Positions 1-64,000 of a stretch of 64,000 nucleotides of DNA are shown one piece after another. The stretch lies in the IMG/VR virus record IMGVR_UViG_3300027970_000021, positions 1 through 64,000 of that record; one strand, given 5' to 3'. The notes under the pieces were generated by a model, which was not told the origin of the DNA, ran no database searches, and worked only from the letters and a program-made list of their open reading frames with translations. A program made the translations under genes and the position numbers. This DNA comes from an uncultured virus (IMG/VR IMGVR_UViG_3300027970_000021). Taxonomy: Duplodnaviria > Heunggongvirae > Uroviricota > Caudoviricetes. Within the stretch, counting starts at the first letter, position 1, and the number at the start of each line of letters is the position of its first letter.

Positions 1-2
1 AT

Positions 3-230
3 GGACAAAAGAAACTTAATACATCTTTAAACCTTGAACTAACGTTTAAAGACTCCTCTTTAAATGCCCGTAAATCGGAAATTGACATTCTAATGGCCCA
101 GAACGACAAGCTGTCAAAATCGCTCATGGAAGAGCGCTCTGTGGGCTCCTGGGAGCGTCTTAGTTGGGTAGCGGTTGGTATTTTAGCTTCAGGATTAGCA
201 TTTTATGGACTCCAAAAAGTACAAAAATAG
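3..230 (+). CDS. 5'-truncated coiled-coil protein with C-terminal transmembrane helix
   Basis: Manual translation of frame 3 is open from the window edge to TAG 228-230 and ends ...WERLSWVAVGILASGLAFYGLQKVQK. Confidence 0.55.
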   Translation, partial: GQKKLNTSLNLELTFKDSSLNARKSEIDILMAQNDKLSKSLMEERSVGSWERLSWVAVGILASGLAFYGLQKVQK

Positions 231-900
231 CACAGAAGATCTTTTAACGGCTCTTAATTCTTCAGATAAAGACATTGTTATTATTGAGAAAGAAGCTCCC
301 TCTGACATTGGTCGGGCGGGGGTTTTTTTACGTTTGTATGATCTTATGCCCGGAAGTACTAAAATCTCACAGAATACAGTTTTTAAAGCTTATAAACTTA
401 GTGTTAAGAAATTTAAAATCAAGTTTAAAACTAAGCAATCCTTTTTTGACTATTTAGCAACGCTAGGATTTAATACTGAGAGGAATTTTGTATTTGTCGA
501 TGGAAAAGTCAAGGAGCTGGTTTATGCCGCGACTGAAAAAGAAGTAAAGATGGCTAAATACAAGAAAGAAACCACATATAAACTTCTAGAACAGTTTATT
601 AATGAGCTTTCGATTTCCCCAGGCGATTGTCGTTGGGCTTTTGCCAATGTTCGTACAGTGATTTGGCTATGGCTTATTAATAATAAGTTAAAAAATCGTG
701 TAGAATCGAAGCATATCAGTCATGCGTTCTTTAAAAAACACAAATTGGCGAGTAGTAGTACATATCATCTCTACGTCTCGGATGACGCAGATAAAAACAT
801 GAAGGAGTATTTAAATGGTAATGCAAGTAAAGAAAAAACGAGTAAAGCGCAAGAGTCTAAAATACCCGGCGCTGGACCCGGCGGTCAATCTAAAGACTAG
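205..900 (+). CDS. hypothetical phage protein
   Basis: 231-aa ORF overlapping both neighbours; no motif recognised. Confidence 0.6.
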   Translation: MDSKKYKNSTEDLLTALNSSDKDIVIIEKEAPSDIGRAGVFLRLYDLMPGSTKISQNTVFKAYKLSVKKFKIKFKTKQSFFDYLATLGFNTERNFVFVDGKVKELVYAATEKEVKMAKYKKETTYKLLEQFINELSISPGDCRWAFANVRTVIWLWLINNKLKNRVESKHISHAFFKKHKLASSSTYHLYVSDDADKNMKEYLNGNASKEKTSKAQESKIPGAGPGGQSKD

Positions 901-1228
901 ATCTGATTTGATTGACTATGATTATATTAATAAGCTCTCTGAGAAAGAGAAAGCTTTTCTAAATGACTTTACTGAAGAATATACAAACGCTTCACTAGAC
1001 TCTAAAAATCTAGAAAACAATATGCATAATACTGTTGCGTTGAAACGTGACTGTTATAAGCGCAATAATGACAGAAATGCTGACATCTATACAAAATCTA
1101 AGGCTCAGGGAATTTTATTACAGCTCGATGACTTGAAAATCTTCAATGAAAATGAAGAAGATCAGATGATTGAGCGTATTATTTTAAGAAAGAGCGTTAA
1201 TAATACCGATGACGATGGCAACAAATGA
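815..1228 (+). CDS. hypothetical phage protein
   Basis: 137-aa ORF with basic N-terminus; converges on the minus-strand virion operon. Confidence 0.6.
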   Translation: MVMQVKKKRVKRKSLKYPALDPAVNLKTRSDLIDYDYINKLSEKEKAFLNDFTEEYTNASLDSKNLENNMHNTVALKRDCYKRNNDRNADIYTKSKAQGILLQLDDLKIFNENEEDQMIERIILRKSVNNTDDDGNK

Positions 1229-1459
1229 TGCTATTGCTGCAACATAACCCAAAATTTCAGCCGTAAACTTAATTTTTCTAACATGAAGTTTGATAGGTTC
1301 AAGATCTTGTCGTAATAAACCGATACTTTCTTCAGCTAGATCTGTACGTTTAATGTGATGATCTATGTTTGATTCTTGTTTAGCAAGCGTAACCTTCATC
1401 TCGCCAATATCCTCTGAGATTTTTTCTACTTTTTCGTAAAGTTTATCAGCGATAGACAT
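1184..1459 (-). CDS. small coiled-coil membrane protein (holin/XhlA-like)
   Basis: Heptad-like N-terminus plus one C-terminal hydrophobic helix; last gene of the virion operon. Confidence 0.5.
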   Translation of the reverse strand: MSIADKLYEKVEKISEDIGEMKVTLAKQESNIDHHIKRTDLAEESIGLLRQDLEPIKLHVRKIKFTAEILGYVAAIASFVAIVIGIINALS

Positions 1460-1461
1460 GA

Positions 1462-3348
1462 TTACTCCTCAGTCGGCAGTTGTTCTCCAACAGCTTGTCT
1501 CGCTGCTGGGTTTTGTAATATCGTAAATAGTGCGGCATTCTTAGCCATCTGATTCTTATCAGAAAGCGCCGTGCGTAAAGCCTCTCCGACTTTTCCTAGT
1601 CCGGGGGTATTTTGTAGCTTATCTGCAATAAACATCAAGTTGTCGTCGCTGGCAGTCGTTAGCGCACGATTGAAATTTGGTAGTGCTCTGGCGGCCTTCC
1701 CTGCCAAGTTTGCGGCCTCAATTGGGATACCCCTACCAGTCGATACACGACCAAAACTAGCTACAGATATAAGATTATTAAATACGTTACCATGTGGGTC
1801 AGTTCCCAGGGCTGTATGTACGGTGGCGGCTTTGTCGGCTTCATCACGAATTTGCTTAAAGAAAGAGTTTTTATCAACTCCCATTCTATCAAAGATAGTT
1901 TCTAATTGTTTACCTTCTTTAGATGCTTCGAATTTACGAACGGCTTCAGACGATTCTAATTGCTTAAAGTTTTGTTTTAATTTATTCAAAAGCTCTGTAG
2001 AATCTAAGGCTTTAGTTCCAGGAAGTTCCGATTTATTAATTAGATTCTTCAATTCGTCATAAACCTTGGTTTCGCCCGTCTTTAATTGTCCATAACGAAC
2101 ATTAGAAAGGCCTTCAGGACGAGCTTTTCCGATGATGGTTTCCGGAATCATTTCGCGGAACTCGGCAAAACGTTTAGCAGCTTTAGCGTATTCTGGAACT
2201 TGGTCATTAAGACGGCTCATAATATTTCGACTAAGATTCTGTAGATTTTCTCTTGCGGCTCGGGATTCTGGATTTAAATTTGCGGCAAGGTATTTAGATG
2301 CGTCGTCAAGCTCTGCTCGTAAAGAACGCACTTGATCTGGGGTGAATTCGAAATTAGGCTGTGAGTAAATCTTACGGAAAATCTTTGAAATAGTATTATC
2401 TGCGTCAATAGCAGGGTTATTGAGGAATGCCTTTTCTAATTCTTGTGCCGATTTATTAAGATCTGCACCAATATTAACCTTAATACCCTTTGCGGTTGCA
2501 TTGGCAATGGAATCACCAACAGCCTTCCCGAGCATGTCGTCGGCGGCATTAATTTTATTCAACATAACTTCTGCGGCCTGACCTGGTTTAGACGCAAAAG
2601 CTTCTTTATTGGCAATATCAGTTCCTTCTTTACCGACATCAAATGCGTATTTCATTTGTCTGAGAAGTGCTGGGGCTTTATCTTTGTCCGGGACTTTTTT
2701 AAGCAGGGCGGCAGCGCCAGCTTTAGCCCCCATACCTAGAGCGCCTAATGTACCAAAACCCGCACCCCACTTAGCGCCACTTTCAGCGCCCTCAAGTCCG
2801 GATTCCAGGAGTTTTTTACGACTATCTTCAGTATCAAGGTTTCCTTCAGACTGCGTGAGTCCTAGGATTCCTCCCGTAACGCCTCCGACGCCAGCGCCCT
2901 TAGCGACACTTCCGGCCATGCGAGCAAGAAGAGGAAGCTTTGTTGCGCCTTGTGCGGCCTTGCCAATAGGCAAGAGAGCGCCCATGCCAATGCTACCGGC
3001 AATATTACTAATCGTACCAGCAGTCGGACTTCTTTTCATTGCATCTTTGGCTTCTTTTTCACCAATCTTCTGATATTCGCGATATAACTCGGTCCAGTCT
3101 TTGCTAGAATCCCCGCCCATTGAATCGGGAAGAATCTTGGCAAGCGAAGCCCCAACAGCACCAGAAGCCTCATCGGCAAGACCACCAGAAAATCCTTGAG
3201 CCGCTTGAATTGCGCTGTCATACAAAGTCTCACCGACAGCGTTGGCACCTTCTTGAATACGAGATCCAATAGAGGGACCTTCGAGGCTTTGCTCTTCAAA
3301 TCCATCATCTAAACCGACATCAATAAAACCATCATCAAGTTTTGGCAT
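1462..3348 (-). CDS. putative internal virion / DNA ejection protein (outer phage)
   Basis: 628 aa, Gly/Ala-rich hydrophobic N-terminal part then helical; follows other ejection-type genes with stop/start overlap. Confidence 0.6.
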   Translation of the reverse strand: MPKLDDGFIDVGLDDGFEEQSLEGPSIGSRIQEGANAVGETLYDSAIQAAQGFSGGLADEASGAVGASLAKILPDSMGGDSSKDWTELYREYQKIGEKEAKDAMKRSPTAGTISNIAGSIGMGALLPIGKAAQGATKLPLLARMAGSVAKGAGVGGVTGGILGLTQSEGNLDTEDSRKKLLESGLEGAESGAKWGAGFGTLGALGMGAKAGAAALLKKVPDKDKAPALLRQMKYAFDVGKEGTDIANKEAFASKPGQAAEVMLNKINAADDMLGKAVGDSIANATAKGIKVNIGADLNKSAQELEKAFLNNPAIDADNTISKIFRKIYSQPNFEFTPDQVRSLRAELDDASKYLAANLNPESRAARENLQNLSRNIMSRLNDQVPEYAKAAKRFAEFREMIPETIIGKARPEGLSNVRYGQLKTGETKVYDELKNLINKSELPGTKALDSTELLNKLKQNFKQLESSEAVRKFEASKEGKQLETIFDRMGVDKNSFFKQIRDEADKAATVHTALGTDPHGNVFNNLISVASFGRVSTGRGIPIEAANLAGKAARALPNFNRALTTASDDNLMFIADKLQNTPGLGKVGEALRTALSDKNQMAKNAALFTILQNPAARQAVGEQLPTEE

Positions 3349-5033
3349 TATAATTTTCCATCCTTGATTTCTTTAGTTCCATCAGCATAAATAAATTGCG
3401 TTTGATTAGTTTTAGGATTGTACCCCTTTTTCACAACAGACTTTTGTTGAGATTGTGAAGGAGCTTCGGGAACTTCCGGTAAAATAAGACTAGCATCAAC
3501 ACCACGTTTTTTAGCTTGCTGCAAATACGGAGCTGCGGTCGTTTTCCATTGACCATATTGTACGTTTCTGGCGTTTATTGCGAAATTTTTAACATTTTCG
3601 CGCTCTTTTGGCGTTAAAATTTCCCCTTTTAGGCCGCGAGTAATGGAACTTTTTACTGTCGTTGGAATTGAGCGTGCATTCCTAACGAACGAAATTTCAC
3701 CTTCACGAACCACTGAATCTGGATCTAGAGAACGAACGAATCCGTATAATAGCGCCAAATCGTTTTGTGGGTTGGGTTTATTAACCAACTCATCCATCTG
3801 TTTCGTCATACTATCCAAGGTCATGAGTTTTTCGTATTCTTTTCCGGTGACTTTCGGTGCCACTTGTCGGGCAAATTCTTCTCCGCGCTGGTCTTCTTTT
3901 GTTTGCCTATTTACAGCGAGGACCGCCTGGCGGAATTTACCTTCTTCTTTTCTAGCATCCAGACGATCAGCTTGCATGTCTTTTTGATTTTGACGCGCAA
4001 GCTCCATTTCCTTTTCTTTAAATACGTTAGGAAGAATCTTTTCTAGATCTTCAGCAGAAGCATCGCCCTTAACTTCAAGACCAAGCTTCTTCATATAATC
4101 ACGATAACCTTTAGATACAGGACTATTTGGGTCTTTCTTATCAAGAGCCATCGTTTCTTTTACTTGACCGGGCATTGCTTGGGCTTGTTCAATGTTCTTT
4201 TGGAACAATTCTTGACCAACAGGTTTAACGTGAGCAATCGAAGAACCGATTAAATTTGCAGATTGGCCCAGATTACCAACTAGAGAACCTCTATTAGCTC
4301 CCTCTTGTGCTGCCATAAAAGCCGCCATACGATCTTGTCCATCACCAAAGTCAATGGACTTCTGGGGAGGAGGAAGCGGAGCTTCTAGCTGTGCTGGGGC
4401 TCTTGGGGCAATAGATGCCGGAGGCTTCATACCATCAGCAGGAGGAGGCATAATTGGAGCTTCTAGGGCTTGTGGGGCTTCAGGCATAGGGGGCTGTGAC
4501 GCCATAGGAGCCATTGGAGGCTCACCCTTGACGGAAGGAGATCCACGGAGCATGTCCATAAGACCGAGGGCACCCAAACCGCCTCCCACGACGTATGGAA
4601 GAGCCTTAGGAGTTGACATATTTACAGGGGCAGGAGGAGGAAGGGCTAGTTGCGCAGATTGAGGTGGAAGGGCTTTTGGGGCCATAGAAGGTGCGGCCTC
4701 GTCCGCCATACGAAAAACACCTTCTTCGAAATCATCGGCAGCGCCCATGGCTTTTTTAGTGAAATCGTATCCCTTAGGAACCATATCACCAACAACTTCG
4801 GCTTCTTTTGCTGCCATTGGAAGCGCCTTCATTGCGCCAGAACCGACATTTGAAATTGACCCAATCATAGACGCGCCTTGGGTTGACAAATCACGAATTT
4901 TTCTAGCTTTGTCTTCATCACCAACGAGTTTAGCCGTCATTTCGTCAATGCCTTTTTCGTAAGGAGCGGCAATATCCAACATGGGCTTTTGAAGCTCTTT
5001 GTATTTCTTAAGAAGCTCTTCTAAGTAATTCAT
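3348..5033 (-). CDS. putative internal virion / ejection protein (outer phage)
   Basis: 561 aa, Pro-rich linker, LDPDSVVREGE motif of the kind seen in podovirus ejection proteins. Confidence 0.55.
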   Translation of the reverse strand: MNYLEELLKKYKELQKPMLDIAAPYEKGIDEMTAKLVGDEDKARKIRDLSTQGASMIGSISNVGSGAMKALPMAAKEAEVVGDMVPKGYDFTKKAMGAADDFEEGVFRMADEAAPSMAPKALPPQSAQLALPPPAPVNMSTPKALPYVVGGGLGALGLMDMLRGSPSVKGEPPMAPMASQPPMPEAPQALEAPIMPPPADGMKPPASIAPRAPAQLEAPLPPPQKSIDFGDGQDRMAAFMAAQEGANRGSLVGNLGQSANLIGSSIAHVKPVGQELFQKNIEQAQAMPGQVKETMALDKKDPNSPVSKGYRDYMKKLGLEVKGDASAEDLEKILPNVFKEKEMELARQNQKDMQADRLDARKEEGKFRQAVLAVNRQTKEDQRGEEFARQVAPKVTGKEYEKLMTLDSMTKQMDELVNKPNPQNDLALLYGFVRSLDPDSVVREGEISFVRNARSIPTTVKSSITRGLKGEILTPKERENVKNFAINARNVQYGQWKTTAAPYLQQAKKRGVDASLILPEVPEAPSQSQQKSVVKKGYNPKTNQTQFIYADGTKEIKDGKL

Positions 5034-6109
5034 TATGCAATACTCCCGGAGTTACCGAATCCCGAGCCGGAAGAATTTCCTTTTATAAGTTTTTTTGCCG
5101 AATTCTCTAGTTCTTTGTCTTTCAATCTCTTCAAAATCTCATTGTTTTGGAGATAATTAGCACCGGCTCCTAGCCCAGAACCAACACCACTACCAATCCC
5201 AGACCACATTTGTGCTGTAGAATTTGCATTATTTTGGTCATTTGACGCCTTACCTTGAAGAGCATTTGCTTTGCGTTCGGCCTGTGCTGCACGATTTGCA
5301 TATTCTTGCGCTTCTGCGCTTCTTTGACGATTTAGTTCTTGATTGGCCTGTGCTGTATTTTGATCTGAGGCCTGTTGTGCGGCATTTAGATTGTATTTTT
5401 GTGCTTCATTTGAAGAATTAGTATTGCGCGTTTGGCGAGCAATTTGATTTTGTAAATTAAAACGTGACATTTCATCAGCAGCGGAAGCCTTGGCTTGTGC
5501 AATCGTATTATCTTGTCCGCGAATGCTACCGGACATATTACCGTATTTATCTAGGGCGCTTAAAGACGCTCGGGAAGCCTCTGCCGCTAGACGGTCAGCT
5601 TCTTCTGCTTGTTGGTTTGCACCGCTTTGTGCTGCTTGTAATTGAGCAACTAGCTCTGCGCCAGAACCACCCATACCACGTTGTTGTAGTTGTTGGAGAA
5701 TTTGTCCACGTTGTCCTTGAACATCACGTTGAACTTTATTACGCATTTCATTGAATGCTGCTCTCTCTTCAGGACCAATTCCGGTTTCGGAGCGGTCTTT
5801 TAGAAGCTGCAAAGCGCTCATCTGAGCTTCACGAAGACTGGGATCTTCCTGTACTTGCGCTGCTTGCGATACAGCATCACCAAGGTCTTTTTCTAATTGA
5901 GGAGTTAAAACCCCAACAGACTTGAATTTTTCTAGAATGATTTCTCGTTGAAGATCAGGGCCAGCGCCAATAGCGTCAATTTCTGCCATAGCAGCATCGA
6001 GGGCCTGCTGCGCTTTTTCTCTGTCTCCACGAGACGAAATGTTGCCAATAACACCACCAGCAATGGGGGCTAAAGCACTACCAATAGCGAGAGCTGTTCC
6101 GACTGCCAT
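5033..6109 (-). CDS. putative ejection/pilot protein (outer phage)
   Basis: Gly/Ala-rich hydrophobic termini around a Gln/Ala coiled coil; directly after GNAT-like gene. Confidence 0.6.
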   Translation of the reverse strand: MAVGTALAIGSALAPIAGGVIGNISSRGDREKAQQALDAAMAEIDAIGAGPDLQREIILEKFKSVGVLTPQLEKDLGDAVSQAAQVQEDPSLREAQMSALQLLKDRSETGIGPEERAAFNEMRNKVQRDVQGQRGQILQQLQQRGMGGSGAELVAQLQAAQSGANQQAEEADRLAAEASRASLSALDKYGNMSGSIRGQDNTIAQAKASAADEMSRFNLQNQIARQTRNTNSSNEAQKYNLNAAQQASDQNTAQANQELNRQRSAEAQEYANRAAQAERKANALQGKASNDQNNANSTAQMWSGIGSGVGSGLGAGANYLQNNEILKRLKDKELENSAKKLIKGNSSGSGFGNSGSIA

Positions 6110-6110
6110 T

Positions 6111-6488
6111 TTATAACCTCTTTATCATATTAGACATTTTAGTGTCTGTAATTAAAAAACCAAAGTCTTCATATCTCTGAATAAGTCCAGGATGCTCCAG
6201 AGAAGTAAACACACTTTTAAACCCAGATTCTTTTGCTTGTGACAAAAGATCGTCAATAATCAAATTCAGAGCTTGACTACGATCAGACTTATCTGACTCT
6301 GGGTTTGAAATAACAAACTCAAGCCAACAAATTTTACTATCCGTACGATACAAAAAACCAGCAGCAACGCCATCGACAATCATTCCCGTGGCTGGAAGCA
6401 TGTCGTAAGAAGGAACAGACCAATCCCTAGCTCTCCACCATGAGGCGAGAGTTGGATAATCGGTTATTTCTACCTTACGCAATACCAT
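6111..6488 (-). CDS. GNAT-like acetyltransferase-fold protein in virion module
   Basis: 125 aa, LPATGMIV..AAGFLY..WLEF...YEDFGF pattern; visibly homologous to 29859-30257. Confidence 0.65.
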   Translation of the reverse strand: MVLRKVEITDYPTLASWWRARDWSVPSYDMLPATGMIVDGVAAGFLYRTDSKICWLEFVISNPESDKSDRSQALNLIIDDLLSQAKESGFKSVFTSLEHPGLIQRYEDFGFLITDTKMSNMIKRL

Positions 6489-7981
6489 TAAAATCCTCTA
6501 CTCATAAGATTTTTATAATAGGCAAGTTGTTGAGATTGTTGTTCATTATCTCGACGAGCGTTTTCTATATCTCGTTCTTGTTTTGCTATTTCCGATTTAA
6601 GACTTGCACTCTTTGCTTGGCTTTCGAAATCAGAAATACCACGCTTACGAAGCTGTGCTAATTCAGTGTTTAATTGTGCTAATCTAGATTGACCAGTTTG
6701 TATGTGCTGATTTCCCGTTTCATATCTAGCTTGGATTGGGGCACTTTCAGCCGCCCATTGTTGCTTCATTGGGTCTAGAAGGCGATTTCCAGCCTGACGA
6801 CCGACCTGAGCATCGAGTCCGGCCTTAATTTGCGGTAATTGTCCGGAGAATGCCTGATATGCCTGGTCTACGCCACCTAGTCGCGCTAAAGCATTTAAAC
6901 GTGAAGCCTTTTGTTCATCAATGAATTGTTGTTCCTTAACAGGACCGGCTTGCTCGTATTGTAAAGAAGGGGAAAGAACGGCGGCAGGATCTAGGCCGTA
7001 TTCAACGGCCTTCTTAGCCAGTTCAACCAACTCAGATTGTTTTTGTTGTGGTGTCCCCAAATTAGACATTCCAGGACGGCTTAAATTTATTTTGTCGCTT
7101 TGCTGGTCTTCGGGAGATTGAATACCAGGGTTACGATATTGACGCTCAAGTTTTTCTATTTGCTGATAATATTCAGGACTTCCTATAGCAACTCCCGCCT
7201 GACCACGAATAGTTGCCTGAAGTTGGTCGTAAATACCTTGGGCCGCCTGTGATTTTTTATTAAATTGGCGAGCTTGATCGGCAGCTTCGGCTGTAACGGC
7301 ATTTTGAGCGCCAGACAACTGTTTTTTAGTTTCTTCTGCAAATTGCTGAGCTTGACCTAGCGCTTGTTGTCCTTGTCCCAAGGCGGCAGCTTGTGCGGCC
7401 TGTGCTTCTGGAGATATGGCAAGTGCTTGACGGCGAGCACCTTGGAGTGCAGAACGATCAACATTAGCGCCAAATAACAAGGAGTCTAGACGTTTTTGTC
7501 CACCCGTATATTGTTGATTCCCAGCAGCAAAACGCTGGAGGAGATTCATTTGTCCTGGAGTATTACTAACATCTCCGGCAAGTTTTGCTGTTCTTTGCGC
7601 GGCAGATTGAATTCCGGCAGAGTTCGAAAGGCCCTGTTGGCCCATCTGTTTTAATTCGGCAGATGGTCCTGATAGATAGTTCTTGAATTTATTGACATCT
7701 TCGTCCGTTGCTGTTTGAGCGCCAGACAGAATGCGGGCAGAATTTTCTTTATCGGCAGAAGTTCCTAATTGTTGTTGTTGAAGACCCGCACTAAACTTTT
7801 CTTTAGATTGACCAATATCTTGCTTGACTTTGCCGGTCTCATTTTTAATACCAGTAGTTACAGCTTGGCCTAGTTTATTACCCTCGTTTGCTTGCAGGTA
7901 ACGGCTAAGGTTTGTAAACCCAGAGCCCTTTTTTTGGGGGCCGCCAATACCAGCGTCTTTTTTATTAATAATATCAGCCAT
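6488..7981 (-). CDS. putative internal virion protein (Gln/Ala-rich coiled coil)
   Basis: Long ORF; start at ATG 7981 chosen for upstream AAGGA. Confidence 0.6.
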   Translation of the reverse strand: MADIINKKDAGIGGPQKKGSGFTNLSRYLQANEGNKLGQAVTTGIKNETGKVKQDIGQSKEKFSAGLQQQQLGTSADKENSARILSGAQTATDEDVNKFKNYLSGPSAELKQMGQQGLSNSAGIQSAAQRTAKLAGDVSNTPGQMNLLQRFAAGNQQYTGGQKRLDSLLFGANVDRSALQGARRQALAISPEAQAAQAAALGQGQQALGQAQQFAEETKKQLSGAQNAVTAEAADQARQFNKKSQAAQGIYDQLQATIRGQAGVAIGSPEYYQQIEKLERQYRNPGIQSPEDQQSDKINLSRPGMSNLGTPQQKQSELVELAKKAVEYGLDPAAVLSPSLQYEQAGPVKEQQFIDEQKASRLNALARLGGVDQAYQAFSGQLPQIKAGLDAQVGRQAGNRLLDPMKQQWAAESAPIQARYETGNQHIQTGQSRLAQLNTELAQLRKRGISDFESQAKSASLKSEIAKQERDIENARRDNEQQSQQLAYYKNLMSRGF

Positions 7982-8000
7982 AGGTTCCTTAATATAGTTG

Positions 8001-8414
8001 TTAATTGTACGCAAATACAGTTAATAAGAACGGCGTATTTGCCGGTAGTCCTGTGACGTGTAAAATGTCTACAGATGCCGATAGTTGTCTGTACGTTATA
8101 AATGGGGCATTATTTGGATAACCTGCGGCATTTGATTGGTTTTCCGCTCTTAATACGGATAATCCGACCACCCGCACGGCACTCTTTAAAGGCACAACGG
8201 TTTTGGCTTTTACCGTTCCATCAGCATTTACCGTAATATTAACGGTGAACAGCGTCCCCTGCATATTATCGCCTAGAGTAAGACGACCGCTTAAAGCCGC
8301 ATAGGCACTATCAAATCCATCATTTATAGAGCCAGCAAGAAGGTCGATGGTTGGCTGGATTTCTTGGTCAAAATCAGACTTATTAATTCGCTTAAAATTT
8401 CCAAGCTTAGCCAT
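8001..8414 (-). CDS. small tail-associated protein
   Basis: 137 aa, tightly coupled after the large tail protein; beta-rich C-terminus. Confidence 0.5.
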   Translation of the reverse strand: MAKLGNFKRINKSDFDQEIQPTIDLLAGSINDGFDSAYAALSGRLTLGDNMQGTLFTVNITVNADGTVKAKTVVPLKSAVRVVGLSVLRAENQSNAAGYPNNAPFITYRQLSASVDILHVTGLPANTPFLLTVFAYN

Positions 8415-8416
8415 AA

Positions 8417-11400
8417 TTAGTTCCTATATGCTCTTGTAGAAATACCGACATTTCCACTAATAGTTACTCCATATACAGACCACTCTTCTCTAGCAACAGA
8501 ATGTAAGAACGATAGATTAATATAACGACATCTCATGTAGTTTCTAGGAACATACGTTCTAAATGGTGATGAATTCGAAGCTCCGCCAAAATAGCCTTCA
8601 CCAAAAGGTCCCGTACCCGTCCCAAATATCCCATTACCGGAAGAATTAAATTCCACGTAAGTGGTCAGAGGAATTAAATCGCTACTAAAGCCCATCTTAC
8701 CTTTGGTGAATGCCCTATTAGCAAACATGATAGTTGCTTCCATTAAATGTTTCCATCCCAAGGGATCGCCCATTGTTTCTGGAGCATAAGTTACAGAACA
8801 CGGAATAGACTTAAATACCGTCATTTCACCAACAATAAATTGCGGGCTAACGTTAAGTGTAACTTTTTTAATATTACGATTTACAGCAGTTACTACCGCC
8901 TCGAAGGAAGTGTCGTATTCAATTTGTGAATAGTTTGTGAACGTAAAGTTTGTGCTGGTATTCATTGCATCTATCATAGCATTATAACATGCCATAATAT
9001 CTTGAAACGATTCTACCTGCGTAGACCAAGTTCCAGTGGTTCCTGGAGTTGTGACATCAACAGGAACCGTAAAGGTATTGGCCGTAAGAACAGTAACTTC
9101 ACGAGAACCGTTAATAACTGGAAAGGAATCTGTGCTAGCAATTGTAATAACACGACCAGAAACCAAGCCATGTGCAGAATCAGTGACAACTGTTGGATTA
9201 GCAACAGAAATTCCGGTTATAGTACCAGTTTTTGATGCAATTAGGCTGCTAAATGTTGGTGATTCTGTTATCTCAGAGTCTAGTTTAGTTGCGAGTGCTG
9301 CCATTTTAGAGCGCATATCGTCCCCAGAAACAGCAAATAGTGTCGAATAGTAATCATCAGAAGGAACTGATGGATCTATGTCAAGCTTTTCAAGAAGACT
9401 ATTAAATCTAAATACACTTAATGTTTGAGATTGTTCAATAACATCACCAACTTCAATATCTGAAACCGAAGAAAACTCTAGGGTATTTGGTGCTGGATAT
9501 CCAGAAGAAGACAGCAGAAGGCTATACTGCCTATCAGCATAATCCGTACGAGTGAAGTCTTTTCTTTCTTGTTCGATTTGATTAACATCCCCGGCACCAA
9601 TAACCAGGCGGTCGTCCACAGGATTCACAATGCCACAGGTGTTTTGCTTTTCGTAAGTGGTCCACGTTTGTGTTAGTGTACTGTATCTAAAACACTGTGT
9701 TGCGGTTGTGTCGTTAGTATTGGAGACTGTCCATACCAAGTAAGAATCGTCGGACTCATACCCAATTCCCCACGTCGCTGTTGCAAAGTTTGTATAGCTG
9801 CTTGACGCTAGCTTAAGTATTTGTGTGTCAATTGCACGCGATCTTGTGTCTACCGAGGCCTCAGTGACCGTTACGATGCCCTTTTTGGTCCAAGCATAAA
9901 TTGTATTATTTGAAGAGTCCACGCTATCTGGAGCAATGAGGATACACGAAAGATCAAATGGTTCTAGTATGTACTGTCCAGTTTCTCCTGAAACGCGATA
10001 TAGCCCATCTTCTGTAAAGATGAATAAACTATTTCTTAATGGAAAAATACGAAGTATCTGGTTTTCTAGTGGTCCAACGTCAAAATAGTTAACAAGAGGA
10101 ACGGCTTCCGGTTGTCCTGGTTTAGAATAGAATATTCTGTTTGGTCGTGCCTCGTTCTCAGAAACCTCAGCGGAAGGTAGCGGGATCAATGCCCCCATAG
10201 TTCCATTTGCCGTGGTTGAAACTGGAACGGTAAAGCTTGTTGAATTTATTACAGTAACAACTCTTATTCCGTCAATGCTTGGCGTTGAGTCTGTATTAGT
10301 AATTAACACTTTATCAAGATTATTCAGTCCATGTGGAGTTGAGGTTGTTACGGTTGCTTGTAGTTCTGGTGCGGCGATATTAGAAATCTGCACGCTAGGA
10401 GCTACAATCGGATCAAAGCTTTCGGCCACCGTTGAGTTATTCGCTAAGATATAGAATTCCGGTACAGGCAGGTCGCGACCTTCTAATAACATAATACCTG
10501 GATTTGTATCAATACCAGGTAAATAATATCCGTATGTAACTTCGCCTTTGTTCTTATTCATAACACGAACAAAGCTCTTTGCTGTATTTTCTACGGCCTG
10601 TCCCACCGAAGTGATTGTCGAAAGAAGAACTTGTAGCTCTCCTTCTTGTGAAGTGCTTACAGTAAAGCCCCCAGATGTCACGTTCTCTGTAGTAGGTGAC
10701 GTTGGTCCATAATCAACACTGGTGATAGTTAGTTGATTTGTATTAACTGAGACGTTAAAATAACCAGTATCAGTCAGCGCAGTTTGGATCTTGATGGCCA
10801 TCTGATCGGCAGTCTCAGATCCAGTGGTGTCAATGCTAATCCCGCTCAAACCGAATACGTTCGGGTCTGTGGCCGATCCGCGATCAAACCATACATAATA
10901 TTGTTGTTTACCAAAGGGGGTAAACACACTGAAATAGTCAGCAGTTCCCGCTGCGGCATATGCGGAGCCAGCAACGCACGTAACAACTGAGACTTCTTGT
11001 GTTACTTTTTCACCACGACCCTGCTGCGTAACCGTGAAGGTGAAGCCTGCTGGAAGCGTAGAAACAACGTCATCAACATACCCATCTTCCAATGTCGTAA
11101 TTAAAACTGTGCTGGTCGATATTGAAGATATTTCAGCATTAAAATCGTATAATAATGTATTAATACAGTTTTTTACTTTTTCGGCAACCTGGGATGATGT
11201 ATCAGAAGAAAGAACGTCTATAGCAAGTCCCGTTCTACCGGAAAGGGCGGGATCTGTGCCCGCATTGTCAACTCTAAACCAGAAATAGTATAAGTTTTCG
11301 TTGTTGCCAGAATTTATATTGAAATAGCTGCTAGCCAATAATGCTGTACTTCCTGCAGCACAAACCAGGGAGGTCTCTTCTTCTCTCCCAGTAACAAATT

Positions 11401-13396
11401 CATAGGTATGAAAATCGCTGGAGGTTGCTATTGTAATTTTTGGCGGCCTTCCAGCATTATACTCGTCTATTAAATCTTGAACGCCCAAAAGTTTAAATTG
11501 TCTTCTTTGGCGAGTTTGTGTATTCGCATAAAAAACAGAGGTCTTATAAAGCGAAACATCTCCGGCCTCGGGAGGAACATCGTTTGCTTGAACAATTCCT
11601 TCACCAGTGGTTTCGTTTGTATAAAGATTTGCTCCGAGGAAAATGTCAGGAGTGATATCCTGAACAGTTAGAGTTCCATCGGCGAGTTCTGTGTCGGTAG
11701 GAAATCCCTCAAATACAAGCTGAAGTTCATCAGAAGGAACCAGGTCATCAAGAACATCTGTTCCGACCGCAGTTACCTGTGCTGAACGATATACTTGATA
11801 AAAGTTATTGGTTGTTGCACTTTCAGGAATAGTAATTTCGAGGTACGACGTTACTGTCGTTGTAATCGCCAAGTCATCGACAAATTCTTGTCCAAGTTCG
11901 TCATTAAATACAATGGTTTTGCTAATAAAGGCATCTGCATCTGGAGGACCTGAACCTGAATAGGTACTAGCAAATTGTAGGGTGGTTGACGTAACGTTTG
12001 TAATTGTTTTGTATCCGTCAATACTAGCACTAATAAACCCAGAAAGATAAATCTGTTGTCCAATTTGTACATAGTCTCTTGGGTCGCCAACAGAAAATGT
12101 TACGGTGTAAGTAGACCCATCACCAGAACATGAGGCCGAGTCGATATTGAGAAGTCCGGTGCCCCCCGCGTCATTTGCAAGTAACGACTCGCGTGTAACG
12201 TTTTGAAGGGCCGTGATAATGGACTCCAAATAAGTCTGTAGGTCTTGAAGTTGTGTGTGGGTCGTGGGAGTTGACGGAGCGGAAGGAACTGTAATATTAC
12301 GGAAAGTTCCACTAGTAACTGTTGCCGAAGAGCTTGCAGTTACAGTGCCAGTGGCATCTGTGGTAAAACTTAGGGTATTTGCTGTGGGATCAATTGCTGT
12401 AATAGTTCTTAGGCCGTTGAGTGTTCCCGACGTTCCAGCCGTAAATCCGGATAGATAAATAACTTGGCCAATATCGAAATATTGTTTAACATTGCCTCCG
12501 TCATTTCCTCCAGTAGCAAAGGATACGGTACACGTTGTTCCAGAAATAACGGCAGGAGTTGCTGCTAATTCTAAAGGAATAGCTGCTGAAATTGCTCCGT
12601 CATTATCTGCATATAAAATATCGTTGTCAAGTTTCGCTGTAAGGCCTAATAAATTTGTATATAAATCGTTAGCATCTGAAGAATCCGTCAAGTTATAAAT
12701 AGCTTGATAGTTTCCATCAGTAATCATGCTTCCGAATTGATCCAATTGATCGAGTCTAAGAAGTAGATTATTAAAGTCCCTGGCAATAAGCTGCAACATT
12801 GGATTGTATAAAATGGTCTGTTCGGAAGGCGTTCCTAAAATTAGGTTATTGTTTAGGTCTCTTGAGGCCCAAACAACACGGTATGCAACAACCGAGTCTT
12901 GCTGAAACCAGGAGGTCTGGTCTCCTAATATAACTCCTAAACGAGCGGCAACATCCAAAGCTTTAATACCACCAGCATCGGTAATATAGCCAGCATTTGC
13001 GGTAAGATCTGTGGCTGTTTTTGCTGAGATCTTTTTAATACCAGCAGACGTTGTAAAATATAAATTCCCATTACTAGCAACAAATTTAATACGAAGACCT
13101 GGACTAGTTTCTTCATACGAACCGGAAAAATCTGTAAAATTCCCAGATCCATCATCAAAAGCTAGAGTATTGTCATAATGTAGGATAATACGGTCACGAT
13201 AAGCTCTTAGTTGATTAGCTCTTTGTTGAATAGAACCAAATGCAGAACCATACAACTTAAAGCCACGACGAGATTCAATGACATTATCACGACGGATAAT
13301 GACGTTCTCAGCCTTAACAAGACTTCCTGATGGAAGGTCAATATTATTAGGCGAATAGTTCAAACCTAGGGCTTTTAAATTAACCTGACTAGGCAT
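8417..13396 (-). CDS. large tail nozzle/stabilisation-type protein with inserted beta domains
   Basis: 1659 aa; NRIFYSKPGQPEAVP propeller-like motif; repeated T..PHGL..G....I...IDG...VT......FTV (FCCH-like) modules; follows adaptor. Confidence 0.65.
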   Translation of the reverse strand: MPSQVNLKALGLNYSPNNIDLPSGSLVKAENVIIRRDNVIESRRGFKLYGSAFGSIQQRANQLRAYRDRIILHYDNTLAFDDGSGNFTDFSGSYEETSPGLRIKFVASNGNLYFTTSAGIKKISAKTATDLTANAGYITDAGGIKALDVAARLGVILGDQTSWFQQDSVVAYRVVWASRDLNNNLILGTPSEQTILYNPMLQLIARDFNNLLLRLDQLDQFGSMITDGNYQAIYNLTDSSDANDLYTNLLGLTAKLDNDILYADNDGAISAAIPLELAATPAVISGTTCTVSFATGGNDGGNVKQYFDIGQVIYLSGFTAGTSGTLNGLRTITAIDPTANTLSFTTDATGTVTASSSATVTSGTFRNITVPSAPSTPTTHTQLQDLQTYLESIITALQNVTRESLLANDAGGTGLLNIDSASCSGDGSTYTVTFSVGDPRDYVQIGQQIYLSGFISASIDGYKTITNVTSTTLQFASTYSGSGPPDADAFISKTIVFNDELGQEFVDDLAITTTVTSYLEITIPESATTNNFYQVYRSAQVTAVGTDVLDDLVPSDELQLVFEGFPTDTELADGTLTVQDITPDIFLGANLYTNETTGEGIVQANDVPPEAGDVSLYKTSVFYANTQTRQRRQFKLLGVQDLIDEYNAGRPPKITIATSSDFHTYEFVTGREEETSLVCAAGSTALLASSYFNINSGNNENLYYFWFRVDNAGTDPALSGRTGLAIDVLSSDTSSQVAEKVKNCINTLLYDFNAEISSISTSTVLITTLEDGYVDDVVSTLPAGFTFTVTQQGRGEKVTQEVSVVTCVAGSAYAAAGTADYFSVFTPFGKQQYYVWFDRGSATDPNVFGLSGISIDTTGSETADQMAIKIQTALTDTGYFNVSVNTNQLTITSVDYGPTSPTTENVTSGGFTVSTSQEGELQVLLSTITSVGQAVENTAKSFVRVMNKNKGEVTYGYYLPGIDTNPGIMLLEGRDLPVPEFYILANNSTVAESFDPIVAPSVQISNIAAPELQATVTTSTPHGLNNLDKVLITNTDSTPSIDGIRVVTVINSTSFTVPVSTTANGTMGALIPLPSAEVSENEARPNRIFYSKPGQPEAVPLVNYFDVGPLENQILRIFPLRNSLFIFTEDGLYRVSGETGQYILEPFDLSCILIAPDSVDSSNNTIYAWTKKGIVTVTEASVDTRSRAIDTQILKLASSSYTNFATATWGIGYESDDSYLVWTVSNTNDTTATQCFRYSTLTQTWTTYEKQNTCGIVNPVDDRLVIGAGDVNQIEQERKDFTRTDYADRQYSLLLSSSGYPAPNTLEFSSVSDIEVGDVIEQSQTLSVFRFNSLLEKLDIDPSVPSDDYYSTLFAVSGDDMRSKMAALATKLDSEITESPTFSSLIASKTGTITGISVANPTVVTDSAHGLVSGRVITIASTDSFPVINGSREVTVLTANTFTVPVDVTTPGTTGTWSTQVESFQDIMACYNAMIDAMNTSTNFTFTNYSQIEYDTSFEAVVTAVNRNIKKVTLNVSPQFIVGEMTVFKSIPCSVTYAPETMGDPLGWKHLMEATIMFANRAFTKGKMGFSSDLIPLTTYVEFNSSGNGIFGTGTGPFGEGYFGGASNSSPFRTYVPRNYMRCRYINLSFLHSVAREEWSVYGVTISGNVGISTRAYRN

Positions 13397-13399
13397 TAT

Positions 13400-13873
13400 T
13401 TATTCCTTTTTTAAAGCTTTTAAACGGCCTTTAGCGCCCTTTAAGATATCATCATATTCATCAGCAACGGCTCGCCCTTTTATTAGCTGTGGGCTATCTA
13501 ATGCCTCTAGGGACTTTTCTACGGCCCTACGAGCCAAAGGAGCGGGCTCTGGTTTAATCTGGATATTATCTAGGGCGTTTCCGGCCTGTTCTATAAATTC
13601 CTGACCAGAAGCCGGAACCTTAGCACCTAAACCACGAAGGTAGTCTAAAAATTCCTTTTTTTCTATTAGGGGAAGGAGCTTCTTCTGAACAGCATGTTCT
13701 AGACTTTCTTCAATGACTGTCGGTCTGATAGGACCGATACTTCCGACAGCAGAAGCTCCGGATTCTGCTAGTTCCCGAACCCTTTCAGGATCGTTGACAT
13801 AAGGACGTGATAAGTCGTCAATTCCCTTTTGGGATTCGGCAATTTTTTGTTTGAGACGTTCTAAAAGACCCAT
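13400..13873 (-). CDS. hypothetical protein
   Basis: 157-aa ORF translationally coupled within the operon. Confidence 0.55.
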   Translation of the reverse strand: MGLLERLKQKIAESQKGIDDLSRPYVNDPERVRELAESGASAVGSIGPIRPTVIEESLEHAVQKKLLPLIEKKEFLDYLRGLGAKVPASGQEFIEQAGNALDNIQIKPEPAPLARRAVEKSLEALDSPQLIKGRAVADEYDDILKGAKGRLKALKKE

Positions 13874-15129
13874 TATGAATTCCTACGCCACCCGTTCCAT
13901 TTACCGTAACGTAAAATACTGTGTGTATTATTAACTTTTTTTGCAGCGCCTTCTACTCGATTAGATATCATCTTATTTTCAGCGCTAATAATGTCTTGAA
14001 TCTTAGCATTTGTAACTTGTAGTCCGGCTTGATCGCCAATTGCTGCTAATACTCTAGCGGAGCTTCTTTCTGCCAGCCCGTTATGAAGATCCGATGGGAT
14101 TTGCGGGATAATACATTCTCCGGCTGTGCAAATATAATCACCAATTTCAAAATTATCGGGAACTACCCCACTAGAAAATGTAATTTGATTGCCAGAAATT
14201 GCACTATTTGATAGTAGAATGTCAAATTTATATGTTTTATGCGCTCCGGGGGTTTGTAGAAAGTCGATTTTTGTATTATTCGCGATATTATCGGGAATAC
14301 TGTCAAACTGAACCACTTGTAATGGACTGATAATAATAGCATCCTCGTTTACAGTAGAGAAATCTGTTGTCACAATCGAGTACGAGACAGTTACGGTGGC
14401 AGTTGAGGGAGTTCCATTTGATGCTGAATATTCTCCGTTGGAATTTATAGCGTTCACTAGATTGGTAGCTGTCAAAATTGAAGATGCGCCAATTAAAAAC
14501 TCGTTACTTAAAGGAGATCCTGTTACGGCGGTAAACTGCTGTTCTCCGATAGTTAAAACGTCGCCATCGGCAATCGAAGCATTGTCAATTTCGATATTTT
14601 TTAGGAATGCCGTGGCCGTTGCTGCTCTATTAATTGGAACCAACTGGTTTGGACGCATGAAATAGTACATAACAAGCGAGCCCGTTGGAGACTGATTTGC
14701 TCCAGGGGTAATCACAATGTCAGACCCTTCCAAATAAAATCCCTGAATTACGTCTGGATTCGCTGCATTTTGCTGGAAGAAAGCCTTTTGACCTGCGTCA
14801 ATTTGCGTCATTTCATACAAATTACCGTAGTCTTGACCGGGAATAATTTGGTTATCAGCATAAAACACGTCACGAAGTTTATCACCAATAGCACGCTTAG
14901 GAATAGCATAGCGAGACTTATTAGATTGTAACGGGACAACAACGTACGATACAAAATATTCTTCGTGGTGCTCAAGAATAGCGGGAACTTGTCCGATCAT
15001 CATCTCCTCGTTAGCAAAATCGAGCAAATCCTGTTCGGAAAAGGTCGCAGAAGCTATTGGAAACGAGATCTTACGTTTTAGGGCAGCAATAAGCTGCGTG
15101 CTATTCATCCAAGACGTTGCATTTGCCAT
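13873..15129 (-). CDS. putative head-tail adaptor
   Basis: LLDFANEE...SRYAIPKRAI pattern and helical C-terminus; upstream of nozzle-like gene; AGGAG RBS. Confidence 0.55.
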   Translation of the reverse strand: MANATSWMNSTQLIAALKRKISFPIASATFSEQDLLDFANEEMMIGQVPAILEHHEEYFVSYVVVPLQSNKSRYAIPKRAIGDKLRDVFYADNQIIPGQDYGNLYEMTQIDAGQKAFFQQNAANPDVIQGFYLEGSDIVITPGANQSPTGSLVMYYFMRPNQLVPINRAATATAFLKNIEIDNASIADGDVLTIGEQQFTAVTGSPLSNEFLIGASSILTATNLVNAINSNGEYSASNGTPSTATVTVSYSIVTTDFSTVNEDAIIISPLQVVQFDSIPDNIANNTKIDFLQTPGAHKTYKFDILLSNSAISGNQITFSSGVVPDNFEIGDYICTAGECIIPQIPSDLHNGLAERSSARVLAAIGDQAGLQVTNAKIQDIISAENKMISNRVEGAAKKVNNTHSILRYGKWNGWRRNS

Positions 15130-15138
15130 GGAAACTCC

Positions 15139-15519
15139 TTAGGCTTTCTTTGCTTTTAGAGCCTCTTTTTTGGCTTGAAGTGAAGCGAGAAGTTCATCAA
15201 TTTGCTCTTCTGACATTTCTTCACCTTCCATGTCATTTTCCGGCTCACGATCTTCGCCGTCATCGGCAATCTCACCAAAACCACCCGCCTGACCTTCAAC
15301 AATCTCTTCGGCTTTTTCTAGACCAGACTTCAGCCCCTCGGGAGAGTCGGCGGCAACCGAAACTTTCTTAAGGCCCTGAAGAGGTTCTTTCATAGCACCC
15401 ATAGCTTCAGAACGAAGGCTGCTAAGAACAGACTTTTTGGCATCCTTTTCCATAGGGTCCATTTCACAGTCTTTGCCACCTTTAAGCGACTTTAGCTTTT
15501 TTAACATTTCCATTTTCAT
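15139..15519 (-). CDS. hypothetical charged protein
   Basis: 126-aa ORF with AAGGA RBS. Confidence 0.6.
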   Translation of the reverse strand: MKMEMLKKLKSLKGGKDCEMDPMEKDAKKSVLSSLRSEAMGAMKEPLQGLKKVSVAADSPEGLKSGLEKAEEIVEGQAGGFGEIADDGEDREPENDMEGEEMSEEQIDELLASLQAKKEALKAKKA

Positions 15520-15528
15520 ATTAATTCC

Positions 15529-15765
15529 TTACTTAAGGTTTAGTGATGCAGAGCCCGAGCCTGCGCCAGAAGCCGCGATTGCTTGCGTAGTAGTGCGCGT
15601 AGCAATTTCGATCTGAGCGGGAGCACCGGCAGTAATCTGAAGAAGAAGGTTTAGGACTTGCTGGACTACTTCATGGGGTTTGGTGCTGTCTAGTTGTAGT
15701 TGCTGCGTCACTTGTCCGCAGTCTAGGGCTTGAGTCTCGATACGAATCATTACATAACCGGCCAT
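15529..15765 (-). CDS. hypothetical protein
   Basis: 78-aa ORF with AAGGAG RBS. Confidence 0.6.
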   Translation of the reverse strand: MAGYVMIRIETQALDCGQVTQQLQLDSTKPHEVVQQVLNLLLQITAGAPAQIEIATRTTTQAIAASGAGSGSASLNLK

Positions 15766-15774
15766 AATATCTCC

Positions 15775-16224
15775 TTATTTTAGAGCTAACAAAATCAACG
15801 TCAGAACAATTCCAACGCTGTTAATAATATATAGTAAGTTCATGTTTTTATGTTCTGTTATCGTCTTTTCAATAATAACAGGCTTCTCAATGACTTGGTA
15901 TTCCGTGATATATTTAGGAATCTCTACGATCTGCACTTCTTTGACAATAACCGGAACTTCGATTTTCTCGATTTGAACTTCTTTAACGACAATAGTTTTT
16001 TCAACTTCAAAGGGCTCTTTGACAATCTCAGGAATCTTAATTTCTTGTATTTCTTTGACAATGACAGGAACCTCGATCTTCTCAATCTTAATTTCTTGTG
16101 GGGCAGTTTTGATTTGCGACGAAATCACAGGCATTTCGCCGTTCACAATAAGAACTCTGGTTGCATTCATGTTCTCGTCATGCGTATCGCGGATAATTTG
16201 GTTTGAGTCTTTAAGAGTTAGCAT
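15775..16224 (-). CDS. membrane-anchored protein with E/K-V-P-V repeats
   Basis: Repeated EKIEVPVIVKE units and a C-terminal hydrophobic helix. Confidence 0.6.
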   Translation of the reverse strand: MLTLKDSNQIIRDTHDENMNATRVLIVNGEMPVISSQIKTAPQEIKIEKIEVPVIVKEIQEIKIPEIVKEPFEVEKTIVVKEVQIEKIEVPVIVKEVQIVEIPKYITEYQVIEKPVIIEKTITEHKNMNLLYIINSVGIVLTLILLALK

Positions 16225-17774
16225 TATACCGCCGTCGTGATCGCTCTAAATTTCATTGTTAATGCTGAGAATCCCGAATAGTTAGCCGAGGTATACTGAA
16301 TTTGTCCGGCGTCCGTAATAGTAAAAACGACAGAAGAGGCGTCGCCCACGGAAGTAATCCCCAATACCCAATCGGCCCCTCTTTGAATACCATTCAGTCT
16401 AAATTGCTCGAATAAATCACTAGTAGCATCCACAGAAACACTCACCAAAGCTTCAAAACTACGAACAGACGCATTTGAAAACGCAAGACCAGTAACGTTT
16501 GCTGGTGAAGATTGGTTGTTTGCTCCAGAAAATGAGGTTTGGTTAATATCGCCAGTTGAGGCGGTCGGAACTGAAGCCCACGAAAGAGTTCCCGACCCAT
16601 TAGTTGATAATACCTGACCAGTTGTTCCACTACTATCAGGGAAAAGAAGGGTCCTATTTGCTGTCAGTGTTTGTGGAATTGAAAAATCGTAACTAAAACC
16701 TGATCCGTCTGCGTCTCTCATTGAGAGTGTATTGGCGGTTTGGTTCATTTTGAGTGTGGCGGAAAGTCTTGTTCCAGAAAGCCCAGAACCGGAAGCTCCA
16801 CCAGTTGGGGAAACGTATAGGTTAATAGCACTTCCGTTTGATCCACGACCAGAAGAGGCCGTAATATTGATATTACCGCCGTTAAGATCTGATCCGGTTC
16901 CGGCAGCACTGGAAGAAATAGATATTGCGCGACCAGGAACTCCAGCACTGGGAGTCGTCACCGAAATTGCGGGACTTGTATTGTCAAAATTAAGGTTTGT
17001 GTTGATAGCTACAGACGCTAAATTAGATAGCGCAGTATTTGCTCCAGAGCCAGAAGGCGTTGTCCAAGTGCCATCAGCACGTAAGAAATTAGACGTTCCA
17101 CCACCAGATGCGGGAGCAAGACCCTTTAAGGAAGTGGTAAAGTTATCTAGGAGTGCAGTTACCTGTGTTCCGGTAAGGTCTGATGGGGACGTTGAGCCGC
17201 CTGTAGCGTTACCTTTAATAGTGGTGGCCGCCATGTTTGCAAGTTTTGCGTTAGAAACTGCGTTATTTGCAATAGTTGCTGCAGCAGATCCCGGACCAGA
17301 GGCGGTTACATCGCCAGTAAGGTCGGTAATATAATTACCAGTGGACTGCTTGCCGTTTAATTGTGTTTGAATATCAGAAGTTACTCCTGATAGGTATTGA
17401 AATTCTGAGCTTGTTACAGAACCATCTGCGATTTTAGTTGCATCAATTCCAGAAGAAAGAGTTGTTGCCCCGGTATTACTAATGGTAACAGCTCCGGACA
17501 TGGAAACCGCTGTGGCTAAATTTGAAGAATTACCAACAAAAATTTGGCCGTCTGTCAAAGAATATCCGCTGTCGGTGTTTACCCAAGCGCTACCATTCCA
17601 TACCCAAATTCGACCAGTATCAATGGCAACGCGAGCATCACCAGTAGTATTTCCAGAGGAAGGCAAAGCCGCCTGATTAGCGACAGCAGATTGCCAGGTG
17701 ATTGCGCCACCACCTCCACCACCACCTACGAGGTCGAACTGGCCTGTTAGGCAATTGTATCGGTAACCGGCCAT
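16224..17774 (-). CDS. tail fibre / spike-like protein (outer phage)
   Basis: 516 aa Gly/Ser/Thr-rich; fibre-type motifs GQIFVGNSSN, LSGVTSDIQTQLNGK, GQVLSTNGSGTLSW. Confidence 0.7.
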   Translation of the reverse strand: MAGYRYNCLTGQFDLVGGGGGGGAITWQSAVANQAALPSSGNTTGDARVAIDTGRIWVWNGSAWVNTDSGYSLTDGQIFVGNSSNLATAVSMSGAVTISNTGATTLSSGIDATKIADGSVTSSEFQYLSGVTSDIQTQLNGKQSTGNYITDLTGDVTASGPGSAAATIANNAVSNAKLANMAATTIKGNATGGSTSPSDLTGTQVTALLDNFTTSLKGLAPASGGGTSNFLRADGTWTTPSGSGANTALSNLASVAINTNLNFDNTSPAISVTTPSAGVPGRAISISSSAAGTGSDLNGGNINITASSGRGSNGSAINLYVSPTGGASGSGLSGTRLSATLKMNQTANTLSMRDADGSGFSYDFSIPQTLTANRTLLFPDSSGTTGQVLSTNGSGTLSWASVPTASTGDINQTSFSGANNQSSPANVTGLAFSNASVRSFEALVSVSVDATSDLFEQFRLNGIQRGADWVLGITSVGDASSVVFTITDAGQIQYTSANYSGFSALTMKFRAITTAV

Positions 17775-17775
17775 T

Positions 17776-18411
17776 TTATTTCTTCCTCATTGCTTTATGG
17801 GCATAATTATCGGTCTGTTTATGACAAACATGACATAACGTTCTACAGTTCGAAGCCTCAAAACGAAGTTCTGGGTAATTGCACCACTCTTTAATGTGGT
17901 CCATTTCTAACGATTTTCCTTTTTTGCTACATATTTGGCAAGAATAATTGTCACGTTTAAGAACTAGAATTCGTAACTCTCGGTATTCAATACTAGAACG
18001 AAGTCTTTGTGATTCAGAGGTTTTTCCGCCATCCCAACGATTTGAAAGCGGTCCTCGTTTACCTAATTTAGCGGCTCTCTGTTTTTGTCTTCCGGCTTCG
18101 GTGCTTAATGACTCAGGATTAAATAGCGCACGATATAATACTGGCTTATTCGATCTTTTACTTCCCCTTCGTGTTTCTGAAGCTTTTCTTTTAGCTTCGG
18201 GACAAGAATGGCCAATCTTAAGACCCTCTAAGTTGAAATTAATTTCCCCGGCAGCAATCTGACACTTCTTACACTTATCCTTAGTGTTTCCCTTTTCAAT
18301 ATTCCATTTTTGAGCATAAGAAACAATTCTTTCATGCTGACAATCTGGGCAAACGCAAATCCATTTGGTTTCACGCCGCGTAACGTCGGGATTGATTGGA
18401 ACTAGCATCAT
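17776..18411 (-). CDS. free-standing HNH endonuclease
   Basis: RDNYSCQIC...MDHIK...NCRTLCHVCH HNH/zinc motif; N-terminal CxxC pairs. Confidence 0.85.
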   Translation of the reverse strand: MMLVPINPDVTRRETKWICVCPDCQHERIVSYAQKWNIEKGNTKDKCKKCQIAAGEINFNLEGLKIGHSCPEAKRKASETRRGSKRSNKPVLYRALFNPESLSTEAGRQKQRAAKLGKRGPLSNRWDGGKTSESQRLRSSIEYRELRILVLKRDNYSCQICSKKGKSLEMDHIKEWCNYPELRFEASNCRTLCHVCHKQTDNYAHKAMRKK

Positions 18412-18415
18412 ATAA

Positions 18416-18685
18416 TTAACTAATCCGTTCGGCTGAAACTAAAACGTCACGATTTCCATTCGTATAAATAATTCTGAGCGAGTACAGAGCAATTCCGTTC
18501 TCAGAAAATGCATAGGTTTCTGTGTCATTAGAAACCGTTGTGGTGCTAATGGTCATCTCAACTTTATTACCAATAAGACCAACAAGAAACCCATTGGTAG
18601 AGATTGTCTTATCTACGTCATTAAATACAGAACGAATAGCTTGTGCCATGTCTTTATCGGACATTGGCTTTGTGGTGTTTGCCAT
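18416..18685 (-). CDS. small structural-type protein
   Basis: 89 aa, coupled to upstream gene. Confidence 0.55.
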   Translation of the reverse strand: MANTTKPMSDKDMAQAIRSVFNDVDKTISTNGFLVGLIGNKVEMTISTTTVSNDTETYAFSENGIALYSLRIIYTNGNRDVLVSAERIS

Positions 18686-18888
18686 TAGTCACCCTTCATG
18701 TGTTTTTTAATCTTGGACCATTTACCTTTAGACTCGGGAAGCTTTTTATAGGCTTTCTTCCCTTTATTATCGGATGTGAATTCTTTGGCCTTTTCTGGCG
18801 AAAGACTTTTAGGAGCGTCAAACATATTCTCTTTATTATTTTGGACAGCTTTCATAAAGCGAAATTGACGTTTTGAGACGCTAGGCAT
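18685..18888 (-). CDS. small basic phage protein
   Basis: 67 aa MPSVSKRQFRFM...; starts 3 nt after the fibre stop codon. Confidence 0.6.
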   Translation of the reverse strand: MPSVSKRQFRFMKAVQNNKENMFDAPKSLSPEKAKEFTSDNKGKKAYKKLPESKGKWSKIKKHMKGD

Positions 18889-18890
18889 AA

Positions 18891-20153
18891 TTAGTTTCCG
18901 ACCCTCTCGACGTTGAAATAAGTATTTGCAGTAGTTCCCGAAATTGTGAGTGTGCTTGCCGAGTTGTTTCCAAGGCCGTATAGGAAGATTTCAACGTAAT
19001 CCCCAGCATTCAACTGAAGCGTCGTGCTTCCATTGAACGCGTTGATTGTCGTTGCGGCAGATGTTCTGTACCCAAACAGACGAGCGGACGCTCCGTTTTT
19101 GTAGAGGTAAAGCCCGTAATCAGATGCGAGCACGTTAGCTGAGGCGAGCAGGACTGCGGAGCTTATGCGGTACTTACCCGATACGGGTGCAGTGAATCTG
19201 CTGTTTGCTGAGCTAAATGATCCGGTCGTGTCAAACACTGCGGAAGAAAAAGCTACCTTAACGAAACTATTATTCGTCGCGATCCCTGTTTGGTTAGACC
19301 CTCCAAGTGTTGCATCCATCGCGACTGTTTCACTCGCCGCGATCTGCGACGGGCCGGAGATACGCGAGATTGAGAAGTAGTTGTCAACAACACTACCTCC
19401 GACATTCAATGCTCCACCTGAGTTTTGGAAAACTTGAATCCCTACCGTGTCCCCTGCATTGAACAAATATTCTGTTGCACCATTCAAAAACGTACCTGCA
19501 GAAGCCGTAGGGTCGAATATGTATGCCAGTGTGCGGATATTGCTTCCGTTTACACGCAGACGAACCTCACGACCGTTCGTCGAGCTTGCGGCAAAACTTA
19601 CTTGAGTCGTAATCCTATACCAGCCGGGGACTGGAATCGTGTAGAGACTTGTACCGGTATTCCAAGCCCCGTGCGTGTCGCTGATTGCGGCATCGAACGC
19701 TACGAGTGTTCCGGTGCTGTCTGGAATTGACTGAGTGGCTGCGCGGCCTGTAGTCATTGCCACGACGCGAGTGTCCGTCTCAGACGACATCTGCACTTGA
19801 GACGACCATCCGGTGATGGGGACGAGGAAAGATCCGCCAAAAACCGTGTTGTTGGCCCAAGCCGTCCCTAACGTGCCATTGAAATAATTATCTGCCTGTT
19901 GGCTAATGATTGCGACCGTTGTTGGAGAACCTGTGGCTACGAGAATATTGCCTGACCATGGGGTTTTAGATGCGGTAAGCGCCCCCACAACAGAGTTGTT
20001 TACGGCTCTAGTTATGTCCATAGAAAGGCCGCTTGGCAGCGAAATAGAAACTGGTGATCCAGAATTTGTTCCAGAAGTAACTGTAAACATGACTTCAAGA
20101 GAATCACCTACGCGCCGATACTTGGCGATAGATGCAGAAACAGTTCCTAGGCC
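18891..20153. repeat. direct repeat copy 1 (~1.26 kb; identical core 19762-20153)
   Basis: Aligned by eye to 57153-58415 at constant offset 38262; weaker protein-level similarity continues to ~20700. Confidence 0.97.
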
Positions 20154-20831
20154 AACGTATGTCGGAGTGTAGCTCTGCCAGTCCGTGACTGGCGTTCCCT
20201 GCGTGATGATCTGCGGAGAGACGCGGACGTCGGATAGCGCCATCGTGTAGGCGGATGCCGACGTGCTGCCAACGTGGATACAGAGGCGGTAGCTGGTCGA
20301 GTTAGAGGCTGCCTGGAAAGTGCCTCTCCAACTTTGTTGAACAGTGGTGCTTTCAATCGAAGAAGGGGCCGGTTGAATCAAAATCGAGTTGGTAACATCG
20401 TAGATCCAGACCGAAAGATCGCTCGTGGCGTAAGTCCCGCTGACTACCTCGTAGGGGAACGTAATTTGCAGGACTTTACCTTTGTCGGAATTATCAATCG
20501 TGAATGCATTCGAGACCCCGTTGCCTTGCCGGTTGTTTGCATCCTTGACGAGGTTGAAGTCAGCTCCCGGACGAAGCGGCGTTGTGGTCGAGCGCGAGAT
20601 CGCAAACGTAGGGCTACCGCCCGTGCAATCGACCGGAGAGCTGGCTGCCGAATCAGCATACCCCGCCCATCCGAGAGTATCTTTTCTAGCGTAGGCGTTT
20701 TTTATGTAGTTGCGGGAAGAGCTTGATCCGCTGTCGAGGAAATCTGCATCTAAAAACCTAGGGGTTTGCGCAAACGTAGTGCTCGCCCCAAGGGCTGCCG
20801 CTGCCAGTAAGAGGCGTTTGAAAAATTTCAT
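18891..20831 (-). CDS. C1q/TNF-like tandem-domain adhesin with N-terminal signal peptide (chimeric at repeat)
   Basis: MKFFKRLLLAAAALGASTTFA signal-like start; two C1q-like domains (YTIPVPGWYRI, FTAPVSGKYRI, LNAGDYVEI); AAGGAG RBS. Confidence 0.75.
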   Translation of the reverse strand: MKFFKRLLLAAAALGASTTFAQTPRFLDADFLDSGSSSSRNYIKNAYARKDTLGWAGYADSAASSPVDCTGGSPTFAISRSTTTPLRPGADFNLVKDANNRQGNGVSNAFTIDNSDKGKVLQITFPYEVVSGTYATSDLSVWIYDVTNSILIQPAPSSIESTTVQQSWRGTFQAASNSTSYRLCIHVGSTSASAYTMALSDVRVSPQIITQGTPVTDWQSYTPTYVGLGTVSASIAKYRRVGDSLEVMFTVTSGTNSGSPVSISLPSGLSMDITRAVNNSVVGALTASKTPWSGNILVATGSPTTVAIISQQADNYFNGTLGTAWANNTVFGGSFLVPITGWSSQVQMSSETDTRVVAMTTGRAATQSIPDSTGTLVAFDAAISDTHGAWNTGTSLYTIPVPGWYRITTQVSFAASSTNGREVRLRVNGSNIRTLAYIFDPTASAGTFLNGATEYLFNAGDTVGIQVFQNSGGALNVGGSVVDNYFSISRISGPSQIAASETVAMDATLGGSNQTGIATNNSFVKVAFSSAVFDTTGSFSSANSRFTAPVSGKYRISSAVLLASANVLASDYGLYLYKNGASARLFGYRTSAATTINAFNGSTTLQLNAGDYVEIFLYGLGNNSASTLTISGTTANTYFNVERVGN

Positions 20832-20840
20832 ATCTCTCCT

Positions 20841-23800
20841 TTAGATTCCGTTACGAGCAATTTCGACAACTGCGGCAAGACCCGCATCCCAACGAAGACG
20901 AATGATGGAGCCCGCTTGCCCGCGCCAATCCCCCTGCAGGAGGACGGTCGAGGATGCGGCTAGGTCACAGTAGTTTGCGTTCGAGGTCCCGAGGATTTCA
21001 ATCTCAGCTCCGTCAACCATACTCGAGGTCGTGATCGTGAACGTCTGAGCCGAGCCCCCCGTGTACCTAAAGCGCTGTGCCGGAGAATTCGTGGGCGTAA
21101 TCGAGGAGCCGGTGAAGTTCGACTGATCGGGCGTCTTTGCTCCGCCGGTAGATAGCACCACATCCCAGCGCGTATCCGTCGTGTTGTAGACGAGCAGTGC
21201 GCCCTCGTTGAGCTTCAGCACGAGGTCCCGTGCCTGCGGGCAACGGATACGGTTTGCGGAAGTAGATCCCGCCCCCTGATGGCTGATCGTCACATCTGCG
21301 GTAGCGGACGTGTTCACAACCCATAGCATTCGCGGCGAACCGCCCCCTGAAATCCCACCAACTGTGCGTGCAGTGGCGGGAGCCAGACGGAACACGGTGA
21401 TTCCCGTTGAGGTTACGTCATCGGTTGTGCCGGTCGCGGTCGAGTCGTCTACGTCGATAGCGAGGGTGCCGTCTAAGTGCAGTGTCTCAGCCGGGGATGC
21501 TTTGTTGACGCCCATCCGCGAGGTCGCAGTCAGTGTAAGCATTTCGACCGGAGTCGTTGATGCGTCGGGCTTCACGAAGAATCCGAGATCGGCGCCCTTA
21601 CCGTTGGTTGTGCCGACTCCGCGCAGGATGGCGCGGATGTAGCCTACCAGGCGAGTACTGGCCGAAGGGGAAGTGCCGTTGTTAAGCGAGAAGAATTGCA
21701 GAATTCCTGCGATGTCGCTTGCTGCCGGGCTTGCGCGGTTGTTGCCGAGTGCTAGTGCGCCGTAGGAGTTCGCACCTGTCGCGTCGCCCATCACGTTCAC
21801 GCGGCCTTCGGTCGTAACCGCGGTGCCGATCGGATCATCGCTCGTCGGAGTGCTCCCGAGAGTTAGCCGGAAGTTTTTATACCAGCGGGCAATCTCGATG
21901 TTGTTCACCCGGAACGGGATTTTGAAATCATCGATCGTACCGAAGAACTTCTCAGCCAGCACCGTGTTGCCATCGAGCGTCCAACCGGATCCGCCGCCAG
22001 AGCCAGAGCCAGATCCGCCCACCACCTGCCAGCGGCTTGATGCGGTCTCGTAGTAAAGAATGACGGCGGCACCGTCGGCCATTGCTATGGCCGCGCCCGT
22101 TCCCGTGCGGATACGGTTTGCAGCGGTGCCGCCCGTGTCGTCGTTGAGGTTGACGGATGCGCCCGTGCGGTTGATGAGAACCAGGAACGTGGCATTTGGC
22201 GGCGCCGGAATCATGTCGATCGAAGTCAGCGACCCGTCGGTAACAAGCAAGCTCGTCTTGGTCGGAGTCGCAAGCGTGGCGTTTGCGCCGGTCGCGGCTG
22301 CGTCCGTCTGCTCAGATCCCTGAAGCGTTGCCAAGGCGCGCAGGGCTGCAACAAAGCTCTTAGCTCCGCCGAAACTCTGTGCCGCGGTGCTGACCGATCC
22401 GGGGTTGGTTGCGTCTGCCGGCTGAATCGTAAGGGTGTCTGCCACAAGCGTCGCGCCAGACGTGCCTGGAGTAGACCCAAAAGTCGCAAGCGAGAGGGAG
22501 CTTCCGCCAGCACCTTGGAAACTGCGCCAAGTGCCGCTCGTCATACAGAAGAAAAAGACTTTGGAGCCACTGGCCAGCGCAAAGGCAGCGTCGGCGGCAC
22601 CCGCGTCGATCGCCTCGCCCGAGGCCGGGAACACGTCGCAAGAGGCAGCGCCCGAGTTCTGCACGTAAAGCTGCATGCCCGCGACTGCCGCGGGGAGCTT
22701 GACTGAATCGTTTGCGGTGGCGCACACGCTCACGCGGTTTTGCTGTTTAGCAAGCTGGGTTGCGGAAGCCTGTCCGCCGCCCGCAAACGCGGTGATTGTG
22801 TCGGCAGCCGAGAACATCACGTAGGCTTGCGCAATGATGTTGTTTGCGAACGTCTTCACACCCGCGATCGTTTGCGCGATGGCGGTGAGTAACCCCGGCT
22901 GGGATCCGTCTGCCGGCTGCAGGGTGAGGACTTGGCCTGAGAGCGAGGCGCCGTTTGCAGAGGGGGAGCTGCCGACGGCTGCAAGCGACACATCGCCTGA
23001 GTTCGTTCCCGCGATGTCAGCGTCACTAGAGAAAGTCAGCGAACGCGCGGCGTTTTTGAGATCGATCGTGAGGTCACGATCGGCGTCCTGCGTGACGCTA
23101 CTCGTGAAAATGAAGCGCGAGAACCAAGACGTGGACGTTTCTTTGATCGAAACACCCGTCACGAATTTCTTCAAGCCCGCAATCAACTGCGTGAGAGTTG
23201 AGACGCCGCCGGGGTTGGTTGCATCTGCCGGCTCCATGTTTAGCACAGCACCAGAGAGCGTAAGGCCGTTTGCGTTCGGGGCCGTGCCAAATCCTTGCAG
23301 GGTGACGGTCGCGGGACCGGCAGGACCAACGGCGCCGGCAGGACCCGGGGGGCCTGCGATACCCAAGTACTCGGACGGATCACGCGCCTGCACGCCGGTA
23401 CCGTCATCTGAGATTGAGAGAACTTTACCGGCGTTGATTGCGAGGTCGGGGAAAGCCTTATCCCGATCAGGCGAGGTGGAACCAAAAAGTAGCGCCCGCC
23501 GCATGCGGCCGACCACTTCCTGTACTTGCTGCACGATACGATCAAGCGTGCGCTCGTTCGTCTCAGGCGGGAAGATCCCCGTCGAAATGTAATCCGTTTC
23601 CTGTGTGACGGGCGTCACTCGACGAACGAGTACGCGCTGCGTGGCGGTCGGAGTCGAAACTGTGACTACCGCACTACCAGGGTCGCCGCCCGAGATTGAA
23701 TACTGCCCGGGAGCTGTGAGCGTTGTCTCGGTGACTGCTGTCGGCACCGTGTAGTCGCGTAGGATGACTTGCACCTGCGAGTTGGCAGTGAACGCAAAGG

Positions 23801-23870
23801 GGATTGCGAATGAAGTCGTAACTCCGTCGCCCTGATAAATCTGCTCGGTCGTCGTGTTAGAGATCGTCAT
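20841..23870 (-). CDS. tail fibre protein (inner phage)
   Basis: T7 gp17-like N-terminus YQGDGVTTSFAIPFAF; short GPP collagen-like run; three internal repeats ending PAD..PG. Confidence 0.85.
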   Translation of the reverse strand: MTISNTTTEQIYQGDGVTTSFAIPFAFTANSQVQVILRDYTVPTAVTETTLTAPGQYSISGGDPGSAVVTVSTPTATQRVLVRRVTPVTQETDYISTGIFPPETNERTLDRIVQQVQEVVGRMRRALLFGSTSPDRDKAFPDLAINAGKVLSISDDGTGVQARDPSEYLGIAGPPGPAGAVGPAGPATVTLQGFGTAPNANGLTLSGAVLNMEPADATNPGGVSTLTQLIAGLKKFVTGVSIKETSTSWFSRFIFTSSVTQDADRDLTIDLKNAARSLTFSSDADIAGTNSGDVSLAAVGSSPSANGASLSGQVLTLQPADGSQPGLLTAIAQTIAGVKTFANNIIAQAYVMFSAADTITAFAGGGQASATQLAKQQNRVSVCATANDSVKLPAAVAGMQLYVQNSGAASCDVFPASGEAIDAGAADAAFALASGSKVFFFCMTSGTWRSFQGAGGSSLSLATFGSTPGTSGATLVADTLTIQPADATNPGSVSTAAQSFGGAKSFVAALRALATLQGSEQTDAAATGANATLATPTKTSLLVTDGSLTSIDMIPAPPNATFLVLINRTGASVNLNDDTGGTAANRIRTGTGAAIAMADGAAVILYYETASSRWQVVGGSGSGSGGGSGWTLDGNTVLAEKFFGTIDDFKIPFRVNNIEIARWYKNFRLTLGSTPTSDDPIGTAVTTEGRVNVMGDATGANSYGALALGNNRASPAASDIAGILQFFSLNNGTSPSASTRLVGYIRAILRGVGTTNGKGADLGFFVKPDASTTPVEMLTLTATSRMGVNKASPAETLHLDGTLAIDVDDSTATGTTDDVTSTGITVFRLAPATARTVGGISGGGSPRMLWVVNTSATADVTISHQGAGSTSANRIRCPQARDLVLKLNEGALLVYNTTDTRWDVVLSTGGAKTPDQSNFTGSSITPTNSPAQRFRYTGGSAQTFTITTSSMVDGAEIEILGTSNANYCDLAASSTVLLQGDWRGQAGSIIRLRWDAGLAAVVEIARNGI

Positions 23871-26800
23871 AGCGTAGGCTCCCCTTTTCGTTTCGCCCGT
23901 TGCTGGGTTTTAAGCATAGTTGATTCTTCGTCTTTTGAAATACCCATGATGGACCGAATTTGTGCACGCGCGTTTTCAACCACGTCACGGTCCACCGTTT
24001 GCCCAAGCGCGGTCGAGCGCGCAACTTGAGCACCCAAGAATTGTTCCCGGATATCCGGGAATTCCAGGAGTAGTTGTTGTTTTGCAGCGGCGCGGTACAT
24101 GCCCACCATTTCTGCAATGACGGTGCGTTTGTTTTCGTCGGTACGGTAGGCCTCCGGGATGCCGGGCTTCCCATCCAATTGCCGAGCGTAGTCGGATTTA
24201 ATGAGCGCCCCAAGCATGTCCTTAAGGTTTGGAACCTTTTGGTCCCGTTCCTTAGGTGCTTTTTTGATCTCATCGATCGAGCCAAGGCCGTGCCCCGCCG
24301 CAAGCTCTACAAATCGATTGTACTGCTCACTGGTTAGGTTCACGGGGAAGCTGTCTTTGCCGTCCACGTAGGCGAACGAGATATTGCGGGGAGGCATGTC
24401 CACCATGAGGTGGCTCTGCCCGGCAAGGGGCTTCGGCTTGACGAGCGGACCCGATACTCCCAGGCGAACAAGCTCTTCCCGGATGGGATCGTCTTTTGCA
24501 GGGGAGTACTTGAACGGGTTCACCAGGGCGATCGCGGAGAGGATCGCAGGGCCCGTTCCCTGCGGGTGTACAACCTCTTCACCGAAGAGGTTTAGCTGCG
24601 GCATGCCCACACCAAACGAAGCTTTCAGGGGCTTCACCACTGACTCCCAAGCGCCGTCCTGTGCCCCAAGCTTTGTGTCGATTTTCTTATCCCCAAAAGC
24701 TCTGTTTACTTGCTTGAACAGGTTGGGCGTAAGCGACGAGGCGAAGTTATCTGCCAGTTTTTTCCAAGCTGACGTGGGCGCACCGTCCCGAAGCAACTCG
24801 AGCACTTTTCCGAAATCGTCGGTGAGTACGTCGGGAACTGCCGCGGAGGCAATGTGCGCGGCCCCCGCAAGTGTGAGGTCTTCAAACCCCTGCATGTCCC
24901 CATCCGGGCTATCCCAGTAGGCTGCGAGCTCATGTAGATCGGCGGCAATACCGAGCAGGGTCCCTACGCCTCCCAAGGCTTGGTAAGAGAAATACCCGTC
25001 CCCAACCTTGATAGAGTTAGGTTGCCAGCCAGTGTCCTCGAGCGCTTTGCGCGCCTGCCAGTTTGTGGGACCGGCGCCCGTGATGACGCCCTCAACGGCG
25101 AGTAGCCCACCAAGCCCCAGCATCGACGTGCCTACTGCTACCTTACCGAGCGCTACGTCCCGAGCGGTACCGCCGGAAGCCATCGCTTCCTTGAATCCGG
25201 GGGTGAGCATCGCAAGGCCAGGGAATCGCTGCAACACTTGATCCGTTTGGTTGATGTTGATTTTGGTAAACGGAACCAGCATGCGGAACATCGGGTTCTG
25301 CGAGATTCCGTCGTATAATTTTGTGAATATCTCCGGGGTGTAGTTCAGCGTGCGCTGCCCCGCCTCACGCGCGGCCATCATGTTGATGTGTGCCGGCGGG
25401 AACTGCGTCATCTCCTTCACCATTTTTGTGTAGGCATCGCCCGTAAGGCCCGCTGCCCGGGCGGTGCGAACGGCAAGAGCGTTGGTTTGCATGCGATAGA
25501 TCGTAGCCTTAGATGCTACGTCGGCGGCGTTCAGCGCACGCCCAGGAATACGAATTCCAGAGCCGATGAAATCCATCGCGTCGGCCCAGACGCCATGCAG
25601 CCCGTTGGCGGCGCCAGTCAAAGTAGAGGGACGCTCAAGCGCCATCAGCTTCGAGCCGCCCGCAGTTAGAAGGGGATCGCTCGTGCGCCACGCCTTGAAG
25701 TAAGCAATCCAACCTTCCTTGAGGCCCTGCCCAAGCGACAGCACCGTAGCGTTAGACTCGGCGAGTGAAACGGCCTCACTTTGCACCTTGTTTGCAAACG
25801 CCGTGTAGGTTGCGTCAATCTCTTCCGCTGGCATCCCACCGAAGAAAGACGAAAGTTCATCCACACTAAGACGTGTGGCAGGGTTACCTTTGCCGCCTAC
25901 GATTGAGCGCATTTTCTGGACAGCCCAAGCCGCGTACTTCTCGGGGATTAATCCAATGGTGTTCACCAGGTTGTTGGCGACGTTTACGGTCTGCGTGAGC
26001 GGCCCGGAAAGTAAGCTCATAACCCGCAGCTCTTCGCCCATCGCTGCGAGGTGCCCAAGTCTCGAGCGATTACTCATCCAGGAGAAGTGCTTCACCTTCT
26101 CTGCGGGGGACATCCTAGACATCATGTCCACGATTGTTGCCGCTTGCTTCTGAATCTGCTCCTTACCGCCAGCGACGGTAAGCACGTCCTTTGCAGCGAA
26201 CATCTCTGCAACGGGGAACGCAGTCACATTCGACAAGTCCGCCGCACGCGTGGCAAGACCGGCTTCCTTTGTCCCGGCTTTAAACAACGCCATGGAATCA
26301 AGCGTGAGCATCTTCGATCTCTCGAAAGCAGCAATTACCTCATCGCTCGCATTCGGAGCAGCGGCAGCTATCGCTTTCTCAACACTGTCCTGCACGGCGT
26401 TAACAAAGAAAATTCCAGCACCTTTTACCTCAACGGCATTCCACCCTTGGCCAGGCACCTTAGTAGTAAGCCGGCTAACATCTTCGCCGAGGAGCTTGAA
26501 CGCATCAGCAAGTACCGACTCATCGCTAACAACTCCGCGAGCAATCGTCTCAAAGCCTTCCTTGTTCGCGGCTACAATATTTGAAACCACGCGGCGGAAG
26601 TCATCGACAGACCCCATCGTGGGCACGTTATCTAGATTGAACCGCTTCGTGGCCTCGGTCGCCGGAGCCTGCAATTCTTCTAGGCTGAGCATACGCAAGT
26701 TCTGCGCTTGGCGCATTACCGTGGGCTGCTCAACTACCCGGGCTGCGTCGAGAACACCACGCCCTTCGGCCACTGCAGCGGAAACCGCAGATGCGTCTGC

Positions 26801-27811
26801 CGTGATTGTCTCCCCGCCCGAGTTTACAAGGGTGTGCCCTCGCGCGGTCGCTGCCGCATCCAGGGGAGCCTCAGTTGCACCTTCCTGGGCTGCCTTACTT
26901 GCAATGGCTTGCGCCTCGTCAACCGAAGGGGCAATTGCCTGCCCGGCCTTATCGACGGCAGTGTTTTCTGCAGTGACCTTTACTTCCGTCTTTGCCGCAG
27001 CTCCGGCGGCGCCCTCAGCAACTTCAGTGCCTACTTTGGAGACGCCTCGGAAGGATTTGTAGACCTTCATTGCGCCAACAAAAACTCCGGCAAGTGCGGC
27101 GTCGCCCACGATGCTCGTGACGAAGTTTTTGAAGCGGCCTTCGGCCTCGGTGTCAGTTTCCTTGGCTGCCCAGTAATCGACAATTCCGTTCTGGAACATC
27201 GGGAATCGCTGAACAAAGTTAGCGATATTCCCCTCGTGCGGGTCGGCCGTAAAATAAGAAGATACGCCTGCAGCGGCAGCGCTGGCCCCCACAGAAACAA
27301 TCCCAGGTGCAGCCATAGCCGCAGCGCCTACGCCTGTTCCAATCGCGGTCGCAAACTGGGTTACAAACTTCCCAGCTCCCCGGAATGCACGCTCTGTGTC
27401 GGTCGTAGACGGGGGAGCCAGGTCTTTGCCAAACGTGAACACACGATCGTCATCGATCAAATCTGTTTCTTTGATCCCGGTGGTCGTAAGCCAGTTATCG
27501 ACCGAGTTGATGAGATCATGCCCGGCCTGTACAGCACCACGTGCGACATCTACCGCACCTGCGGCAAACTGCTTCATCGGTTTCCCGCCGGACAATTCAT
27601 CCGCGCGGGTAGCCACACCCGAGAGCTCATTTGCAGGGGGGGTTGCCTTTGGGGCGGGCCCCTCCTGCGGCTGCTGTTTTGCAAGCAGTTCGTCTGCCGG
27701 AGCTCCGAAAATATCTTTCTCGAGTTGAGAGATTCGGTTGTCTTGTGACCCCGCAATTTCACGGTCTAGTGCGTAGCCGCGTTCCATCGGAGACAGATTT
27801 GTCGTATCCAT
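23867..27811 (-). CDS. large internal virion / ejection protein (inner phage)
   Basis: ~1314 aa Ala-rich helical; ITGAGP...GWQPNSIKVGD..FSY motif; start 27811 overlaps upstream TAA. Confidence 0.75.
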   Translation of the reverse strand: MDTTNLSPMERGYALDREIAGSQDNRISQLEKDIFGAPADELLAKQQPQEGPAPKATPPANELSGVATRADELSGGKPMKQFAAGAVDVARGAVQAGHDLINSVDNWLTTTGIKETDLIDDDRVFTFGKDLAPPSTTDTERAFRGAGKFVTQFATAIGTGVGAAAMAAPGIVSVGASAAAAGVSSYFTADPHEGNIANFVQRFPMFQNGIVDYWAAKETDTEAEGRFKNFVTSIVGDAALAGVFVGAMKVYKSFRGVSKVGTEVAEGAAGAAAKTEVKVTAENTAVDKAGQAIAPSVDEAQAIASKAAQEGATEAPLDAAATARGHTLVNSGGETITADASAVSAAVAEGRGVLDAARVVEQPTVMRQAQNLRMLSLEELQAPATEATKRFNLDNVPTMGSVDDFRRVVSNIVAANKEGFETIARGVVSDESVLADAFKLLGEDVSRLTTKVPGQGWNAVEVKGAGIFFVNAVQDSVEKAIAAAAPNASDEVIAAFERSKMLTLDSMALFKAGTKEAGLATRAADLSNVTAFPVAEMFAAKDVLTVAGGKEQIQKQAATIVDMMSRMSPAEKVKHFSWMSNRSRLGHLAAMGEELRVMSLLSGPLTQTVNVANNLVNTIGLIPEKYAAWAVQKMRSIVGGKGNPATRLSVDELSSFFGGMPAEEIDATYTAFANKVQSEAVSLAESNATVLSLGQGLKEGWIAYFKAWRTSDPLLTAGGSKLMALERPSTLTGAANGLHGVWADAMDFIGSGIRIPGRALNAADVASKATIYRMQTNALAVRTARAAGLTGDAYTKMVKEMTQFPPAHINMMAAREAGQRTLNYTPEIFTKLYDGISQNPMFRMLVPFTKININQTDQVLQRFPGLAMLTPGFKEAMASGGTARDVALGKVAVGTSMLGLGGLLAVEGVITGAGPTNWQARKALEDTGWQPNSIKVGDGYFSYQALGGVGTLLGIAADLHELAAYWDSPDGDMQGFEDLTLAGAAHIASAAVPDVLTDDFGKVLELLRDGAPTSAWKKLADNFASSLTPNLFKQVNRAFGDKKIDTKLGAQDGAWESVVKPLKASFGVGMPQLNLFGEEVVHPQGTGPAILSAIALVNPFKYSPAKDDPIREELVRLGVSGPLVKPKPLAGQSHLMVDMPPRNISFAYVDGKDSFPVNLTSEQYNRFVELAAGHGLGSIDEIKKAPKERDQKVPNLKDMLGALIKSDYARQLDGKPGIPEAYRTDENKRTVIAEMVGMYRAAAKQQLLLEFPDIREQFLGAQVARSTALGQTVDRDVVENARAQIRSIMGISKDEESTMLKTQQRAKRKGEPTL

Positions 27812-29388
27812 TATTGTGCATCCTTCGCGTGTACTTCCAACGCCTGCTGCCAGTCTCCGTAAAGGCGCACGCGGCGCTCCCATTCAGAGGCGCCAAATTG
27901 ACGGATGATTTCCTTCTTCTGCTGAAGCAACGTGGATTTTACCGCATCCATGTTGTTTGCACGCATGGAATCCCGGCCGATACCGGGTAGGGGAGGAAGA
28001 GATTCCGGGGCTCCGATCATCTGTCGAAGCGCCTTGCGCGCCGCGGGCACGGGATCTACACCCTGCTCCATGTACTCGTTGCGTTTGTTGATGACTTCAG
28101 CTGCAAGGCGTTCCTTGTCGGCGTTGCCACCCATTTTAGTTGCAAAATCAAACTGACCACGAGATCCCGTAACGGTAGCGTTGATGATATCGTTAGATAC
28201 CTGCACCTGGCGTTTGAACGCGGGGTCTGCCTGTTTTTCTTTCGACGCTGTTTTAGCTGCGCGCAACAACCGCTCGGTGGTCTCACGCGTAAGTGTACCA
28301 TCATCGAAAGACTTCATAATGTCTTTTTGAATTTTAGACCCCGACTCGCCTTTAAGAATTCGACTGGTGTAGTTCACGCTTGCGCGCGATTCCATCTCGC
28401 CAGAAACATCCTTGGCCTCGGCCTGCAGCCGGTTGTATCCCTCGGGGCTTATCAACCTTTGCTTGAGTAAATCTTGCGCTTGTTGCAGCATAACGTCACG
28501 CTGCGCAGGCGAGGTGGCGGCAGCGACACCCGCAAAAAGTGCGGAATCGTTATTTTGCACCACTTGCTCATAGGCTTCTTTGCGCTTCTTTTCAGCTTGC
28601 TCTTTTTCATCAAGCACGCGATTCGTGTATTGCAGCTTTGTCACGGCAATCTTCTCAGAGAGTTTGTTGATATGCGCGGCATCCTTAGCGTAAGGCGCAA
28701 GTTTTTGTAGGGCCGCTTCCGCTTCCGAGAATTTCTTTTGCCCAATGAAACCGTTGACGGCGGTATCGACAAGCGACGCTTGATCATCAACTTTTATCTG
28801 CTCGCGCACAGGTGCGGTGTATAGCCCTGTGAGCTGATCAACTTCCTTATTGTTTTTTTCGATCTCCTCAATAGCGGCGTCGGGGGCGCTTAAAATCCGC
28901 GACGCCCGTGACGCGTAATTGGCCCTACGCGCGCGATCTAGTGCCTCGGGACCACGACGCGTAACATCAGCGTACACGTTGGCGGCGTAAGAGTTTTTAG
29001 CAGCGCCAAGTACATTCTTTGCTTCGGCAGCGATGTTGCCACCAAGTGCATCGATTTCCTTGGTGATCTCCTTTACTTCATCGTCGTATTTTTTCTGGTA
29101 CAGCTCAAGCATGTCGGAGCCATCGTCTTTGGCTTCCTTACCGGCGGCAGCAAACGCTTTCTGTTTTGCCTCTGTACCTGCGTTTTCCACGCGCCCAAGG
29201 AAAATCTTTTTCTCCTCAGTGTCTTTGACCTTGAAGTAATCCTGCAGATTCGCCGCGGTCTTTACGAGATCGTTGCCAAACCCAGCAACAGCCTCACCCT
29301 GCGTGCGAGCGCCGCTCGTGCCTCCAATGGGGACAGGCGAGGATACTTGCAGGCGAGTGGCTTGGTCCTGTAGCGGGATACGCGGCAT
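27811..29388 (-). CDS. internal virion protein (inner phage)
   Basis: MPRIP N-terminus, helical 525 aa, middle of three-gene ejection cluster. Confidence 0.7.
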   Translation of the reverse strand: MPRIPLQDQATRLQVSSPVPIGGTSGARTQGEAVAGFGNDLVKTAANLQDYFKVKDTEEKKIFLGRVENAGTEAKQKAFAAAGKEAKDDGSDMLELYQKKYDDEVKEITKEIDALGGNIAAEAKNVLGAAKNSYAANVYADVTRRGPEALDRARRANYASRASRILSAPDAAIEEIEKNNKEVDQLTGLYTAPVREQIKVDDQASLVDTAVNGFIGQKKFSEAEAALQKLAPYAKDAAHINKLSEKIAVTKLQYTNRVLDEKEQAEKKRKEAYEQVVQNNDSALFAGVAAATSPAQRDVMLQQAQDLLKQRLISPEGYNRLQAEAKDVSGEMESRASVNYTSRILKGESGSKIQKDIMKSFDDGTLTRETTERLLRAAKTASKEKQADPAFKRQVQVSNDIINATVTGSRGQFDFATKMGGNADKERLAAEVINKRNEYMEQGVDPVPAARKALRQMIGAPESLPPLPGIGRDSMRANNMDAVKSTLLQQKKEIIRQFGASEWERRVRLYGDWQQALEVHAKDAQ

Positions 29389-29855
29389 TATTTGCTCCTA
29401 GCGAGGAAACCGCTCGCGGTCGAAAGCCCTTGGCCGATGACCGGGAGCACGTTCGCCTCAAAGCTCGAAAGCCGCTCAGCCTGCTCCATGGATGCGCCGG
29501 CTTTCAGGAAAGCCTCGCGCGCCTTGGCCTTGCCGTCGTCGATGATCGCGCGCTCCTCGCCCACCTGGCGAGCCTTCGCGTTCGCAAGCACAAGCATCGG
29601 CGAACCAGTCAGATCTACTCCCCCGCGCGCGAACGCCGAAACCTGCGCTCCGCGAAACTCTTCTGACTGATCGCGGTAGATGCTAAGCTCACGTTGAGTC
29701 GCGGCCTGTGCAAAACGAGCCTGCTCTTCCAGGAAGGAAGCGTTTGCGCGCTCAGCTTCCGCCTGCGCCTGGTTTGCCTTGATGTTGCCGTAGGCGCTCG
29801 TCGCGAGCCCAGCCGCGGCAATTGAGCCTAAAATGACCCCCGTACCTACAGGCAT
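29388..29855 (-). CDS. small internal virion protein (T7 gp14-like position)
   Basis: Hydrophobic Gly/Ala N-terminus and FARGGVDLTGSP motif. Confidence 0.7.
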   Translation of the reverse strand: MPVGTGVILGSIAAAGLATSAYGNIKANQAQAEAERANASFLEEQARFAQAATQRELSIYRDQSEEFRGAQVSAFARGGVDLTGSPMLVLANAKARQVGEERAIIDDGKAKAREAFLKAGASMEQAERLSSFEANVLPVIGQGLSTASGFLARSK

Positions 29856-29858
29856 CCC

Positions 29859-30257
29859 CTACCCCACTTCCCGGATTAGAATAGTCGCATCCTCGACGCA
29901 GGTAAAGCCAAGCCGGCGCGCAAAATGCTTTGCAATCTCAGGCTTTGTGAAGTGCATAACTGCCTTCATGTTGCAGTCGCGGGCTGCCACCATGAGATGA
30001 TCGATCAGGTAGCCCAGCGCCTTAAATCCCATGATCCCAAGCGTCGGGTCCGTTGCCGTCCATTCGAGCACGCCCAGACTCGAATTCGTGAGGTACAAAA
30101 ACCCCACTGCCGCGGGCTTCCCCTCGATCTCAACAATCATCCCCGTCGCCGGCAGGAACTCTTGGGGAGGCACACCCTTTGCATCCCAGCCGTGCCCAAT
30201 AAACCACCCCGAGATCAGCTCGTAATCGCTCGGTTGGTACTTACGCCAGGAGAGCAT
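29859..30257 (-). CDS. GNAT-like protein
   Basis: Start reassigned to ATG 30257 (TGATG overlap): MLSWRKY...LPATGMIV...GFLY...LEW; homologue of 6111-6488. Confidence 0.65.
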   Translation of the reverse strand: MLSWRKYQPSDYELISGWFIGHGWDAKGVPPQEFLPATGMIVEIEGKPAAVGFLYLTNSSLGVLEWTATDPTLGIMGFKALGYLIDHLMVAARDCNMKAVMHFTKPEIAKHFARRLGFTCVEDATILIREVG

Positions 30258-30694
30258 CAACGCACCCGCGCCATGATGTTGTAGTTGCGCCGGTCCTCGC
30301 CGAAAGCCTTCAAAAGCCCTTCCGATGCAAACCCGAGAGTAGTCGCCCAACGGTAAGCCATCGCCTCGCCCTCGAGCACGTAGGCCTGTACGCGGTGAAG
30401 CGTGAGCGCCTGCTCGTAGTCCTGGATCACGCTCAGCACGCCCTTGGTGAACTGCACGGGGCAGGTGTAGATGTGCTTTGAGAAGATAGCCCAAACTTCA
30501 GCCACCCCCGCCCACAGGACCGTGCCGCCGACTGCTCCCAGGCAGAGGTCGTCCTCGGTATAGAGCGTGTGCGCAAAGTTATGCGGATGATCCATGAAGT
30601 GCTCTTTGGTGTTGATCCCGTTCTCGCCAAAGAAAACGCTGGTAGGTTCCAGGCCGTCGAGATGCCGGGGGTCAAACTTTTTGCGCTTAATCAT
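30257..30694 (-). CDS. GNAT-like protein (T7 gp13-like position)
   Basis: GVAEVW...RVQAYV...WATTLGFASEGLLKAFG pattern; right after nozzle. Confidence 0.7.
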   Translation of the reverse strand: MIKRKKFDPRHLDGLEPTSVFFGENGINTKEHFMDHPHNFAHTLYTEDDLCLGAVGGTVLWAGVAEVWAIFSKHIYTCPVQFTKGVLSVIQDYEQALTLHRVQAYVLEGEAMAYRWATTLGFASEGLLKAFGEDRRNYNIMARVR

Positions 30695-33014
30695 TGGTCA
30701 CACCGCGGGCAAAGATGCCTTCGACTTCCAGGGGGAGAGGAAGGTCCTGGGCCACGATGAGGTTCAAGCGCTCGCTCCACCCCGACTGGAAGCCAAGGTG
30801 GCGATCGCCCGTGAACAGCGGAATCTCGGCATTGTTTACGAGATCCGGCGTGCGGAATTCGATCGTCTCGAGCTCCGAGTCGTTGCTCCCAAACTTAGCG
30901 CCCACCGTGCGGTTGAAGCGGATCACGATGTCGTCGATTGATTTGTTCGCTCCCTGCGCGGATCCAATCACAGATCCCAGGTTGATGTTGCTCGTCTTAA
31001 GAAGGCTCCGGTACTTGAGCCCCGCGATCAGCTCGGTTGCGTTGATGTCGAGCGTGATTTGTCCCGAGCCGTCTACCACTTTCTCACCATGGTAGATCCC
31101 GTCAGCAAGGCACGAAACCGTCTGCCCGATCAAATGCGAGAAGCCGGTGAAGACTTTCCCGGGGCTTCCGAGTGTCACGATTTTGGCGGAATCCGAGAAG
31201 ATCGGTTTGTCGAGGTAGCTGGTAGAGTTGTTGTAAAGGTCTTCGAGCTCAAACTCTTTGTTGATCCGCTCGAGGTACGTGATGTCGGCACCGTTGATCG
31301 TGCGCCGGACAGCCAACCAAATGTCGTCGTGCGTGCCTTCCGCATTCGGCGCCACGCAGAAGGACAGAATCTTAGGCGGCGTTGCCTTGCTCGACTCGGT
31401 GAGCACCCCGCCCAGCTCATGCCAGTGGAAGGCGGCATAGCCCTGATCGCGGTCACGCGTGCACGCGTAGAATCCGCCGTTGCGATCAAGTACCCAGAGC
31501 ATCCCGTTGAAGTGCTCTTGGTTAGAAATCTGCACGATCTCGGGGTTCACGTACGTGACGCGCTTTGCGAGCATCTTTTTCGGCATGTGCTCGGCATACG
31601 TCGAAATGTCCGCCGCCTTGTAGGAATCTTCCTGGAAGTTGAAAACAAATTCCCGGAGACGGCGCTTGTTGCGCGGGATGAATACAAGAGAGTTCCCTTG
31701 ACGCGCAGGCATAATGAGTGCCCCGCCGTGGGCCGTCTCTGCCTGGAAGCCCACGTTCAGGGGGCCCAGCGTTTGCGAACTGTCAGGGTTATTTGAGATG
31801 AATTCGCGCCCAGTCGAACCAAGCTGCAGCGTCTTACCAGCGGACATCCACACGATCTGCGAGAGTTCGTTGGAAGTGAGGTTCACATCATACGGGTCAT
31901 CGTTCGCGACGGTATTGGGGCTGTCGTCCACATACTTTGCTTGGCGCATGTCGCCCAGGTTTCCGATGCGGGAGGCCCACAAACCGTTCGGGCGAAAATA
32001 GTGGCTTCCGTAATAGAGGCGGTTCTCGTAAAACGAAATCACGCCGGGATTGCCGCGGCTGTTGGCCTTCACCGTCGAGTTAGAGACGCCCTCTTTCAGT
32101 CGCCAGTCAGAAAAACACCAGCGAACAGTGGCGCTCGTATCTCCCAGGGTCTTGAGCACCGTCGCGTTCACGCTGCTTGCAAGCCCGTTCGATGGCGATA
32201 CCAGCGAGGTGATGAGCACAACACCCGTCGTAGAATTCGATGCGTTCGTGATCCGCATGGCGTGCCCCACCATGGATTCATTGTAGATCGTGATCGGAAA
32301 CCCACCCGAGACCGTGGTGGCGGGGATCGTGATGTTGCCAGTGGTGGCCGAAGGCGTAACCTGGAATAGTCCGTTCGACGGGTTCTCAGGCAAAAACGGC
32401 CAGGACTTGGCTGCAACTGCGCTCGAGAAACCAGTAATCGAAGTGTTAGTTTGTCCCAGGGCGGAATACGCCCAGAACATAAACAGGCCTAGGTCCGTTG
32501 TCCCGTCGTATTGGATTGCAAACGGCGGATGATCCTTCTGCACGAAGAACATCGCGCGCCCAAACTGTGTGTACTGAATTTCGCGAAGCTGCTGCGCAGT
32601 CGAGAATCCTAGGAACTGTGCGGCACCTGAAAGAAGCGAAAATGGAACCGAAGTCGTCACCGCAAGCTGCGTGACCGTTCCATCAGAGTTCAGTCGGTAA
32701 GCGTCGATCCCCTTGGCGCCGGCAACCGCCGCCACTGTGCGCGTCGTAAACGCGAGTACGATCGTAACCCCATCCTGCACAAACGGGATCAGCCGAACAT
32801 TCGTCTCATCCTTGATGAATGAACCGACCGAGCTACCGTGCCCGCCTACGTACTGTGCGCCAGGGCGGCGCATAGCACCGCCTTGCGGGAGCACGAGCAT
32901 GTTTGTGAGCTCTTCGCATGAGTTTTTGTAGGTCTCGAGATCAACGCGCGCCTGCGCACGAGGAGAGACTTCGCCCGCCAGGAAGTGGGCGATCTGCTCG
33001 CGGAATCGTGCCAT
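30687..33014 (-). CDS. tail tubular protein B / nozzle
   Basis: FLAGEVSP...NMLVLPQGGAMRRPG N-terminus; SFYENRLY; PLFTGD C-terminus. Confidence 0.85.
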   Translation of the reverse strand: MARFREQIAHFLAGEVSPRAQARVDLETYKNSCEELTNMLVLPQGGAMRRPGAQYVGGHGSSVGSFIKDETNVRLIPFVQDGVTIVLAFTTRTVAAVAGAKGIDAYRLNSDGTVTQLAVTTSVPFSLLSGAAQFLGFSTAQQLREIQYTQFGRAMFFVQKDHPPFAIQYDGTTDLGLFMFWAYSALGQTNTSITGFSSAVAAKSWPFLPENPSNGLFQVTPSATTGNITIPATTVSGGFPITIYNESMVGHAMRITNASNSTTGVVLITSLVSPSNGLASSVNATVLKTLGDTSATVRWCFSDWRLKEGVSNSTVKANSRGNPGVISFYENRLYYGSHYFRPNGLWASRIGNLGDMRQAKYVDDSPNTVANDDPYDVNLTSNELSQIVWMSAGKTLQLGSTGREFISNNPDSSQTLGPLNVGFQAETAHGGALIMPARQGNSLVFIPRNKRRLREFVFNFQEDSYKAADISTYAEHMPKKMLAKRVTYVNPEIVQISNQEHFNGMLWVLDRNGGFYACTRDRDQGYAAFHWHELGGVLTESSKATPPKILSFCVAPNAEGTHDDIWLAVRRTINGADITYLERINKEFELEDLYNNSTSYLDKPIFSDSAKIVTLGSPGKVFTGFSHLIGQTVSCLADGIYHGEKVVDGSGQITLDINATELIAGLKYRSLLKTSNINLGSVIGSAQGANKSIDDIVIRFNRTVGAKFGSNDSELETIEFRTPDLVNNAEIPLFTGDRHLGFQSGWSERLNLIVAQDLPLPLEVEGIFARGVTND

Positions 33015-33584
33015 CTAGTACCTCGAATCAAGCCAGGAAGATGCTTCCGGCGCTTGCTGGGAACCACGTTGCTGGGCGGAGTACGACCGTGCCTCGCGCA
33101 TTTTCTCTTTCCAGAGGGTCTGCATGTTAGCAGCGAGAGTAGCGTTCTGCGTAATCGTATACGCCATCTCAGCCGCCATCTTGTACGCAAGTACCTCTTG
33201 GAAGGCCGGCTGGTAGCTGCTCGTGTCTGTGTTACGCCAGGCGTAGCGAACGGCAATCACATCGGTGTAGTTCGTAAGCAGCTGACCGCTTTCGATGATC
33301 CAGTCCACCTCGTTAGGGATGTTGGAGTCAAAAACTCCAAGGCAATCCCCCGGGAGCTGATATGCACGCGTGTATTGAAAAGCCGGTACAAGGCCCGCAA
33401 TTTGCGCGACTTGCGCGCGGCGGGTCGCAAAATTCCACGGCTGAGAGGCGAGCAGCGCGTCCCTGGAAATGAAGTACGTGTCCTTGCAAGTGCGCCCCTC
33501 GAGAGAATCATCCGAGAGCGACGTTATCCGCCGCGCTCGGAGCTTCGCTAAGGCCGCGTTACAAATCTCGACTTCAGTTGCCAT
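33015..33584 (-). CDS. tail tubular protein A / adaptor
   Basis: MATEVEICNAALAKL...PWNFATRR...AYQLPGDCL motifs. Confidence 0.85.
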   Translation of the reverse strand: MATEVEICNAALAKLRARRITSLSDDSLEGRTCKDTYFISRDALLASQPWNFATRRAQVAQIAGLVPAFQYTRAYQLPGDCLGVFDSNIPNEVDWIIESGQLLTNYTDVIAVRYAWRNTDTSSYQPAFQEVLAYKMAAEMAYTITQNATLAANMQTLWKEKMREARSYSAQQRGSQQAPEASSWLDSRY

Positions 33585-33637
33585 TCGGCTGCTCCCTCCC
33601 ACCCCTGGGTGGCTATGATATAGCCCAGAACGGAAAC

Positions 33638-34093
33638 TTAGTCTTGGACGATGTAGAAAGCGCCCTTGATGAGCACGTTGCCCACGTCGGTTGCTTCCGT
33701 CCAGGCCAGCACAACGTCCACTTCAGAAGCGAAACGCTTCAAGTGTCCGGCATGCCCTGCGGCAGGCTTAGCCAAAACCGCAGCGCCACCAGCGTCGTAG
33801 CCCGATCCAAAGGCATCGTCATCTGCGGCAACAACCGCATCCGCCGAAACAAGGTTGCCAATCTTACAGATACCCGTGGTGCCCGTGGAAGGGATTTGAA
33901 TATCCCAACCAACAACACGCGAGCCTGCAGGGAGGCGGAGAAGGGTCAGGGTATCCGCGATAGCTTGGACCGCGGCGCCCGTGACTTCAAAGTAGAATGC
34001 ACGCACGCGACCACGTACGTTGCCGATCTCTTGCTTGTCGAGACCGACACCAGACGATTGGGCCGTGAACAGAGAGGTATTGACGTTCGCCAT
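33638..34093 (-). CDS. capsid cement/decoration-like protein
   Basis: 151 aa beta-rich (LPAGSRVV) directly downstream of the capsid gene. Confidence 0.6.
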   Translation of the reverse strand: MANVNTSLFTAQSSGVGLDKQEIGNVRGRVRAFYFEVTGAAVQAIADTLTLLRLPAGSRVVGWDIQIPSTGTTGICKIGNLVSADAVVAADDDAFGSGYDAGGAAVLAKPAAGHAGHLKRFASEVDVVLAWTEATDVGNVLIKGAFYIVQD

Positions 34094-34117
34094 GAAAGTG
34101 GCTCCTTATGCTTAAAA

Positions 34118-34149
34118 TCAAAGGGCCCCGGGGGACCACCCCCCGGAGC
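34118..34149 (-). terminator. probable intrinsic terminator after inner capsid gene
   Basis: Minus strand CTCCGGGGG-GTGGT-CCCCCGGGG followed by CCCTTTGATTTT. Confidence 0.5.
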
Positions 34150-34167
34150 GTTACTGCAGGGCAAAAC

Positions 34168-35109
34168 TTAGGCTTCGGTGCAGAGGATACCGACGACTTT
34201 AGTCTCTTCCAGGCGAACAGCGCCACAAGTCATGCTCGCGTACACTTGCTTGGAGTAGGACTTGTCGGCGCGCTCGTCGATCCGGCCTTTGATCTCGGAA
34301 CCGCTCGCAAGAACGATACCGCTTTCGGCCCAAGCAAAACACCGGCGGGTGTTGTTGCCGTTACCCGTCGAGAGCGTGACCGCGCCCGTGGTGGTGTTGA
34401 TCGAGGCAAGGAAGCCGCCAGCGCCGGCCGTACGCAAGAGTTGCGTGCGGTGGAACTTGAAGCCCATGAACGTGTCCACTTCGCCGTGCACAAGCGCCTT
34501 GATGGCGTTGTAATCGGCAGAGGTGACTTGGTTCTCGCCCAGGAGACCGTCGATCTGCTTCTGCGAAACCGCAATGTGCAGCATCTCGTTCTCGTCCACG
34601 TCGGCCTGCCCGAAGAGCGACTTGACCTTGATCAAGGTCGCGACGTTCAGGTTCGACACGGCCGTCGAAGCCACGGCACCGACGTACTGTGCTGCCAGTT
34701 GAGCTTGAGTGCTGTCGCCTTCTTTACCAGTGATGGCCGAGCCAAGAGCTGCGTCGATGATCTCAAGATCCATCGCGCGGCCAAGAGCCCAGGCTGCCGA
34801 CATCGCGTAGGGGCTGGTAGGATCGATGAGAGCGCGGATGCGATCTTCCTTGTCGATCAAGTCGGCCCATTCGTAGTCGTTCATCTTCACGCCACGACGG
34901 CTGTGATCCGAGTTCACCAAGGGGGTGTCGGAATGACGGCCGACTTTCTTGATGGCGCTCGTGGGTCCGAGGCGGTCGTAGAAATCGACTTCGGCGTTCT
35001 GGACTTCGTTGCGCACGAAGGGACGCAGACGCGAGCCCTTTTGTTGCGCGAGGTGGAAAATGTTGTCAGAGAAGCCCTTTACAAAGGCTTGCGGGTACAG
35101 ATTCGACAT
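34168..35109 (-). CDS. major capsid protein (inner phage)
   Basis: LAQQKGSRLR, SADYNAIKALVHGEVDTFMGFKF, GAVRLEETKVV; after scaffold; AAGGAG RBS. Confidence 0.9.
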   Translation of the reverse strand: MSNLYPQAFVKGFSDNIFHLAQQKGSRLRPFVRNEVQNAEVDFYDRLGPTSAIKKVGRHSDTPLVNSDHSRRGVKMNDYEWADLIDKEDRIRALIDPTSPYAMSAAWALGRAMDLEIIDAALGSAITGKEGDSTQAQLAAQYVGAVASTAVSNLNVATLIKVKSLFGQADVDENEMLHIAVSQKQIDGLLGENQVTSADYNAIKALVHGEVDTFMGFKFHRTQLLRTAGAGGFLASINTTTGAVTLSTGNGNNTRRCFAWAESGIVLASGSEIKGRIDERADKSYSKQVYASMTCGAVRLEETKVVGILCTEA

Positions 35110-35359
35110 GTGGAATGTCTCCTTTGGTTTCGAGTTGTGGGTTCAGATTACCGAGCGATATCGGAACTGCCCTCGAAACCGAGGATTCCTTCGCATCGTG
35201 CCTGCTTTCAGGCGCGCTACAAACGTGGCTGCTACTTAGAGTGGACCCGAAAAGGGTTGCCCACAAACAGCCGGGAATCCGAGGATGCTAAAATAACACT
35301 CCCCCCGGGACATCTACTAGAATGCCACGGGGGGAGTTAAATGCAAGTACCGGGGCTAA

Positions 35360-36229
35360 CTATTTTTGCTCGGCAGGGTAGCGCTGCTCCCAAAGCTTCG
35401 ACATCTCGGCCACCGCTGCCTGGTGGTTCGGATGATCCTTCAGGTAGTAGGGGTGCTGGCGATCGCTCTTGATTGACTCAATGCGTTCCTTGGCCTGCTC
35501 AGGAGTCATCCCACCACCCTCGCGCGACGTGCCACCAGGGAGCTTGTCCTCTCTAAGCTCAGCCCCGATTTTGGCGAACACTTTGATGAGCCGCGAATCA
35601 TTGTTCAGCCCCGACTCTTTCAGGTGCTTTATCAGCTCGTCGCCGCCGAAGTCGCGGATCGCGAGTTCCGCAATCTTGATCTGCTGCTCAAACCCGTTGC
35701 CCCACTCTTTTTTGAGCTCGGCAATTTCTGCCGTCTGCTTTTCGGTGTGCTTTGCTTTCAGGGACTCGGCCGCACCTTTGGCAGTGAGGCCATACCAGTT
35801 GAGGAGCTTTTCGGCTTGCTTCGGGAGGATGCCCGCCTTGTGTGCCTGTTCCTTGAAGGAATCGAGAAACGAGTCCTCGAGCCCCGCTTCCTTGTCGAGC
35901 TTCACCTGGTAGTCCTTCAACTCTTTCGGACGCCCCAGCTTGTCGAAGATGTTTTGCCAGTCTTCCTCGGTTGCGTGCTGATCGGGAACCGGGATCTTGT
36001 CTTTTCCGATGAGCTTCTGCGCGTTGATGAACGCCTTCGTCAAATTCGGAATGTCCTTGATGCTCGCAAGCGAGGGGTCAGCGCGGAATTCTTCCGGGAG
36101 CCCTTCCTTCCAATTTTCCGGGAACGAGACGCTACTTGCAGGGGGAGGCGGAGCTCCGGCTCCCGACTTGTCACCACCACCACTGGCAGGGGCCCCGCCC
36201 GCAGTCCCCATGAATCCTTCATTCGCCAT
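35360..36229 (-). CDS. capsid scaffolding protein
   Basis: WQNIFDKLGRP, LKKEWG, HPNHQAAV motifs; between portal and capsid genes. Confidence 0.8.
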   Translation of the reverse strand: MANEGFMGTAGGAPASGGGDKSGAGAPPPPASSVSFPENWKEGLPEEFRADPSLASIKDIPNLTKAFINAQKLIGKDKIPVPDQHATEEDWQNIFDKLGRPKELKDYQVKLDKEAGLEDSFLDSFKEQAHKAGILPKQAEKLLNWYGLTAKGAAESLKAKHTEKQTAEIAELKKEWGNGFEQQIKIAELAIRDFGGDELIKHLKESGLNNDSRLIKVFAKIGAELREDKLPGGTSREGGGMTPEQAKERIESIKSDRQHPYYLKDHPNHQAAVAEMSKLWEQRYPAEQK

Positions 36230-36485
36230 TTTCGCTATCCTCCACGATTTTACGCAACCGCTCCGGGTTCACGTTTATAAGCTTCAGGATGCGGAGCACG
36301 ACATTGCGCTCCCCCTCCCAAAAAATATGACGGTTGGGAGCTGCCGGATCAAACGTGCACGACAGGACGTGATGCTGTTTGATTAAATCACGCAGCACGC
36401 GCTCCCCTGCCTGAGACGAAAAGATTTGCTTGTAGTCCTTCACACGCGCGAGCGCGGAATTCTCGACTTCTTTATTGTCAGCCAC
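36219..36485 (-). CDS. small head-assembly protein (Bbp19-like)
   Basis: YKQIFSSQAGERVLRDL...EGERNVVLRI; follows portal. Confidence 0.7.
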   Translation of the reverse strand: MADNKEVENSALARVKDYKQIFSSQAGERVLRDLIKQHHVLSCTFDPAAPNRHIFWEGERNVVLRILKLINVNPERLRKIVEDSENGE

Positions 36486-36494
36486 GGGACTCCT

Positions 36495-38114
36495 TTACGC
36501 TTGTTTGGAAAGCTGCTCAAGTCCGATCGCGGTCGGCCCCAGTTTGGCGGCGCCATCGATCTGCTTTGCTTGCTGCTCCTGCGCCACGGCCTGCGCCTGC
36601 GCGTCGGCCCGTGCTTTCCGCTTCTGCTCAACCTCATCCGCATCCCGGATGATCTCTTGCGGGAAGTTGAACACGCGAGCAGCAAACTTCAAAGCGGCAT
36701 CGCCATTCAAGTTGTCGAGCACGCTCTGATCTGCCTGCACGAACGGCGCGATGAAATCCATCGTCTTCGAGATCGATTGCGCTTCCGCCACACGCTGCGC
36801 TTGCGCAATCATGGACGTGTACGCAACATCGATCTGCCGGCCACGGAGAACTTCGGGGGCCTCGTCAATCATTCCCTTGCGCTGCATGATCTCAAACACG
36901 CGATCAATCAAGGGACGTAAGAATTCCGATTGCTGGCGACCGAGCATAGGGCCCAGCAAACGCATGCGCTCTTCAGTCCGCTGCATGACTTCCGTTGCCG
37001 TCATCTGCGGGCCAGTGTTGAGCTGCAACTGATCGATATAGAACGTCTGCTTGATCCGCTCGCGGCGCTCGCGCATGACTTCAAACCCAAAATCCACGCG
37101 CGTGTCGTTGAACACGGGCTCGATCCGGTCTTGCGACCCTGCACGGTAGTAGCTCACGCCACCAGGGCGAGTTTTCAGCGGCATTACAAAGCCGTCGTCG
37201 GGCGCCTGCACCGGAGGATCGACGGCTTTCTGGGCGCCAATCAGCACCGTCTCAGTCATCTTGTTCAGGGTCTTCACATCCGGGAGTGCATTCATCCCGG
37301 GGCCGCGTCCGTAGACTTCGCCCGAGGCCTTCGTCCACCGCGGCACTACCAGGGGGAGTTCTCGGAACTGCCCCTCAGAGAGCTCCACTTCGTCCACTGA
37401 CTTCAGAATGAACTGAGAGACGTAGCGGAACTTGGCGGTGGAAACCTTGGCTGCATCCCGTGGATAGATCGCCTGGATCAATTCAAATTTGTCTTCCACG
37501 CCCTTTTCATAGGCGCGCTTCAGATTGCGCGAGAGCTCGAGAACTTTCTCTCCGAATTGCTGCACGATCTGGCGCGCAGTCCACTGGAACGAGCGGTAGA
37601 TTTCATCAATCTGCCCCTTGTTGTTCTCAGCGATGTAGAGCTCTTTGATGTGGCGAGCGGCAAACCGCACGACTTGATCCTCGTCCTCTTCAATCGAGAA
37701 ACCGGCGGTGCCAATGCAGGGGAGATCAAGATAATACTGGTGCACTTCCGTCTGGAAGTTTGAGCCGTTGAAGACATTAAGCATCTTGCGCGAGCTGTTT
37801 TGCAGCCACTTGCGCACATCATCGAGATCATCGATCTCGGGGTTGCCGGTTGTGAGCATGAACCACTGCCCAGAGGGGTTTGTCAGCATCCCATGCAGCG
37901 CTCCTGCCAGGAGCTCATTCGATTGCACTCCCGTCGAATCCAGGAGCACGAGATTGCGCTTCTGCCCCGGCGAGTACACGGTGTTGATATCGGAGCGGTT
38001 TGGGAGCATGTAGGTTGCGCACTCACGCCAGTGGGATTCCCACGTCGTGCGATCGGCCTTGAGCTGCTCGAAGCGTTTGCAAATCTTTTTTGCCGAGAGC
38101 TTATCTGCTGCCAC
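36495..38114 (-). CDS. portal (head-to-tail connector) protein
   Basis: RW...GEVYGRGPG, QMTATEV..R.EE...LGP...R.Q.E.L.PLI motifs of T7/BPP-1-type portals. Confidence 0.92.
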   Translation of the reverse strand: MAADKLSAKKICKRFEQLKADRTTWESHWRECATYMLPNRSDINTVYSPGQKRNLVLLDSTGVQSNELLAGALHGMLTNPSGQWFMLTTGNPEIDDLDDVRKWLQNSSRKMLNVFNGSNFQTEVHQYYLDLPCIGTAGFSIEEDEDQVVRFAARHIKELYIAENNKGQIDEIYRSFQWTARQIVQQFGEKVLELSRNLKRAYEKGVEDKFELIQAIYPRDAAKVSTAKFRYVSQFILKSVDEVELSEGQFRELPLVVPRWTKASGEVYGRGPGMNALPDVKTLNKMTETVLIGAQKAVDPPVQAPDDGFVMPLKTRPGGVSYYRAGSQDRIEPVFNDTRVDFGFEVMRERRERIKQTFYIDQLQLNTGPQMTATEVMQRTEERMRLLGPMLGRQQSEFLRPLIDRVFEIMQRKGMIDEAPEVLRGRQIDVAYTSMIAQAQRVAEAQSISKTMDFIAPFVQADQSVLDNLNGDAALKFAARVFNFPQEIIRDADEVEQKRKARADAQAQAVAQEQQAKQIDGAAKLGPTAIGLEQLSKQA

Positions 38115-38516
38115 TTATTTCCCCGAAATCTGGCGCGCTGCGAGCGACCCGAAATATTGCTGTGCCGGCGACGGCTTAGAGAGGCCCACGTTCGGAGATG
38201 TCATCAGCTTCGCCGACTCTTCCGTCTGTGCGCGAGCCGCAGCTGCCCGGGCACTTGCAGCGGTAGCCGTCTGTGTGTACCGATTGATGAGATCATTCTG
38301 TTTGTTGATGATGTCGGGCTGGGCCAGGAACGATTGATCGTCTTTGCTTGTGGCTCCCAGGGCTTCGATCTCGGCGAGATACGCCTTGCGCTCTTCATCC
38401 GAGAGCTCCGCATTCTTATTGACGGCGTTGATGATCGAATCCCGCCCGCGGAGAACTTCCTGGCTGTAAAGCATGCCCTGTGCCGTGCCGGCCTGGCCGC
38501 GATCATTGCTACCCAT
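38115..38516 (-). CDS. small virion-associated protein
   Basis: 133 aa between TerL and portal; GGAGG RBS. Confidence 0.55.
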   Translation of the reverse strand: MGSNDRGQAGTAQGMLYSQEVLRGRDSIINAVNKNAELSDEERKAYLAEIEALGATSKDDQSFLAQPDIINKQNDLINRYTQTATAASARAAAARAQTEESAKLMTSPNVGLSKPSPAQQYFGSLAARQISGK

Positions 38517-38532
38517 TGAAAGCCCTCCCCAT

Positions 38533-39864
38533 CTACCCTAGAATATCGTAGCTTGAGTCGGTATGATCCGGCAAGTGGTCGCGACGCGTCCTGACCGAAT
38601 TGTCAATATTCCCCATGGCTACCAGGCGGAAACCGTCCGCGCCGTGCGAGGCCCAGTTATGCAGGGGCTTCGTCGAAAAAATCTTGTTCTTTGCGTCCCA
38701 CTTGCGCTCGTAGTTCTTGAGCGCATCGATCCCACGGGCGCACTTCTCCGCGTCAAACCACACCTTGGGTATCAGCAGGCGGGCTGCGTTGATCCCGTCT
38801 TCGACTGAGTGCCGGGGCAGGACCTTGGCTGTCACACCTAGATCCCGGAGCGACTGGATCCGGTTCTTTCCCGTCTGTAGCTCACGCGCCTCGGCATCGT
38901 GCGGAAGAATATGATCGCGGTACACGTAGCCACCACGGCGCTGAGCACGCTTCTGAAGCTCGGCCACGTAGTGGGGGAGCGCCTGCCCAGAATCCTCCAG
39001 ATAGTCGATCGCATGGAACTCCCTCCCCACTTGCTGAATGAACCAAATGACGAGCGAATCGCCGATCCCGAGGTCCCAGTAGGTATCGACGGGAACCGCG
39101 GGGTCATGTGGGACTTCGCAAATGCGGCCAGCTTTCTGTGCCGCTTCCATCTCTTTTCCGTAGTAGGCCCCGATAAGCGCTGCCGTAAACGAGCACTCAA
39201 ACTCCTGCTCAAACTCCTCCGGCGACATAATCGCCCGCGCGTCGTCCAGCTCCTTGGCTGGAACGATGCCCGTCTCAGAAGCTTTAAACACGCCCCAGTA
39301 CCAGTCCTGATCAACACCAGATTTCGACTTCGCGACTTTTAAGATATCCCAGAAGTGGTTCTGCCCCTTGGGAGTACCGATGAAGATCGCCCAGCCCATC
39401 CGGTCCGAGAGCGCCGGGCGAATTACCTGCGACCACACCAGGGGGTCCATTTCCGCGAATTCATCCAAAATAACCCCGTCAAAATACATCCCCCGGATCG
39501 ATCCGGGGTTGTCGGCTCCCAGGAGTACAATTCGGATCCGATCGCCCCCGTTGACGCCAGGGCGAGGAATATCCACTCGCAACTCAGCCTCATTTGCCGT
39601 CACCCCAGGGATATTCTTCGTGTACTCTTTGAGGTAATCCCACGCGACGCGCTTGGCTTGCCCGTAGTAGGGCGCAAAATATGCGTACTGCGGGTTCTTG
39701 CGCGGGCAACGGAGTGACTTGTCAACAACTTCGTTGATCGCAAGTACCGTTTTCCCGAAACGGCGATGGCAGACGAGCACATTGAAGCGCTTCAGGAGAG
39801 TATGAATCTTCTCCTGCAGTTTGCGCGGAACGTACCCGGTTCCGACTTTCTTTTGCTGCATCAA
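38533..39864 (-). CDS. terL: terminase large subunit
   Basis: CHRRFGKT Walker A, VILDE Walker B, GTPKG, WDLG and HGADGFR nuclease motifs. Confidence 0.95.
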   Translation of the reverse strand: MMQQKKVGTGYVPRKLQEKIHTLLKRFNVLVCHRRFGKTVLAINEVVDKSLRCPRKNPQYAYFAPYYGQAKRVAWDYLKEYTKNIPGVTANEAELRVDIPRPGVNGGDRIRIVLLGADNPGSIRGMYFDGVILDEFAEMDPLVWSQVIRPALSDRMGWAIFIGTPKGQNHFWDILKVAKSKSGVDQDWYWGVFKASETGIVPAKELDDARAIMSPEEFEQEFECSFTAALIGAYYGKEMEAAQKAGRICEVPHDPAVPVDTYWDLGIGDSLVIWFIQQVGREFHAIDYLEDSGQALPHYVAELQKRAQRRGGYVYRDHILPHDAEARELQTGKNRIQSLRDLGVTAKVLPRHSVEDGINAARLLIPKVWFDAEKCARGIDALKNYERKWDAKNKIFSTKPLHNWASHGADGFRLVAMGNIDNSVRTRRDHLPDHTDSSYDILG

Positions 39865-39903
39865 TTCCCCCGGCCCCAGGATACCAGGGGGGAGGAAAAA
39901 CCG

Positions 39904-40194
39904 CTAGGATTCACGAACGGGAATCCCGGGTTGCGCTAGATCATGTACCGTGATCGACAGCCACACCGTCCAGGGCTTGCAATTCTGGCACCCCGGATTC
40001 TGGCAGTGGGGCTGCTTCACCTTCTTCGTCAGCGTCGCTCCATGCAGGAGCTTCGCTGTGTCCCCGATCCCCGTGATCTGGTGTTCGACTATCAGCTTCT
40101 TGATCACCTCTGTCCGCAGTCCCGGAGCCTTCACCTGGAAGTGCTCGAGCTGGTTCCACGTCACCGCTGATGTCGTCTCGAATTCCACCCACAT
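39904..40194 (-). CDS. possible small overlapping protein with Cys cluster
   Basis: MWVEFET...HCQNPGCQNC; overlaps terS 3' end in another frame. Confidence 0.35.
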   Translation of the reverse strand: MWVEFETTSAVTWNQLEHFQVKAPGLRTEVIKKLIVEHQITGIGDTAKLLHGATLTKKVKQPHCQNPGCQNCKPWTVWLSITVHDLAQPGIPVRES

Positions 40195-40783
40195 CTTTTG
40201 CCCCCTGGAATCCCGGATCTCCGGGCCTACGAATACCCGTGTCAATGATTAATTGCAGGGGGGCTTGCGCATCCCCCGAAATTTTGACCTTGCTTCCCCA
40301 GTTTTCGGGGTCGAGTTTTTCCGCCTGCCACTTCAAAGTCTCGACCGCGAGTTTAACTCCCGCAACTTCATCCTTGCCCGGCTCTGTAAGGGCGCGATTG
40401 ACTGCATCCTGGGCAGCGTTTTCCGCTGCAATCTTTTTTGCAAGCTGGACCTTCTCGCGGAAGTTCGGTTTGTCCGTCATCCACTTCATCAACACGCGAG
40501 CCGGCGGCATGCCTTCAATCTTTGCGACATCCGTAAACGTCGCTCCGCCTTGTACCAGGGAGGCCACACGGTCAGCCAGCCCCATCGAGTACACAAAGCG
40601 TCCGTCAACGCGGGCGAGCTGCTCACGGCCTACCAGGGCCCCTGTCTCGACATCGATGAGGTTGTATTCCTGGATGCTCTCGTCCCATTCCCAGTGGACG
40701 TGCTGGCCCGCCTGCGAGGTTTGCAGGGGGGAGGAAGACGGGGCAAGTTCTAGGTCGAGCGGACGCGGAGTGGTCATTCTCAC
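39941..40783 (-). CDS. terS: terminase small subunit
   Basis: GMPPARVLMKW HTH-like region and ETLKWQAEKLDPENWG motif; upstream of terL. Confidence 0.8.
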   Translation of the reverse strand: MRMTTPRPLDLELAPSSSPLQTSQAGQHVHWEWDESIQEYNLIDVETGALVGREQLARVDGRFVYSMGLADRVASLVQGGATFTDVAKIEGMPPARVLMKWMTDKPNFREKVQLAKKIAAENAAQDAVNRALTEPGKDEVAGVKLAVETLKWQAEKLDPENWGSKVKISGDAQAPLQLIIDTGIRRPGDPGFQGAKDVGGIRDDISGDVEPARALPGEGSGTADRGDQEADSRTPDHGDRGHSEAPAWSDADEEGEAAPLPESGVPELQALDGVAVDHGT

Positions 40784-41135
40784 AGGATACAGGATTTAAA
40801 ACAATCCGGGAACCCGCGACATAGTTGCCGCACTGCGTCAAATGAAAACTGAAAAACTTGTCCCGGTTGCAGTCGGCACCGAACGCCCTAACCGGTCTCG
40901 GGGAATTTGGGGGTGCACCCCTTTGAAAAGACCCCCCGGGGGGCCCCGGCATCCGTCTATCAATGCGCGGCGGGCCGCTCTTATATACTAGACCCCGGTA
41001 CCCTGGGGCGCACACGCCTAGGGGCTCGCGCTACCCTTATCCCGGGGGCGCACATTTATTTCACTTTGCTATTGACAAGGCTAATCACTTATCATAATGC
41101 ACTGACTCACAATGTACCAACACAAAGGAGTTCAA

Positions 41136-41384
41136 ATGAAACGCACCCTTCGTAACCTAACTCTAGGCCTTACCCTCGGCGCCGGGATCCCCGGAGTCCT
41201 CCTCTACAGCGCCCCAGTGCACGCCGCGGCAGGTGCCCAGGCTGCCAAAGGGGGAACTCCCCGAACGATTGATCCCAGGAATCCCTGCCATTGGTCCAAA
41301 ACCCACATTGTATGGGTCCCTGAGACCCGGGGGTGCATGACCCCGGCCGCTTACTCCCAATGGTTGAAAGAACGCGCTAAATAG
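41136..41384 (+). CDS. small exported early protein
   Basis: AAGGAG RBS; signal-like MKRTLRNLTLGLTLGAG...VHA; two Cys. Confidence 0.6.
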   Translation: MKRTLRNLTLGLTLGAGIPGVLLYSAPVHAAAGAQAAKGGTPRTIDPRNPCHWSKTHIVWVPETRGCMTPAAYSQWLKERAK

Positions 41385-41743
41385 ATCGTACATGGCTAGA
41401 TGGCATCTATCGGGGCATCAGGCCACTGAATTCTCAAACATCTTTTTGGTTCCATATATCCAACGCGTATTTTTGCCAGATATCCTTATAATGCCTTTCC
41501 AGAAAAAAGATATTTTTTTTAGAGAAGTATCTGCCCTAGTCACTACTATGCAAATAGATTTTAGAAAATCAAGTACTTAGGGGAGTGACGAGGTACTTTA
41601 GGGCCTCGTCACTGCCCGGTAACTCATACCCTGCTAGATACTATCTGACACTTAGTTAGGTCAGACGCAAATTAAAACCTTGTCCAAACGCCATGCTACA
41701 TGGCATGTAACACACACAACATCTAACCAAGGAGATTAACGCG

Positions 41744-42052
41744 ATGCCTGTAAAATTAGAAACTGTTAAAATTCGAGTACATGCCGCCGGTCAAGTGTTT
41801 GAAATGGAAGAAGGGGATAGCTTAGCGGCACAGTGCCTAATACGTATCCCGGAACTAAGGAAACCCTATGAGCGGGACCTAAAAACGCTCCCGTTCGAAG
41901 ACGCCGCCGAGATGGCGCAACGCTTTGAGGATTGGCACCCCGGACTCCTAGACCTTCCCATCACCTGCCAGGTGTTATCCCTGCATTTGTACCGCGTAAG
42001 GCCCCGGGGAACCGGGAAGTACCGCCGCCTAGTGGCCACGCGCACGTTCTAA
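41744..42052 (+). CDS. hypothetical early protein
   Basis: AAGGAG RBS, 102 aa. Confidence 0.6.
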   Translation: MPVKLETVKIRVHAAGQVFEMEEGDSLAAQCLIRIPELRKPYERDLKTLPFEDAAEMAQRFEDWHPGLLDLPITCQVLSLHLYRVRPRGTGKYRRLVATRTF

Positions 42053-42144
42053 TCCCCCTGCAAATAATCCTTGACTCTCAACGTCCCAACTATCATTATC
42101 AAATGTACCAACAGCCCTAAAAGCCGAATTGGAGCGGCTAAATC

Positions 42145-42399
42145 ATGAAATACCGATTTAAAACCACGTTGATAGCAACCTTGCTCGCAGGGAGCCTTGG
42201 GGTTTCCTCTTCTCCTGCAAATGCGATCGCGAAGCCGCGCATCTCCCTGGAAGATGCCGTCGAAAAGCTTCGTGTAAAGTATTCGATCATGGATGCATCC
42301 GAGAACATGCGTGCACGTCACAAGCAAGAACGAGCGGAACTAAAAGAGCGCCAAAAAACTGAGCGCGAATCTCTCAAGTTCCAATTGGGGCGCAAATGA
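42145..42399 (+). CDS. small exported protein with coiled-coil tail
   Basis: GGAGCGG RBS; signal-like MKYRFKTTLIATLLAGSLG...ANA. Confidence 0.6.
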   Translation: MKYRFKTTLIATLLAGSLGVSSSPANAIAKPRISLEDAVEKLRVKYSIMDASENMRARHKQERAELKERQKTERESLKFQLGRK

Positions 42400-42584
42400 A
42401 AACAAAGCTTGCTGAAATCTTCCGCGAATACTGGAACAACTTTCTTAGCGTTGAAGGCTTTGCATCGTATTATGGAATCCCGGTTTCCAGGGCGCAACGC
42501 ATGATTAATCTAGGCCGCTGGGCGCACGACAAAGGCGCTAAAGCCCCTTGGACAATCCAGGGCCGCAAGGCAGGTAGCAAATGA
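42396..42584 (+). CDS. hypothetical early protein
   Basis: ATGA overlaps at both ends. Confidence 0.55.
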   Translation: MKTKLAEIFREYWNNFLSVEGFASYYGIPVSRAQRMINLGRWAHDKGAKAPWTIQGRKAGSK

Positions 42585-42796
42585 GTAAGGTCCAAGTAAT
42601 TGAACAATCGCGAAGCGTCTTCATTACGTGGGACTTTGGCTCCCTGGGATCAAGCCAACGTTGGCTAAGAAAGATCCGGGGTGCCAAGTGTGTTTCCCCC
42701 TGCAGATATGTACGCAACTTATACGGCGAAGAGTTTTTGCTGCGCGAATATCAAGACAATCAAGGTACGCGTTTTTTAGTGAAGGAGAGTATTTAA
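42581..42796 (+). CDS. hypothetical early protein
   Basis: ATGA overlap with upstream gene. Confidence 0.5.
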   Translation: MSKVQVIEQSRSVFITWDFGSLGSSQRWLRKIRGAKCVSPCRYVRNLYGEEFLLREYQDNQGTRFLVKESI

Positions 42797-43051
42797 ATGA
42801 GACATTACATAAAACTTGACCGCAGCGGCCCTCGCGCAAAATCGTTTGGCTTTGGATCGAACAATAAGATCACGGAAGGCAAGCAGGACTTGACTTTTGA
42901 AGCTGAGTTCTTAACGCAGGAAAAACCCCGGGAGAATGATACACGCAAGTCCCTAGGTTCGGTGCAACTTGTCGTCCTCCCCTGCAAAACCCGAGAGCTA
43001 CGGCATTGGCATAATGGTGTGTGCACGGTACTCGCTATGGTGAAAGTATGA
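42797..43051 (+). CDS. hypothetical early protein
   Basis: AAGGAG RBS; abuts upstream stop. Confidence 0.5.
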   Translation: MRHYIKLDRSGPRAKSFGFGSNNKITEGKQDLTFEAEFLTQEKPRENDTRKSLGSVQLVVLPCKTRELRHWHNGVCTVLAMVKV

Positions 43052-43302
43052 ATGTGGATCTTGGTTACGTGGCAACACGTAGGAAGCGTATACTTGTGGA
43101 GCAATGGGAGTTGCCGTTCGCTACCTGCCAAGTGTGGGAAGCGCATGGACCCCCGGGAGCCCGCCACATTCAGCACAAGTATGCGGCATGCTACTTAGAT
43201 GAGTTTGGAAAGAAGCAATGGCTACGAGAGCCTGAAACTGATTTTGAAACGGTGTCGGGAGCACGCACGGCAATTCTTATCTTCATGGAGACTTTAAAAT
43301 GA
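43048..43302 (+). CDS. hypothetical early protein
   Basis: ATGA overlap start (MNVDLG...). Confidence 0.5.
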   Translation: MNVDLGYVATRRKRILVEQWELPFATCQVWEAHGPPGARHIQHKYAACYLDEFGKKQWLREPETDFETVSGARTAILIFMETLK

Positions 43303-43391
43303 CAGCAGATTACGGATGGAAATTGTGGGAGCTTGCAATTATTGTGGGTCTCATTATGCTAGTTGGAACAAAATTAGGGGTGATTAAATGA
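43299..43391 (+). CDS. 30-aa single-pass membrane peptide
   Basis: Manual translation MTADYGWKLWELAIIVGLIMLVGTKLGVIK; GGAG RBS; ATGA overlaps on both sides. Confidence 0.55.
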   Translation: MTADYGWKLWELAIIVGLIMLVGTKLGVIK

Positions 43392-44083
43392 GTTCAAAAA
43401 GTCGTGTGAGGCCAGGTGTTCCCGCGAGTCGGAAGGACCCTATGCCACCGAAATTTCCGGTGGAGATCCCCCCTGCAAAAAAAGAGCATTGGCAGGAGGA
43501 GCCGGTTAAAGGATGGCTGGACCCCTGGGAGTATTTCATCCAGGATCAAGTCAAACAAAAATACCCCGAATTACTTGCACTCACGCCTAGGCGTATGCAA
43601 GTGGTTGATCCCAAGTGGGCGGGGCGTGACGAGGAGTCCCGCCTGCAATGGTGGGCATGCTTTCTCTGGGCATTGGCGGGCCCTGAATCTAATCGTTCTC
43701 GGACGATGATCTATGTTGAGGGGACGATGGATAAGGACCCCGTGACGGGCTTCCAGGTGCGCTCAGAGGGGTTACTCCAGCTGAGCTATCAGGACGTGCC
43801 CAACTATAAATATAAGGGTGAAATCTCCTGGGAGAAGGATCGGGAGCTTGCGCGCTTTGATTATGAGACGAAAGCGAAGTTCGGAGATGGACTGCGTACG
43901 TTGCATTCTGCTTACGCGAATCTTGACTTAGGTCTCTTCATCATGCGCAAGCATTTGGTTGAATTCAACTCGGATCGATCGTTTGAGGATGCACTAGGCA
44001 AATACTGGTATGTGATGCAAACGCGTAACAAGGAAGAGTTTGCGCAGGTGTTGGCTGGGCTTAAGACTCGGGGGATGCGGTGA
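43388..44083 (+). CDS. lytic transglycosylase (SLT-like) protein
   Basis: Catalytic-type ES (AGPESN), SEGLLQLS motif and ANL..G..IM helix. Confidence 0.65.
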   Translation: MSSKSRVRPGVPASRKDPMPPKFPVEIPPAKKEHWQEEPVKGWLDPWEYFIQDQVKQKYPELLALTPRRMQVVDPKWAGRDEESRLQWWACFLWALAGPESNRSRTMIYVEGTMDKDPVTGFQVRSEGLLQLSYQDVPNYKYKGEISWEKDRELARFDYETKAKFGDGLRTLHSAYANLDLGLFIMRKHLVEFNSDRSFEDALGKYWYVMQTRNKEEFAQVLAGLKTRGMR

Positions 44084-44382
44084 GAATCATCAAATTCGTC
44101 TCACGCGAAATTAGCGGTGGGCAGATTGCGCTCTATCCTATCTATGAGAATGGCAGGGAGGGTGCGCTTGCGTGTAAGTGTACGCCTGAAGTTGCGCACA
44201 TGTTCATGAGCGCGCCAAGCCTTATGCGTATGGCAGAGCAAGCAACTGGCTCCCCGGACCCCATCATGCGCAGTCTCGCGCGTACCTCGCTCGCACTCGC
44301 GAAGCGTGCGCCAGACGTTCTCCCTGCAAATAGCCGCTCTGATGCGTTCATGAGCATCATTAGGGGGCTTCGGGATGGCTAA
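44080..44382 (+). CDS. hypothetical protein
   Basis: GTGA overlap start, 100 aa. Confidence 0.5.
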   Translation: MRIIKFVSREISGGQIALYPIYENGREGALACKCTPEVAHMFMSAPSLMRMAEQATGSPDPIMRSLARTSLALAKRAPDVLPANSRSDAFMSIIRGLRDG

Positions 44383-44776
44383 GCGCATTGGACTCACCAA
44401 GGGTTTTCACTGCATTGTGAGTGATGAGGACTTTGAATGGATCGGATCATTCAAATGGCACGCATCTATTGCAACGACAGATGAGCGCAGTATCCAAAAA
44501 GTATACGCGAAGCGCCGTAGGCGAGTCTCCGAGCCTGGCGAGACAGCCATGGTGTACATGCACCATGAGGTCATGAAGCGGCACTTGCGCGAGCAAGGCC
44601 TTGACGTTGACTTGGAGCTTGCAGGCAAGTACATCGATCACGGGGATGGGGACTCTTTGAATAACACGCGCGAGAATCTTTGGCCTGTTTTGCCGAAAGA
44701 GAACATCCCACGCTACACGCTGATCCATAATCAGCCACGCGTGAAGCGTGCGCTTAAGAAAGCGAGAAGGAAATGA
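44375..44776 (+). CDS. HNH endonuclease-like protein
   Basis: LTKG...VSDEDF...KW...MHHEVM...IDHGDGDSLNNTRENL. Confidence 0.8.
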   Translation: MAKRIGLTKGFHCIVSDEDFEWIGSFKWHASIATTDERSIQKVYAKRRRRVSEPGETAMVYMHHEVMKRHLREQGLDVDLELAGKYIDHGDGDSLNNTRENLWPVLPKENIPRYTLIHNQPRVKRALKKARRK

Positions 44777-45036
44777 CCCCCGAATCCAAGACCCCCAGCG
44801 CGTGGCCGAGTGAGGAAGACTTCTGTCACATAGCGTGGGAGTGTTTCGGCCAAGACATTGCGTCGCATAACTTCAAAGGCCTCTACGCAGTTCTCACCAC
44901 CCGCCTCAAAGACCACGTCATCCTACCAAGGGATCAGGTGGAGAAGCTAAGGGAAGAGATTGTGAGCGACGTTAAGTCTCTGCGTACATTCGACTGCCTC
45001 AACATCCTCGACGCCGCATTAACAAACAACAAGTAA
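44773..45036 (+). CDS. hypothetical protein
   Basis: ATGA overlap, 87 aa. Confidence 0.5.
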   Translation: MTPESKTPSAWPSEEDFCHIAWECFGQDIASHNFKGLYAVLTTRLKDHVILPRDQVEKLREEIVSDVKSLRTFDCLNILDAALTNNK

Positions 45037-45045
45037 AGGAGACCT

Positions 45046-45414
45046 ATGGAAATCAGTGCAAATGAAATTGAAATCAACGGCCAAAAGTACGTGAAGAAAG
45101 GCACACAGTCGCAGGCAACATCGCCTGAAGGACTTCCCTACGTCATCATCCGCAGCGAGGGGGCTGGCGTCTTTGCCGGTTACTTGAAAGAGCAGAATGG
45201 TCAGGAAGTCGTGATCCTTGAGTCTCGTCGTCTTTGGTATTGGTCTGGTGCCGCATCGCTCAGTCAGCTTGCCATTGACGGTACATCGAAGCCCAAAGAC
45301 TGCAAGTTCCCCGAGGCTGTGTCGTCACAGAAGATTTTCAAGGTGCTTGAGATCATCAATGTGACCCAGAAAGCAAAAGACTCGATTGCGAGCGTGAAGC
45401 CGTGGCAACTGTAG
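45046..45414 (+). CDS. conserved phage protein (DUF6948-like)
   Basis: YVIIRS..AGVFAG...SRRLWYWSGAASLSQLA.DG; AAGGAG RBS. Confidence 0.7.
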   Translation: MEISANEIEINGQKYVKKGTQSQATSPEGLPYVIIRSEGAGVFAGYLKEQNGQEVVILESRRLWYWSGAASLSQLAIDGTSKPKDCKFPEAVSSQKIFKVLEIINVTQKAKDSIASVKPWQL

Positions 45415-45623
45415 AGGTTGATTCCGGCTCCGGCGACGGCTCCGGCGACGGCTACGGCTACGGCTCCGGCGACGGCGACGGCTCCGGCTACGGCTCCGGC
45501 GACGGCGACGGCTCCGGCTACGGCGACGGCTACGGCTCCGGCTACGGCGACGGCTCCGGCGACGGCGACGGCTCCGGCGACGGCGACGGCTACGGCTCCG
45601 GCTACGGCGACGGCTACGGTTGA
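45402..45623 (+). CDS. Gly-Asp/Ser/Tyr dipeptide-repeat protein
   Basis: ORF of GS/GD/GY dipeptides overlapping the DUF6948-like stop. Confidence 0.55.
   Translation: MATVEVDSGSGDGSGDGYGYGSGDGDGSGYGSGDGDGSGYGDGYGSGYGDGSGDGDGSGDGDGYGSGYGDGYG
45425..45619. repeat. hexamer mosaic repeat (GGCTCC/GGCGAC/GGCTAC)
   Basis: About 32 tandem GGCNNC units read directly. Confidence 0.9.
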
Positions 45624-45657
45624 TCTATGAAAACTTTTCGCAAAGCCTCCAGCAACC

Positions 45658-46002
45658 GTGCCGCAAAGACGCCGGGGGTGGCGAGTGATTAGCGACTGGC
45701 ACATGCAGGATGACCGCAAGTCAGGGAAAGTGATCAAAGTCCGCAAGACTTTACGCCCCATGGACGAGGCAGCCTCGGATGCGTGGCTAAAGAAGCTCGG
45801 CGAATGGATCGAGGCCAATCCTCCCCCTGCCAGTGGCGTGGCCCTAAAAATGGCAGAAGAGCGCACGACAAACAAGATCGTGTGGTGGGCTCTCAATACC
45901 TACGGTAATGTCCAACTCGCTGCCGACAAATTGGGTATGCTGAGATCAACTCTCTTTGAGCGTATGCGGGCTCAGGGAATTAAATGGGAGCGGAAGAGAT
46001 GA
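45658..46002 (+). CDS. Fis-type helix-turn-helix protein
   Basis: AL...GNVQLAADKLGMLRSTLFERMR.GI; start uncertain. Confidence 0.75.
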   Translation: MPQRRRGWRVISDWHMQDDRKSGKVIKVRKTLRPMDEAASDAWLKKLGEWIEANPPPASGVALKMAEERTTNKIVWWALNTYGNVQLAADKLGMLRSTLFERMRAQGIKWERKR

Positions 46003-46289
46003 TTATTGAAGTATCGACCTACACCGACGAAGACGAATTGGTTGAATGCAAGTTCGATGTTTGGCTCCCCGGAGGCGACGACACTCCGCAAGCGACATTC
46101 GTCGAGGGTTGGAAAGACGGGCCCGCATTGAGAGAGGATCTGTACGATACGGCGTGGCTCAGACGTGCTGGCATCTACGATGAATTAGTCGAGGCAGCCT
46201 GCGCGAAGTATGATCCGGTGCTTGACTCAGAGCTTGCGGATATTGAGAAGGGTGACAACGCCTTGGATCTCGCGAGGGAGCTAGATTAA
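45999..46289 (+). CDS. acidic hypothetical protein
   Basis: ATGA overlap; GGAGCGG RBS; Asp/Glu-rich. Confidence 0.55.
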   Translation: MIIEVSTYTDEDELVECKFDVWLPGGDDTPQATFVEGWKDGPALREDLYDTAWLRRAGIYDELVEAACAKYDPVLDSELADIEKGDNALDLARELD

Positions 46290-46323
46290 AAAAAGGGCTC
46301 CTGGTTTTTAGCCAGGAGCCCTT
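46288..46323 (-). terminator. intrinsic terminator (U-tract on minus strand)
   Basis: AAGGGCTCCTGG-CTAAAAA-CCAGGAGCCCTT then T-run. Confidence 0.8.
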
Positions 46324-46368
46324 AACGGCGTTAACAGATACCATTGGAGCGGACTGAGAGACGCCTGA
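46288..46368 (-). ncRNA. candidate antisense small RNA
   Basis: Lies between a minus-strand promoter and minus-strand terminator; ends estimated. Confidence 0.45.
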
Positions 46369-46374
46369 TCCGGT

Positions 46375-46403
46375 AAGGTACTAGCGCAAATTAAAATCGT
46401 CAA
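46375..46403 (-). promoter_or_regulatory. sigma70-like promoter
   Basis: TTGACG-17 nt-TACCTT. Confidence 0.55.
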
Positions 46404-46439
46404 GTAAGTTTCTGTCCGGGGAGCGGAGGGGATCGTCAT

Positions 46440-48809
46440 TTGTTACAGATTTTGGGGCTGAGGGAAAAGTTCAATTCAAAGCTCGGCATACGTAGACCTA
46501 GCGAGGATTTCTTCGCGAAGGGCTGGCGCGCAATGGACTTGCGCACGATGTTTGCCTCCCTGCCAGATGTGCTGGCGCAGATCCCGGAAGATCAGCGTTG
46601 GAACCTGTTCTACACGATGCACCATGTGTTTGAAGAGCCAGGCCGGCGCATGGAGCGCATGGAGGCCTACGCCTTTGACATCGATCAGATCCCCGGCTTC
46701 TCGGGTACGCGCGATCAGGTACGCGAGATTGCGGGTGTGGTTGCGCGCACGCTAGGCCTCCCCCTGGAAGAACTTGGCGTTGTCTGCAGCGGGAACGGCG
46801 TGCACGTTCTCGTATATTTGGACCCGAGTTGTTGGCAGACATCGCCGGAATATTTTGAAAAGAACCGGGGGCATTACCGGGCAGTCTGCGACAACATCAA
46901 TCGAGCCCTGGATGTGGCGGGCTACGGGGGCGCAAAAGCTGACCCCGCAATCTTTGATCAGGCGCGAATTCTCAGGCTCCCCGGAACCCTCAATCGCAAG
47001 ACGAAAGAGGGGCAGTTACGTGAGCGTAACTGTTACCTCTTGCAGGGGGATTTAAAGCCCCAGAAAATCGATATCTCCGAGCTCTCGGGGATCCCGGAAG
47101 TCAGTCCCGAGGACGCAATCCCCGAGGCGCAGATGGCTAGGTTCCCGGAGCCAGACCCGGAAGGGGTGCTGGGCGGCTGCAGTTTCCTGAAAGAGTGCAA
47201 GGCGCTGCCTAAGACGGTGACGGAGCCCAACTGGTACGCCATGCTCTCGATCATTGGTCGCTTGCCTAATGGCCGCGAGCTTGCGCATGAATATTCAAAA
47301 GGCCATCCAAACTACACCCCTCAGGAGACTGAGGCGAAGCTTGATCAGGCGATGGCCCAAGCGGGCCCCCGCACCTGCCAGAACGTGCAGGATCTTTGGG
47401 GCAAATGTAAGCAGTGCCCCTATTACGGAAAGATTCCGAGTCCGATCGTTATCAAGGGCGAGAACTATATCGCAACCGAGAAGACGGGCTTTCACCACAT
47501 GACGACGGGCCAGGACGGGAGACCGAAGCCTGGCAAAGCCGACTGGGATGGGCTGAGAAAGTTCTTTCAGCGCAAACACCCCTACGCAACGCTTGCCGAT
47601 GGCGAGTATCTAGTGACCTGGACCGGCACCCACTGGCAGGAGTATTCAAAGGTTGAGGCAAAGGCATTTGCGCAGAAGCACTTCAGGCCGGTAGCGGATA
47701 CGAATAAAGCGAATGAGTTCCTGGGAATTTTGCTACGCAATGAGGTGCGCCCCCGGGGTTGGACGCAACATGGGACGAAGGGGAAATTGAACTTTCTTAA
47801 TGGAACCCTGGAGCCCCGTACGATGTCGTTTGGTCCGCACAACCGAGACGACGGATTCATGAACGTGATTCCCTACGCGTATGATCCGAAGGCTGCGGCT
47901 CCTCGGTTTGAAAAGTTCCTTGATGATGTGACATGCGGGCACCGGGAGCTTCGCGAAATCCTCCTGCAATATATCGGATACTCGCTCTCAAACGATGCGA
48001 TATGGGAACAGAAATGCCTCATCCTGCAGGGGGAGGGACGCAACGGAAAATCCACTCTAATGCAGGTAGTGCGCGAGCTTGCAGGTGAGGGTAACTCTGC
48101 GTCGCTGACTCTCACTGAGCTTGAAAAAGACACGAACCGTTTCTCGCTTGACGGTGCGTTCTTTAATATGGCCGAAGAAGCTCCCACGCGTGGGATGCTC
48201 GAGAGCGGAATCTTCAAGACGCTCATTGGCGGCGGGAGCTTCCAGGTAAAGAAGCTTTACTCGCAGCCGTACTCAATTCAAAATCGTGCGAAGCTCTGGC
48301 TTGCGTGTAACGACATGCCTCGCTTCAACGACTTCACGGTGGGGATGTTCCGCCGGCTTGTGATCGTGCCTTTCCAGGCGAAGTTTGAGGGAGCAAACGT
48401 CGATAAGAACATCGGAGCAAAGCTCAGCGAAGAGCTCCCCGGAATCTTCAATCTTGCGATGGCAGCCTACGGGCGGATGCGCGCAAACGGAGGACTCCTG
48501 GATTCGCAATTGGTGCAGGAGCAGGCCGACATGTACCGGCTTGAACAGGACTCGGTGTACAACTGGTGGCAGGATAATGTCGAAGTTGTACCCATGTCGG
48601 AGACGGCCCCCCGGGTTGACTCAAGTAAGTTATTCCAGGAGTACGCAATGCACATGCGCCAGTCGGAGGAGAAGCCTTTGTCTGCTCAGCAATTCCAAAA
48701 GCGTGTGCGCACATTTGTGAAAGATATTGAAGCTAGGCGCGTGCGATCAAATGGCGTGCGTTGGCTCATAGGCATTTCGTTATTGACAAGGCGTATGGAA
48801 AACTTCTAG
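46440..48809 (+). CDS. primase-helicase (primase + PriCT-like + D5/SF3 helicase)
   Basis: FDID, SGNGVH, RILRLPGT primase motifs; CxxC; GEGRNGKST Walker A; LACN motif C. Confidence 0.9.
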   Translation: MLQILGLREKFNSKLGIRRPSEDFFAKGWRAMDLRTMFASLPDVLAQIPEDQRWNLFYTMHHVFEEPGRRMERMEAYAFDIDQIPGFSGTRDQVREIAGVVARTLGLPLEELGVVCSGNGVHVLVYLDPSCWQTSPEYFEKNRGHYRAVCDNINRALDVAGYGGAKADPAIFDQARILRLPGTLNRKTKEGQLRERNCYLLQGDLKPQKIDISELSGIPEVSPEDAIPEAQMARFPEPDPEGVLGGCSFLKECKALPKTVTEPNWYAMLSIIGRLPNGRELAHEYSKGHPNYTPQETEAKLDQAMAQAGPRTCQNVQDLWGKCKQCPYYGKIPSPIVIKGENYIATEKTGFHHMTTGQDGRPKPGKADWDGLRKFFQRKHPYATLADGEYLVTWTGTHWQEYSKVEAKAFAQKHFRPVADTNKANEFLGILLRNEVRPRGWTQHGTKGKLNFLNGTLEPRTMSFGPHNRDDGFMNVIPYAYDPKAAAPRFEKFLDDVTCGHRELREILLQYIGYSLSNDAIWEQKCLILQGEGRNGKSTLMQVVRELAGEGNSASLTLTELEKDTNRFSLDGAFFNMAEEAPTRGMLESGIFKTLIGGGSFQVKKLYSQPYSIQNRAKLWLACNDMPRFNDFTVGMFRRLVIVPFQAKFEGANVDKNIGAKLSEELPGIFNLAMAAYGRMRANGGLLDSQLVQEQADMYRLEQDSVYNWWQDNVEVVPMSETAPRVDSSKLFQEYAMHMRQSEEKPLSAQQFQKRVRTFVKDIEARRVRSNGVRWLIGISLLTRRMENF

Positions 48810-48812
48810 GTT
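48783..48812 (+). promoter_or_regulatory. sigma70-like promoter
   Basis: TTGACA-18 nt-TAGGTT upstream of helicase. Confidence 0.45.
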
Positions 48813-48828
48813 AGTGGGTGGAGCGGCA

Positions 48829-50301
48829 ATGATCGAATTCGATAAATTATGGGACCACCAAAAGCGAGCCGTCGCGCTCGCCATGCAGCAGCGAGACTTC
48901 GCGCTGTTCCACGACATGGGCGCGGGCAAGACGGGCACGATGATCAATATCCTGCGCCGCCGCTATGGCGAGGCCGGGCGCCTGCGCCGCACGCTGATCG
49001 TCTCGCCGCTCATCACGCTTGATAACTGGAAGAAAGAATTCGGGCAATTCTCGAAGGTGGATCCCCGGCACATTCTTATCTTGAAAGGCGCGGGCCGTAA
49101 GCGTGCAAAGGATTTCATGAAGTTTGTTTCGGACCCCGTGACCGAACGACTTGTTTTCAACCGCGTGGTCATCATGAACTACGAGTCGGTTCAAATGAAG
49201 GAACTGTATGACGCAATCAAAGCCTGGAATCCTGAGATCATTGTTTTTGATGAAGCTCATCGACTCAGAAATCACCAGTCAAAACGCGCGCGAGCTTGCG
49301 CGAATCTGGCTGACATCGCAAAGCACCGATATCTGCTTACGGGATCGCCGATCCTTAATTCAGCAATGGACGTGTTCTTCCAGTACCGCTGTCTCGACCT
49401 TGGAGACACGTTTGGGCAGAACTTTTACGCCTTCCGAAACCGATACTTTGAAGACCGAAACTCTGGCTGGGCTAGTAAGCCTGGTTACTTCCCCGACTTT
49501 GAAGCTCGTCCTGAGGCTTTTGCCGATCTCCACGCGCGCATGTACAAAGACGGCAGAGGGCTTGCCCGCGCCCACCGAGTGATGAAGAAAGACTGCCTTG
49601 ACCTACCCCCACTGGTGAAGACCAAGATCGAAGTAGAGCTCTCGCCGGATCAACGGAAGATGTACAAGGAAATGTCAGACGAGTTCCTGACATTTGTTGA
49701 GCGCGAGAAACAAACGGGCACACCACTAGCAGTGGTGGCACAGCTTGCAATCACGAAGGCGCTCCGCTTGCAGCAGATCGTAACCGGCTTCTGCAAGGCG
49801 GAAGACGGAGTTGAGTATGAGATTGCAGGGGGGAATCCCAGGCTCGAGGCGCTAGAGGAATTGCTTGAAGACTTGGCTCCGAACGGCAAAGTAATTGTGT
49901 GGGCATGCTTTAAGCAGAACTACCAACAGATTGCACGCGTGTGTGACAAGCTGAAGCTCCCTTACCGGATGATCCATGGTGAGATTAGGAACGCTGATAA
50001 GCAGATAGCCATGGAAGAGTTCCGCAAAGACGAATCGATCAAGGTGATGATTGCAAACCAGGGGGCTGCAGGCATTGGCGTGAATTTGGTTGAAGCCCCG
50101 TATTCTGTGTTTTTCTCCCGGAACTTTTCGCTTGAGCAAGATACTCAGGCCGAGGCACGCAACTATCGCGGTGGATCTGAGATGCATACAAGTGTGACTC
50201 GCTATGATATTGTTGCGCGAAATAGTATTGACGAGTTAATCGCCGACGCGTTAGCAGGTAAGCAGAAAATCGCAGATACCATTCTCGATTGGAAAATATA
50301 A
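48829..50301 (+). CDS. SNF2-like SF2 helicase
   Basis: DMGAGKT, DEAH, LTGSP, GIGVNL, QAEARNYR motifs. Confidence 0.92.
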   Translation: MIEFDKLWDHQKRAVALAMQQRDFALFHDMGAGKTGTMINILRRRYGEAGRLRRTLIVSPLITLDNWKKEFGQFSKVDPRHILILKGAGRKRAKDFMKFVSDPVTERLVFNRVVIMNYESVQMKELYDAIKAWNPEIIVFDEAHRLRNHQSKRARACANLADIAKHRYLLTGSPILNSAMDVFFQYRCLDLGDTFGQNFYAFRNRYFEDRNSGWASKPGYFPDFEARPEAFADLHARMYKDGRGLARAHRVMKKDCLDLPPLVKTKIEVELSPDQRKMYKEMSDEFLTFVEREKQTGTPLAVVAQLAITKALRLQQIVTGFCKAEDGVEYEIAGGNPRLEALEELLEDLAPNGKVIVWACFKQNYQQIARVCDKLKLPYRMIHGEIRNADKQIAMEEFRKDESIKVMIANQGAAGIGVNLVEAPYSVFFSRNFSLEQDTQAEARNYRGGSEMHTSVTRYDIVARNSIDELIADALAGKQKIADTILDWKI

Positions 50302-50310
50302 GGAGCGGAC

Positions 50311-50781
50311 ATGGCAAGTGAATTGGATTCCTGGGACGAAGCGACTCCCGTGATTGAGGTCTCAACGCAAGAGCTAGATGCTCTCGTGCAGCGAATGGAC
50401 ACCCTCTGGGACGAGTCAGAGAAGGTAAAGAAGCTGGCAAGTGAGGCTCGCGCGGCCTACGATGAGGTCGAGGCACGCGTGCTCGCGATGCTGAAAGCCG
50501 CTGGAAAAAAGAGCTACATCGTTGATGGACTTGGCACCGTGTCGATCACCAACAAATACATGATTACAACGCCCAAGGGGATTGAGGAAAAGAAACGGCT
50601 CTTTGCCTACATCAACAAGGAGCACGGGGAAGAGGGGCTATATGGCTTACTCACGATCAATTCCCAGACGCTCAATAGCTTTGTGAACGCAGAGCTTGAC
50701 CGCAAACCTGAAGTACAAATTCCCGGACTCGATGCACCGACTCACCGTGAGTCTCTTTCGTTCCGGGCAAAAAAGAAGTGA
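50311..50781 (+). CDS. conserved phage replication-module protein
   Basis: Coiled coil then GLGTV...INSQTLNSF..E; AGGAGCGG RBS. Confidence 0.65.
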   Translation: MASELDSWDEATPVIEVSTQELDALVQRMDTLWDESEKVKKLASEARAAYDEVEARVLAMLKAAGKKSYIVDGLGTVSITNKYMITTPKGIEEKKRLFAYINKEHGEEGLYGLLTINSQTLNSFVNAELDRKPEVQIPGLDAPTHRESLSFRAKKK

Positions 50782-50788
50782 GGAAGAA

Positions 50789-51577
50789 ATGGCAACCAAG
50801 AAGTCCCCGAAATCAGATACCCCTGTGAGCCAAGCCCCGGCAGTCGTTGAAGTGAACGGGGCGCTCGTATCGGCAGAGGAGCAGGCAGCCTGGGGCGCGA
50901 GTCCCTTCCTGTCGAGCCGTGACACGATCATCCCGAAGATTCTGCTCATGCAGCCGATGTCAAAGAAAGTGCTGGCAGACGAGGCAGCCTTCGGTGAGCT
51001 CCGCGATTCGGTCACAAACGAGGTCTACGGGTCTGATAAGAAATCGATCGAGATCATCCCCTTCCACCTGCAAACGGTGTGGGTTGAGCACGAGAAGAAC
51101 GTGGACCCTAAGACCGGCAAAGAGGACTTGAAGTACCTCCGCACGGTGCCGCTCTCTCCGCAGAACGACACGCTGCCCCTCGATGAGCCCAACTTAAAGC
51201 GCGTGCGCACGATGCAGTTCTACGTGCTGCGCCCGGAAGAGTTGGGATCCGGGATCCCTAAGGTGATCGCCTTTCGTATCACTTCAATCAAGGCCGGAAA
51301 GAAACTGGCAACACAAATGTATGTGACGAACCGGGCAGCCGGGCTTCCCCCTCCGGGCAGGGTGATGCGGCTTTCTGTCTCCCGCCAGACCAATGGCAAG
51401 GGCACGTTTGCGGTGATGGATGTCGAGCCTGTTCGCGCTGCCACCAGTGAGGAGCGCGCTTCTGCTCTTAAGTGGTTCAAGATTATCCAGACGGATGCGG
51501 CTGTTAAGGTCGATGATTCGGATGTGGCAGAGGTCGAGACTCCGGTCGAAGACTCGGGCACTACCGGACAATTCTAA
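50789..51577 (+). CDS. putative ssDNA-binding/annealing protein
   Basis: IPKILLMQPMS motif; acidic tail ending in Phe; position in replication module. Confidence 0.55.
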   Translation: MATKKSPKSDTPVSQAPAVVEVNGALVSAEEQAAWGASPFLSSRDTIIPKILLMQPMSKKVLADEAAFGELRDSVTNEVYGSDKKSIEIIPFHLQTVWVEHEKNVDPKTGKEDLKYLRTVPLSPQNDTLPLDEPNLKRVRTMQFYVLRPEELGSGIPKVIAFRITSIKAGKKLATQMYVTNRAAGLPPPGRVMRLSVSRQTNGKGTFAVMDVEPVRAATSEERASALKWFKIIQTDAAVKVDDSDVAEVETPVEDSGTTGQF

Positions 51578-51585
51578 GTAACGTT

Positions 51586-51622
51586 GGGGCCCCTGGGGGT
51601 AAGGGAACAGGGGCCCGTTTTT
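51586..51622 (+). terminator. possible intrinsic terminator
   Basis: GGGCCCCTG...CAGGGGCCC then GTTTTT. Confidence 0.45.
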
Positions 51623-51638
51623 ACTAAAGAGGGCATGT

Positions 51639-52406
51639 ATGCGAGTGCTTTGCATTGACTTTGAGACGACACACAAGGACCCGCTACAAGCCCGCCCGTG
51701 GGAGTTTGCCGCGTGCGTGGCTACTAACAATTCGTGGGCATTTGCACAGGAGGGGCAATATACTGGGCGCATGTGGGCAGCTGATTACCCTGAGTTGTCG
51801 CCCGAGATCCAACGTGTCTGCAAGCTGCCGAGTGAGCGTAAGAACTTTGTCGGCTCTCCCAGCACCAAAGAAGTTCTTGCGAATCTGCACTCCCTGGCAG
51901 GGCAGGCAGATTACCTGATGGCTTATAACGCCGAGTACGACCGGACGGTGTGGGAGCAGGAATGCATCCGGCAGAAGGTGCCCTTCCCTACCACCCCCTG
52001 GCTGTGCGCCTACTCTGATGTCCCGTACCCTGACTATTACCGCTGCCGGCAGCTCTCGCATCTGGCGCTTGACCATGGGATCAAGGTCGATCCCGAGGCA
52101 CTGCATGGAGCCCTGGGAGATGTGAGACTGATGGGCCAGCTACTCAGCCGAGGTGGATACACCCTGGAAAAAATCCTGGAATATAAGCAGGAGCCCTGGG
52201 TGTACATGAAGGCGGTGTTCAATGCGTTTGGCCCTGGAGGCCAGGAGCTCAAAGAAGCGGCAAAGGCAGACGGCTACGGCTGGCAGCAGTGCCGCGGAGA
52301 TACGGTTACGTTCATGAAGACTTGGGTTAAGCGAGTGAAGCTATCCAAGTTTGAGGAAGAGAAGGCTCGCACGCTGCCGTTCAAGCGTGAAACTTTGGAG
52401 GCCTGA
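51639..52406 (+). CDS. DEDDh 3'-5' exonuclease
   Basis: IDFETT, AYNAEYD, HGALGD motifs. Confidence 0.9.
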   Translation: MRVLCIDFETTHKDPLQARPWEFAACVATNNSWAFAQEGQYTGRMWAADYPELSPEIQRVCKLPSERKNFVGSPSTKEVLANLHSLAGQADYLMAYNAEYDRTVWEQECIRQKVPFPTTPWLCAYSDVPYPDYYRCRQLSHLALDHGIKVDPEALHGALGDVRLMGQLLSRGGYTLEKILEYKQEPWVYMKAVFNAFGPGGQELKEAAKADGYGWQQCRGDTVTFMKTWVKRVKLSKFEEEKARTLPFKRETLEA

Positions 52407-52612
52407 TGCATACGAAAAATCTGAAACAACAACCTGCCCGCAAGGGGAATACTCCCCGCCGCAAACCGCTAACGGTCCGTATCGATCGCACGCTACACGA
52501 CTTTGTGACCCGCTCAGCACATGCCAAGGGCGAGTGCGTGGCCGTGACGGTCTCGCGCATCTTAAAGTCCTACCAGCGGAGCGTCGGCCGCGCGAAGGCA
52601 CTGCACGCGTGA
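52406..52612 (+). CDS. small ribbon-helix-helix-like protein
   Basis: LTVRIDRTLHD....A...G; TGATG and GTGA overlaps. Confidence 0.5.
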   Translation: MHTKNLKQQPARKGNTPRRKPLTVRIDRTLHDFVTRSAHAKGECVAVTVSRILKSYQRSVGRAKALHA

Positions 52613-54441
52613 TTGTCACCGACTCCAATTTTGAAGAGGTCGTAGGCCTGCTCTCCCGCAGCGGGGAGTACGGCCTGGACTGCGAAACCACGGGGCTTGA
52701 TTTCAAGGCTCGCTTGTTTTCGATCATCATTGCGAGTCGTGAACAGTCCTATTATTTCAATTTCCACGACTACGGGGACGGGACGCCGGTACTTCCGCGC
52801 TCACGTATCCGGGCAATGCAGCCCGTCTTCCTCGGGCAATCGATTTTTTACATTTCGAATGCGAAGTTTGATCTCCGAATGCTGCGGCACGAAGGGCTTG
52901 AGGTAGAGTCCCACGTTTTCTGCACAAACGCACTGGGCCGGGTGCTTAAGAACAATTACTTCGGGCCGAAGGCCTACTCGCTAGAATCCTGGGCTCAGCG
53001 GCTTGGCGACGCCAAGGACGATGCCGTCATGGACTACGTGGTTGAGCACAAGCTCTACTCGGTTGAGAATATTCCAGGGAAGAAAAAAGAATTTAAGCGG
53101 ATGCGCTTTTGGGAAGTCCCCGCGAGCATCATGATTCCCTACGGGGAGAAGGATGCTGAGCTTCACTTGAAGGTCGGATCGCATATTGCAGCGGGGATTA
53201 AGTCGCTGAACGCTCCCGGATCTCCGGGAAATATTCAACGGCTGGCTGAGAACGAGGCGCAGCTAACAAAGGTCTGCTTTGACATGGAGTGGGCAGGCAT
53301 CCGCATTGATCGTGATTACGTAAGGAAGGCACAGGCCTATGAAGAAGAGCAAATTTCCCGCTTCACCGAACGTTTCCGTGAGTTATCGGGTGAGACGTTC
53401 CGGGACTCGTCGAGTTTTCTGGCCGGTGTCTTCAAGCAAGCCGGCTACACCGACTTGCCCACAACCGACAAAGGAAACCCAAGCTTCACCGACGACAACC
53501 TCGACGATCTCGGAGGAGACCTTGCTCAGAGCGTGCGAGATATTCGCTTTCATGCCAAGCGAGTCGGAACTTATTACTCCTCTTTTTTGCACTACGCCGA
53601 CGGAGAGGACCGAATCCACCCAGACATGAAGCAATCGGGCACTGAGACGGGACGCTTCAGCTACGCTGATCCGAACCTACAGAACGTGCCGAAAGAGGAG
53701 AACACCACACATGCTACCACCCCTTCTATCGTACGCTGTAGTTTCGTGCCTGATCCTGGTGACGTGTTTGTTATGGTGGATTACTCACAGCAGGAGTTTC
53801 GACTCATGCTCGACTACGCCGGAGAAACCAAGCTCATCGATGCCATCAACCAGGGGGCAGACGTTCACCAAGCCACTGCAGATATGTTGGGCATCTCGCG
53901 ACAATATGCGAAGACAGTTAACTTTGCGCTTCTCTACGGAGCAGGACCGGCAAAGATGGCTCGAATGCTTTCGATACCTGAGTTCGAGGCACGGGATCTC
54001 CGCGCGCTTTACTTCGGAAGGCTTCCTCGAGTGCAGCGCTTTATCACGCAAGTCATCGATCGTGGTCGAGCCCGCGGTTACGTGGTTAATTGGGCGGGTA
54101 GGCGTTGCCACATCGATTCACCCGACTACGCCTACATTCTCCCCAATCACCTGATCCAGGGAGGAGGCGCGGATGTCATCAAGTTCGCCATGGTGCAGAT
54201 CCACGCGCTCTTGCAGGAGAAAACCGGCGGGCGGTCGAGCATGCGGCTGCAGGTCCATGATGAGGTGGTCTTCCAATTTAACCCTCGCGATCTCGAGCTA
54301 GTTCCAGAAATCCGTCGTATCATGGAGGGGATCTATCGTCCCTTCAACGGGATGAAACTTACCACGTCGTGTGACCACTCCTGGAAATCCTGGGGGGCAC
54401 CCGACAAAGAGAAGGGGCTCCCTGGGGATGAGACGGCCTGA
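52609..54441 (+). CDS. DNA polymerase family A with 3'-5' exonuclease domain
   Basis: DCETTG, TGRFS..PNLQN, DYSQQEFR, AKTVNFALLYG, QVHDE; start GTG 52609 by overlap. Confidence 0.95.
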   Translation: MIVTDSNFEEVVGLLSRSGEYGLDCETTGLDFKARLFSIIIASREQSYYFNFHDYGDGTPVLPRSRIRAMQPVFLGQSIFYISNAKFDLRMLRHEGLEVESHVFCTNALGRVLKNNYFGPKAYSLESWAQRLGDAKDDAVMDYVVEHKLYSVENIPGKKKEFKRMRFWEVPASIMIPYGEKDAELHLKVGSHIAAGIKSLNAPGSPGNIQRLAENEAQLTKVCFDMEWAGIRIDRDYVRKAQAYEEEQISRFTERFRELSGETFRDSSSFLAGVFKQAGYTDLPTTDKGNPSFTDDNLDDLGGDLAQSVRDIRFHAKRVGTYYSSFLHYADGEDRIHPDMKQSGTETGRFSYADPNLQNVPKEENTTHATTPSIVRCSFVPDPGDVFVMVDYSQQEFRLMLDYAGETKLIDAINQGADVHQATADMLGISRQYAKTVNFALLYGAGPAKMARMLSIPEFEARDLRALYFGRLPRVQRFITQVIDRGRARGYVVNWAGRRCHIDSPDYAYILPNHLIQGGGADVIKFAMVQIHALLQEKTGGRSSMRLQVHDEVVFQFNPRDLELVPEIRRIMEGIYRPFNGMKLTTSCDHSWKSWGAPDKEKGLPGDETA

Positions 54442-54754
54442 GTCAGAGAAGGCGTTTGCAGCGAGGGTCAGAAAAGAAATCGAGGCGATGCCCCGTACGT
54501 GGTGCTTTAAGCCCTTCACCGGCTCGGTACGTGGGATCCCGGATCTCATTTGCTGTGTGTCCGGGTGGTTTGTGTCGCTTGAGTTCAAGAAAGCCGGCGC
54601 TGCCAAGGACTCATCGAGAGAGAGGCTGCAGGAATATGTGGCCTCAAAGATTCGGTTTGCGGGGGCGCCCATTGCTGAGCACCGTGTGACCCCGGCTTCC
54701 TGGCCTGCGATTCGCGAGCGGCTTGTGCAAATGGCGGGAGAGACTTTCTCTTAA
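54428..54754 (+). CDS. VRR-NUC / Holliday junction resolvase-like nuclease
   Basis: ESEK...GIPDLI....G.FV.LEFK...LQ PD-(D/E)xK pattern. Confidence 0.85.
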   Translation: MRRPESEKAFAARVRKEIEAMPRTWCFKPFTGSVRGIPDLICCVSGWFVSLEFKKAGAAKDSSRERLQEYVASKIRFAGAPIAEHRVTPASWPAIRERLVQMAGETFS

Positions 54755-55179
54755 AGCCTGCGGTAATCGTAGTAGTCTTTTGAGAAGCACTTGATTCCGC
54801 TCATTTTCCAGATGTCGTCAACTCCGATGCGCTCCTCGACTTCGACCCGCTTGATACAGGCACCTAGGAAAGTGCGCATGCACTTGTACGTGTGGTGGAA
54901 AATGCAGGGAGCGTCCGCACAAAACAGGTAGCGCTTATCCGCAAACTTGCAGACGAAATCAGCACTGCGAAGCGTGCTACGCAGGAACGCGTCCTCTAGA
55001 TCAAGCTTCCGGTACTCAAGCTTTAGGCAGTCGGTGCCTTTGACTTCCGAGCACCGGGTTGTGACAAGGCCCTTCTCGCTCTCGGATGCAATAAAGATTT
55101 GCCGCACGAGATCCGGGAACTGCGTGATGGATCTCTCGGTTGCACATGCGGTAAAGAAAAGGGCCAGCAGGTATTTCAT
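54751..55179 (-). CDS. Cys-rich putative lipoprotein in lysis cassette
   Basis: MKYLLALFFTA-C lipobox-like start; many Cys. Confidence 0.6.
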   Translation of the reverse strand: MKYLLALFFTACATERSITQFPDLVRQIFIASESEKGLVTTRCSEVKGTDCLKLEYRKLDLEDAFLRSTLRSADFVCKFADKRYLFCADAPCIFHHTYKCMRTFLGACIKRVEVEERIGVDDIWKMSGIKCFSKDYYDYRRL

Positions 55180-55460
55180 TTCGTGAGCTCAAGCCCAGCC
55201 GAGAGGTACTTGTTGAGCGCTGCCTCTTCGACCTTCAGTAGATCGTAGAGCTCAGCGATCAGAGCCATGTCCTGCTTATCTTGTTTCTTTTCTTCCGCCA
55301 AAATGTCCATCTGCACTTTACGCCAGCGCTCGATCGGCTCACGCTTGAGCTTGACCAGCCCCTTCTCGGCAAAAATCTCGATGATCGAGAGCGCCGTGTT
55401 GAGTGCCGTCATGCCCGGGATGAGCGAATCCGTTGCTGGCAGGGGTACAACAATGTCCAT
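55176..55460 (-). CDS. hypothetical helical protein
   Basis: 94 aa; ATGA overlap with lipoprotein. Confidence 0.5.
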   Translation of the reverse strand: MDIVVPLPATDSLIPGMTALNTALSIIEIFAEKGLVKLKREPIERWRKVQMDILAEEKKQDKQDMALIAELYDLLKVEEAALNKYLSAGLELTK

Positions 55461-55466
55461 GGCAGC

Positions 55467-55607
55467 TTAGGCTTTGCCGAGGAATTTCTTCAGGCCGTTG
55501 ATGACAAGCTGAACAATGCTGTTTGACTTGAAGGCCGGGATCAAAGCAAGAGCTTCAGACACCGCGAGAAGCGCACCGAGAATGAGAGCGATCGTCGAAT
55601 TTTCCAT
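55467..55607 (-). CDS. 46-aa holin-like membrane protein
   Basis: Manual translation MENSTIALILGALLAVSEALALIPAFKSNSIVQLVINGLKKFLGKA; directly after endolysin. Confidence 0.65.
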   Translation of the reverse strand: MENSTIALILGALLAVSEALALIPAFKSNSIVQLVINGLKKFLGKA

Positions 55608-55624
55608 TTTGTTCCCCCGAAACG

Positions 55625-56119
55625 CTAGGTTTTCCTAGCTACCCAAGGATCCAGGAACCCCACAATGGAGAACCTTGGAAACCCTTTTAAGTTACGCTTG
55701 ACACGATAGACCCCATCGCCGTCCGAATCAAGGCCGGAAGGGTTTACATTTCCCTCGACCGTCAAAAAATTACCCTTGCGATCGGGCGAGGTCTCAACGA
55801 TGCCGGCATGCCCGCGCCCTGAGTCATCCGTTCGCTTCCAAATGATGATGCGCCCGGGGCTGGCCTCTTTTCGCTGGTAAAGCTTGTTGCGATTCCAGAG
55901 GGTGAGGCAGTGCTCTGAAAATTGGATGTGATCCAGGCCCGACTGCTCGGCTACTTTCTGCAGGACAGTGCACACAAACGCTGCACACCAAGGCTCGCCC
56001 TGCGCCACGCCGTCTACCGTCTTCTGGAAGCCTTCAATGATGTCGCCGGCATTGGCGCCTGACTCGTGGACGCCGAGATAGATTCTAGCCATGTTCACGG
56101 TTGCTAGGTGCAGATCCAT
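55625..56119 (-). CDS. CHAP-domain endolysin
   Basis: PWCAAFV, GHAGIV, TVEGN catalytic motifs. Confidence 0.88.
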   Translation of the reverse strand: MDLHLATVNMARIYLGVHESGANAGDIIEGFQKTVDGVAQGEPWCAAFVCTVLQKVAEQSGLDHIQFSEHCLTLWNRNKLYQRKEASPGRIIIWKRTDDSGRGHAGIVETSPDRKGNFLTVEGNVNPSGLDSDGDGVYRVKRNLKGFPRFSIVGFLDPWVARKT

Positions 56120-56406
56120 TAGCGTATCCGCTTCAGCTCTCCGCTGATCTCGCCCAGCTTACGATTCATGTCTTGGAGGGTTGCCTGCAACCGTTCCTCT
56201 TTATCATCTAGCCGGGTTTCGATCACGCCAAATCGAGTGACACTTGCGGCCTGCGCCTCGGCCTGGGCGTACTTCAGCGTGTTGATGTCGGCTCTAAGCA
56301 TCGTAAACCAAATCGTACACGGGATCACGACGGCGCTTAGAAACCAAACCAGGCCTCGGAGCAGTTGCCCCGAAACCCCTGCGATCTTGTTGTGCCATTC
56401 GGCCAT
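56119..56406 (-). CDS. membrane protein with coiled coil (holin/antiholin-like)
   Basis: One hydrophobic helix then coiled coil; TAATG overlap with endolysin. Confidence 0.55.
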   Translation of the reverse strand: MAEWHNKIAGVSGQLLRGLVWFLSAVVIPCTIWFTMLRADINTLKYAQAEAQAASVTRFGVIETRLDDKEERLQATLQDMNRKLGEISGELKRIR

Positions 56407-56409
56407 GAG

Positions 56410-57153
56410 CTATCCCCCGCAGACAGCCATTCTAAACGGATTTTTCGGATCGCGGTAGTAGCCTTTGACCCAGTTTTCTCGTGGCCCGCGGTTTGTTTCA
56501 TGCACTTTTATGCAGCCATCAATCCACGCTTTCCCCCACCAGGGGAGCTTCACTTTCCGTAGGAATTTGATGCGGAGATCAGCCAGCCCCCAGTTTTTTG
56601 AGAGCCGCAGCCCTAGCCCCAGCCAGAGAAGCGAGATCGGATCGGGCTCCTCACCTGCTGCCAGCTCAAGGATTGCCCAGTCACCAGGCTGAAGCATCTC
56701 AGTCCACGACCAACGTCCGGGATCGCGGGGGTTGTACTGAAACCAGTGCTTGCGCCCATACTCGAGAATCGCCCAGGCATGCCCTGAATTGTAGTGGTGC
56801 GAGAGGATTGCAAGCGACACCACGTTGTCGTGCGACTGCCCGATGTCAAGCGGCACGAGGTCGCCTTCTGCATTCTCAAATCTGAGCTCGTGCCCAGGCC
56901 ACCGCCCGTGGAGCCCCGGCTCAATCTCAGTCAGCTCCATGTGGCGCTTAAAAGCCAGGAACCCTTCCACTGATCTCGCCTCCGGGTCAAGCTCAAGGAG
57001 CCCCTGCGCCAGCGCGTAGCTCGCGTTCTCGTTGGTTGAGCGCACAGGATATTTCGGACTCAACGGGGGAGCTAGGTTGCCCGGCTCATCTTCAAACAAA
57101 CCCCCGCCATCGGGAGCAATGTAGCGCTCGACGAAGGCGGAGAGGTGGTCCAT
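56410..57153 (-). CDS. hypothetical helical protein
   Basis: 247 aa; start overlaps the fibre stop codon (TAATG). Confidence 0.6.
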   Translation of the reverse strand: MDHLSAFVERYIAPDGGGLFEDEPGNLAPPLSPKYPVRSTNENASYALAQGLLELDPEARSVEGFLAFKRHMELTEIEPGLHGRWPGHELRFENAEGDLVPLDIGQSHDNVVSLAILSHHYNSGHAWAILEYGRKHWFQYNPRDPGRWSWTEMLQPGDWAILELAAGEEPDPISLLWLGLGLRLSKNWGLADLRIKFLRKVKLPWWGKAWIDGCIKVHETNRGPRENWVKGYYRDPKNPFRMAVCGG

Positions 57154-58415
57154 TAGTTTCCGACCCTCTCGACGTTGAAATAAGTATTTGCAATAACTCC
57201 CGAAATTGTGAGTGTGCTTGCCGAGTTGTTTCCAAGGCCGTATAGGAAGATTTCAACGTAATCCCCAGCATTCAACTGAAGCGTCGTGCTTCCATTGAAC
57301 GCGTTGATTGTCGTTGCGGCAGATGTTCTGTACCCAAACAGACGAGCGGACGCTCCGTTTTTATATAGGTAAAGCCCGTAATCGGATGCGAGCACGTTCG
57401 CGGAGGCAAGTAGGACTGCAGCACTTACGCGATACTTACCTGACACCGGGGCCGTGAACCGACTATTGCCGGAGCTAAACGATCCAGTTGTATCGAAGAC
57501 TGCGGAAGAGAAGGCCACCTTAACGAAACTATTGTTCGTTGCTACTCCTGTTTGGTTAGCCCCTCCAAGTGTTGCATCCATCGCGACTGTCTCACTGGCC
57601 GCGATCTGCGATGGGCCGGAGATTCGGGAGATGGAGAAGTAGTTGTCAGCAACACCTCCTCCGACGTTTAATGCTCCACCTGAGTTTTGGAAGACTTGAA
57701 TCCCTACCGTGTCCCCTGCGTTAAACAAATATTCTGTTGCACCATTCAAAAACGTACCTGCAGAAGCCGTAGGGCCGAATATGTATGCCAGTGTCCGGAT
57801 ATTGCTTCCGTTTACACGCAGACGAACCTCACGACCGTTGGTCGAGCTTGCGGCAAAAGCTACTTGAGTCGTAATCCTATACCAGCCAGGGACTGGAATC
57901 GTATAGAGACTTGTACCGGTATTCCAAGCCCCGTGCGTGTCGCTGATTGCGGCGTCGAAAGCTACCAGTGTTCCGGTACTGTCTGGAATCGACTGAGTGG
58001 CTGCGCGGCCTGTAGTCATCGCTACGACGCGAGTGTCCGTCTCAGACGACATCTGCACTTGAGACGACCATCCGGTGATGGGGACGAGGAAAGATCCGCC
58101 AAAAACCGTGTTGTTGGCCCAAGCCGTCCCTAACGTGCCATTGAAATAATTATCTGCCTGTTGGCTAATGATTGCGACCGTTGTTGGAGAACCTGTGGCT
58201 ACGAGAATATTGCCTGACCATGGGGTTTTAGATGCGGTAAGCGCCCCCACAACAGAGTTGTTTACGGCTCTAGTTATGTCCATAGAAAGGCCGCTTGGCA
58301 GCGAAATAGAAACTGGTGATCCAGAATTTGTTCCAGAAGTAACTGTAAACATGACTTCAAGAGAATCACCTACGCGCCGATACTTGGCGATAGATGCAGA
58401 AACAGTTCCTAGGCC
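57153..58415. repeat. direct repeat copy 2 (identical core 58024-58415)
   Basis: Matches 18891-20153 at offset 38262. Confidence 0.97.
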
Positions 58416-60002
58416 GACAAATGTAGGAGTGTAGCTCTGCCAATCCGTAACAGGCGTTCCCTGCGTAATAATTTGAGGCCCGACAACAACATCATCAAAT
58501 GCTAGTGTGTATGCACTAGTGGACACGCTGCTAACATGAAGAATTAAGCGATAGCTGGTGCTGTTTGAGGCAGTTTGGAAGGTTCCACGCCATTTACTGC
58601 CACCAATGAAATTTTCAATAGAACTTGGTGCTGGCTGAATGAGTGTTGCATTTGTAATATCATAAATCCAAACAGTCATGTCGCTTGTAGCAAAGGTTCC
58701 GGAGACAACTTCGTAATCAAACGAAATGCTTTGTACTTGTGCTTTGTCAATGGAGGCGATTGTGAAGTCATAAGAGACGCCTTGTCCTTGACGGTTCGCG
58801 GCATCCTTTACAAAATTAAAATCATAAGCTCCGCGAAGAGGCGTTGTGCTCGAAACGTCCCATGTTACGGTAGCAATGCCTCCAGTCCCATCAACGGGAG
58901 CTGTTCCTGGAGCGTTAGTATATGTGGTCCAGCCGGTAGTAAGGCCAGACTCAGCATCGCCTTCTAGAACATAATTAACTACTTGCGTCTTATCTAAACG
59001 ATAAGGAGCAGCACTAGAAGCGTCGTTCTTAAAATAAGGGTGTCCATCAGATCCGGGATAGAAGCTTCCATAACCAGAAGCAACAGTAGGACCAGTGGTA
59101 GGAGTTGAAAGTTCTACCATACGAGCGGCGTCTTCTAAACTAATAAGACCCGTTCCGTTAGCGTTAATGCTAATATTCCCATTAGTATCCGTGCTAGAAA
59201 TTTCATTACCATCAACGCGAATGTTATCGACATCTAGCTGCGTAATTCCTGACATGGCTCCGGCATCATTAAGAGCAACGGTACTACTTTGAATAAAGTT
59301 ACCAGTCGTTCCATCCCAACGAGCAACGCGGTCATCAACAACAACACCAGAAGCCGCAATGCCCCCAGAACCACCGACTACGCGCCATCGTGCGGTTGAA
59401 TCGTCATATTTAAGAATGACAACACCGCCGTTTTTAAGGGAAATAGTCGAACCGTTTCCAGTAATAATACGGTTGGCGGCAGAAGGATTTGAATCTTCGT
59501 TTGGAATACTAATATCACTGCCGCTAGCATTGATGACATAAAGAACTTTATCTCCGGAAGCTGCAACAATACCGCGCAACGACGTGACAGCGCCGGTAAG
59601 GCGAATCGAACCATAAGTAGCGTTTACAAGAGCGTCAACGTTGCCAGTAGAGGCGTCGTTTTGGTCAGTGACTACAATACCATTACCGTCTAATAGAAGA
59701 CCGGACGAGATTACCGTTCCAGAACCATTACGAGCAAGGATTTTATTAGCGTCACCAACTTCAGTTTTAAGTGAAGATAGTGCAAGATCTTGTACGGTGT
59801 TGCTGTCTCCGTCAATCGTTTTATTTGTAAGCGTGGCTGCGTGGGCTTCCGTTACAACCGGACTAGAAGATGTTCCATTATGATAATTAAGCTTTCCATC
59901 TCCGCTAGTGACATCCAAATCACCCTGGTCGTCGGCTGTGGAGGCGGATTCTGGACGAAGGTTTAAACCCTTCCAAATTTTAGTGAAAACATTGGCAGAC
60001 AT
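57153..60002 (-). CDS. tail fibre/adhesin with tandem C1q-like domains (chimeric at repeat)
   Basis: 949 aa; TLTNKTID fibre motif; C-terminal ~420 aa nearly identical to 18891-20831 product. Confidence 0.8.
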   Translation of the reverse strand: MSANVFTKIWKGLNLRPESASTADDQGDLDVTSGDGKLNYHNGTSSSPVVTEAHAATLTNKTIDGDSNTVQDLALSSLKTEVGDANKILARNGSGTVISSGLLLDGNGIVVTDQNDASTGNVDALVNATYGSIRLTGAVTSLRGIVAASGDKVLYVINASGSDISIPNEDSNPSAANRIITGNGSTISLKNGGVVILKYDDSTARWRVVGGSGGIAASGVVVDDRVARWDGTTGNFIQSSTVALNDAGAMSGITQLDVDNIRVDGNEISSTDTNGNISINANGTGLISLEDAARMVELSTPTTGPTVASGYGSFYPGSDGHPYFKNDASSAAPYRLDKTQVVNYVLEGDAESGLTTGWTTYTNAPGTAPVDGTGGIATVTWDVSSTTPLRGAYDFNFVKDAANRQGQGVSYDFTIASIDKAQVQSISFDYEVVSGTFATSDMTVWIYDITNATLIQPAPSSIENFIGGSKWRGTFQTASNSTSYRLILHVSSVSTSAYTLAFDDVVVGPQIITQGTPVTDWQSYTPTFVGLGTVSASIAKYRRVGDSLEVMFTVTSGTNSGSPVSISLPSGLSMDITRAVNNSVVGALTASKTPWSGNILVATGSPTTVAIISQQADNYFNGTLGTAWANNTVFGGSFLVPITGWSSQVQMSSETDTRVVAMTTGRAATQSIPDSTGTLVAFDAAISDTHGAWNTGTSLYTIPVPGWYRITTQVAFAASSTNGREVRLRVNGSNIRTLAYIFGPTASAGTFLNGATEYLFNAGDTVGIQVFQNSGGALNVGGGVADNYFSISRISGPSQIAASETVAMDATLGGANQTGVATNNSFVKVAFSSAVFDTTGSFSSGNSRFTAPVSGKYRVSAAVLLASANVLASDYGLYLYKNGASARLFGYRTSAATTINAFNGSTTLQLNAGDYVEIFLYGLGNNSASTLTISGVIANTYFNVERVGN

Positions 60003-60012
60003 TTATACCCCT

Positions 60013-60507
60013 TTAATCTTGTTGAAGGATAGCTTTTGCGCTAAAAGAAATAGTGCCTGTATGGTTGATAGTACCAACGGCAGTTGTAGTGAAAGAAACG
60101 GCTCCAGCATCGGAAACTGAAAATTCAATATTGGCTCCAGGGGCCGTGGCCATGCGTGTAACCGACCATTTAGAGCCTGATGAATTGTCTGGGTCGTAAA
60201 CGGCAGTAAACTCACCGGCCTCAGATAGGTGGGTAGTTGGTGAGTCCCCTTCACGATAAACAGCATAAGTAACAGTGAAGGCCCGAACTAATAGTACCGG
60301 GAATTGTAGAGCCGTAATAGGCTGGTCAGTTACAACGTTATAAGCGTCAATATTAAGTACCTGAGGAGGAACGTCATAGGGACCAACAATACCAGAAAGG
60401 GCCTGTTCGACTGCTTCGGCGAAAGCAATAATAGCCTCAGACCAATTTGGACTTTCCCCAGAATCCGGGAATGCGATAGGTGTACCTGAAATAGTAATAA
60501 TTGGCAT
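60013..60507 (-). CDS. small structural protein (outer phage)
   Basis: 164 aa; C-terminal domain resembles that of 16224-17774. Confidence 0.6.
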   Translation of the reverse strand: MPIITISGTPIAFPDSGESPNWSEAIIAFAEAVEQALSGIVGPYDVPPQVLNIDAYNVVTDQPITALQFPVLLVRAFTVTYAVYREGDSPTTHLSEAGEFTAVYDPDNSSGSKWSVTRMATAPGANIEFSVSDAGAVSFTTTAVGTINHTGTISFSAKAILQQD

Positions 60508-60546
60508 AACATTAGTTGTTAACCGCCAACTATAAAAGTATAGGGC

Positions 60547-61932
60547 CTATAACGTTTTTACATATTTAGCCTGACCGGCATCGTATATCTTATAAAGTCC
60601 TAACTCTTTAGCGTATTCTTTCTCGGAAAGCCCCCTGGCGTCCATATTAGCCTTACAATACAGTCTATTAAAGGTCTTTACCCCATCTGTCCATTTCCAC
60701 CCAAGAGTGGTCCCAGAGCGTTTAAATGCGTTCTTTTCTAAAGACTCTCCGGTGGCGTAGCGAAGGTCAACAAATGAGACGATTTCTCCACCAAAAGCCT
60801 CTAAAAACTTGCAGAGCTTAGAAAAGCCACCAATAATGGACGTATTAAGTTCATTTGAATAACGAACAATCTCAGAGCCCGTTTTTGTTTCTTTAAAAGT
60901 CATGACAGAAACGAGTTTATTATCATAGAAAAGACCGAGGGCTCTGGAAGCTGGACCTTTCCCCATCAAGTGAGTCCTTTCTAGGAATTCTGAGGCTTCT
61001 TTAAACTCGATTTCTTGAAGAGAGCATTTTCGAGCAAAGATTCTTGTATTCGATTTCTTGATATTACCAATCATGCTTTGAATAATAAGGGGGCGTTCTT
61101 TAATCTCGTCTTGTCGAAATTGTAGAAGCCGCAATCCAACATTTTCATAATCAATTCGTTTATTAATGTGATATTTATTATCTTTCTTGTATAAATCTGA
61201 ATGGTAAATTAATCCATCAACGTCAATATATGTATCCTCTGATAGTTTAAAGTCCGGCTTGTATTTCAGATCATCGCAAATCTTTTTATTAAAAGATGGA
61301 AGATTTTCTATGGTCTTTTGGAATTGCGTTTCTAGGATTGATTTGTACGATTTATGATTCTCAATCCAATCTTCTGTGGCTTCAATTCCATGCTCTTTTA
61401 AATAACGATAAATAAGACAAACTGGGACATCCTTTTCTTTCGAAATTTCGTGCGCATTTTTGCCCGAAAACACCGGCCTTGCATTAATTTTGCCCGGATT
61501 ATTAACTCCGTATTTCTTAAGAAGCCCGGCGCGTGCCTTTTCAGTCTGAACATGCTTCCAATCAGCCCCATAACGGGACACATTTGTCTTCTTCACTTTA
61601 TCACGAAGCTCAGGACTCTTTAAAGCGTTCTCAACACCATAACGCGACAGCATAGTGGAACGAAACTTCTCTTTGTATTCCGGAAGTTGGGAATTATTAA
61701 CTACTCCGTATTTAGAAAGCATCGTTTTGGTGCGGTTTTCGTTTTTCCTATCGGGATGCGTGCTTTGCGCCGCAATTTGAAGATATTTAAGGGAAGTTTC
61801 AAACTCACCGTACAAAATGTCAATGAATTTTTGTTTCTTAGTTTTTGGGGCTGAAAGATCTGTAGAAGAATGGACAATGACATTCTCGGGAAGCCAATCC
61901 CTAGGCTTTGATTTATCAATTTTATTTTTCAT
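60547..61932 (-). CDS. free-standing Hef-like / PD-(D/E)xK homing endonuclease
   Basis: Repeated (K/R)YGV.N units; KPDF...IDVDGLIYHS nuclease core; IFARKC...FL...HL.G; IYDAG. Confidence 0.7.
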   Translation of the reverse strand: MKNKIDKSKPRDWLPENVIVHSSTDLSAPKTKKQKFIDILYGEFETSLKYLQIAAQSTHPDRKNENRTKTMLSKYGVVNNSQLPEYKEKFRSTMLSRYGVENALKSPELRDKVKKTNVSRYGADWKHVQTEKARAGLLKKYGVNNPGKINARPVFSGKNAHEISKEKDVPVCLIYRYLKEHGIEATEDWIENHKSYKSILETQFQKTIENLPSFNKKICDDLKYKPDFKLSEDTYIDVDGLIYHSDLYKKDNKYHINKRIDYENVGLRLLQFRQDEIKERPLIIQSMIGNIKKSNTRIFARKCSLQEIEFKEASEFLERTHLMGKGPASRALGLFYDNKLVSVMTFKETKTGSEIVRYSNELNTSIIGGFSKLCKFLEAFGGEIVSFVDLRYATGESLEKNAFKRSGTTLGWKWTDGVKTFNRLYCKANMDARGLSEKEYAKELGLYKIYDAGQAKYVKTL

Positions 61933-61938
61933 AATGAA

Positions 61939-61968
61939 ATTATAACACAGAACACACTATTCTGTCAA
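61939..61968 (-). promoter_or_regulatory. consensus sigma70 promoter (likely leaderless transcript)
   Basis: TTGACA-18 nt-TATAAT with TG extension; ATG follows after 6 nt. Confidence 0.8.
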
Positions 61969-61983
61969 GCTCCATTTAAAGAC

Positions 61984-62018
61984 AAAAAGAAGGCCCGAGT
62001 ATTTCTACCCAGGCCTCC
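61984..62018 (-). terminator. intrinsic terminator after outer capsid gene
   Basis: GAGGCCTGGGTA-GAAA-TACTCGGGCCTTC-TTTTT. Confidence 0.85.
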
Positions 62019-62040
62019 AAATCTAAACAGCTACGGCTGC

Positions 62041-63090
62041 TTATACGGGGTTAACAATTGCGTAGATGAGCGTGCTCTTACCAGGAGCGGAGCAGAAGAG
62101 GGCCTGATCGCTCCAAAGGCGAAGCTCAAATCCGGCGCTCTCAGAGAGATGGCGGAAGAACTCGTCTTTTTGGCCGGGAAGAGTGAAGGTCATGTCAGAA
62201 CTACCGACACGGCTCCAGTCATCGAGGCTTAGGAGGTAAGAGTAGCCTTCTTTGACATAGATCGAGGGTTCGATTTCAATGTCACCATTCTGTGAATGGA
62301 AGAGGATGCTCTTGCTACCGTTCTCAACTTTAGCAGCGCTGTATGACGAATCATACTTACGGAGAGCCGCTTGGTCGGAAAGGAGTGAACTCCAGGTACG
62401 GGGGTTGACGTAGCAAATTACTTTGCTGTCAAGGCCCTTTTCTACTGCACGAGCAACGGCGTTGTTAAGCTTGGGGAAGCTAAGAGCGCCAGAGCTAGCA
62501 GAGTATTCGTTACCCTTGAAGAGGTTGTAGGTAGCGGTGTCGATGTTGAACAACGTACCAGTTGAGGTTAGGATCTTATGTACGCCAGGGAATTCGTTAC
62601 CGTAAGCGCCTTTGTGCCAGATTACGTCGGTGGCAACTACGCCAGCGGCACCAGCAGAGGTCTTAAGGGTAACTACGCGAGTGTCCATGTTGACGTTCTT
62701 AACAGAGAATTCTCCGCGAGAAACGGCACCAGAGGCATCACGAATTTCGATAGGCATGTTCTCAGCACCGGCCCAGATACCAGGAGCCCACTCGGCAGTG
62801 GTGATCGTGATATCAGCAGCAGAGACGCTAGCAACGGTGGCGTAACCAACTTGACCGTAGAACATTTCGATCTCTAGCTTTTTGGCTAGTGAACGGAGCA
62901 TGTTCGCTACAAGATACTTGGTGGCGTCCATGAAGGCTTGAGCCGTACCTTGTGAAGCACGCGAAGCGGCAGAATAACCAAGGACAGAACGCATGAGGAT
63001 AGGGTTCCCACGGATCTGAGCGTCCTTGATTACGCCAGCGACGGCGGGGTTAAGGTTGAACGCATCTTCGTCAGAAGCGGCGAAAGTAAC
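62041..63090 (-). CDS. major capsid protein of outer phage, last exon
   Basis: Capsid-like helix LVANMLRSLAKKLEIEMFYG; strong terminator downstream; joins in frame to exon 63593-63730. Confidence 0.75.
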   Translation of the reverse strand, partial: VTFAASDEDAFNLNPAVAGVIKDAQIRGNPILMRSVLGYSAASRASQGTAQAFMDATKYLVANMLRSLAKKLEIEMFYGQVGYATVASVSAADITITTAEWAPGIWAGAENMPIEIRDASGAVSRGEFSVKNVNMDTRVVTLKTSAGAAGVVATDVIWHKGAYGNEFPGVHKILTSTGTLFNIDTATYNLFKGNEYSASSGALSFPKLNNAVARAVEKGLDSKVICYVNPRTWSSLLSDQAALRKYDSSYSAAKVENGSKSILFHSQNGDIEIEPSIYVKEGYSYLLSLDDWSRVGSSDMTFTLPGQKDEFFRHLSESAGFELRLWSDQALFCSAPGKSTLIYAIVNPV

Positions 63091-63592
63091 CATTTTGTTA
63101 TCGTAAGGGCTCTTTATCCCCTACTTCTTATAGTTTCCTATAAGTTCAGACTATCTTTTCAGAAGCCATGAGCTTCTGTCGGTGACTCGTGGGAATATTC
63201 TATTCCGCTTTCGCGGGTTCAATTCCTAGTCGTTGCGCGTGTGAAGAACTTTTAAGTCCAACACTTCCGCTCTGATTGGCATATTCAGATAGATAGAAAA
63301 ACTTCCACCCTAAGCTACTTTTTCTCCTGCCTGTATTTTTACAGATTTCCTCAACAGTAAAGTTTTCTTTTCCATAGCTTCGGATAGCATTAGAAATATG
63401 ACGATTACGTTTTTCTACACAATGAGAATTAAAGCGACGAGAAACTGAGCCAGTTGTTTGACCAACATACTCTTTTCCGTTCACATTATTCTTAATTTTG
63501 TAGATTATTCCGTATCTCATATATCTATCCTATCACATCTAACTTAGCTTTCCAAGTTTTTTCACCAATTTATTAGCACGGCATTAAACTTT
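63091..63592 (-). ncRNA. group I intron (502 nt) in capsid gene
   Basis: P1 GCACGGU/GCCGUGC with U-G at splice site; AACGACUA and AAGAUAGUC P7 strands; terminal G; splicing restores the frame. Confidence 0.88.
63200..63520 (-). pseudogene. intron-encoded GIY-YIG endonuclease remnant
   Basis: GIIYKI...EYVGQT...R motif, then short and running into the intron core. Confidence 0.7.
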
Positions 63593-63730
63593 ACCGTGCT
63601 CCATCCCCAAAATAACTGGCTGATGGTACAAATTGCCAGGCATCTTGGATTTCTCCATGAATGCCACGCGATTTACTAGCTTTACGCCATCCGGAATAAG
63701 TTCTTTAAGCTTATTCGCATAAGTTTCTTT
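63593..63730 (-). CDS. capsid gene internal exon (46 codons)
   Basis: KETYANKLKELIPDGVKLVNRVAFMEKSKMPGNLYHQPVILGMEHG; exactly 138 nt, open, between two intron boundaries. Confidence 0.82.
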
Positions 63731-64000
63731 CGAACTGTTTGCTCCAATTACTTGGAGTGTCGGACTATATCATCTGGCTTATTGCCAGCCGCGCGCTGTA
63801 AAATTCTGAATTGATAAACTTGCTCAATATATCTAAATTTATGTTGCATACTTTTAAGTCCAAGAACCGTGTCTCGGATTGTATGCCATATCTTTAAGGA
63901 GTCTTTTTCCGTAAAGGCTAGGAATGGATAGGTTTTAGATGTCCTTTTATCATTCATAAACCTAACTTTGGGCTTTACTCCAAGCTGTGTTTCAAACCAT
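63731..64000 (-). ncRNA. second group I intron (3' part)
   Basis: GAUGAUAUAGUCCG S element, P9-like hairpin CUCCAA-GUAA-UUGGAG, terminal G at 63731. Confidence 0.78.
63748..63999 (-). CDS. intron-encoded LAGLIDADG-like endonuclease, C-terminal part
   Basis: Frame open to window edge: WFETQLGVKP...YPFLAF...SMQHKF; defining motif lies outside window. Confidence 0.55.
   Translation of the reverse strand, partial: WFETQLGVKPKVRFMNDKRTSKTYPFLAFTEKDSLKIWHTIRDTVLGLKSMQHKFRYIEQVYQFRILQRAAGNKPDDIVRHSK

Follow-up and report, generated by a model that had tools for sequence, protein, structure and literature searches.

The "phage inside a phage" in this metagenomic record is likely to consist of two separate lake-water phage genomes that the assembler stitched together through the fibre tip they share. 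The BclA_C/C1q fibre tip itself is really exchanged among three different phages. The window analyzed here comprises the first 64,000 nucleotides of the 70,060-bp record.

Repeat pair and gene content of the two genomes

Self-BLAST of the whole 70,060-bp record reveals one direct repeat pair, 18890–20204 and 57152–58466, of 1,315 bp and 94.1% identity, with an offset of 38,262 and without gaps. The 1,315 nt contain 77 mismatches, which serve as diagnostic sites, and two exact blocks of 392 and 165 bp; beyond the repeat, weaker homology (55–72%) extends up to ~20700/58960. The GC content of the repeat is 0.51. The sequence-only reading had given the same offset and the same 392-bp core (19762–20153), and only its length of ~1.26 kb has to be replaced by 1,315 bp, a trivial difference. 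The 165-bp exact block is absent from that earlier description. A search of the 70,060-bp record for terminal repeats, up to 200 nt in length, was negative. The relevant features are as follows (strand given where assigned):

1–18889: outer left flank, with tail and structural genes, an HNH endonuclease, and the 67-aa and 89-aa genes
18685–18888, minus strand: 67-aa gene directly downstream of copy 1; GC 0.37, outer-phage type
18890–20204, minus strand: repeat copy 1 (self-BLAST), encoding residues ~210–646 (the tip) of the 646-aa fibre ORF, up to the stop codon
18891–20831, minus strand: 646-aa fibre ORF, with a podovirus-type N-terminal part and the shared BclA_C/C1q tip (Pfam)
18936–19100 (= 57198–57362): exact 165-bp block, the other candidate switch point, flanked by mismatches at 18935 and 19101
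19762–20153 (= 58024–58415): exact 392-bp block, candidate switch point, flanked by mismatches at 19761 and 20154
20205–57151: inner-genome DNA outside the repeat, from an HTVC010P-like podovirus whose structural, replication and lysis gene sets are complete (PHROGs, portal match)
20841–23870, minus strand: 1,009-aa inner fibre/tail protein whose N-terminal domain is T7 gp17-like; the 646-aa ORF follows directly downstream
56410–57153, minus strand: 247-aa gene directly downstream of copy 2; in the third phage, a homologue with 72% identity comes after the same fibre tip
57152–58466, minus strand: repeat copy 2, encoding residues ~513–949 of the 949-aa fibre ORF
57153–60002, minus strand: 949-aa fibre ORF, with an outer-phage-type N-terminal part and the shared tip (Pfam)
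58467–64000: outer right flank, with the fibre N-terminal part, the 164-aa gene, homing endonucleases and a capsid gene; it runs on to 70,060 in the record

The GC content is 0.42 in 1–18889, 0.56 in 20832–57151 and 0.43 in 60003–70060. Among the inner genes, PHROGs recognizes those for terS, terL, portal, a protease-like protein, capsid, tail tube A and B and internal virion proteins, together with a T7 gp17-like fibre, a primase-helicase, a helicase, PolA and an endolysin. The inner phage measures 38.3 kb with a GC content of ~56%, and the map of the outer phage (GC ~42%) closes at ~85.6 kb. The sequence-only reading had claimed two different phages, with a complete gene set including a capsid gene in the GC-richer DNA between the copies and a second capsid gene in the AT-richer flank. 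Both are present, the latter at 62041–63093, and the GC contents and the gene sets, each with its own capsid gene, agree with that description. When 24.8 kb of inner sequence were compared by megablast with 50,697 phage records, nothing matched. The PHROG tail and tail-fibre families match residues 1–129 of the 1,009-aa protein, and the 247-aa protein matched no Pfam or PHROG family; its Atlas scores do not exceed 0.85 (alpha/alpha-toroid leading) and its structural comparisons reach a TM of at most 0.41. The Rfam scan of the 64-kb window at gathering thresholds returned no matches, which gives no support to the idea that a group I intron interrupts the capsid gene.

A fibre tip shared by three phages

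Both fibre ORFs score above the curated Pfam cut-offs for BclA_C (46.3 bits in the 646-aa ORF, with a cut-off of 38, and 45.9 bits in the 949-aa ORF) and for C1q (42.3 bits, with a cut-off of 23.7, and 38.5 bits), and the shared stretch is, as had been proposed, the C-terminal adhesin part of a fibre gene. The tip is a putative receptor-binding module composed of two BclA_C-like domains and one C1q-like domain. Over 607 aa the two ORFs share 87% identity, and from residue 210/513 onward they hardly differ, few residues being altered by the 77 differences in 1,315 nt. The N-terminal part of each ORF has its matches among fibres of the corresponding lineage; that of the 949-aa ORF matches the fibres of outer relatives that adjoin a homologue of the 164-aa gene. 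Exchange of the copies at either exact block keeps both the 949-aa and the 646-aa ORFs, 38,262 being a multiple of 3. Looping out at the repeat restores two sensible genomes with both junction ORFs at full length, and these two claims of the sequence-only reading are borne out.

A third phage (L009) carries ~1.5 kb with 100% identity to copy 1, spanning the 392-bp block. This phage, classified as an integrase-bearing provirus, lies in a metagenome contig of 140.6 kb (Ga0247843_1000200); its tip was confirmed in a run from which both other phages are absent, by an assembly with k=31. As judged from these sequences, what we see is that unrelated phages living in one lake have recently exchanged a fibre-tip cassette by homologous recombination. 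The tip identity of 94–100% implies that the transfers are very recent, and the exchange implies a shared host or receptor; since one carrier is a provirus in a 140.6-kb contig, it offers a route to the common host. The three tip-sharing phages differ in family, GC content and lifestyle, and the shared tip appears to be a clean natural example of a very recent exchange of a receptor-binding module.

Origin of the two hybrid junctions

In the explanation that we favour, the outer and the inner phage would be independent, complete genomes, each with a near-identical 1.3-kb tip at the 3' end of its fibre gene. The exact blocks of 392 and 165 bp would merge the two circular maps into a figure-eight in the short-read assembly graph, and the sole walk using each edge once would lead from the outer left part through the repeat, once around the inner genome, again through the repeat and into the outer right part, which is the contig. 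We infer that the assembler, rather than the cell, made both hybrid junctions. What is expected of such a figure-eight was found, namely exact shared sequence at both junctions, unequal depth, a repeat depth equal to the sum, and each partner on its own.

Logan depth is a single mean per contig, and Logan k=31 contigs are interrupted at the exact blocks. In run X1, which may be the source, the outer flank has depths of 13.6 (6,167-nt contig) and 15.4 (8,096-nt contig) and the inner genome has 45.2 (25,023-nt contig), whereas the 392-nt block forms a separate contig with a depth of 59.5, to be compared with 15.4 + 45.2 = 60.6. The copy-2 alleles at 19662–19791, where all 31-mers are allele-specific, have a depth of 43.7, leaving ~16 for copy 1 by subtraction; a full cointegrate population should give equal allele depths. 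Further left, the alleles have depths of 26.1 and ~34, and the match to the two-genome depths is only partial. GC bias could widen the depth contrast between inside and outside but not the allele contrast, the allele sets having the same GC content. Binned depths are ~1.2 (outer) and ~4.7 (inner) in X12 and ~2.8 and ~6.9 in X10, uncovered parts in X12 and X13 not being counted as absence beyond these figures. The inner:outer ratio is thus ~2.5–3.8 in all three runs measured with both phages, which places at least 59–74% of the inner copies outside any outer genome. Of the 14 listed runs with half or more of the sampled words, 12 contain both phages. The sequence-only reading had proposed the comparison of depth inside and outside the insert as a check; it yields a roughly threefold difference that varies between runs, contrary to an equal-depth cointegrate.

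Between the exact blocks, different runs and samples show different allele combinations. The X10 Logan contig 19642–20402 agrees with the record without differences, combining copy-1 alleles, the 392-bp block and the inner N-terminal part, and X10 thereby shows yet another allele combination, as compared with X1 and the third phage. The 100% identity of the third phage across the 392-bp block would suggest a switch within the 165-bp block; the X1 allele depths point instead to the 392-bp block, and both blocks are kept as candidates. Loose read ends at 18890 and 20204 were also considered as parental junctions; they correspond to the copy-2 flanks outside the 20-kb reference and are neutral evidence.

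The nested layout occurs in three records (G000, G001 and Ga0247834_1000163) whose unique parts share 99.99% identity; a single sampling campaign may have yielded all three, and they are therefore not independent. In Ga0247834_1000163 (124,122 bp), for which a terminal overlap of ~238 nt is predicted by arithmetic, the layout is as in the present record, and the repeat copy in position 1 has the copy-2 allele at every one of the 67 sites that lie between the exact blocks, and the copy-1 allele at the 3 + 7 sites beyond the blocks. Each partner is also found alone: an inner-only contig (L011; 25.3 kb, 100% identical) ends at 20340 and an outer-only contig (L033; 21.8 kb, 99.97% identical) ends at 59061. 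An outer-outer or inner-inner junction is found on no contig in the collections searched. In all six outer relatives examined, out of 46 loci, the homologues of the left and right flanks are contiguous with no podovirus genes between them, and the contigs of thirteen outer relatives measure 67.8–85.7 kb, none being longer among the matches listed.

Real nesting can be envisaged in two forms. In a sub-population, up to all outer copies, homologous recombination in the tip during co-infection could insert a circular or concatemeric inner genome, the contig then being a true molecule beside an excess of free inner phage. We regard this as unlikely. It has in its favour that the layout is exactly what a single crossover would give, with both junction ORFs open, that exchange at the tip locus is real, as the ~1.5 kb of the third phage identical to copy 1 demonstrates, that runs differ in how the alleles between the exact blocks are combined, and that three records have the nested layout; moreover, the depths leave room for up to all outer copies (~15 of 45 in X1), corresponding to about one third of the inner copies. 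On the other hand, the three records are near-identical and not independent, the phasing of the repeat differs between assemblies, and the allele depths beside the 392-bp block fit the phasing of two genomes, 16 going with the outer and 44 with the inner one. The joined molecule of 124 kb would amount to 144% of the outer (~85.6 kb) and 324% of the inner unit length, and by the general limits of phage capsids such a molecule would probably not be packageable as a unit. Still less probable is that every outer genome stably holds the inner phage as a nested resident, free inner phage arising by excision. The excess of inner over outer depth in all three runs with both phages and the co-occurrence in 12 of the 14 listed runs would be consistent with a stable resident, but the outer-only contig stops 595 nt before the repeat instead of running into inner DNA, six of six outer relatives have no insert, the contigs of the listed relatives end at ~86 kb, indicating a size limit, and both the unequal allele depths and the alternative phasing argue against it.

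Arrival of the inner genome by site-specific integration or transposition can be practically dismissed. Phage_integrase (PF00589) and Resolvase (PF00239) gave no matches at E <= 1 in the six frames of the record, while the positive controls matched; this is the profile search that the sequence-only reading, which had recognized no tyrosine or serine recombinase, called for. No integrase or transposase family was found among the 67 ORFs scanned with PHROGs. Short direct repeats of the att type were not found at the ends of the inner genome, the sole repeat being the 1.3 kb of homologous coding sequence, which is unlike a short att site or a target-site duplication. The physical, reversible cointegrate of the sequence-only reading is not supported, in view of the threefold depth gap, the unequal alleles, the different phasing and the contiguous flanks in the relatives, none of those listed exceeding ~86 kb; its stated alternative, an assembler joining two co-occurring phages through their identity, is the one favoured by the evidence. 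The unequal and run-dependent coverage is the coverage half of the refutation proposed in that reading.

Nesting matters only if it is physical, and the evidence points against this; a true cointegrate would be cross-family phage recombination caught in the act in a natural lake community. With two separate genomes, the public data contain at least three records (of 70, 104.5 and 124 kb) in which the sum of two phage genomes appears as one virus, which inflates the genome size and mixes two host signals. The CheckV completeness of the joined records is 91–100%, and figure-eight joins pass the usual checks because all genes stay intact.

Comparison with known systems

Among nested mobile elements, such as a prophage in a prophage or a virophage in a giant virus, a complete viral genome interrupts a gene, as it does here on paper. 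Such elements rely on integrases together with short att sites and are stably maintained, whereas here there is no recombinase and, by depth, most inner copies are free. Among the 10 papers shown of 41 listed by a literature search, no title or abstract opening describes a phage cointegrate formed via fibre genes. The inner phage itself resembles the HTVC010P-type pelagiphages in genome size (~35–38 kb) and in its T7-like structural module, its portal being 44–45% identical over 90–92% of the length to those of HTVC034P, HTVC204P and HTVC010P. It differs from them in its freshwater origin and its GC content of 56%, and, as a candidate of this type, it is only distantly related; an RNA polymerase was not recognized among the inner genes by PHROGs.

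A highly similar region shared by co-existing viruses is named as a cause of chimeric viral metagenome contigs (PMC5610896). As in such contigs, the shared region here is longer than the assembly word, and the parts are unequal in depth with the repeat at their sum. Unlike their end-to-end join, one partner here is a complete loop, giving a clean insertion with intact junction genes. Path extension of the SPAdes type would walk simple loops once.

Finally, the tip itself has its counterpart in modular fibre-tip exchange, of which the fibres of T-even phages, P2 and Mu are the classical examples. Here, too, lineage-specific N-terminal parts are combined with a common C-terminal tip, in the third phage as well, and each type keeps the context of its lineage, a gp17-like gene being next to the 646-aa type and, in outer relatives, the 164-aa gene next to the 949-aa type. 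What is special to the present case is that the partners differ by 14 GC points, in size (38 vs. ~86 kb) and in lifestyle.

Two gene sets and their shared fibre tip

The window covers positions 1–64000 of a linear virus record of 70,060 bp. Self-comparison of the 70,060-bp record by BLAST reveals a single repeat pair (18890–20204 and 57152–58466) of 1,315 bp, 94.1% identical, ungapped and at an offset of 38,262. The two copies differ at 77 sites, leaving two exact blocks (19762–20153, 392 bp, and 18936–19100, 165 bp), and homology of 55–72% runs on beyond the repeat to about 20700/58960. The GC content changes from 0.42 (1–18889) to 0.56 (20832–57151) and back to 0.43 in the right flank, the repeat itself being at 0.51. 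Copies 1 and 2 form the tips of a 646-aa and a 949-aa fibre ORF, respectively, both of which end in BclA_C and C1q domains with scores exceeding the Pfam cut-offs; they share 87% identity over 607 residues and are nearly identical from residue 210/513 on. Swapping the copies at either exact block leaves both ORFs full length. Between the copies lies a full podovirus gene set, whose portal is 44–45% identical to that of HTVC010P-type pelagiphages, and the flanks carry a distinct structural module.

Features of the inner (podovirus) and outer genomes
Inner 38.3 kb: terS, terL, portal, protease-like protein
34168–35109: inner capsid
Inner 38.3 kb: tail tube A and B, internal virion proteins
Inner 38.3 kb: 1,009-aa protein with a T7 gp17-like N-terminus
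Inner 38.3 kb: primase-helicase, helicase, exonuclease, PolA, endolysin
Record end: outer portal, truncated
62041–63093: outer capsid gene
Flanks: outer 1,659-aa protein, several homing endonucleases

The search for recombinases proposed along with the sequence-only reading found no match to Phage_integrase or Resolvase in six frames of the record. Together with the repeat, the gene sets and the intact junction ORFs, this bears out the description given there of a podovirus nested in the fibre gene of another phage.

Additional features were observed in both genomes. A tandem array of 12- and 18-nt units at 45387–45644 (+), in which a 90-nt reference recurs in 13 register copies, encodes a Gly/Asp/Ser/Tyr-rich run directly after a DUF6948 gene. 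A similar array, about 70% identical, is found in the unrelated podovirus contig L014, and the array seems to be where the inner-only contig L011 breaks off (computed end about 45646). The outer capsid gene (62050–63730, −) looks interrupted: compared with the 407-aa capsid protein of a relative, residues 15–60 map to 63593–63730 (78%) and residues 61–405 to 62050–63090 (75%). The intervening stretch of about 500 nt contains a GIY-YIG-like ORF of 106 residues (63200–63520), a LAGLIDADG-like ORF (63748–64476) lies directly upstream of the gene, and no group I intron was matched there at Rfam gathering thresholds. Four homing-endonuclease-like ORFs (HNH, 461-aa homing endonuclease, GIY-YIG-like and LAGLIDADG-like) cluster in the outer structural module, at 17776–18411, 60547–61932, 63200–63520 and L001 3748–4476.

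Origin of the nested layout

The stretch was found in 14 lake-water metagenome runs, four of which were placed on 9000–28999 as Logan contigs. The comparison of depth between the inner genome and the outer flank gave unequal values in three of them.

Depth of the outer and inner parts
X1 (possible source): outer flank 13.6 and 15.4; inner 45.2; ratio about 3.0
X12: outer about 1.2 (bin mean); inner about 4.7 (bin mean); ratio 3.8
X10: outer about 2.8 (bin mean); inner about 6.9 (bin mean); ratio 2.5

As a cointegrate needs one outer copy per inner one, at least 59–74% of the inner genomes are free in these runs. In X1 the 392-bp block stands alone as a contig of 392 nt with a depth of 59.5, outer plus inner adding up to 60.6, and the contig over 18890–19100 stands at 61.3. 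GC bias could be suspected behind the difference between inner and outer parts, but a comparison of alleles within the repeat is independent of it: in X1 a contig with copy-2 alleles at 19662–19791, where each 31-mer spans a diagnostic site, has a depth of 43.7, leaving about 16 for copy-1 alleles; these values equal the inner and outer depths, where a pure cointegrate would give equal ones. Further to the left, the copy-1 contig over 19071–19491 has a depth of 26.1, so that the match of alleles to the two genomes is imperfect. In X10, one contig links copy-1 alleles, the 392-bp block and the inner N-terminal part, with copy-2 alleles at 19513 and 19533. Taken together, the patterns in X1 and X10 indicate that allele combinations vary. 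Loose contig ends at 18890 and 20204 were also considered as junction evidence and discarded, since they are merely flanks of copy 2 and uninformative on junctions.

Two further assemblies, the IMG/VR record G001 (104,527 bp) and the metagenome contig Ga0247834_1000163 (124,122 bp), hold both copies with the same spacing. Both match the window at 99.99% identity in their unique parts; they represent the same strains and therefore no independent replication. The position-1 copy of Ga0247834_1000163 carries copy-2 alleles at 67/67 sites lying between the exact blocks; at the 3 + 7 sites outside them its alleles are those of copy 1. The stretch between the blocks is thus phased differently among assemblies. 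G001 adds 43.2 kb to the left flank (GC about 0.40), and the outer-only record G002 (21,761 bp, 99.97% identical) adds 10.8 kb to the right flank; over 133 nt its end overlaps with the start of G001 (95% identity). Excluding the inner part, the outer map closes at about 85.6 kb; including it, at 123,884 bp. The 238-nt excess of Ga0247834_1000163 over the latter would be a terminal overlap. Thirteen contigs of outer relatives span 67.8–85.7 kb, none being longer. In all six loci examined of 46, homologues of right-flank (capsid, 164-aa) and left-flank genes (89-, 516-, 149-, 126- and 418-aa) lie together around a fibre gene, and none of the intervening genes is of podovirus type. Three outer-phage assemblies (starts of G001 and G002, computed ends of Ga0247834_1000163) break in one stretch of about 130–240 nt, which may mark a physical end of the genome, a terminal repeat or a site that varies.

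The nested layout is most probably two free phage genomes joined by assembly. Two closed maps with common exact blocks give a figure-eight in a short-read graph, in which the sole walk taking every edge once runs from outer through repeat, inner loop and repeat back to outer. This reading, which had been the alternative offered earlier, is favoured by the unequal depth of the parts with the repeat at their sum, the allele depths tracking the two genomes, the variable phasing, the separate inner-only and outer-only contigs ending before the repeat, the contiguous flanks in outer relatives, and the size of a joined molecule, which would amount to 144% of the unit length of the outer phage. Depth, allele depths, phasing and contiguous flanks also disfavour the reversible phage–phage cointegrate proposed first. 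A sub-population of real cointegrates is improbable; as a minority it is conceivable, since exchange of this tip among phages does occur, and the measured depth would permit every outer copy to be one. The depth data derive from Logan contigs, and the parental junctions (outer–outer or inner–inner) are on no contig in the collections searched.

Exchange of the fibre tip

With the layout probably due to an assembly join, what is real is a cassette of BclA_C-like and C1q-like domains forming the fibre tip, with one boundary at the stop codon of the gene and the other near 20204–20460. Few residues are altered by the 77 nucleotide differences, which indicates that both copies are under selection. 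The same tip is carried by a third phage, L009 (= G003), a 34,523-bp IMG/VR record classed as provirus (GC 0.58) with a tyrosine integrase at G003:97–558, located at about 71.5–106.0 kb (computed coordinates) of a 140,601-bp metagenome contig. Its portal (38% identical) and capsid (32%) show it to be distantly related to the outer phage. Between about 20460 and about 18950 the DNA encoding its 644-aa fibre matches copy 1 at 100% identity, one site excepted; past about 18950 it agrees with copy 2 and runs on into a 247-aa gene homologue (72% protein identity). Run X13 is without both window flanks and covers 18890–20600 by a single 18,367-nt contig (depth 19.1) with the L009 pattern; this mosaic is therefore real. 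A module boundary within the inner fibre gene is observed at 20452–20481: alleles change from 20460 in L009, X13 and Ga0247834_1000163, and an X1 contig matches only right of 20452, its sequence differing to the left.

Regarding possible hosts, the outer capsid matches in only one of 50,697 phage records (29.7%), its sole cultured relative, which infects Silvanigrella. Prophage-like regions in the chromosome of Bdellovibrio sp. HCB288 (L082) and in a Bdellovibrionales MAG (L083) keep the gene order (portal 36–43%, capsid 30–39%, C1q-type fibre 33–36%), with fibres 33–37% identical adjoining outer-type portal and capsid genes. These regions provide a possible, not conclusive, pointer to the hosts that the outer lineage can infect.

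The cassette has been transferred very recently, through homologous recombination, among three phages: the 38-kb podovirus, the 86-kb phage and a temperate relative of this 86-kb phage. A common tip would imply a common receptor and, probably, a common host, which the bacterial flanks of the L009 provirus contig could identify. The sharing of this tip is a new example of an already known kind of exchange.

What the first reader, a model, noticed from the sequence alone, without database searches (positions are those of the whole stretch)
46288..46403. Candidate ~80-nt antisense RNA complementary to the RBS of five inner-phage genes
Seen: within a plus-strand gene run there is a minus-strand promoter (TTGACG-17-TACCTT) and a minus-strand terminator about 80 nt downstream. 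The predicted RNA contains GUCCGCUCCAAU. Its complement GGAGCGG lies just upstream of the starts at 42145 (10-nt match ATTGGAGCGG), 45999, 46440 (primase-helicase), 48829 (helicase) and 50311 (9-nt match GGAGCGGAC). Inference: a trans-acting sRNA silencing early and replication genes. It could provide dormancy control in a phage with no obvious CI-like repressor.
Basis: partly seen in the sequence, partly recalled or inferred. Interest (0 to 1): 0.75.

Follow-up and report, generated by a model that had tools for sequence, protein, structure and literature searches.

The report
Phage small RNA masking primase start
An uncultured lake-water phage and many distant relatives keep a tiny backward-pointing RNA gene just ahead of their DNA primase gene, and its exposed stretch mirrors the ribosome-binding site of that gene, so it probably turns down production of the phage's replication proteins.

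Summary
The minus-strand terminator (46323-46293) is the strongest in 11 kb. TTGACG-17-TACCTT lies where stated, though it matches only 8 of 12 consensus positions. GGAGCGG precedes the five named starts.

The motif is not over-represented (8 copies, 7.9 expected). Its placement is non-random: 5 of 16 GGAG-type ribosome-binding sites carry CGG, against 3 of 311 other GGAG sites.

Relatives give the main evidence. Among 58 non-redundant loci with a related primase (30-42% identity), 21 carry a minus-strand terminator 60-240 nt upstream of the primase start. The -200..-101 bin holds 18 on the minus strand and 3 on the plus strand. Promoter-like sites lie at the right distance in 13 of 21. Each candidate RNA tends to match its own primase ribosome-binding site: matches of 8 nt or more occur in 8 of 21 own pairs against 14 of 420 cross pairs (permutation 0 of 20000). 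The seeds differ between phages and lie mostly in loops.

I read this as a real, undescribed family of ~70-85-nt phage sRNAs that repress primase translation. Targets beyond primase are phage-specific and less certain. No transcript data exist. "Dormancy control" is unsupported. The "inner phage" is a separate 38.3-kb genome joined by assembly. The scan reached the same reading earlier on other DNA (e1-5983189).

The parts
46398..46403 (-). -35-like hexamer TTGACG of the small-RNA promoter
   Evidence: Sequence read. It matches 5 of 6 consensus positions. Analogous TTGnnn hexamers occur in relatives.
46375..46380 (-). -10-like hexamer TACCTT, 17 nt after the -35
   Evidence: It matches only 3 of 6 positions (T1, A2, T6), so the pair was not called by the scan.
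46288..46368 (-). Predicted ~81-nt small RNA. The start is inferred from the -10. The end lies in the U tract.
   Evidence: Fold of -34.6 kcal/mol, z -5.3. No Rfam family reaches its gathering score.
46327..46365 (-). 5' stem-loop (GGCGU/ACGCC stem) that carries the seed in its upper part
   Evidence: MFE and centroid structures. Seed unpaired probability is 0.65 against 0.45 for all windows of this RNA.
46343..46354 (-). Seed GUCCGCUCCAAU. The core UCCGCUCC lies at 46353-46346.
   Evidence: It is the complement of the tag found at five RBSs.
46286..46323 (-). Intrinsic terminator: hairpin 46323-46293 followed by a seven-U tract. The tract overlaps the TAA stop of the upstream plus-strand gene.
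   Evidence: 12 pairs, 8 G-C. Hairpin energy -22.9 kcal/mol.
46420..46427 (+). GGAGCGGA in the RBS of the P4-type primase-helicase gene (TTG 46440). This is the target conserved across relatives.
   Evidence: The start is fixed by the homologue consensus xIQILGLR.
46440..48809 (+). P4-family primase-helicase gene
   Evidence: PHROG DNA primase families down to 1e-81. 162 homologues carry PF19263 and PF08706.
42128..42137 (+). ATTGGAGCGG, 7 nt before ATG 42145 (84-aa protein, unknown). Candidate extra target.
45987..45994 (+). GGAGCGGA, 4 nt before ATG 45999 (96-aa protein, unknown). Candidate extra target.
48819..48826 (+). TGGAGCGG, 2 nt before ATG 48829 (helicase). Candidate extra target.
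50302..50310 (+). GGAGCGGAC abutting ATG 50311 (DUF7307, Pam3 gp33-like). Candidate extra target.

Best explanation
The 150-nt gap before the primase gene holds a self-contained minus-strand gene for a ~80-nt non-coding RNA. The gene has a sigma-70-like promoter, a 5' stem-loop and an intrinsic terminator.

The upper part of the 5' stem-loop exposes UCCGCUCC. This pairs with GGAGCGGA in the Shine-Dalgarno region of the primase-helicase mRNA. It also pairs over 8-10 nt with the same tag at four other non-structural genes. Pairing there should block 30S binding and lower translation.

The RNA gene lies on the replicating genome, so its dose rises with copy number. I infer that it acts as a negative feedback or shut-off on replication proteins. 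This resembles plasmid copy-control countertranscripts, but it works through a short trans seed.

Shown by computation: the anatomy, its conservation in position and strand, and seed-RBS co-variation. Inferred: transcription, repression, and the feedback logic.
For: 1. Anatomy.

2. Position and strand are conserved in relatives whose primase is only 30-42% identical.
- First set: 14 of 31 loci have a minus-strand terminator (dG <= -13) in -210..-60, against 1 of 31 on the plus strand. Background is 0.063 per 150 nt, binomial 1.4e-9.
- Enlarged set of 58 non-redundant loci: 18 minus-strand and 3 plus-strand terminators in the -200..-101 bin, against 0-5 minus-strand in each of the nine upstream bins from -1200 to -400 and 5 in the -100..-1 bin. 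21 of 58 have one in -240..-60.

3. Promoter-like sites (8 or more of 12 positions) lie at the right distance in 13 of 21 loci, against 20.6% of random 75-nt windows, p 4.6e-5. Predicted RNAs are 56-99 nt, mostly 66-84 nt, with two hairpins.

4. Co-variation, measured as the longest exact match between the RNA region and the primase initiation region.
- Loci with a terminator: own mean 7.29, cross mean 5.46. Matches of 8 nt or more: 8 of 21 own, 14 of 420 cross. Matches of 9 nt or more: 4 of 21 own, 3 of 420 cross. Permutation 0 of 20000. Inverted control mean 5.0.
- All 58 loci, no terminator filter: matches of 9 nt or more in 7 of 58 own pairs and 49 of 3306 cross pairs. Permutation 0 of 20000.
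- Seeds differ between phages: GGAGCGGA, AAAAGGACAAG, AAGGGATCA, GCATTGGG, AAACCTGCGAGGG and a 16-mer in L022.
- The alignable pair L018/L019 shows a C:G to U:A double change at seed and RBS.

5. Seeds are more often unpaired than other windows of the same RNA: 0.62 against 0.41, n=12, one-sided Wilcoxon 0.01. Several sit in unusually large terminator loops.

6. In the window the tag marks 5 of 44 initiation regions, all in the non-structural plus-strand block.
Against: - No transcript has been seen, and no RNA run holds the stretch.
- The window's -10 hexamer is poor (3 of 6), and the promoter scan did not call the site.
- Only 21 of 58 relatives show the unit with my detector. 9 of those 21 have own matches of just 5-6 nt.
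- One 7-nt seed (L084) lies in a stem, with unpaired probability 0.00.
- The tags contain SD cores (GGAG, AAGGA), which are enriched at starts anyway.
- The automated count of extra RBS copies is only about twofold above cross-locus seeds: 12 RBS hits in 12 loci against 61 in 132 pairs.
- A conserved second target, the gene after primase, was not found: own 5.38 against cross 5.25, n=8, with rough start calls.
- RNA duplex energies did not single out the five genes.
- In the window the seed is partly held in two weak 3-bp inner helices.
Confidence: 0.68

Rival explanations
1. The RNA is real but acts only in cis, as a countertranscript. It would form a full 80-bp duplex with read-through plus-strand mRNA in the primase leader (RNase III cleavage or transcriptional interference, as with lambda OOP), or serve as a leader or attenuator for a downstream minus-strand gene. 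The short RBS match would then be incidental.
For: - In the window the upstream genes are on the plus strand, and no good plus-strand promoter lies in the gap. Primase mRNA may therefore include the full complement of the RNA.
- In L015, L018, L019 and L020 a minus-strand gene with the same RBS tag starts 50-100 nt after the terminator.
Against: - In several relatives (L012, L016, L018, L019, L020, L022) a plus-strand TTGACA-17-TTAACCTA promoter-like site lies between the RNA gene and primase (read by eye). The primase leader there would not overlap the RNA gene.
- Cis action does not explain why seeds track the primase RBS across phages, nor why they sit in loops.
Confidence: 0.12
2. The repeats act at the DNA level, as operators or iterons bound by a phage protein. 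Candidates are the primase-helicase itself or the small HTH-like protein encoded at 45658-46002. The hairpin would be only a terminator or structural element.
For: - P4-type primases bind repeated octamers at their origin (recalled, not tested).
- The repeats flank back-to-back promoter-like sites.
- The protein from 45658-46002 has a sub-threshold Fis-type HTH, 21.1 bits against a cut-off of 22.
Against: - Copies elsewhere lie in mRNA sense 2-16 nt before start codons on whichever strand the gene is on. This points to an RNA-level reader.
- The non-RBS copy falls in hairpin loops of a promoter-terminator unit with a strong strand bias, 18 minus against 3 plus.
- There are only two copies near the primase, not an iteron array.
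Confidence: 0.08
3. There is no regulatory element. The hairpin is an orphan or bidirectional terminator after the upstream gene, and the GGAGCGG matches are SD-biased coincidence.
For: - The total count of the 7-mer equals expectation, 8 against 7.9.
- The promoter match is weak.
- Any 45-nt window matches about two initiation regions at 7 nt by chance.
Against: - Placement statistics.
- Conserved position, strand and promoter-like sites in relatives.
- Own-versus-cross seed tests with 0 of 20000 permutations.
Confidence: 0.07

Closest known systems
c4 antisense RNA of phages P1 and P7
   Same: A ~77-nt structured phage RNA. Its short loop sequences pair with the ribosome-binding region of a nearby phage gene and block its translation. 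It is encoded next to its target without overlapping it.
   Different: c4 is cut out of the same-strand operon transcript. Here the RNA is on the opposite strand with its own promoter-like site and terminator. The target is a replication gene, not an antirepressor. No Rfam family, and hence no C4 model, reached threshold in the window or in 17 relatives.
Lambda OOP RNA and P22 sar RNA (passages of review PMC12197685)
   Same: Short terminator-ended RNAs transcribed against the flow of an early operon. OOP lies just before the replication genes.
   Different: OOP and sar act by full antisense overlap with cII or ant. Here the conserved feature is a short seed against an RBS 70-110 nt away. In several relatives the target leader would not overlap the RNA gene.
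Plasmid copy-control countertranscripts (CopA of R1, RNAI of IncB/I, ColE2 RNAI; recalled)
   Same: A 70-100-nt, two-hairpin RNA with an intrinsic terminator. It is encoded in front of the replication-initiator gene, with loop-presented target recognition. Its dose is proportional to copy number and it represses initiator translation.
   Different: Those RNAs are fully complementary to the rep leader. This one is a phage element with a short trans seed and, in the window, the same tag on four further genes.
Start-associated sequences (SAS) of Cluster K mycobacteriophages (Pope et al. 2011, PMC3203893; passages read)
   Same: A phage-specific asymmetric tag containing an SD core plus bases that cannot pair with 16S rRNA. 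It lies a few nt before the starts of a subset of non-structural genes. The paper leaves its reader open ('either RNA or protein').
   Different: SAS is 13 bp on 15-20 genes. Here the tag is 7-10 nt on 5 genes, and a candidate RNA reader is identified. My quick look at Cluster K was inconclusive.
T4 RegA translational repressor (recalled)
   Same: A phage-encoded factor that shuts off translation of a set of early and replication genes by occupying their initiation regions.
   Different: RegA is a protein. Here the proposed reader is an RNA.

Membership tests
Any described RNA family (Rfam 15, including phage antisense RNAs) | Covariance-model score at or above the family's gathering score | tested here: not met
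   No match at gathering score in the 64-kb window or in 17 relatives' loci. The best sub-threshold hits on the minus strand were BjrC68 at 21.6 bits (cut-off 39) and suhB/mmgR at 16.3 bits (cut-off 41).
Trans-acting base-pairing sRNA with intrinsic terminator | Own promoter upstream of the RNA | tested here: inconclusive
   The window site matches 8 of 12 positions and was not called by the scan. In relatives, sites with 8 or more of 12 occur in 13 of 21 loci against 20.6% of random windows.
Trans-acting base-pairing sRNA with intrinsic terminator | Rho-independent terminator with a U tail at the 3' end | tested here: met
   12-bp stem followed by seven U. Conserved in place and strand in 21 of 58 relatives.
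Trans-acting base-pairing sRNA with intrinsic terminator | Accessible seed whose complementarity to the target is kept in evolution | tested here: met
   Own-versus-cross tests. Seed unpaired probability 0.62 against 0.41, n=12. A compensatory change occurs in the L018/L019 pair.
Trans-acting base-pairing sRNA with intrinsic terminator | Detectable transcript; chaperone (Hfq or ProQ) dependence | not testable with these tools
   No RNA run holds the stretch. The host is unknown.
Cis-antisense countertranscript (OOP or CopA type) | Full overlap with the target mRNA on the opposite strand | tested here: inconclusive
   Overlap is possible in the window if primase mRNA starts upstream. In L012, L016, L018, L019, L020 and L022 a plus-strand promoter-like site lies between the RNA gene and primase (by eye).
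P1/P7 c4-type RNA | Processed from the same-strand transcript that carries its target | tested here: not met
   The terminator and promoter-like sites are on the strand opposite to primase, 18 against 3 in the key bin.
SAS-like start-associated tag | An asymmetric motif extending the SD core, placed a few nt before the starts of a subset of non-structural genes and rare elsewhere | tested here: met
   GGAGCGG lies 2-13 nt before 5 starts, all in the plus-strand non-structural block. Five of the 7 copies outside the RNA gene are at starts. The sequence differs from the Cluster K SAS, so this is an analogue, not the same element.

The most novel reading that the evidence does not exclude
Many phages may mark a chosen set of non-structural genes with a private extension of the Shine-Dalgarno sequence. 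A small phage-encoded RNA carrying the mirror image in a hairpin loop would read this tag. This would be an RNA counterpart of T4 RegA and of plasmid copy-control RNAs, with seed and tags co-evolving lineage by lineage. If so, the unexplained start-associated sequences of Cluster K mycobacteriophages could have the same kind of reader. In Anaya the single reverse-orientation copy lies in the loop of a G+C hairpin in a conserved, unannotated gap. Two earlier notes of this scan on unrelated phages point the same way.
Probability: 0.25. Interest if true: 0.85.

Novelty: new variant of a known kind. Interest (0 to 1): 0.66.

Why it matters
Phage-encoded regulatory RNAs are known mostly from a few model temperate phages and mostly act on host genes or by full antisense overlap.

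Here comparative genomics alone defines an RNA family in uncultured aquatic podoviruses. It gives the family a specific, conserved target, the ribosome-binding site of the replication primase. It also shows lineage-specific co-variation of seed and target, which is the kind of evidence usually obtained only after experiments.

The finding suggests that phage genome replication can be self-limited by an RNA whose dose follows copy number. It also gives a concrete, testable candidate for what reads 'start-associated' tags in phage genomes, a question open since 2011 (PMC3203893).

I found no description in print:
- three full-text searches returned nothing on a phage RNA aimed at its own primase RBS (listings and abstract starts only);
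- a 2025 review of phage sRNAs has 0 occurrences of 'primase'.

Tried and rejected
- RNA evidence: the look-up of sequencing runs listed 12 lake-water DNA runs and no RNA holder.
- RNAduplex ranking of all 44 initiation regions against the seed region produced long gapped duplexes and did not single out the five genes. I rejected it as a measure.
- The count of initiation regions sharing any 7-mer with the 45-nt seed region is uninformative: 5 observed, null P(5 or more) = 0.055, because about 2 are expected by chance. I replaced it with the single-7-mer test.
- Conserved second target (the gene after primase): no signal. Own 5.38 against cross 5.25, n=8, permutation 8575 of 20000, with rough start calls.
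- Automated count of extra RBS copies of each seed in 12 relatives: 12 RBS hits among 37 extra occurrences, against 61 of 264 for cross-locus seeds. The enrichment is weak, and the classifier missed some by-eye cases.
- No close relatives for fine-scale covariation. megablast against phage records found nothing. tblastn found at most 29% identity. IMG/VR and metagenome scans gave only identical copies or at most 42% identity. The 50%-identical protein P0002 could not be fetched as DNA.
- Minus-strand ORFs 46308-46439 (43 aa) and 46159-46344 (61 aa) run into or through the terminator, and the 43-aa one has no Pfam hit. I did not treat them as genes. The 210-aa minus-strand ORF 45264-45896 overlaps a plus-strand DUF6948 gene (Pfam 1.5e-24) and was rejected.
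- I did not build a covariance model. The RNAs were picked by their hairpins, so stem covariation would be circular.
- Cluster K tangent: Ekdilam keeps the SAS consensus while its hairpin loop differs at 4 of 13 positions. Yuna and SirPhilip lack the hairpin. This gives no co-variation support there.

Full report
**Context**

The window is the first 64 kb of a single 70,060-bp contig. Positions ~20.8-57.2 kb have 53-63% G+C and the flanks about 37-48%.

The high-G+C part encodes a complete podovirus gene set on the minus strand: tail tube A and B, internal virion proteins, capsid, portal and terminase. On the plus strand it has a run of small genes followed by a P4-type primase-helicase (46440-48809), a helicase (48829-50301), Pam3 gp33/gp34-like proteins, an exonuclease and a family-A DNA polymerase. 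Its portal is 45% identical to those of HTVC010P-type pelagiphages. Its primase has no relative above 29% identity among 50,697 GenBank phage records. The DNA occurs in 12 lake-water runs.

**The observation**

- The minus-strand hairpin 46323-46293 (12 pairs, 8 G-C, then seven T) heads the list of 18 terminator-like sites in 41-52 kb.
- TTGACG (46403-46398) and TACCTT (46380-46375) are 17 nt apart on the minus strand. The pair matches only 8 of 12 consensus positions, so the promoter scan did not list it.
- An RNA from about 46368 to 46288 (81 nt) folds into a 5' stem-loop (GGCGU/ACGCC) and the terminator. The energy is -34.6 kcal/mol with z -5.3, and 0 of 200 shuffles do as well.
- GUCCGCUCCAAU lies in the upper part of the 5' stem-loop.
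- GGAGCGG, with 1-3 further matching bases, lies 2-13 nt before the starts at 42145, 45999, 46440, 48829 and 50311.
- The TTG start of the primase at 46440 fits the N-terminal consensus xIQILGLR of 25 aligned homologues.

**Is it more than chance?**

The 7-mer is not over-represented: 8 copies on both strands of the high-G+C phage against 7.9 expected. The placement is what stands out.
- Five of the 7 copies outside the RNA gene are at ribosome-binding sites (binomial 3e-9).
- CGG follows GGAG in 5 of 16 GGAG-type SDs against 3 of 311 other GGAG sites (Fisher 7e-6).
- GGAGCGG ties with the canonical AAGGAGA as the commonest 7-mer in the 44 initiation regions, with 5 each.
- Only 121 of 66182 random 45-nt windows outside initiation regions hold a 7-mer present in 5 or more of them.

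Late genes use AAGGAG-type SDs, and the CGG extension cannot pair with the usual 16S 3' end (established knowledge). The tag is therefore not simply the host anti-SD.

Two weaker tests failed to discriminate. The count of initiation regions sharing any 7-mer gave null P = 0.055. RNAduplex energies did not separate the five genes.

**Relatives**

A protein search found 162 primases at E <= 1e-20. The best non-self hit is 50% identical, and many lie on 38-48-kb contigs. With an alignment of 25 of them I fetched 80 IMG/VR loci and 80 metagenome loci.

Of these, 67 loci hold the primase N-terminus and at least 262 nt upstream. I dropped nine as more than 90% identical upstream, leaving 58. The other loci lack the N-terminus or the upstream DNA and were not examined.

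- In the first 31 loci, a minus-strand terminator (hairpin dG <= -13 plus a T run) lies in -210..-60 in 14, against 1 on the plus strand. Background is 0.063 per 150 nt, binomial 1.4e-9.
- In the 58 loci, the -200..-101 bin holds 18 minus-strand and 3 plus-strand terminators. The nine upstream bins from -1200 to -400 hold 0-5 minus-strand each, and the -100..-1 bin holds 5. Bins inside the primase gene hold 0-10.
- 21 of 58 loci have a terminator in -240..-60.
- Promoter-like sites matching 8 or more of 12 positions lie 15-90 nt upstream of these hairpins in 13 of 21 loci. The rate for random 75-nt windows of the same loci is 20.6% (p 4.6e-5). At 9 or more positions the figures are 6 of 21 against 4.3%.
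- The predicted RNAs are 56-99 nt, mostly 66-84 nt, with a 5' hairpin and the terminator.
- No Rfam family reaches threshold in the window or in 17 of these loci. Sub-threshold hits to BjrC68 and suhB/mmgR rest largely on the terminator.

**Seed-target co-variation**

This is the key result. I measured the longest exact match between each primase initiation region and the candidate RNA region on the plus strand. That match equals the complementarity of a minus-strand RNA to the mRNA.

- Loci with a terminator: own mean 7.29 against 5.46 for cross-locus pairs. Matches of 8 nt or more: 8 of 21 against 14 of 420. Matches of 9 nt or more: 4 of 21 against 3 of 420. Permutation 0 of 20000. The inverted-orientation control has mean 5.0.
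- All 58 loci, no terminator filter, whole -250..-45 region: matches of 9 nt or more in 7 of 58 own pairs against 49 of 3306 cross pairs. Matches of 10 nt or more: 4 of 58 against 12 of 3306. Permutation 0 of 20000 (the first set is).
- The seeds differ between phages: GGAGCGGA (window), AAAAGGACAAG (L019), AAGGGATCA (L015), GCATTGGG (L033), AAACCTGCGAGGG (L023), GCGAGATCAAAAGGAG (L022), GAGGAGAA (L087) and CTGGCAAGA (L114).
- L018 and L019 are the only RNA-bearing pair that can be aligned (74% over 210 nt). The base before GUCC is C in both the RNA and the anti-RBS of L018, and U in both of L019. This is a double change that keeps the pair.
- Seeds are more often unpaired than other windows of the same RNA: 0.62 against 0.41, n=12, one-sided Wilcoxon 0.01. 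In L015, L018, L019 and L020 they sit in unusually large terminator loops. In the window and L033 they sit in the 5' hairpin.
- Exceptions: the L084 seed is in a stem, L023 folded differently with the extra 5' sequence used in that run, and 9 of the 21 loci have only 5-6-nt matches.

**Further targets**

In the window the tag marks four further genes. In relatives, the chosen seed cores recur before other starts on either strand and always in mRNA sense: three more in L019 and one each in L015, L018, L020, L022 and L033. By eye, 11 of 13 extra copies are at such starts.

An automated count is weaker: 12 RBS hits in 12 loci against 61 in 132 cross-locus pairs. The gene after primase shows no conserved pairing. 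I therefore treat primase as the conserved target and the other genes as plausible, phage-specific additions.

**Mechanism**

The most likely reading is a non-coding RNA made by host RNA polymerase from the strand opposite to the replication genes. Its loop seed occupies the SD of the primase mRNA, and of the other tagged mRNAs, and lowers their translation.

The feedback idea is inference from analogy with plasmid countertranscripts: RNA dose follows genome copy number and caps replication-protein synthesis.

Rivals:
- Purely cis antisense or leader action, 0.12. This is possible in the window. It is contradicted where a plus-strand promoter-like site separates the RNA gene from primase and by the seed statistics.
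- DNA-level operators or iterons, 0.08. The mRNA-sense placement of other copies and the loop location speak against it.
- Coincidence, 0.07.

'Dormancy control' has no support. No integrase or CI-type repressor was seen among the ORFs scanned.

**Comparison with what is known**

- Functionally it is closest to P1/P7 c4 RNA (loop seeds against a neighbour's RBS; recalled) and to plasmid copy-control RNAs (recalled).
- Its placement recalls lambda OOP (passages of PMC12197685).
- It fails c4 membership, because it is on the opposite strand with its own terminator. It matches no Rfam family.
- The RBS tag resembles the start-associated sequences of Cluster K mycobacteriophages.
- Three full-text searches (listings and abstract starts) returned no phage RNA aimed at its own primase RBS. 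The 2025 review has 0 occurrences of 'primase'. Supplementary Table S1 of that review (38 sRNAs of unknown function) was not read.
- The scan had already noted this same sequence on another contig with the same reading (e1-5983189). That is an AI note, not independent evidence. All counts above are my own.

**Side results**

The contig is a chimera.
- Positions 18890 onward and 57152 onward are a direct repeat spaced 38,262 nt apart. It encodes tail-fibre C-termini that are 87% identical over 607 residues.
- Logan contig depth is 27.5 and 15.4 for the low-G+C side against 121.5 and 45.2 for the high-G+C side in runs X1 and X5. The repeat is broken into short pieces of summed depth.
- A loose end at 18890 reads into the sequence left of 57152. 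This closes a 38.3-kb circle.

The 'inner phage' is thus a separate, more abundant podovirus that shares a receptor-binding module with a second phage.

**Verdict**

This is a new variant of a known kind. Interest is 0.66 and confidence in the stated mechanism is 0.68.

Noticed in passing
window 18890-20831 and 57152-60002: The 70-kb contig is an assembly chimera of two phages. The two regions form a ~1.9-kb direct repeat (tail-fibre C-terminus, 87% aa identity, spacing 38,262 nt). Depth differs 3- to 4.4-fold between the low-G+C and high-G+C parts. A contig end at 18890 continues into the sequence left of 57152, which closes a 38.3-kb circle. The same primase also lies on 104.5-kb and 124-kb public contigs.
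   Followed up: yes
window 45402-45623 (+): A 73-aa ORF made almost wholly of (S/D/Y)-G dipeptide repeats: 13 registers of a 6-18-nt periodic repeat, with third-position G+C near 100%. Function unknown.
   Followed up: no
window 45658-46002 (+): A 114-aa protein, second gene upstream of the RNA gene, with a sub-threshold Fis-type HTH at its C-terminus (HTH_8, 21.1 bits against a cut-off of 22). It is a possible DNA-binding regulator of this region.
   Followed up: no
L012, L016, L018, L019, L020, L022: about -40 to -75 before the primase start: A shared plus-strand promoter-like motif, TTGACA-N17-TTAACCTA(G), lies back-to-back with the minus-strand RNA promoter so that the -35 boxes overlap. 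The window lacks it (read by eye).
   Followed up: partly
window 36258-36264 (-): One more mRNA-sense GGAGCGG lies 28 nt before ATG 36229 of a late gene (protease/scaffold-like), upstream of that gene's own SD. It could be a sixth target or chance.
   Followed up: no
L163 (Mycobacterium phage Anaya) 39745-39900: The single reverse-orientation copy of the Cluster K start-associated sequence lies in the 10-nt loop of a 6-bp G+C hairpin in the unannotated gp96-gp97 gap. It is about 100 nt downstream of a conserved TTGnCG-N17-TAGACT site. The region is conserved in 150 Cluster K records. However, Ekdilam's loop differs at 4 of 13 positions while its SAS is unchanged, and Yuna and SirPhilip lack the hairpin.
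   Followed up: partly
L015, L018, L019, L020: 50-100 nt beyond the RNA terminator, minus strand: A minus-strand gene starts just after the RNA terminator and carries the same RBS tag as the primase. Read-through transcripts could fold the seed onto that RBS in cis.
   Followed up: partly
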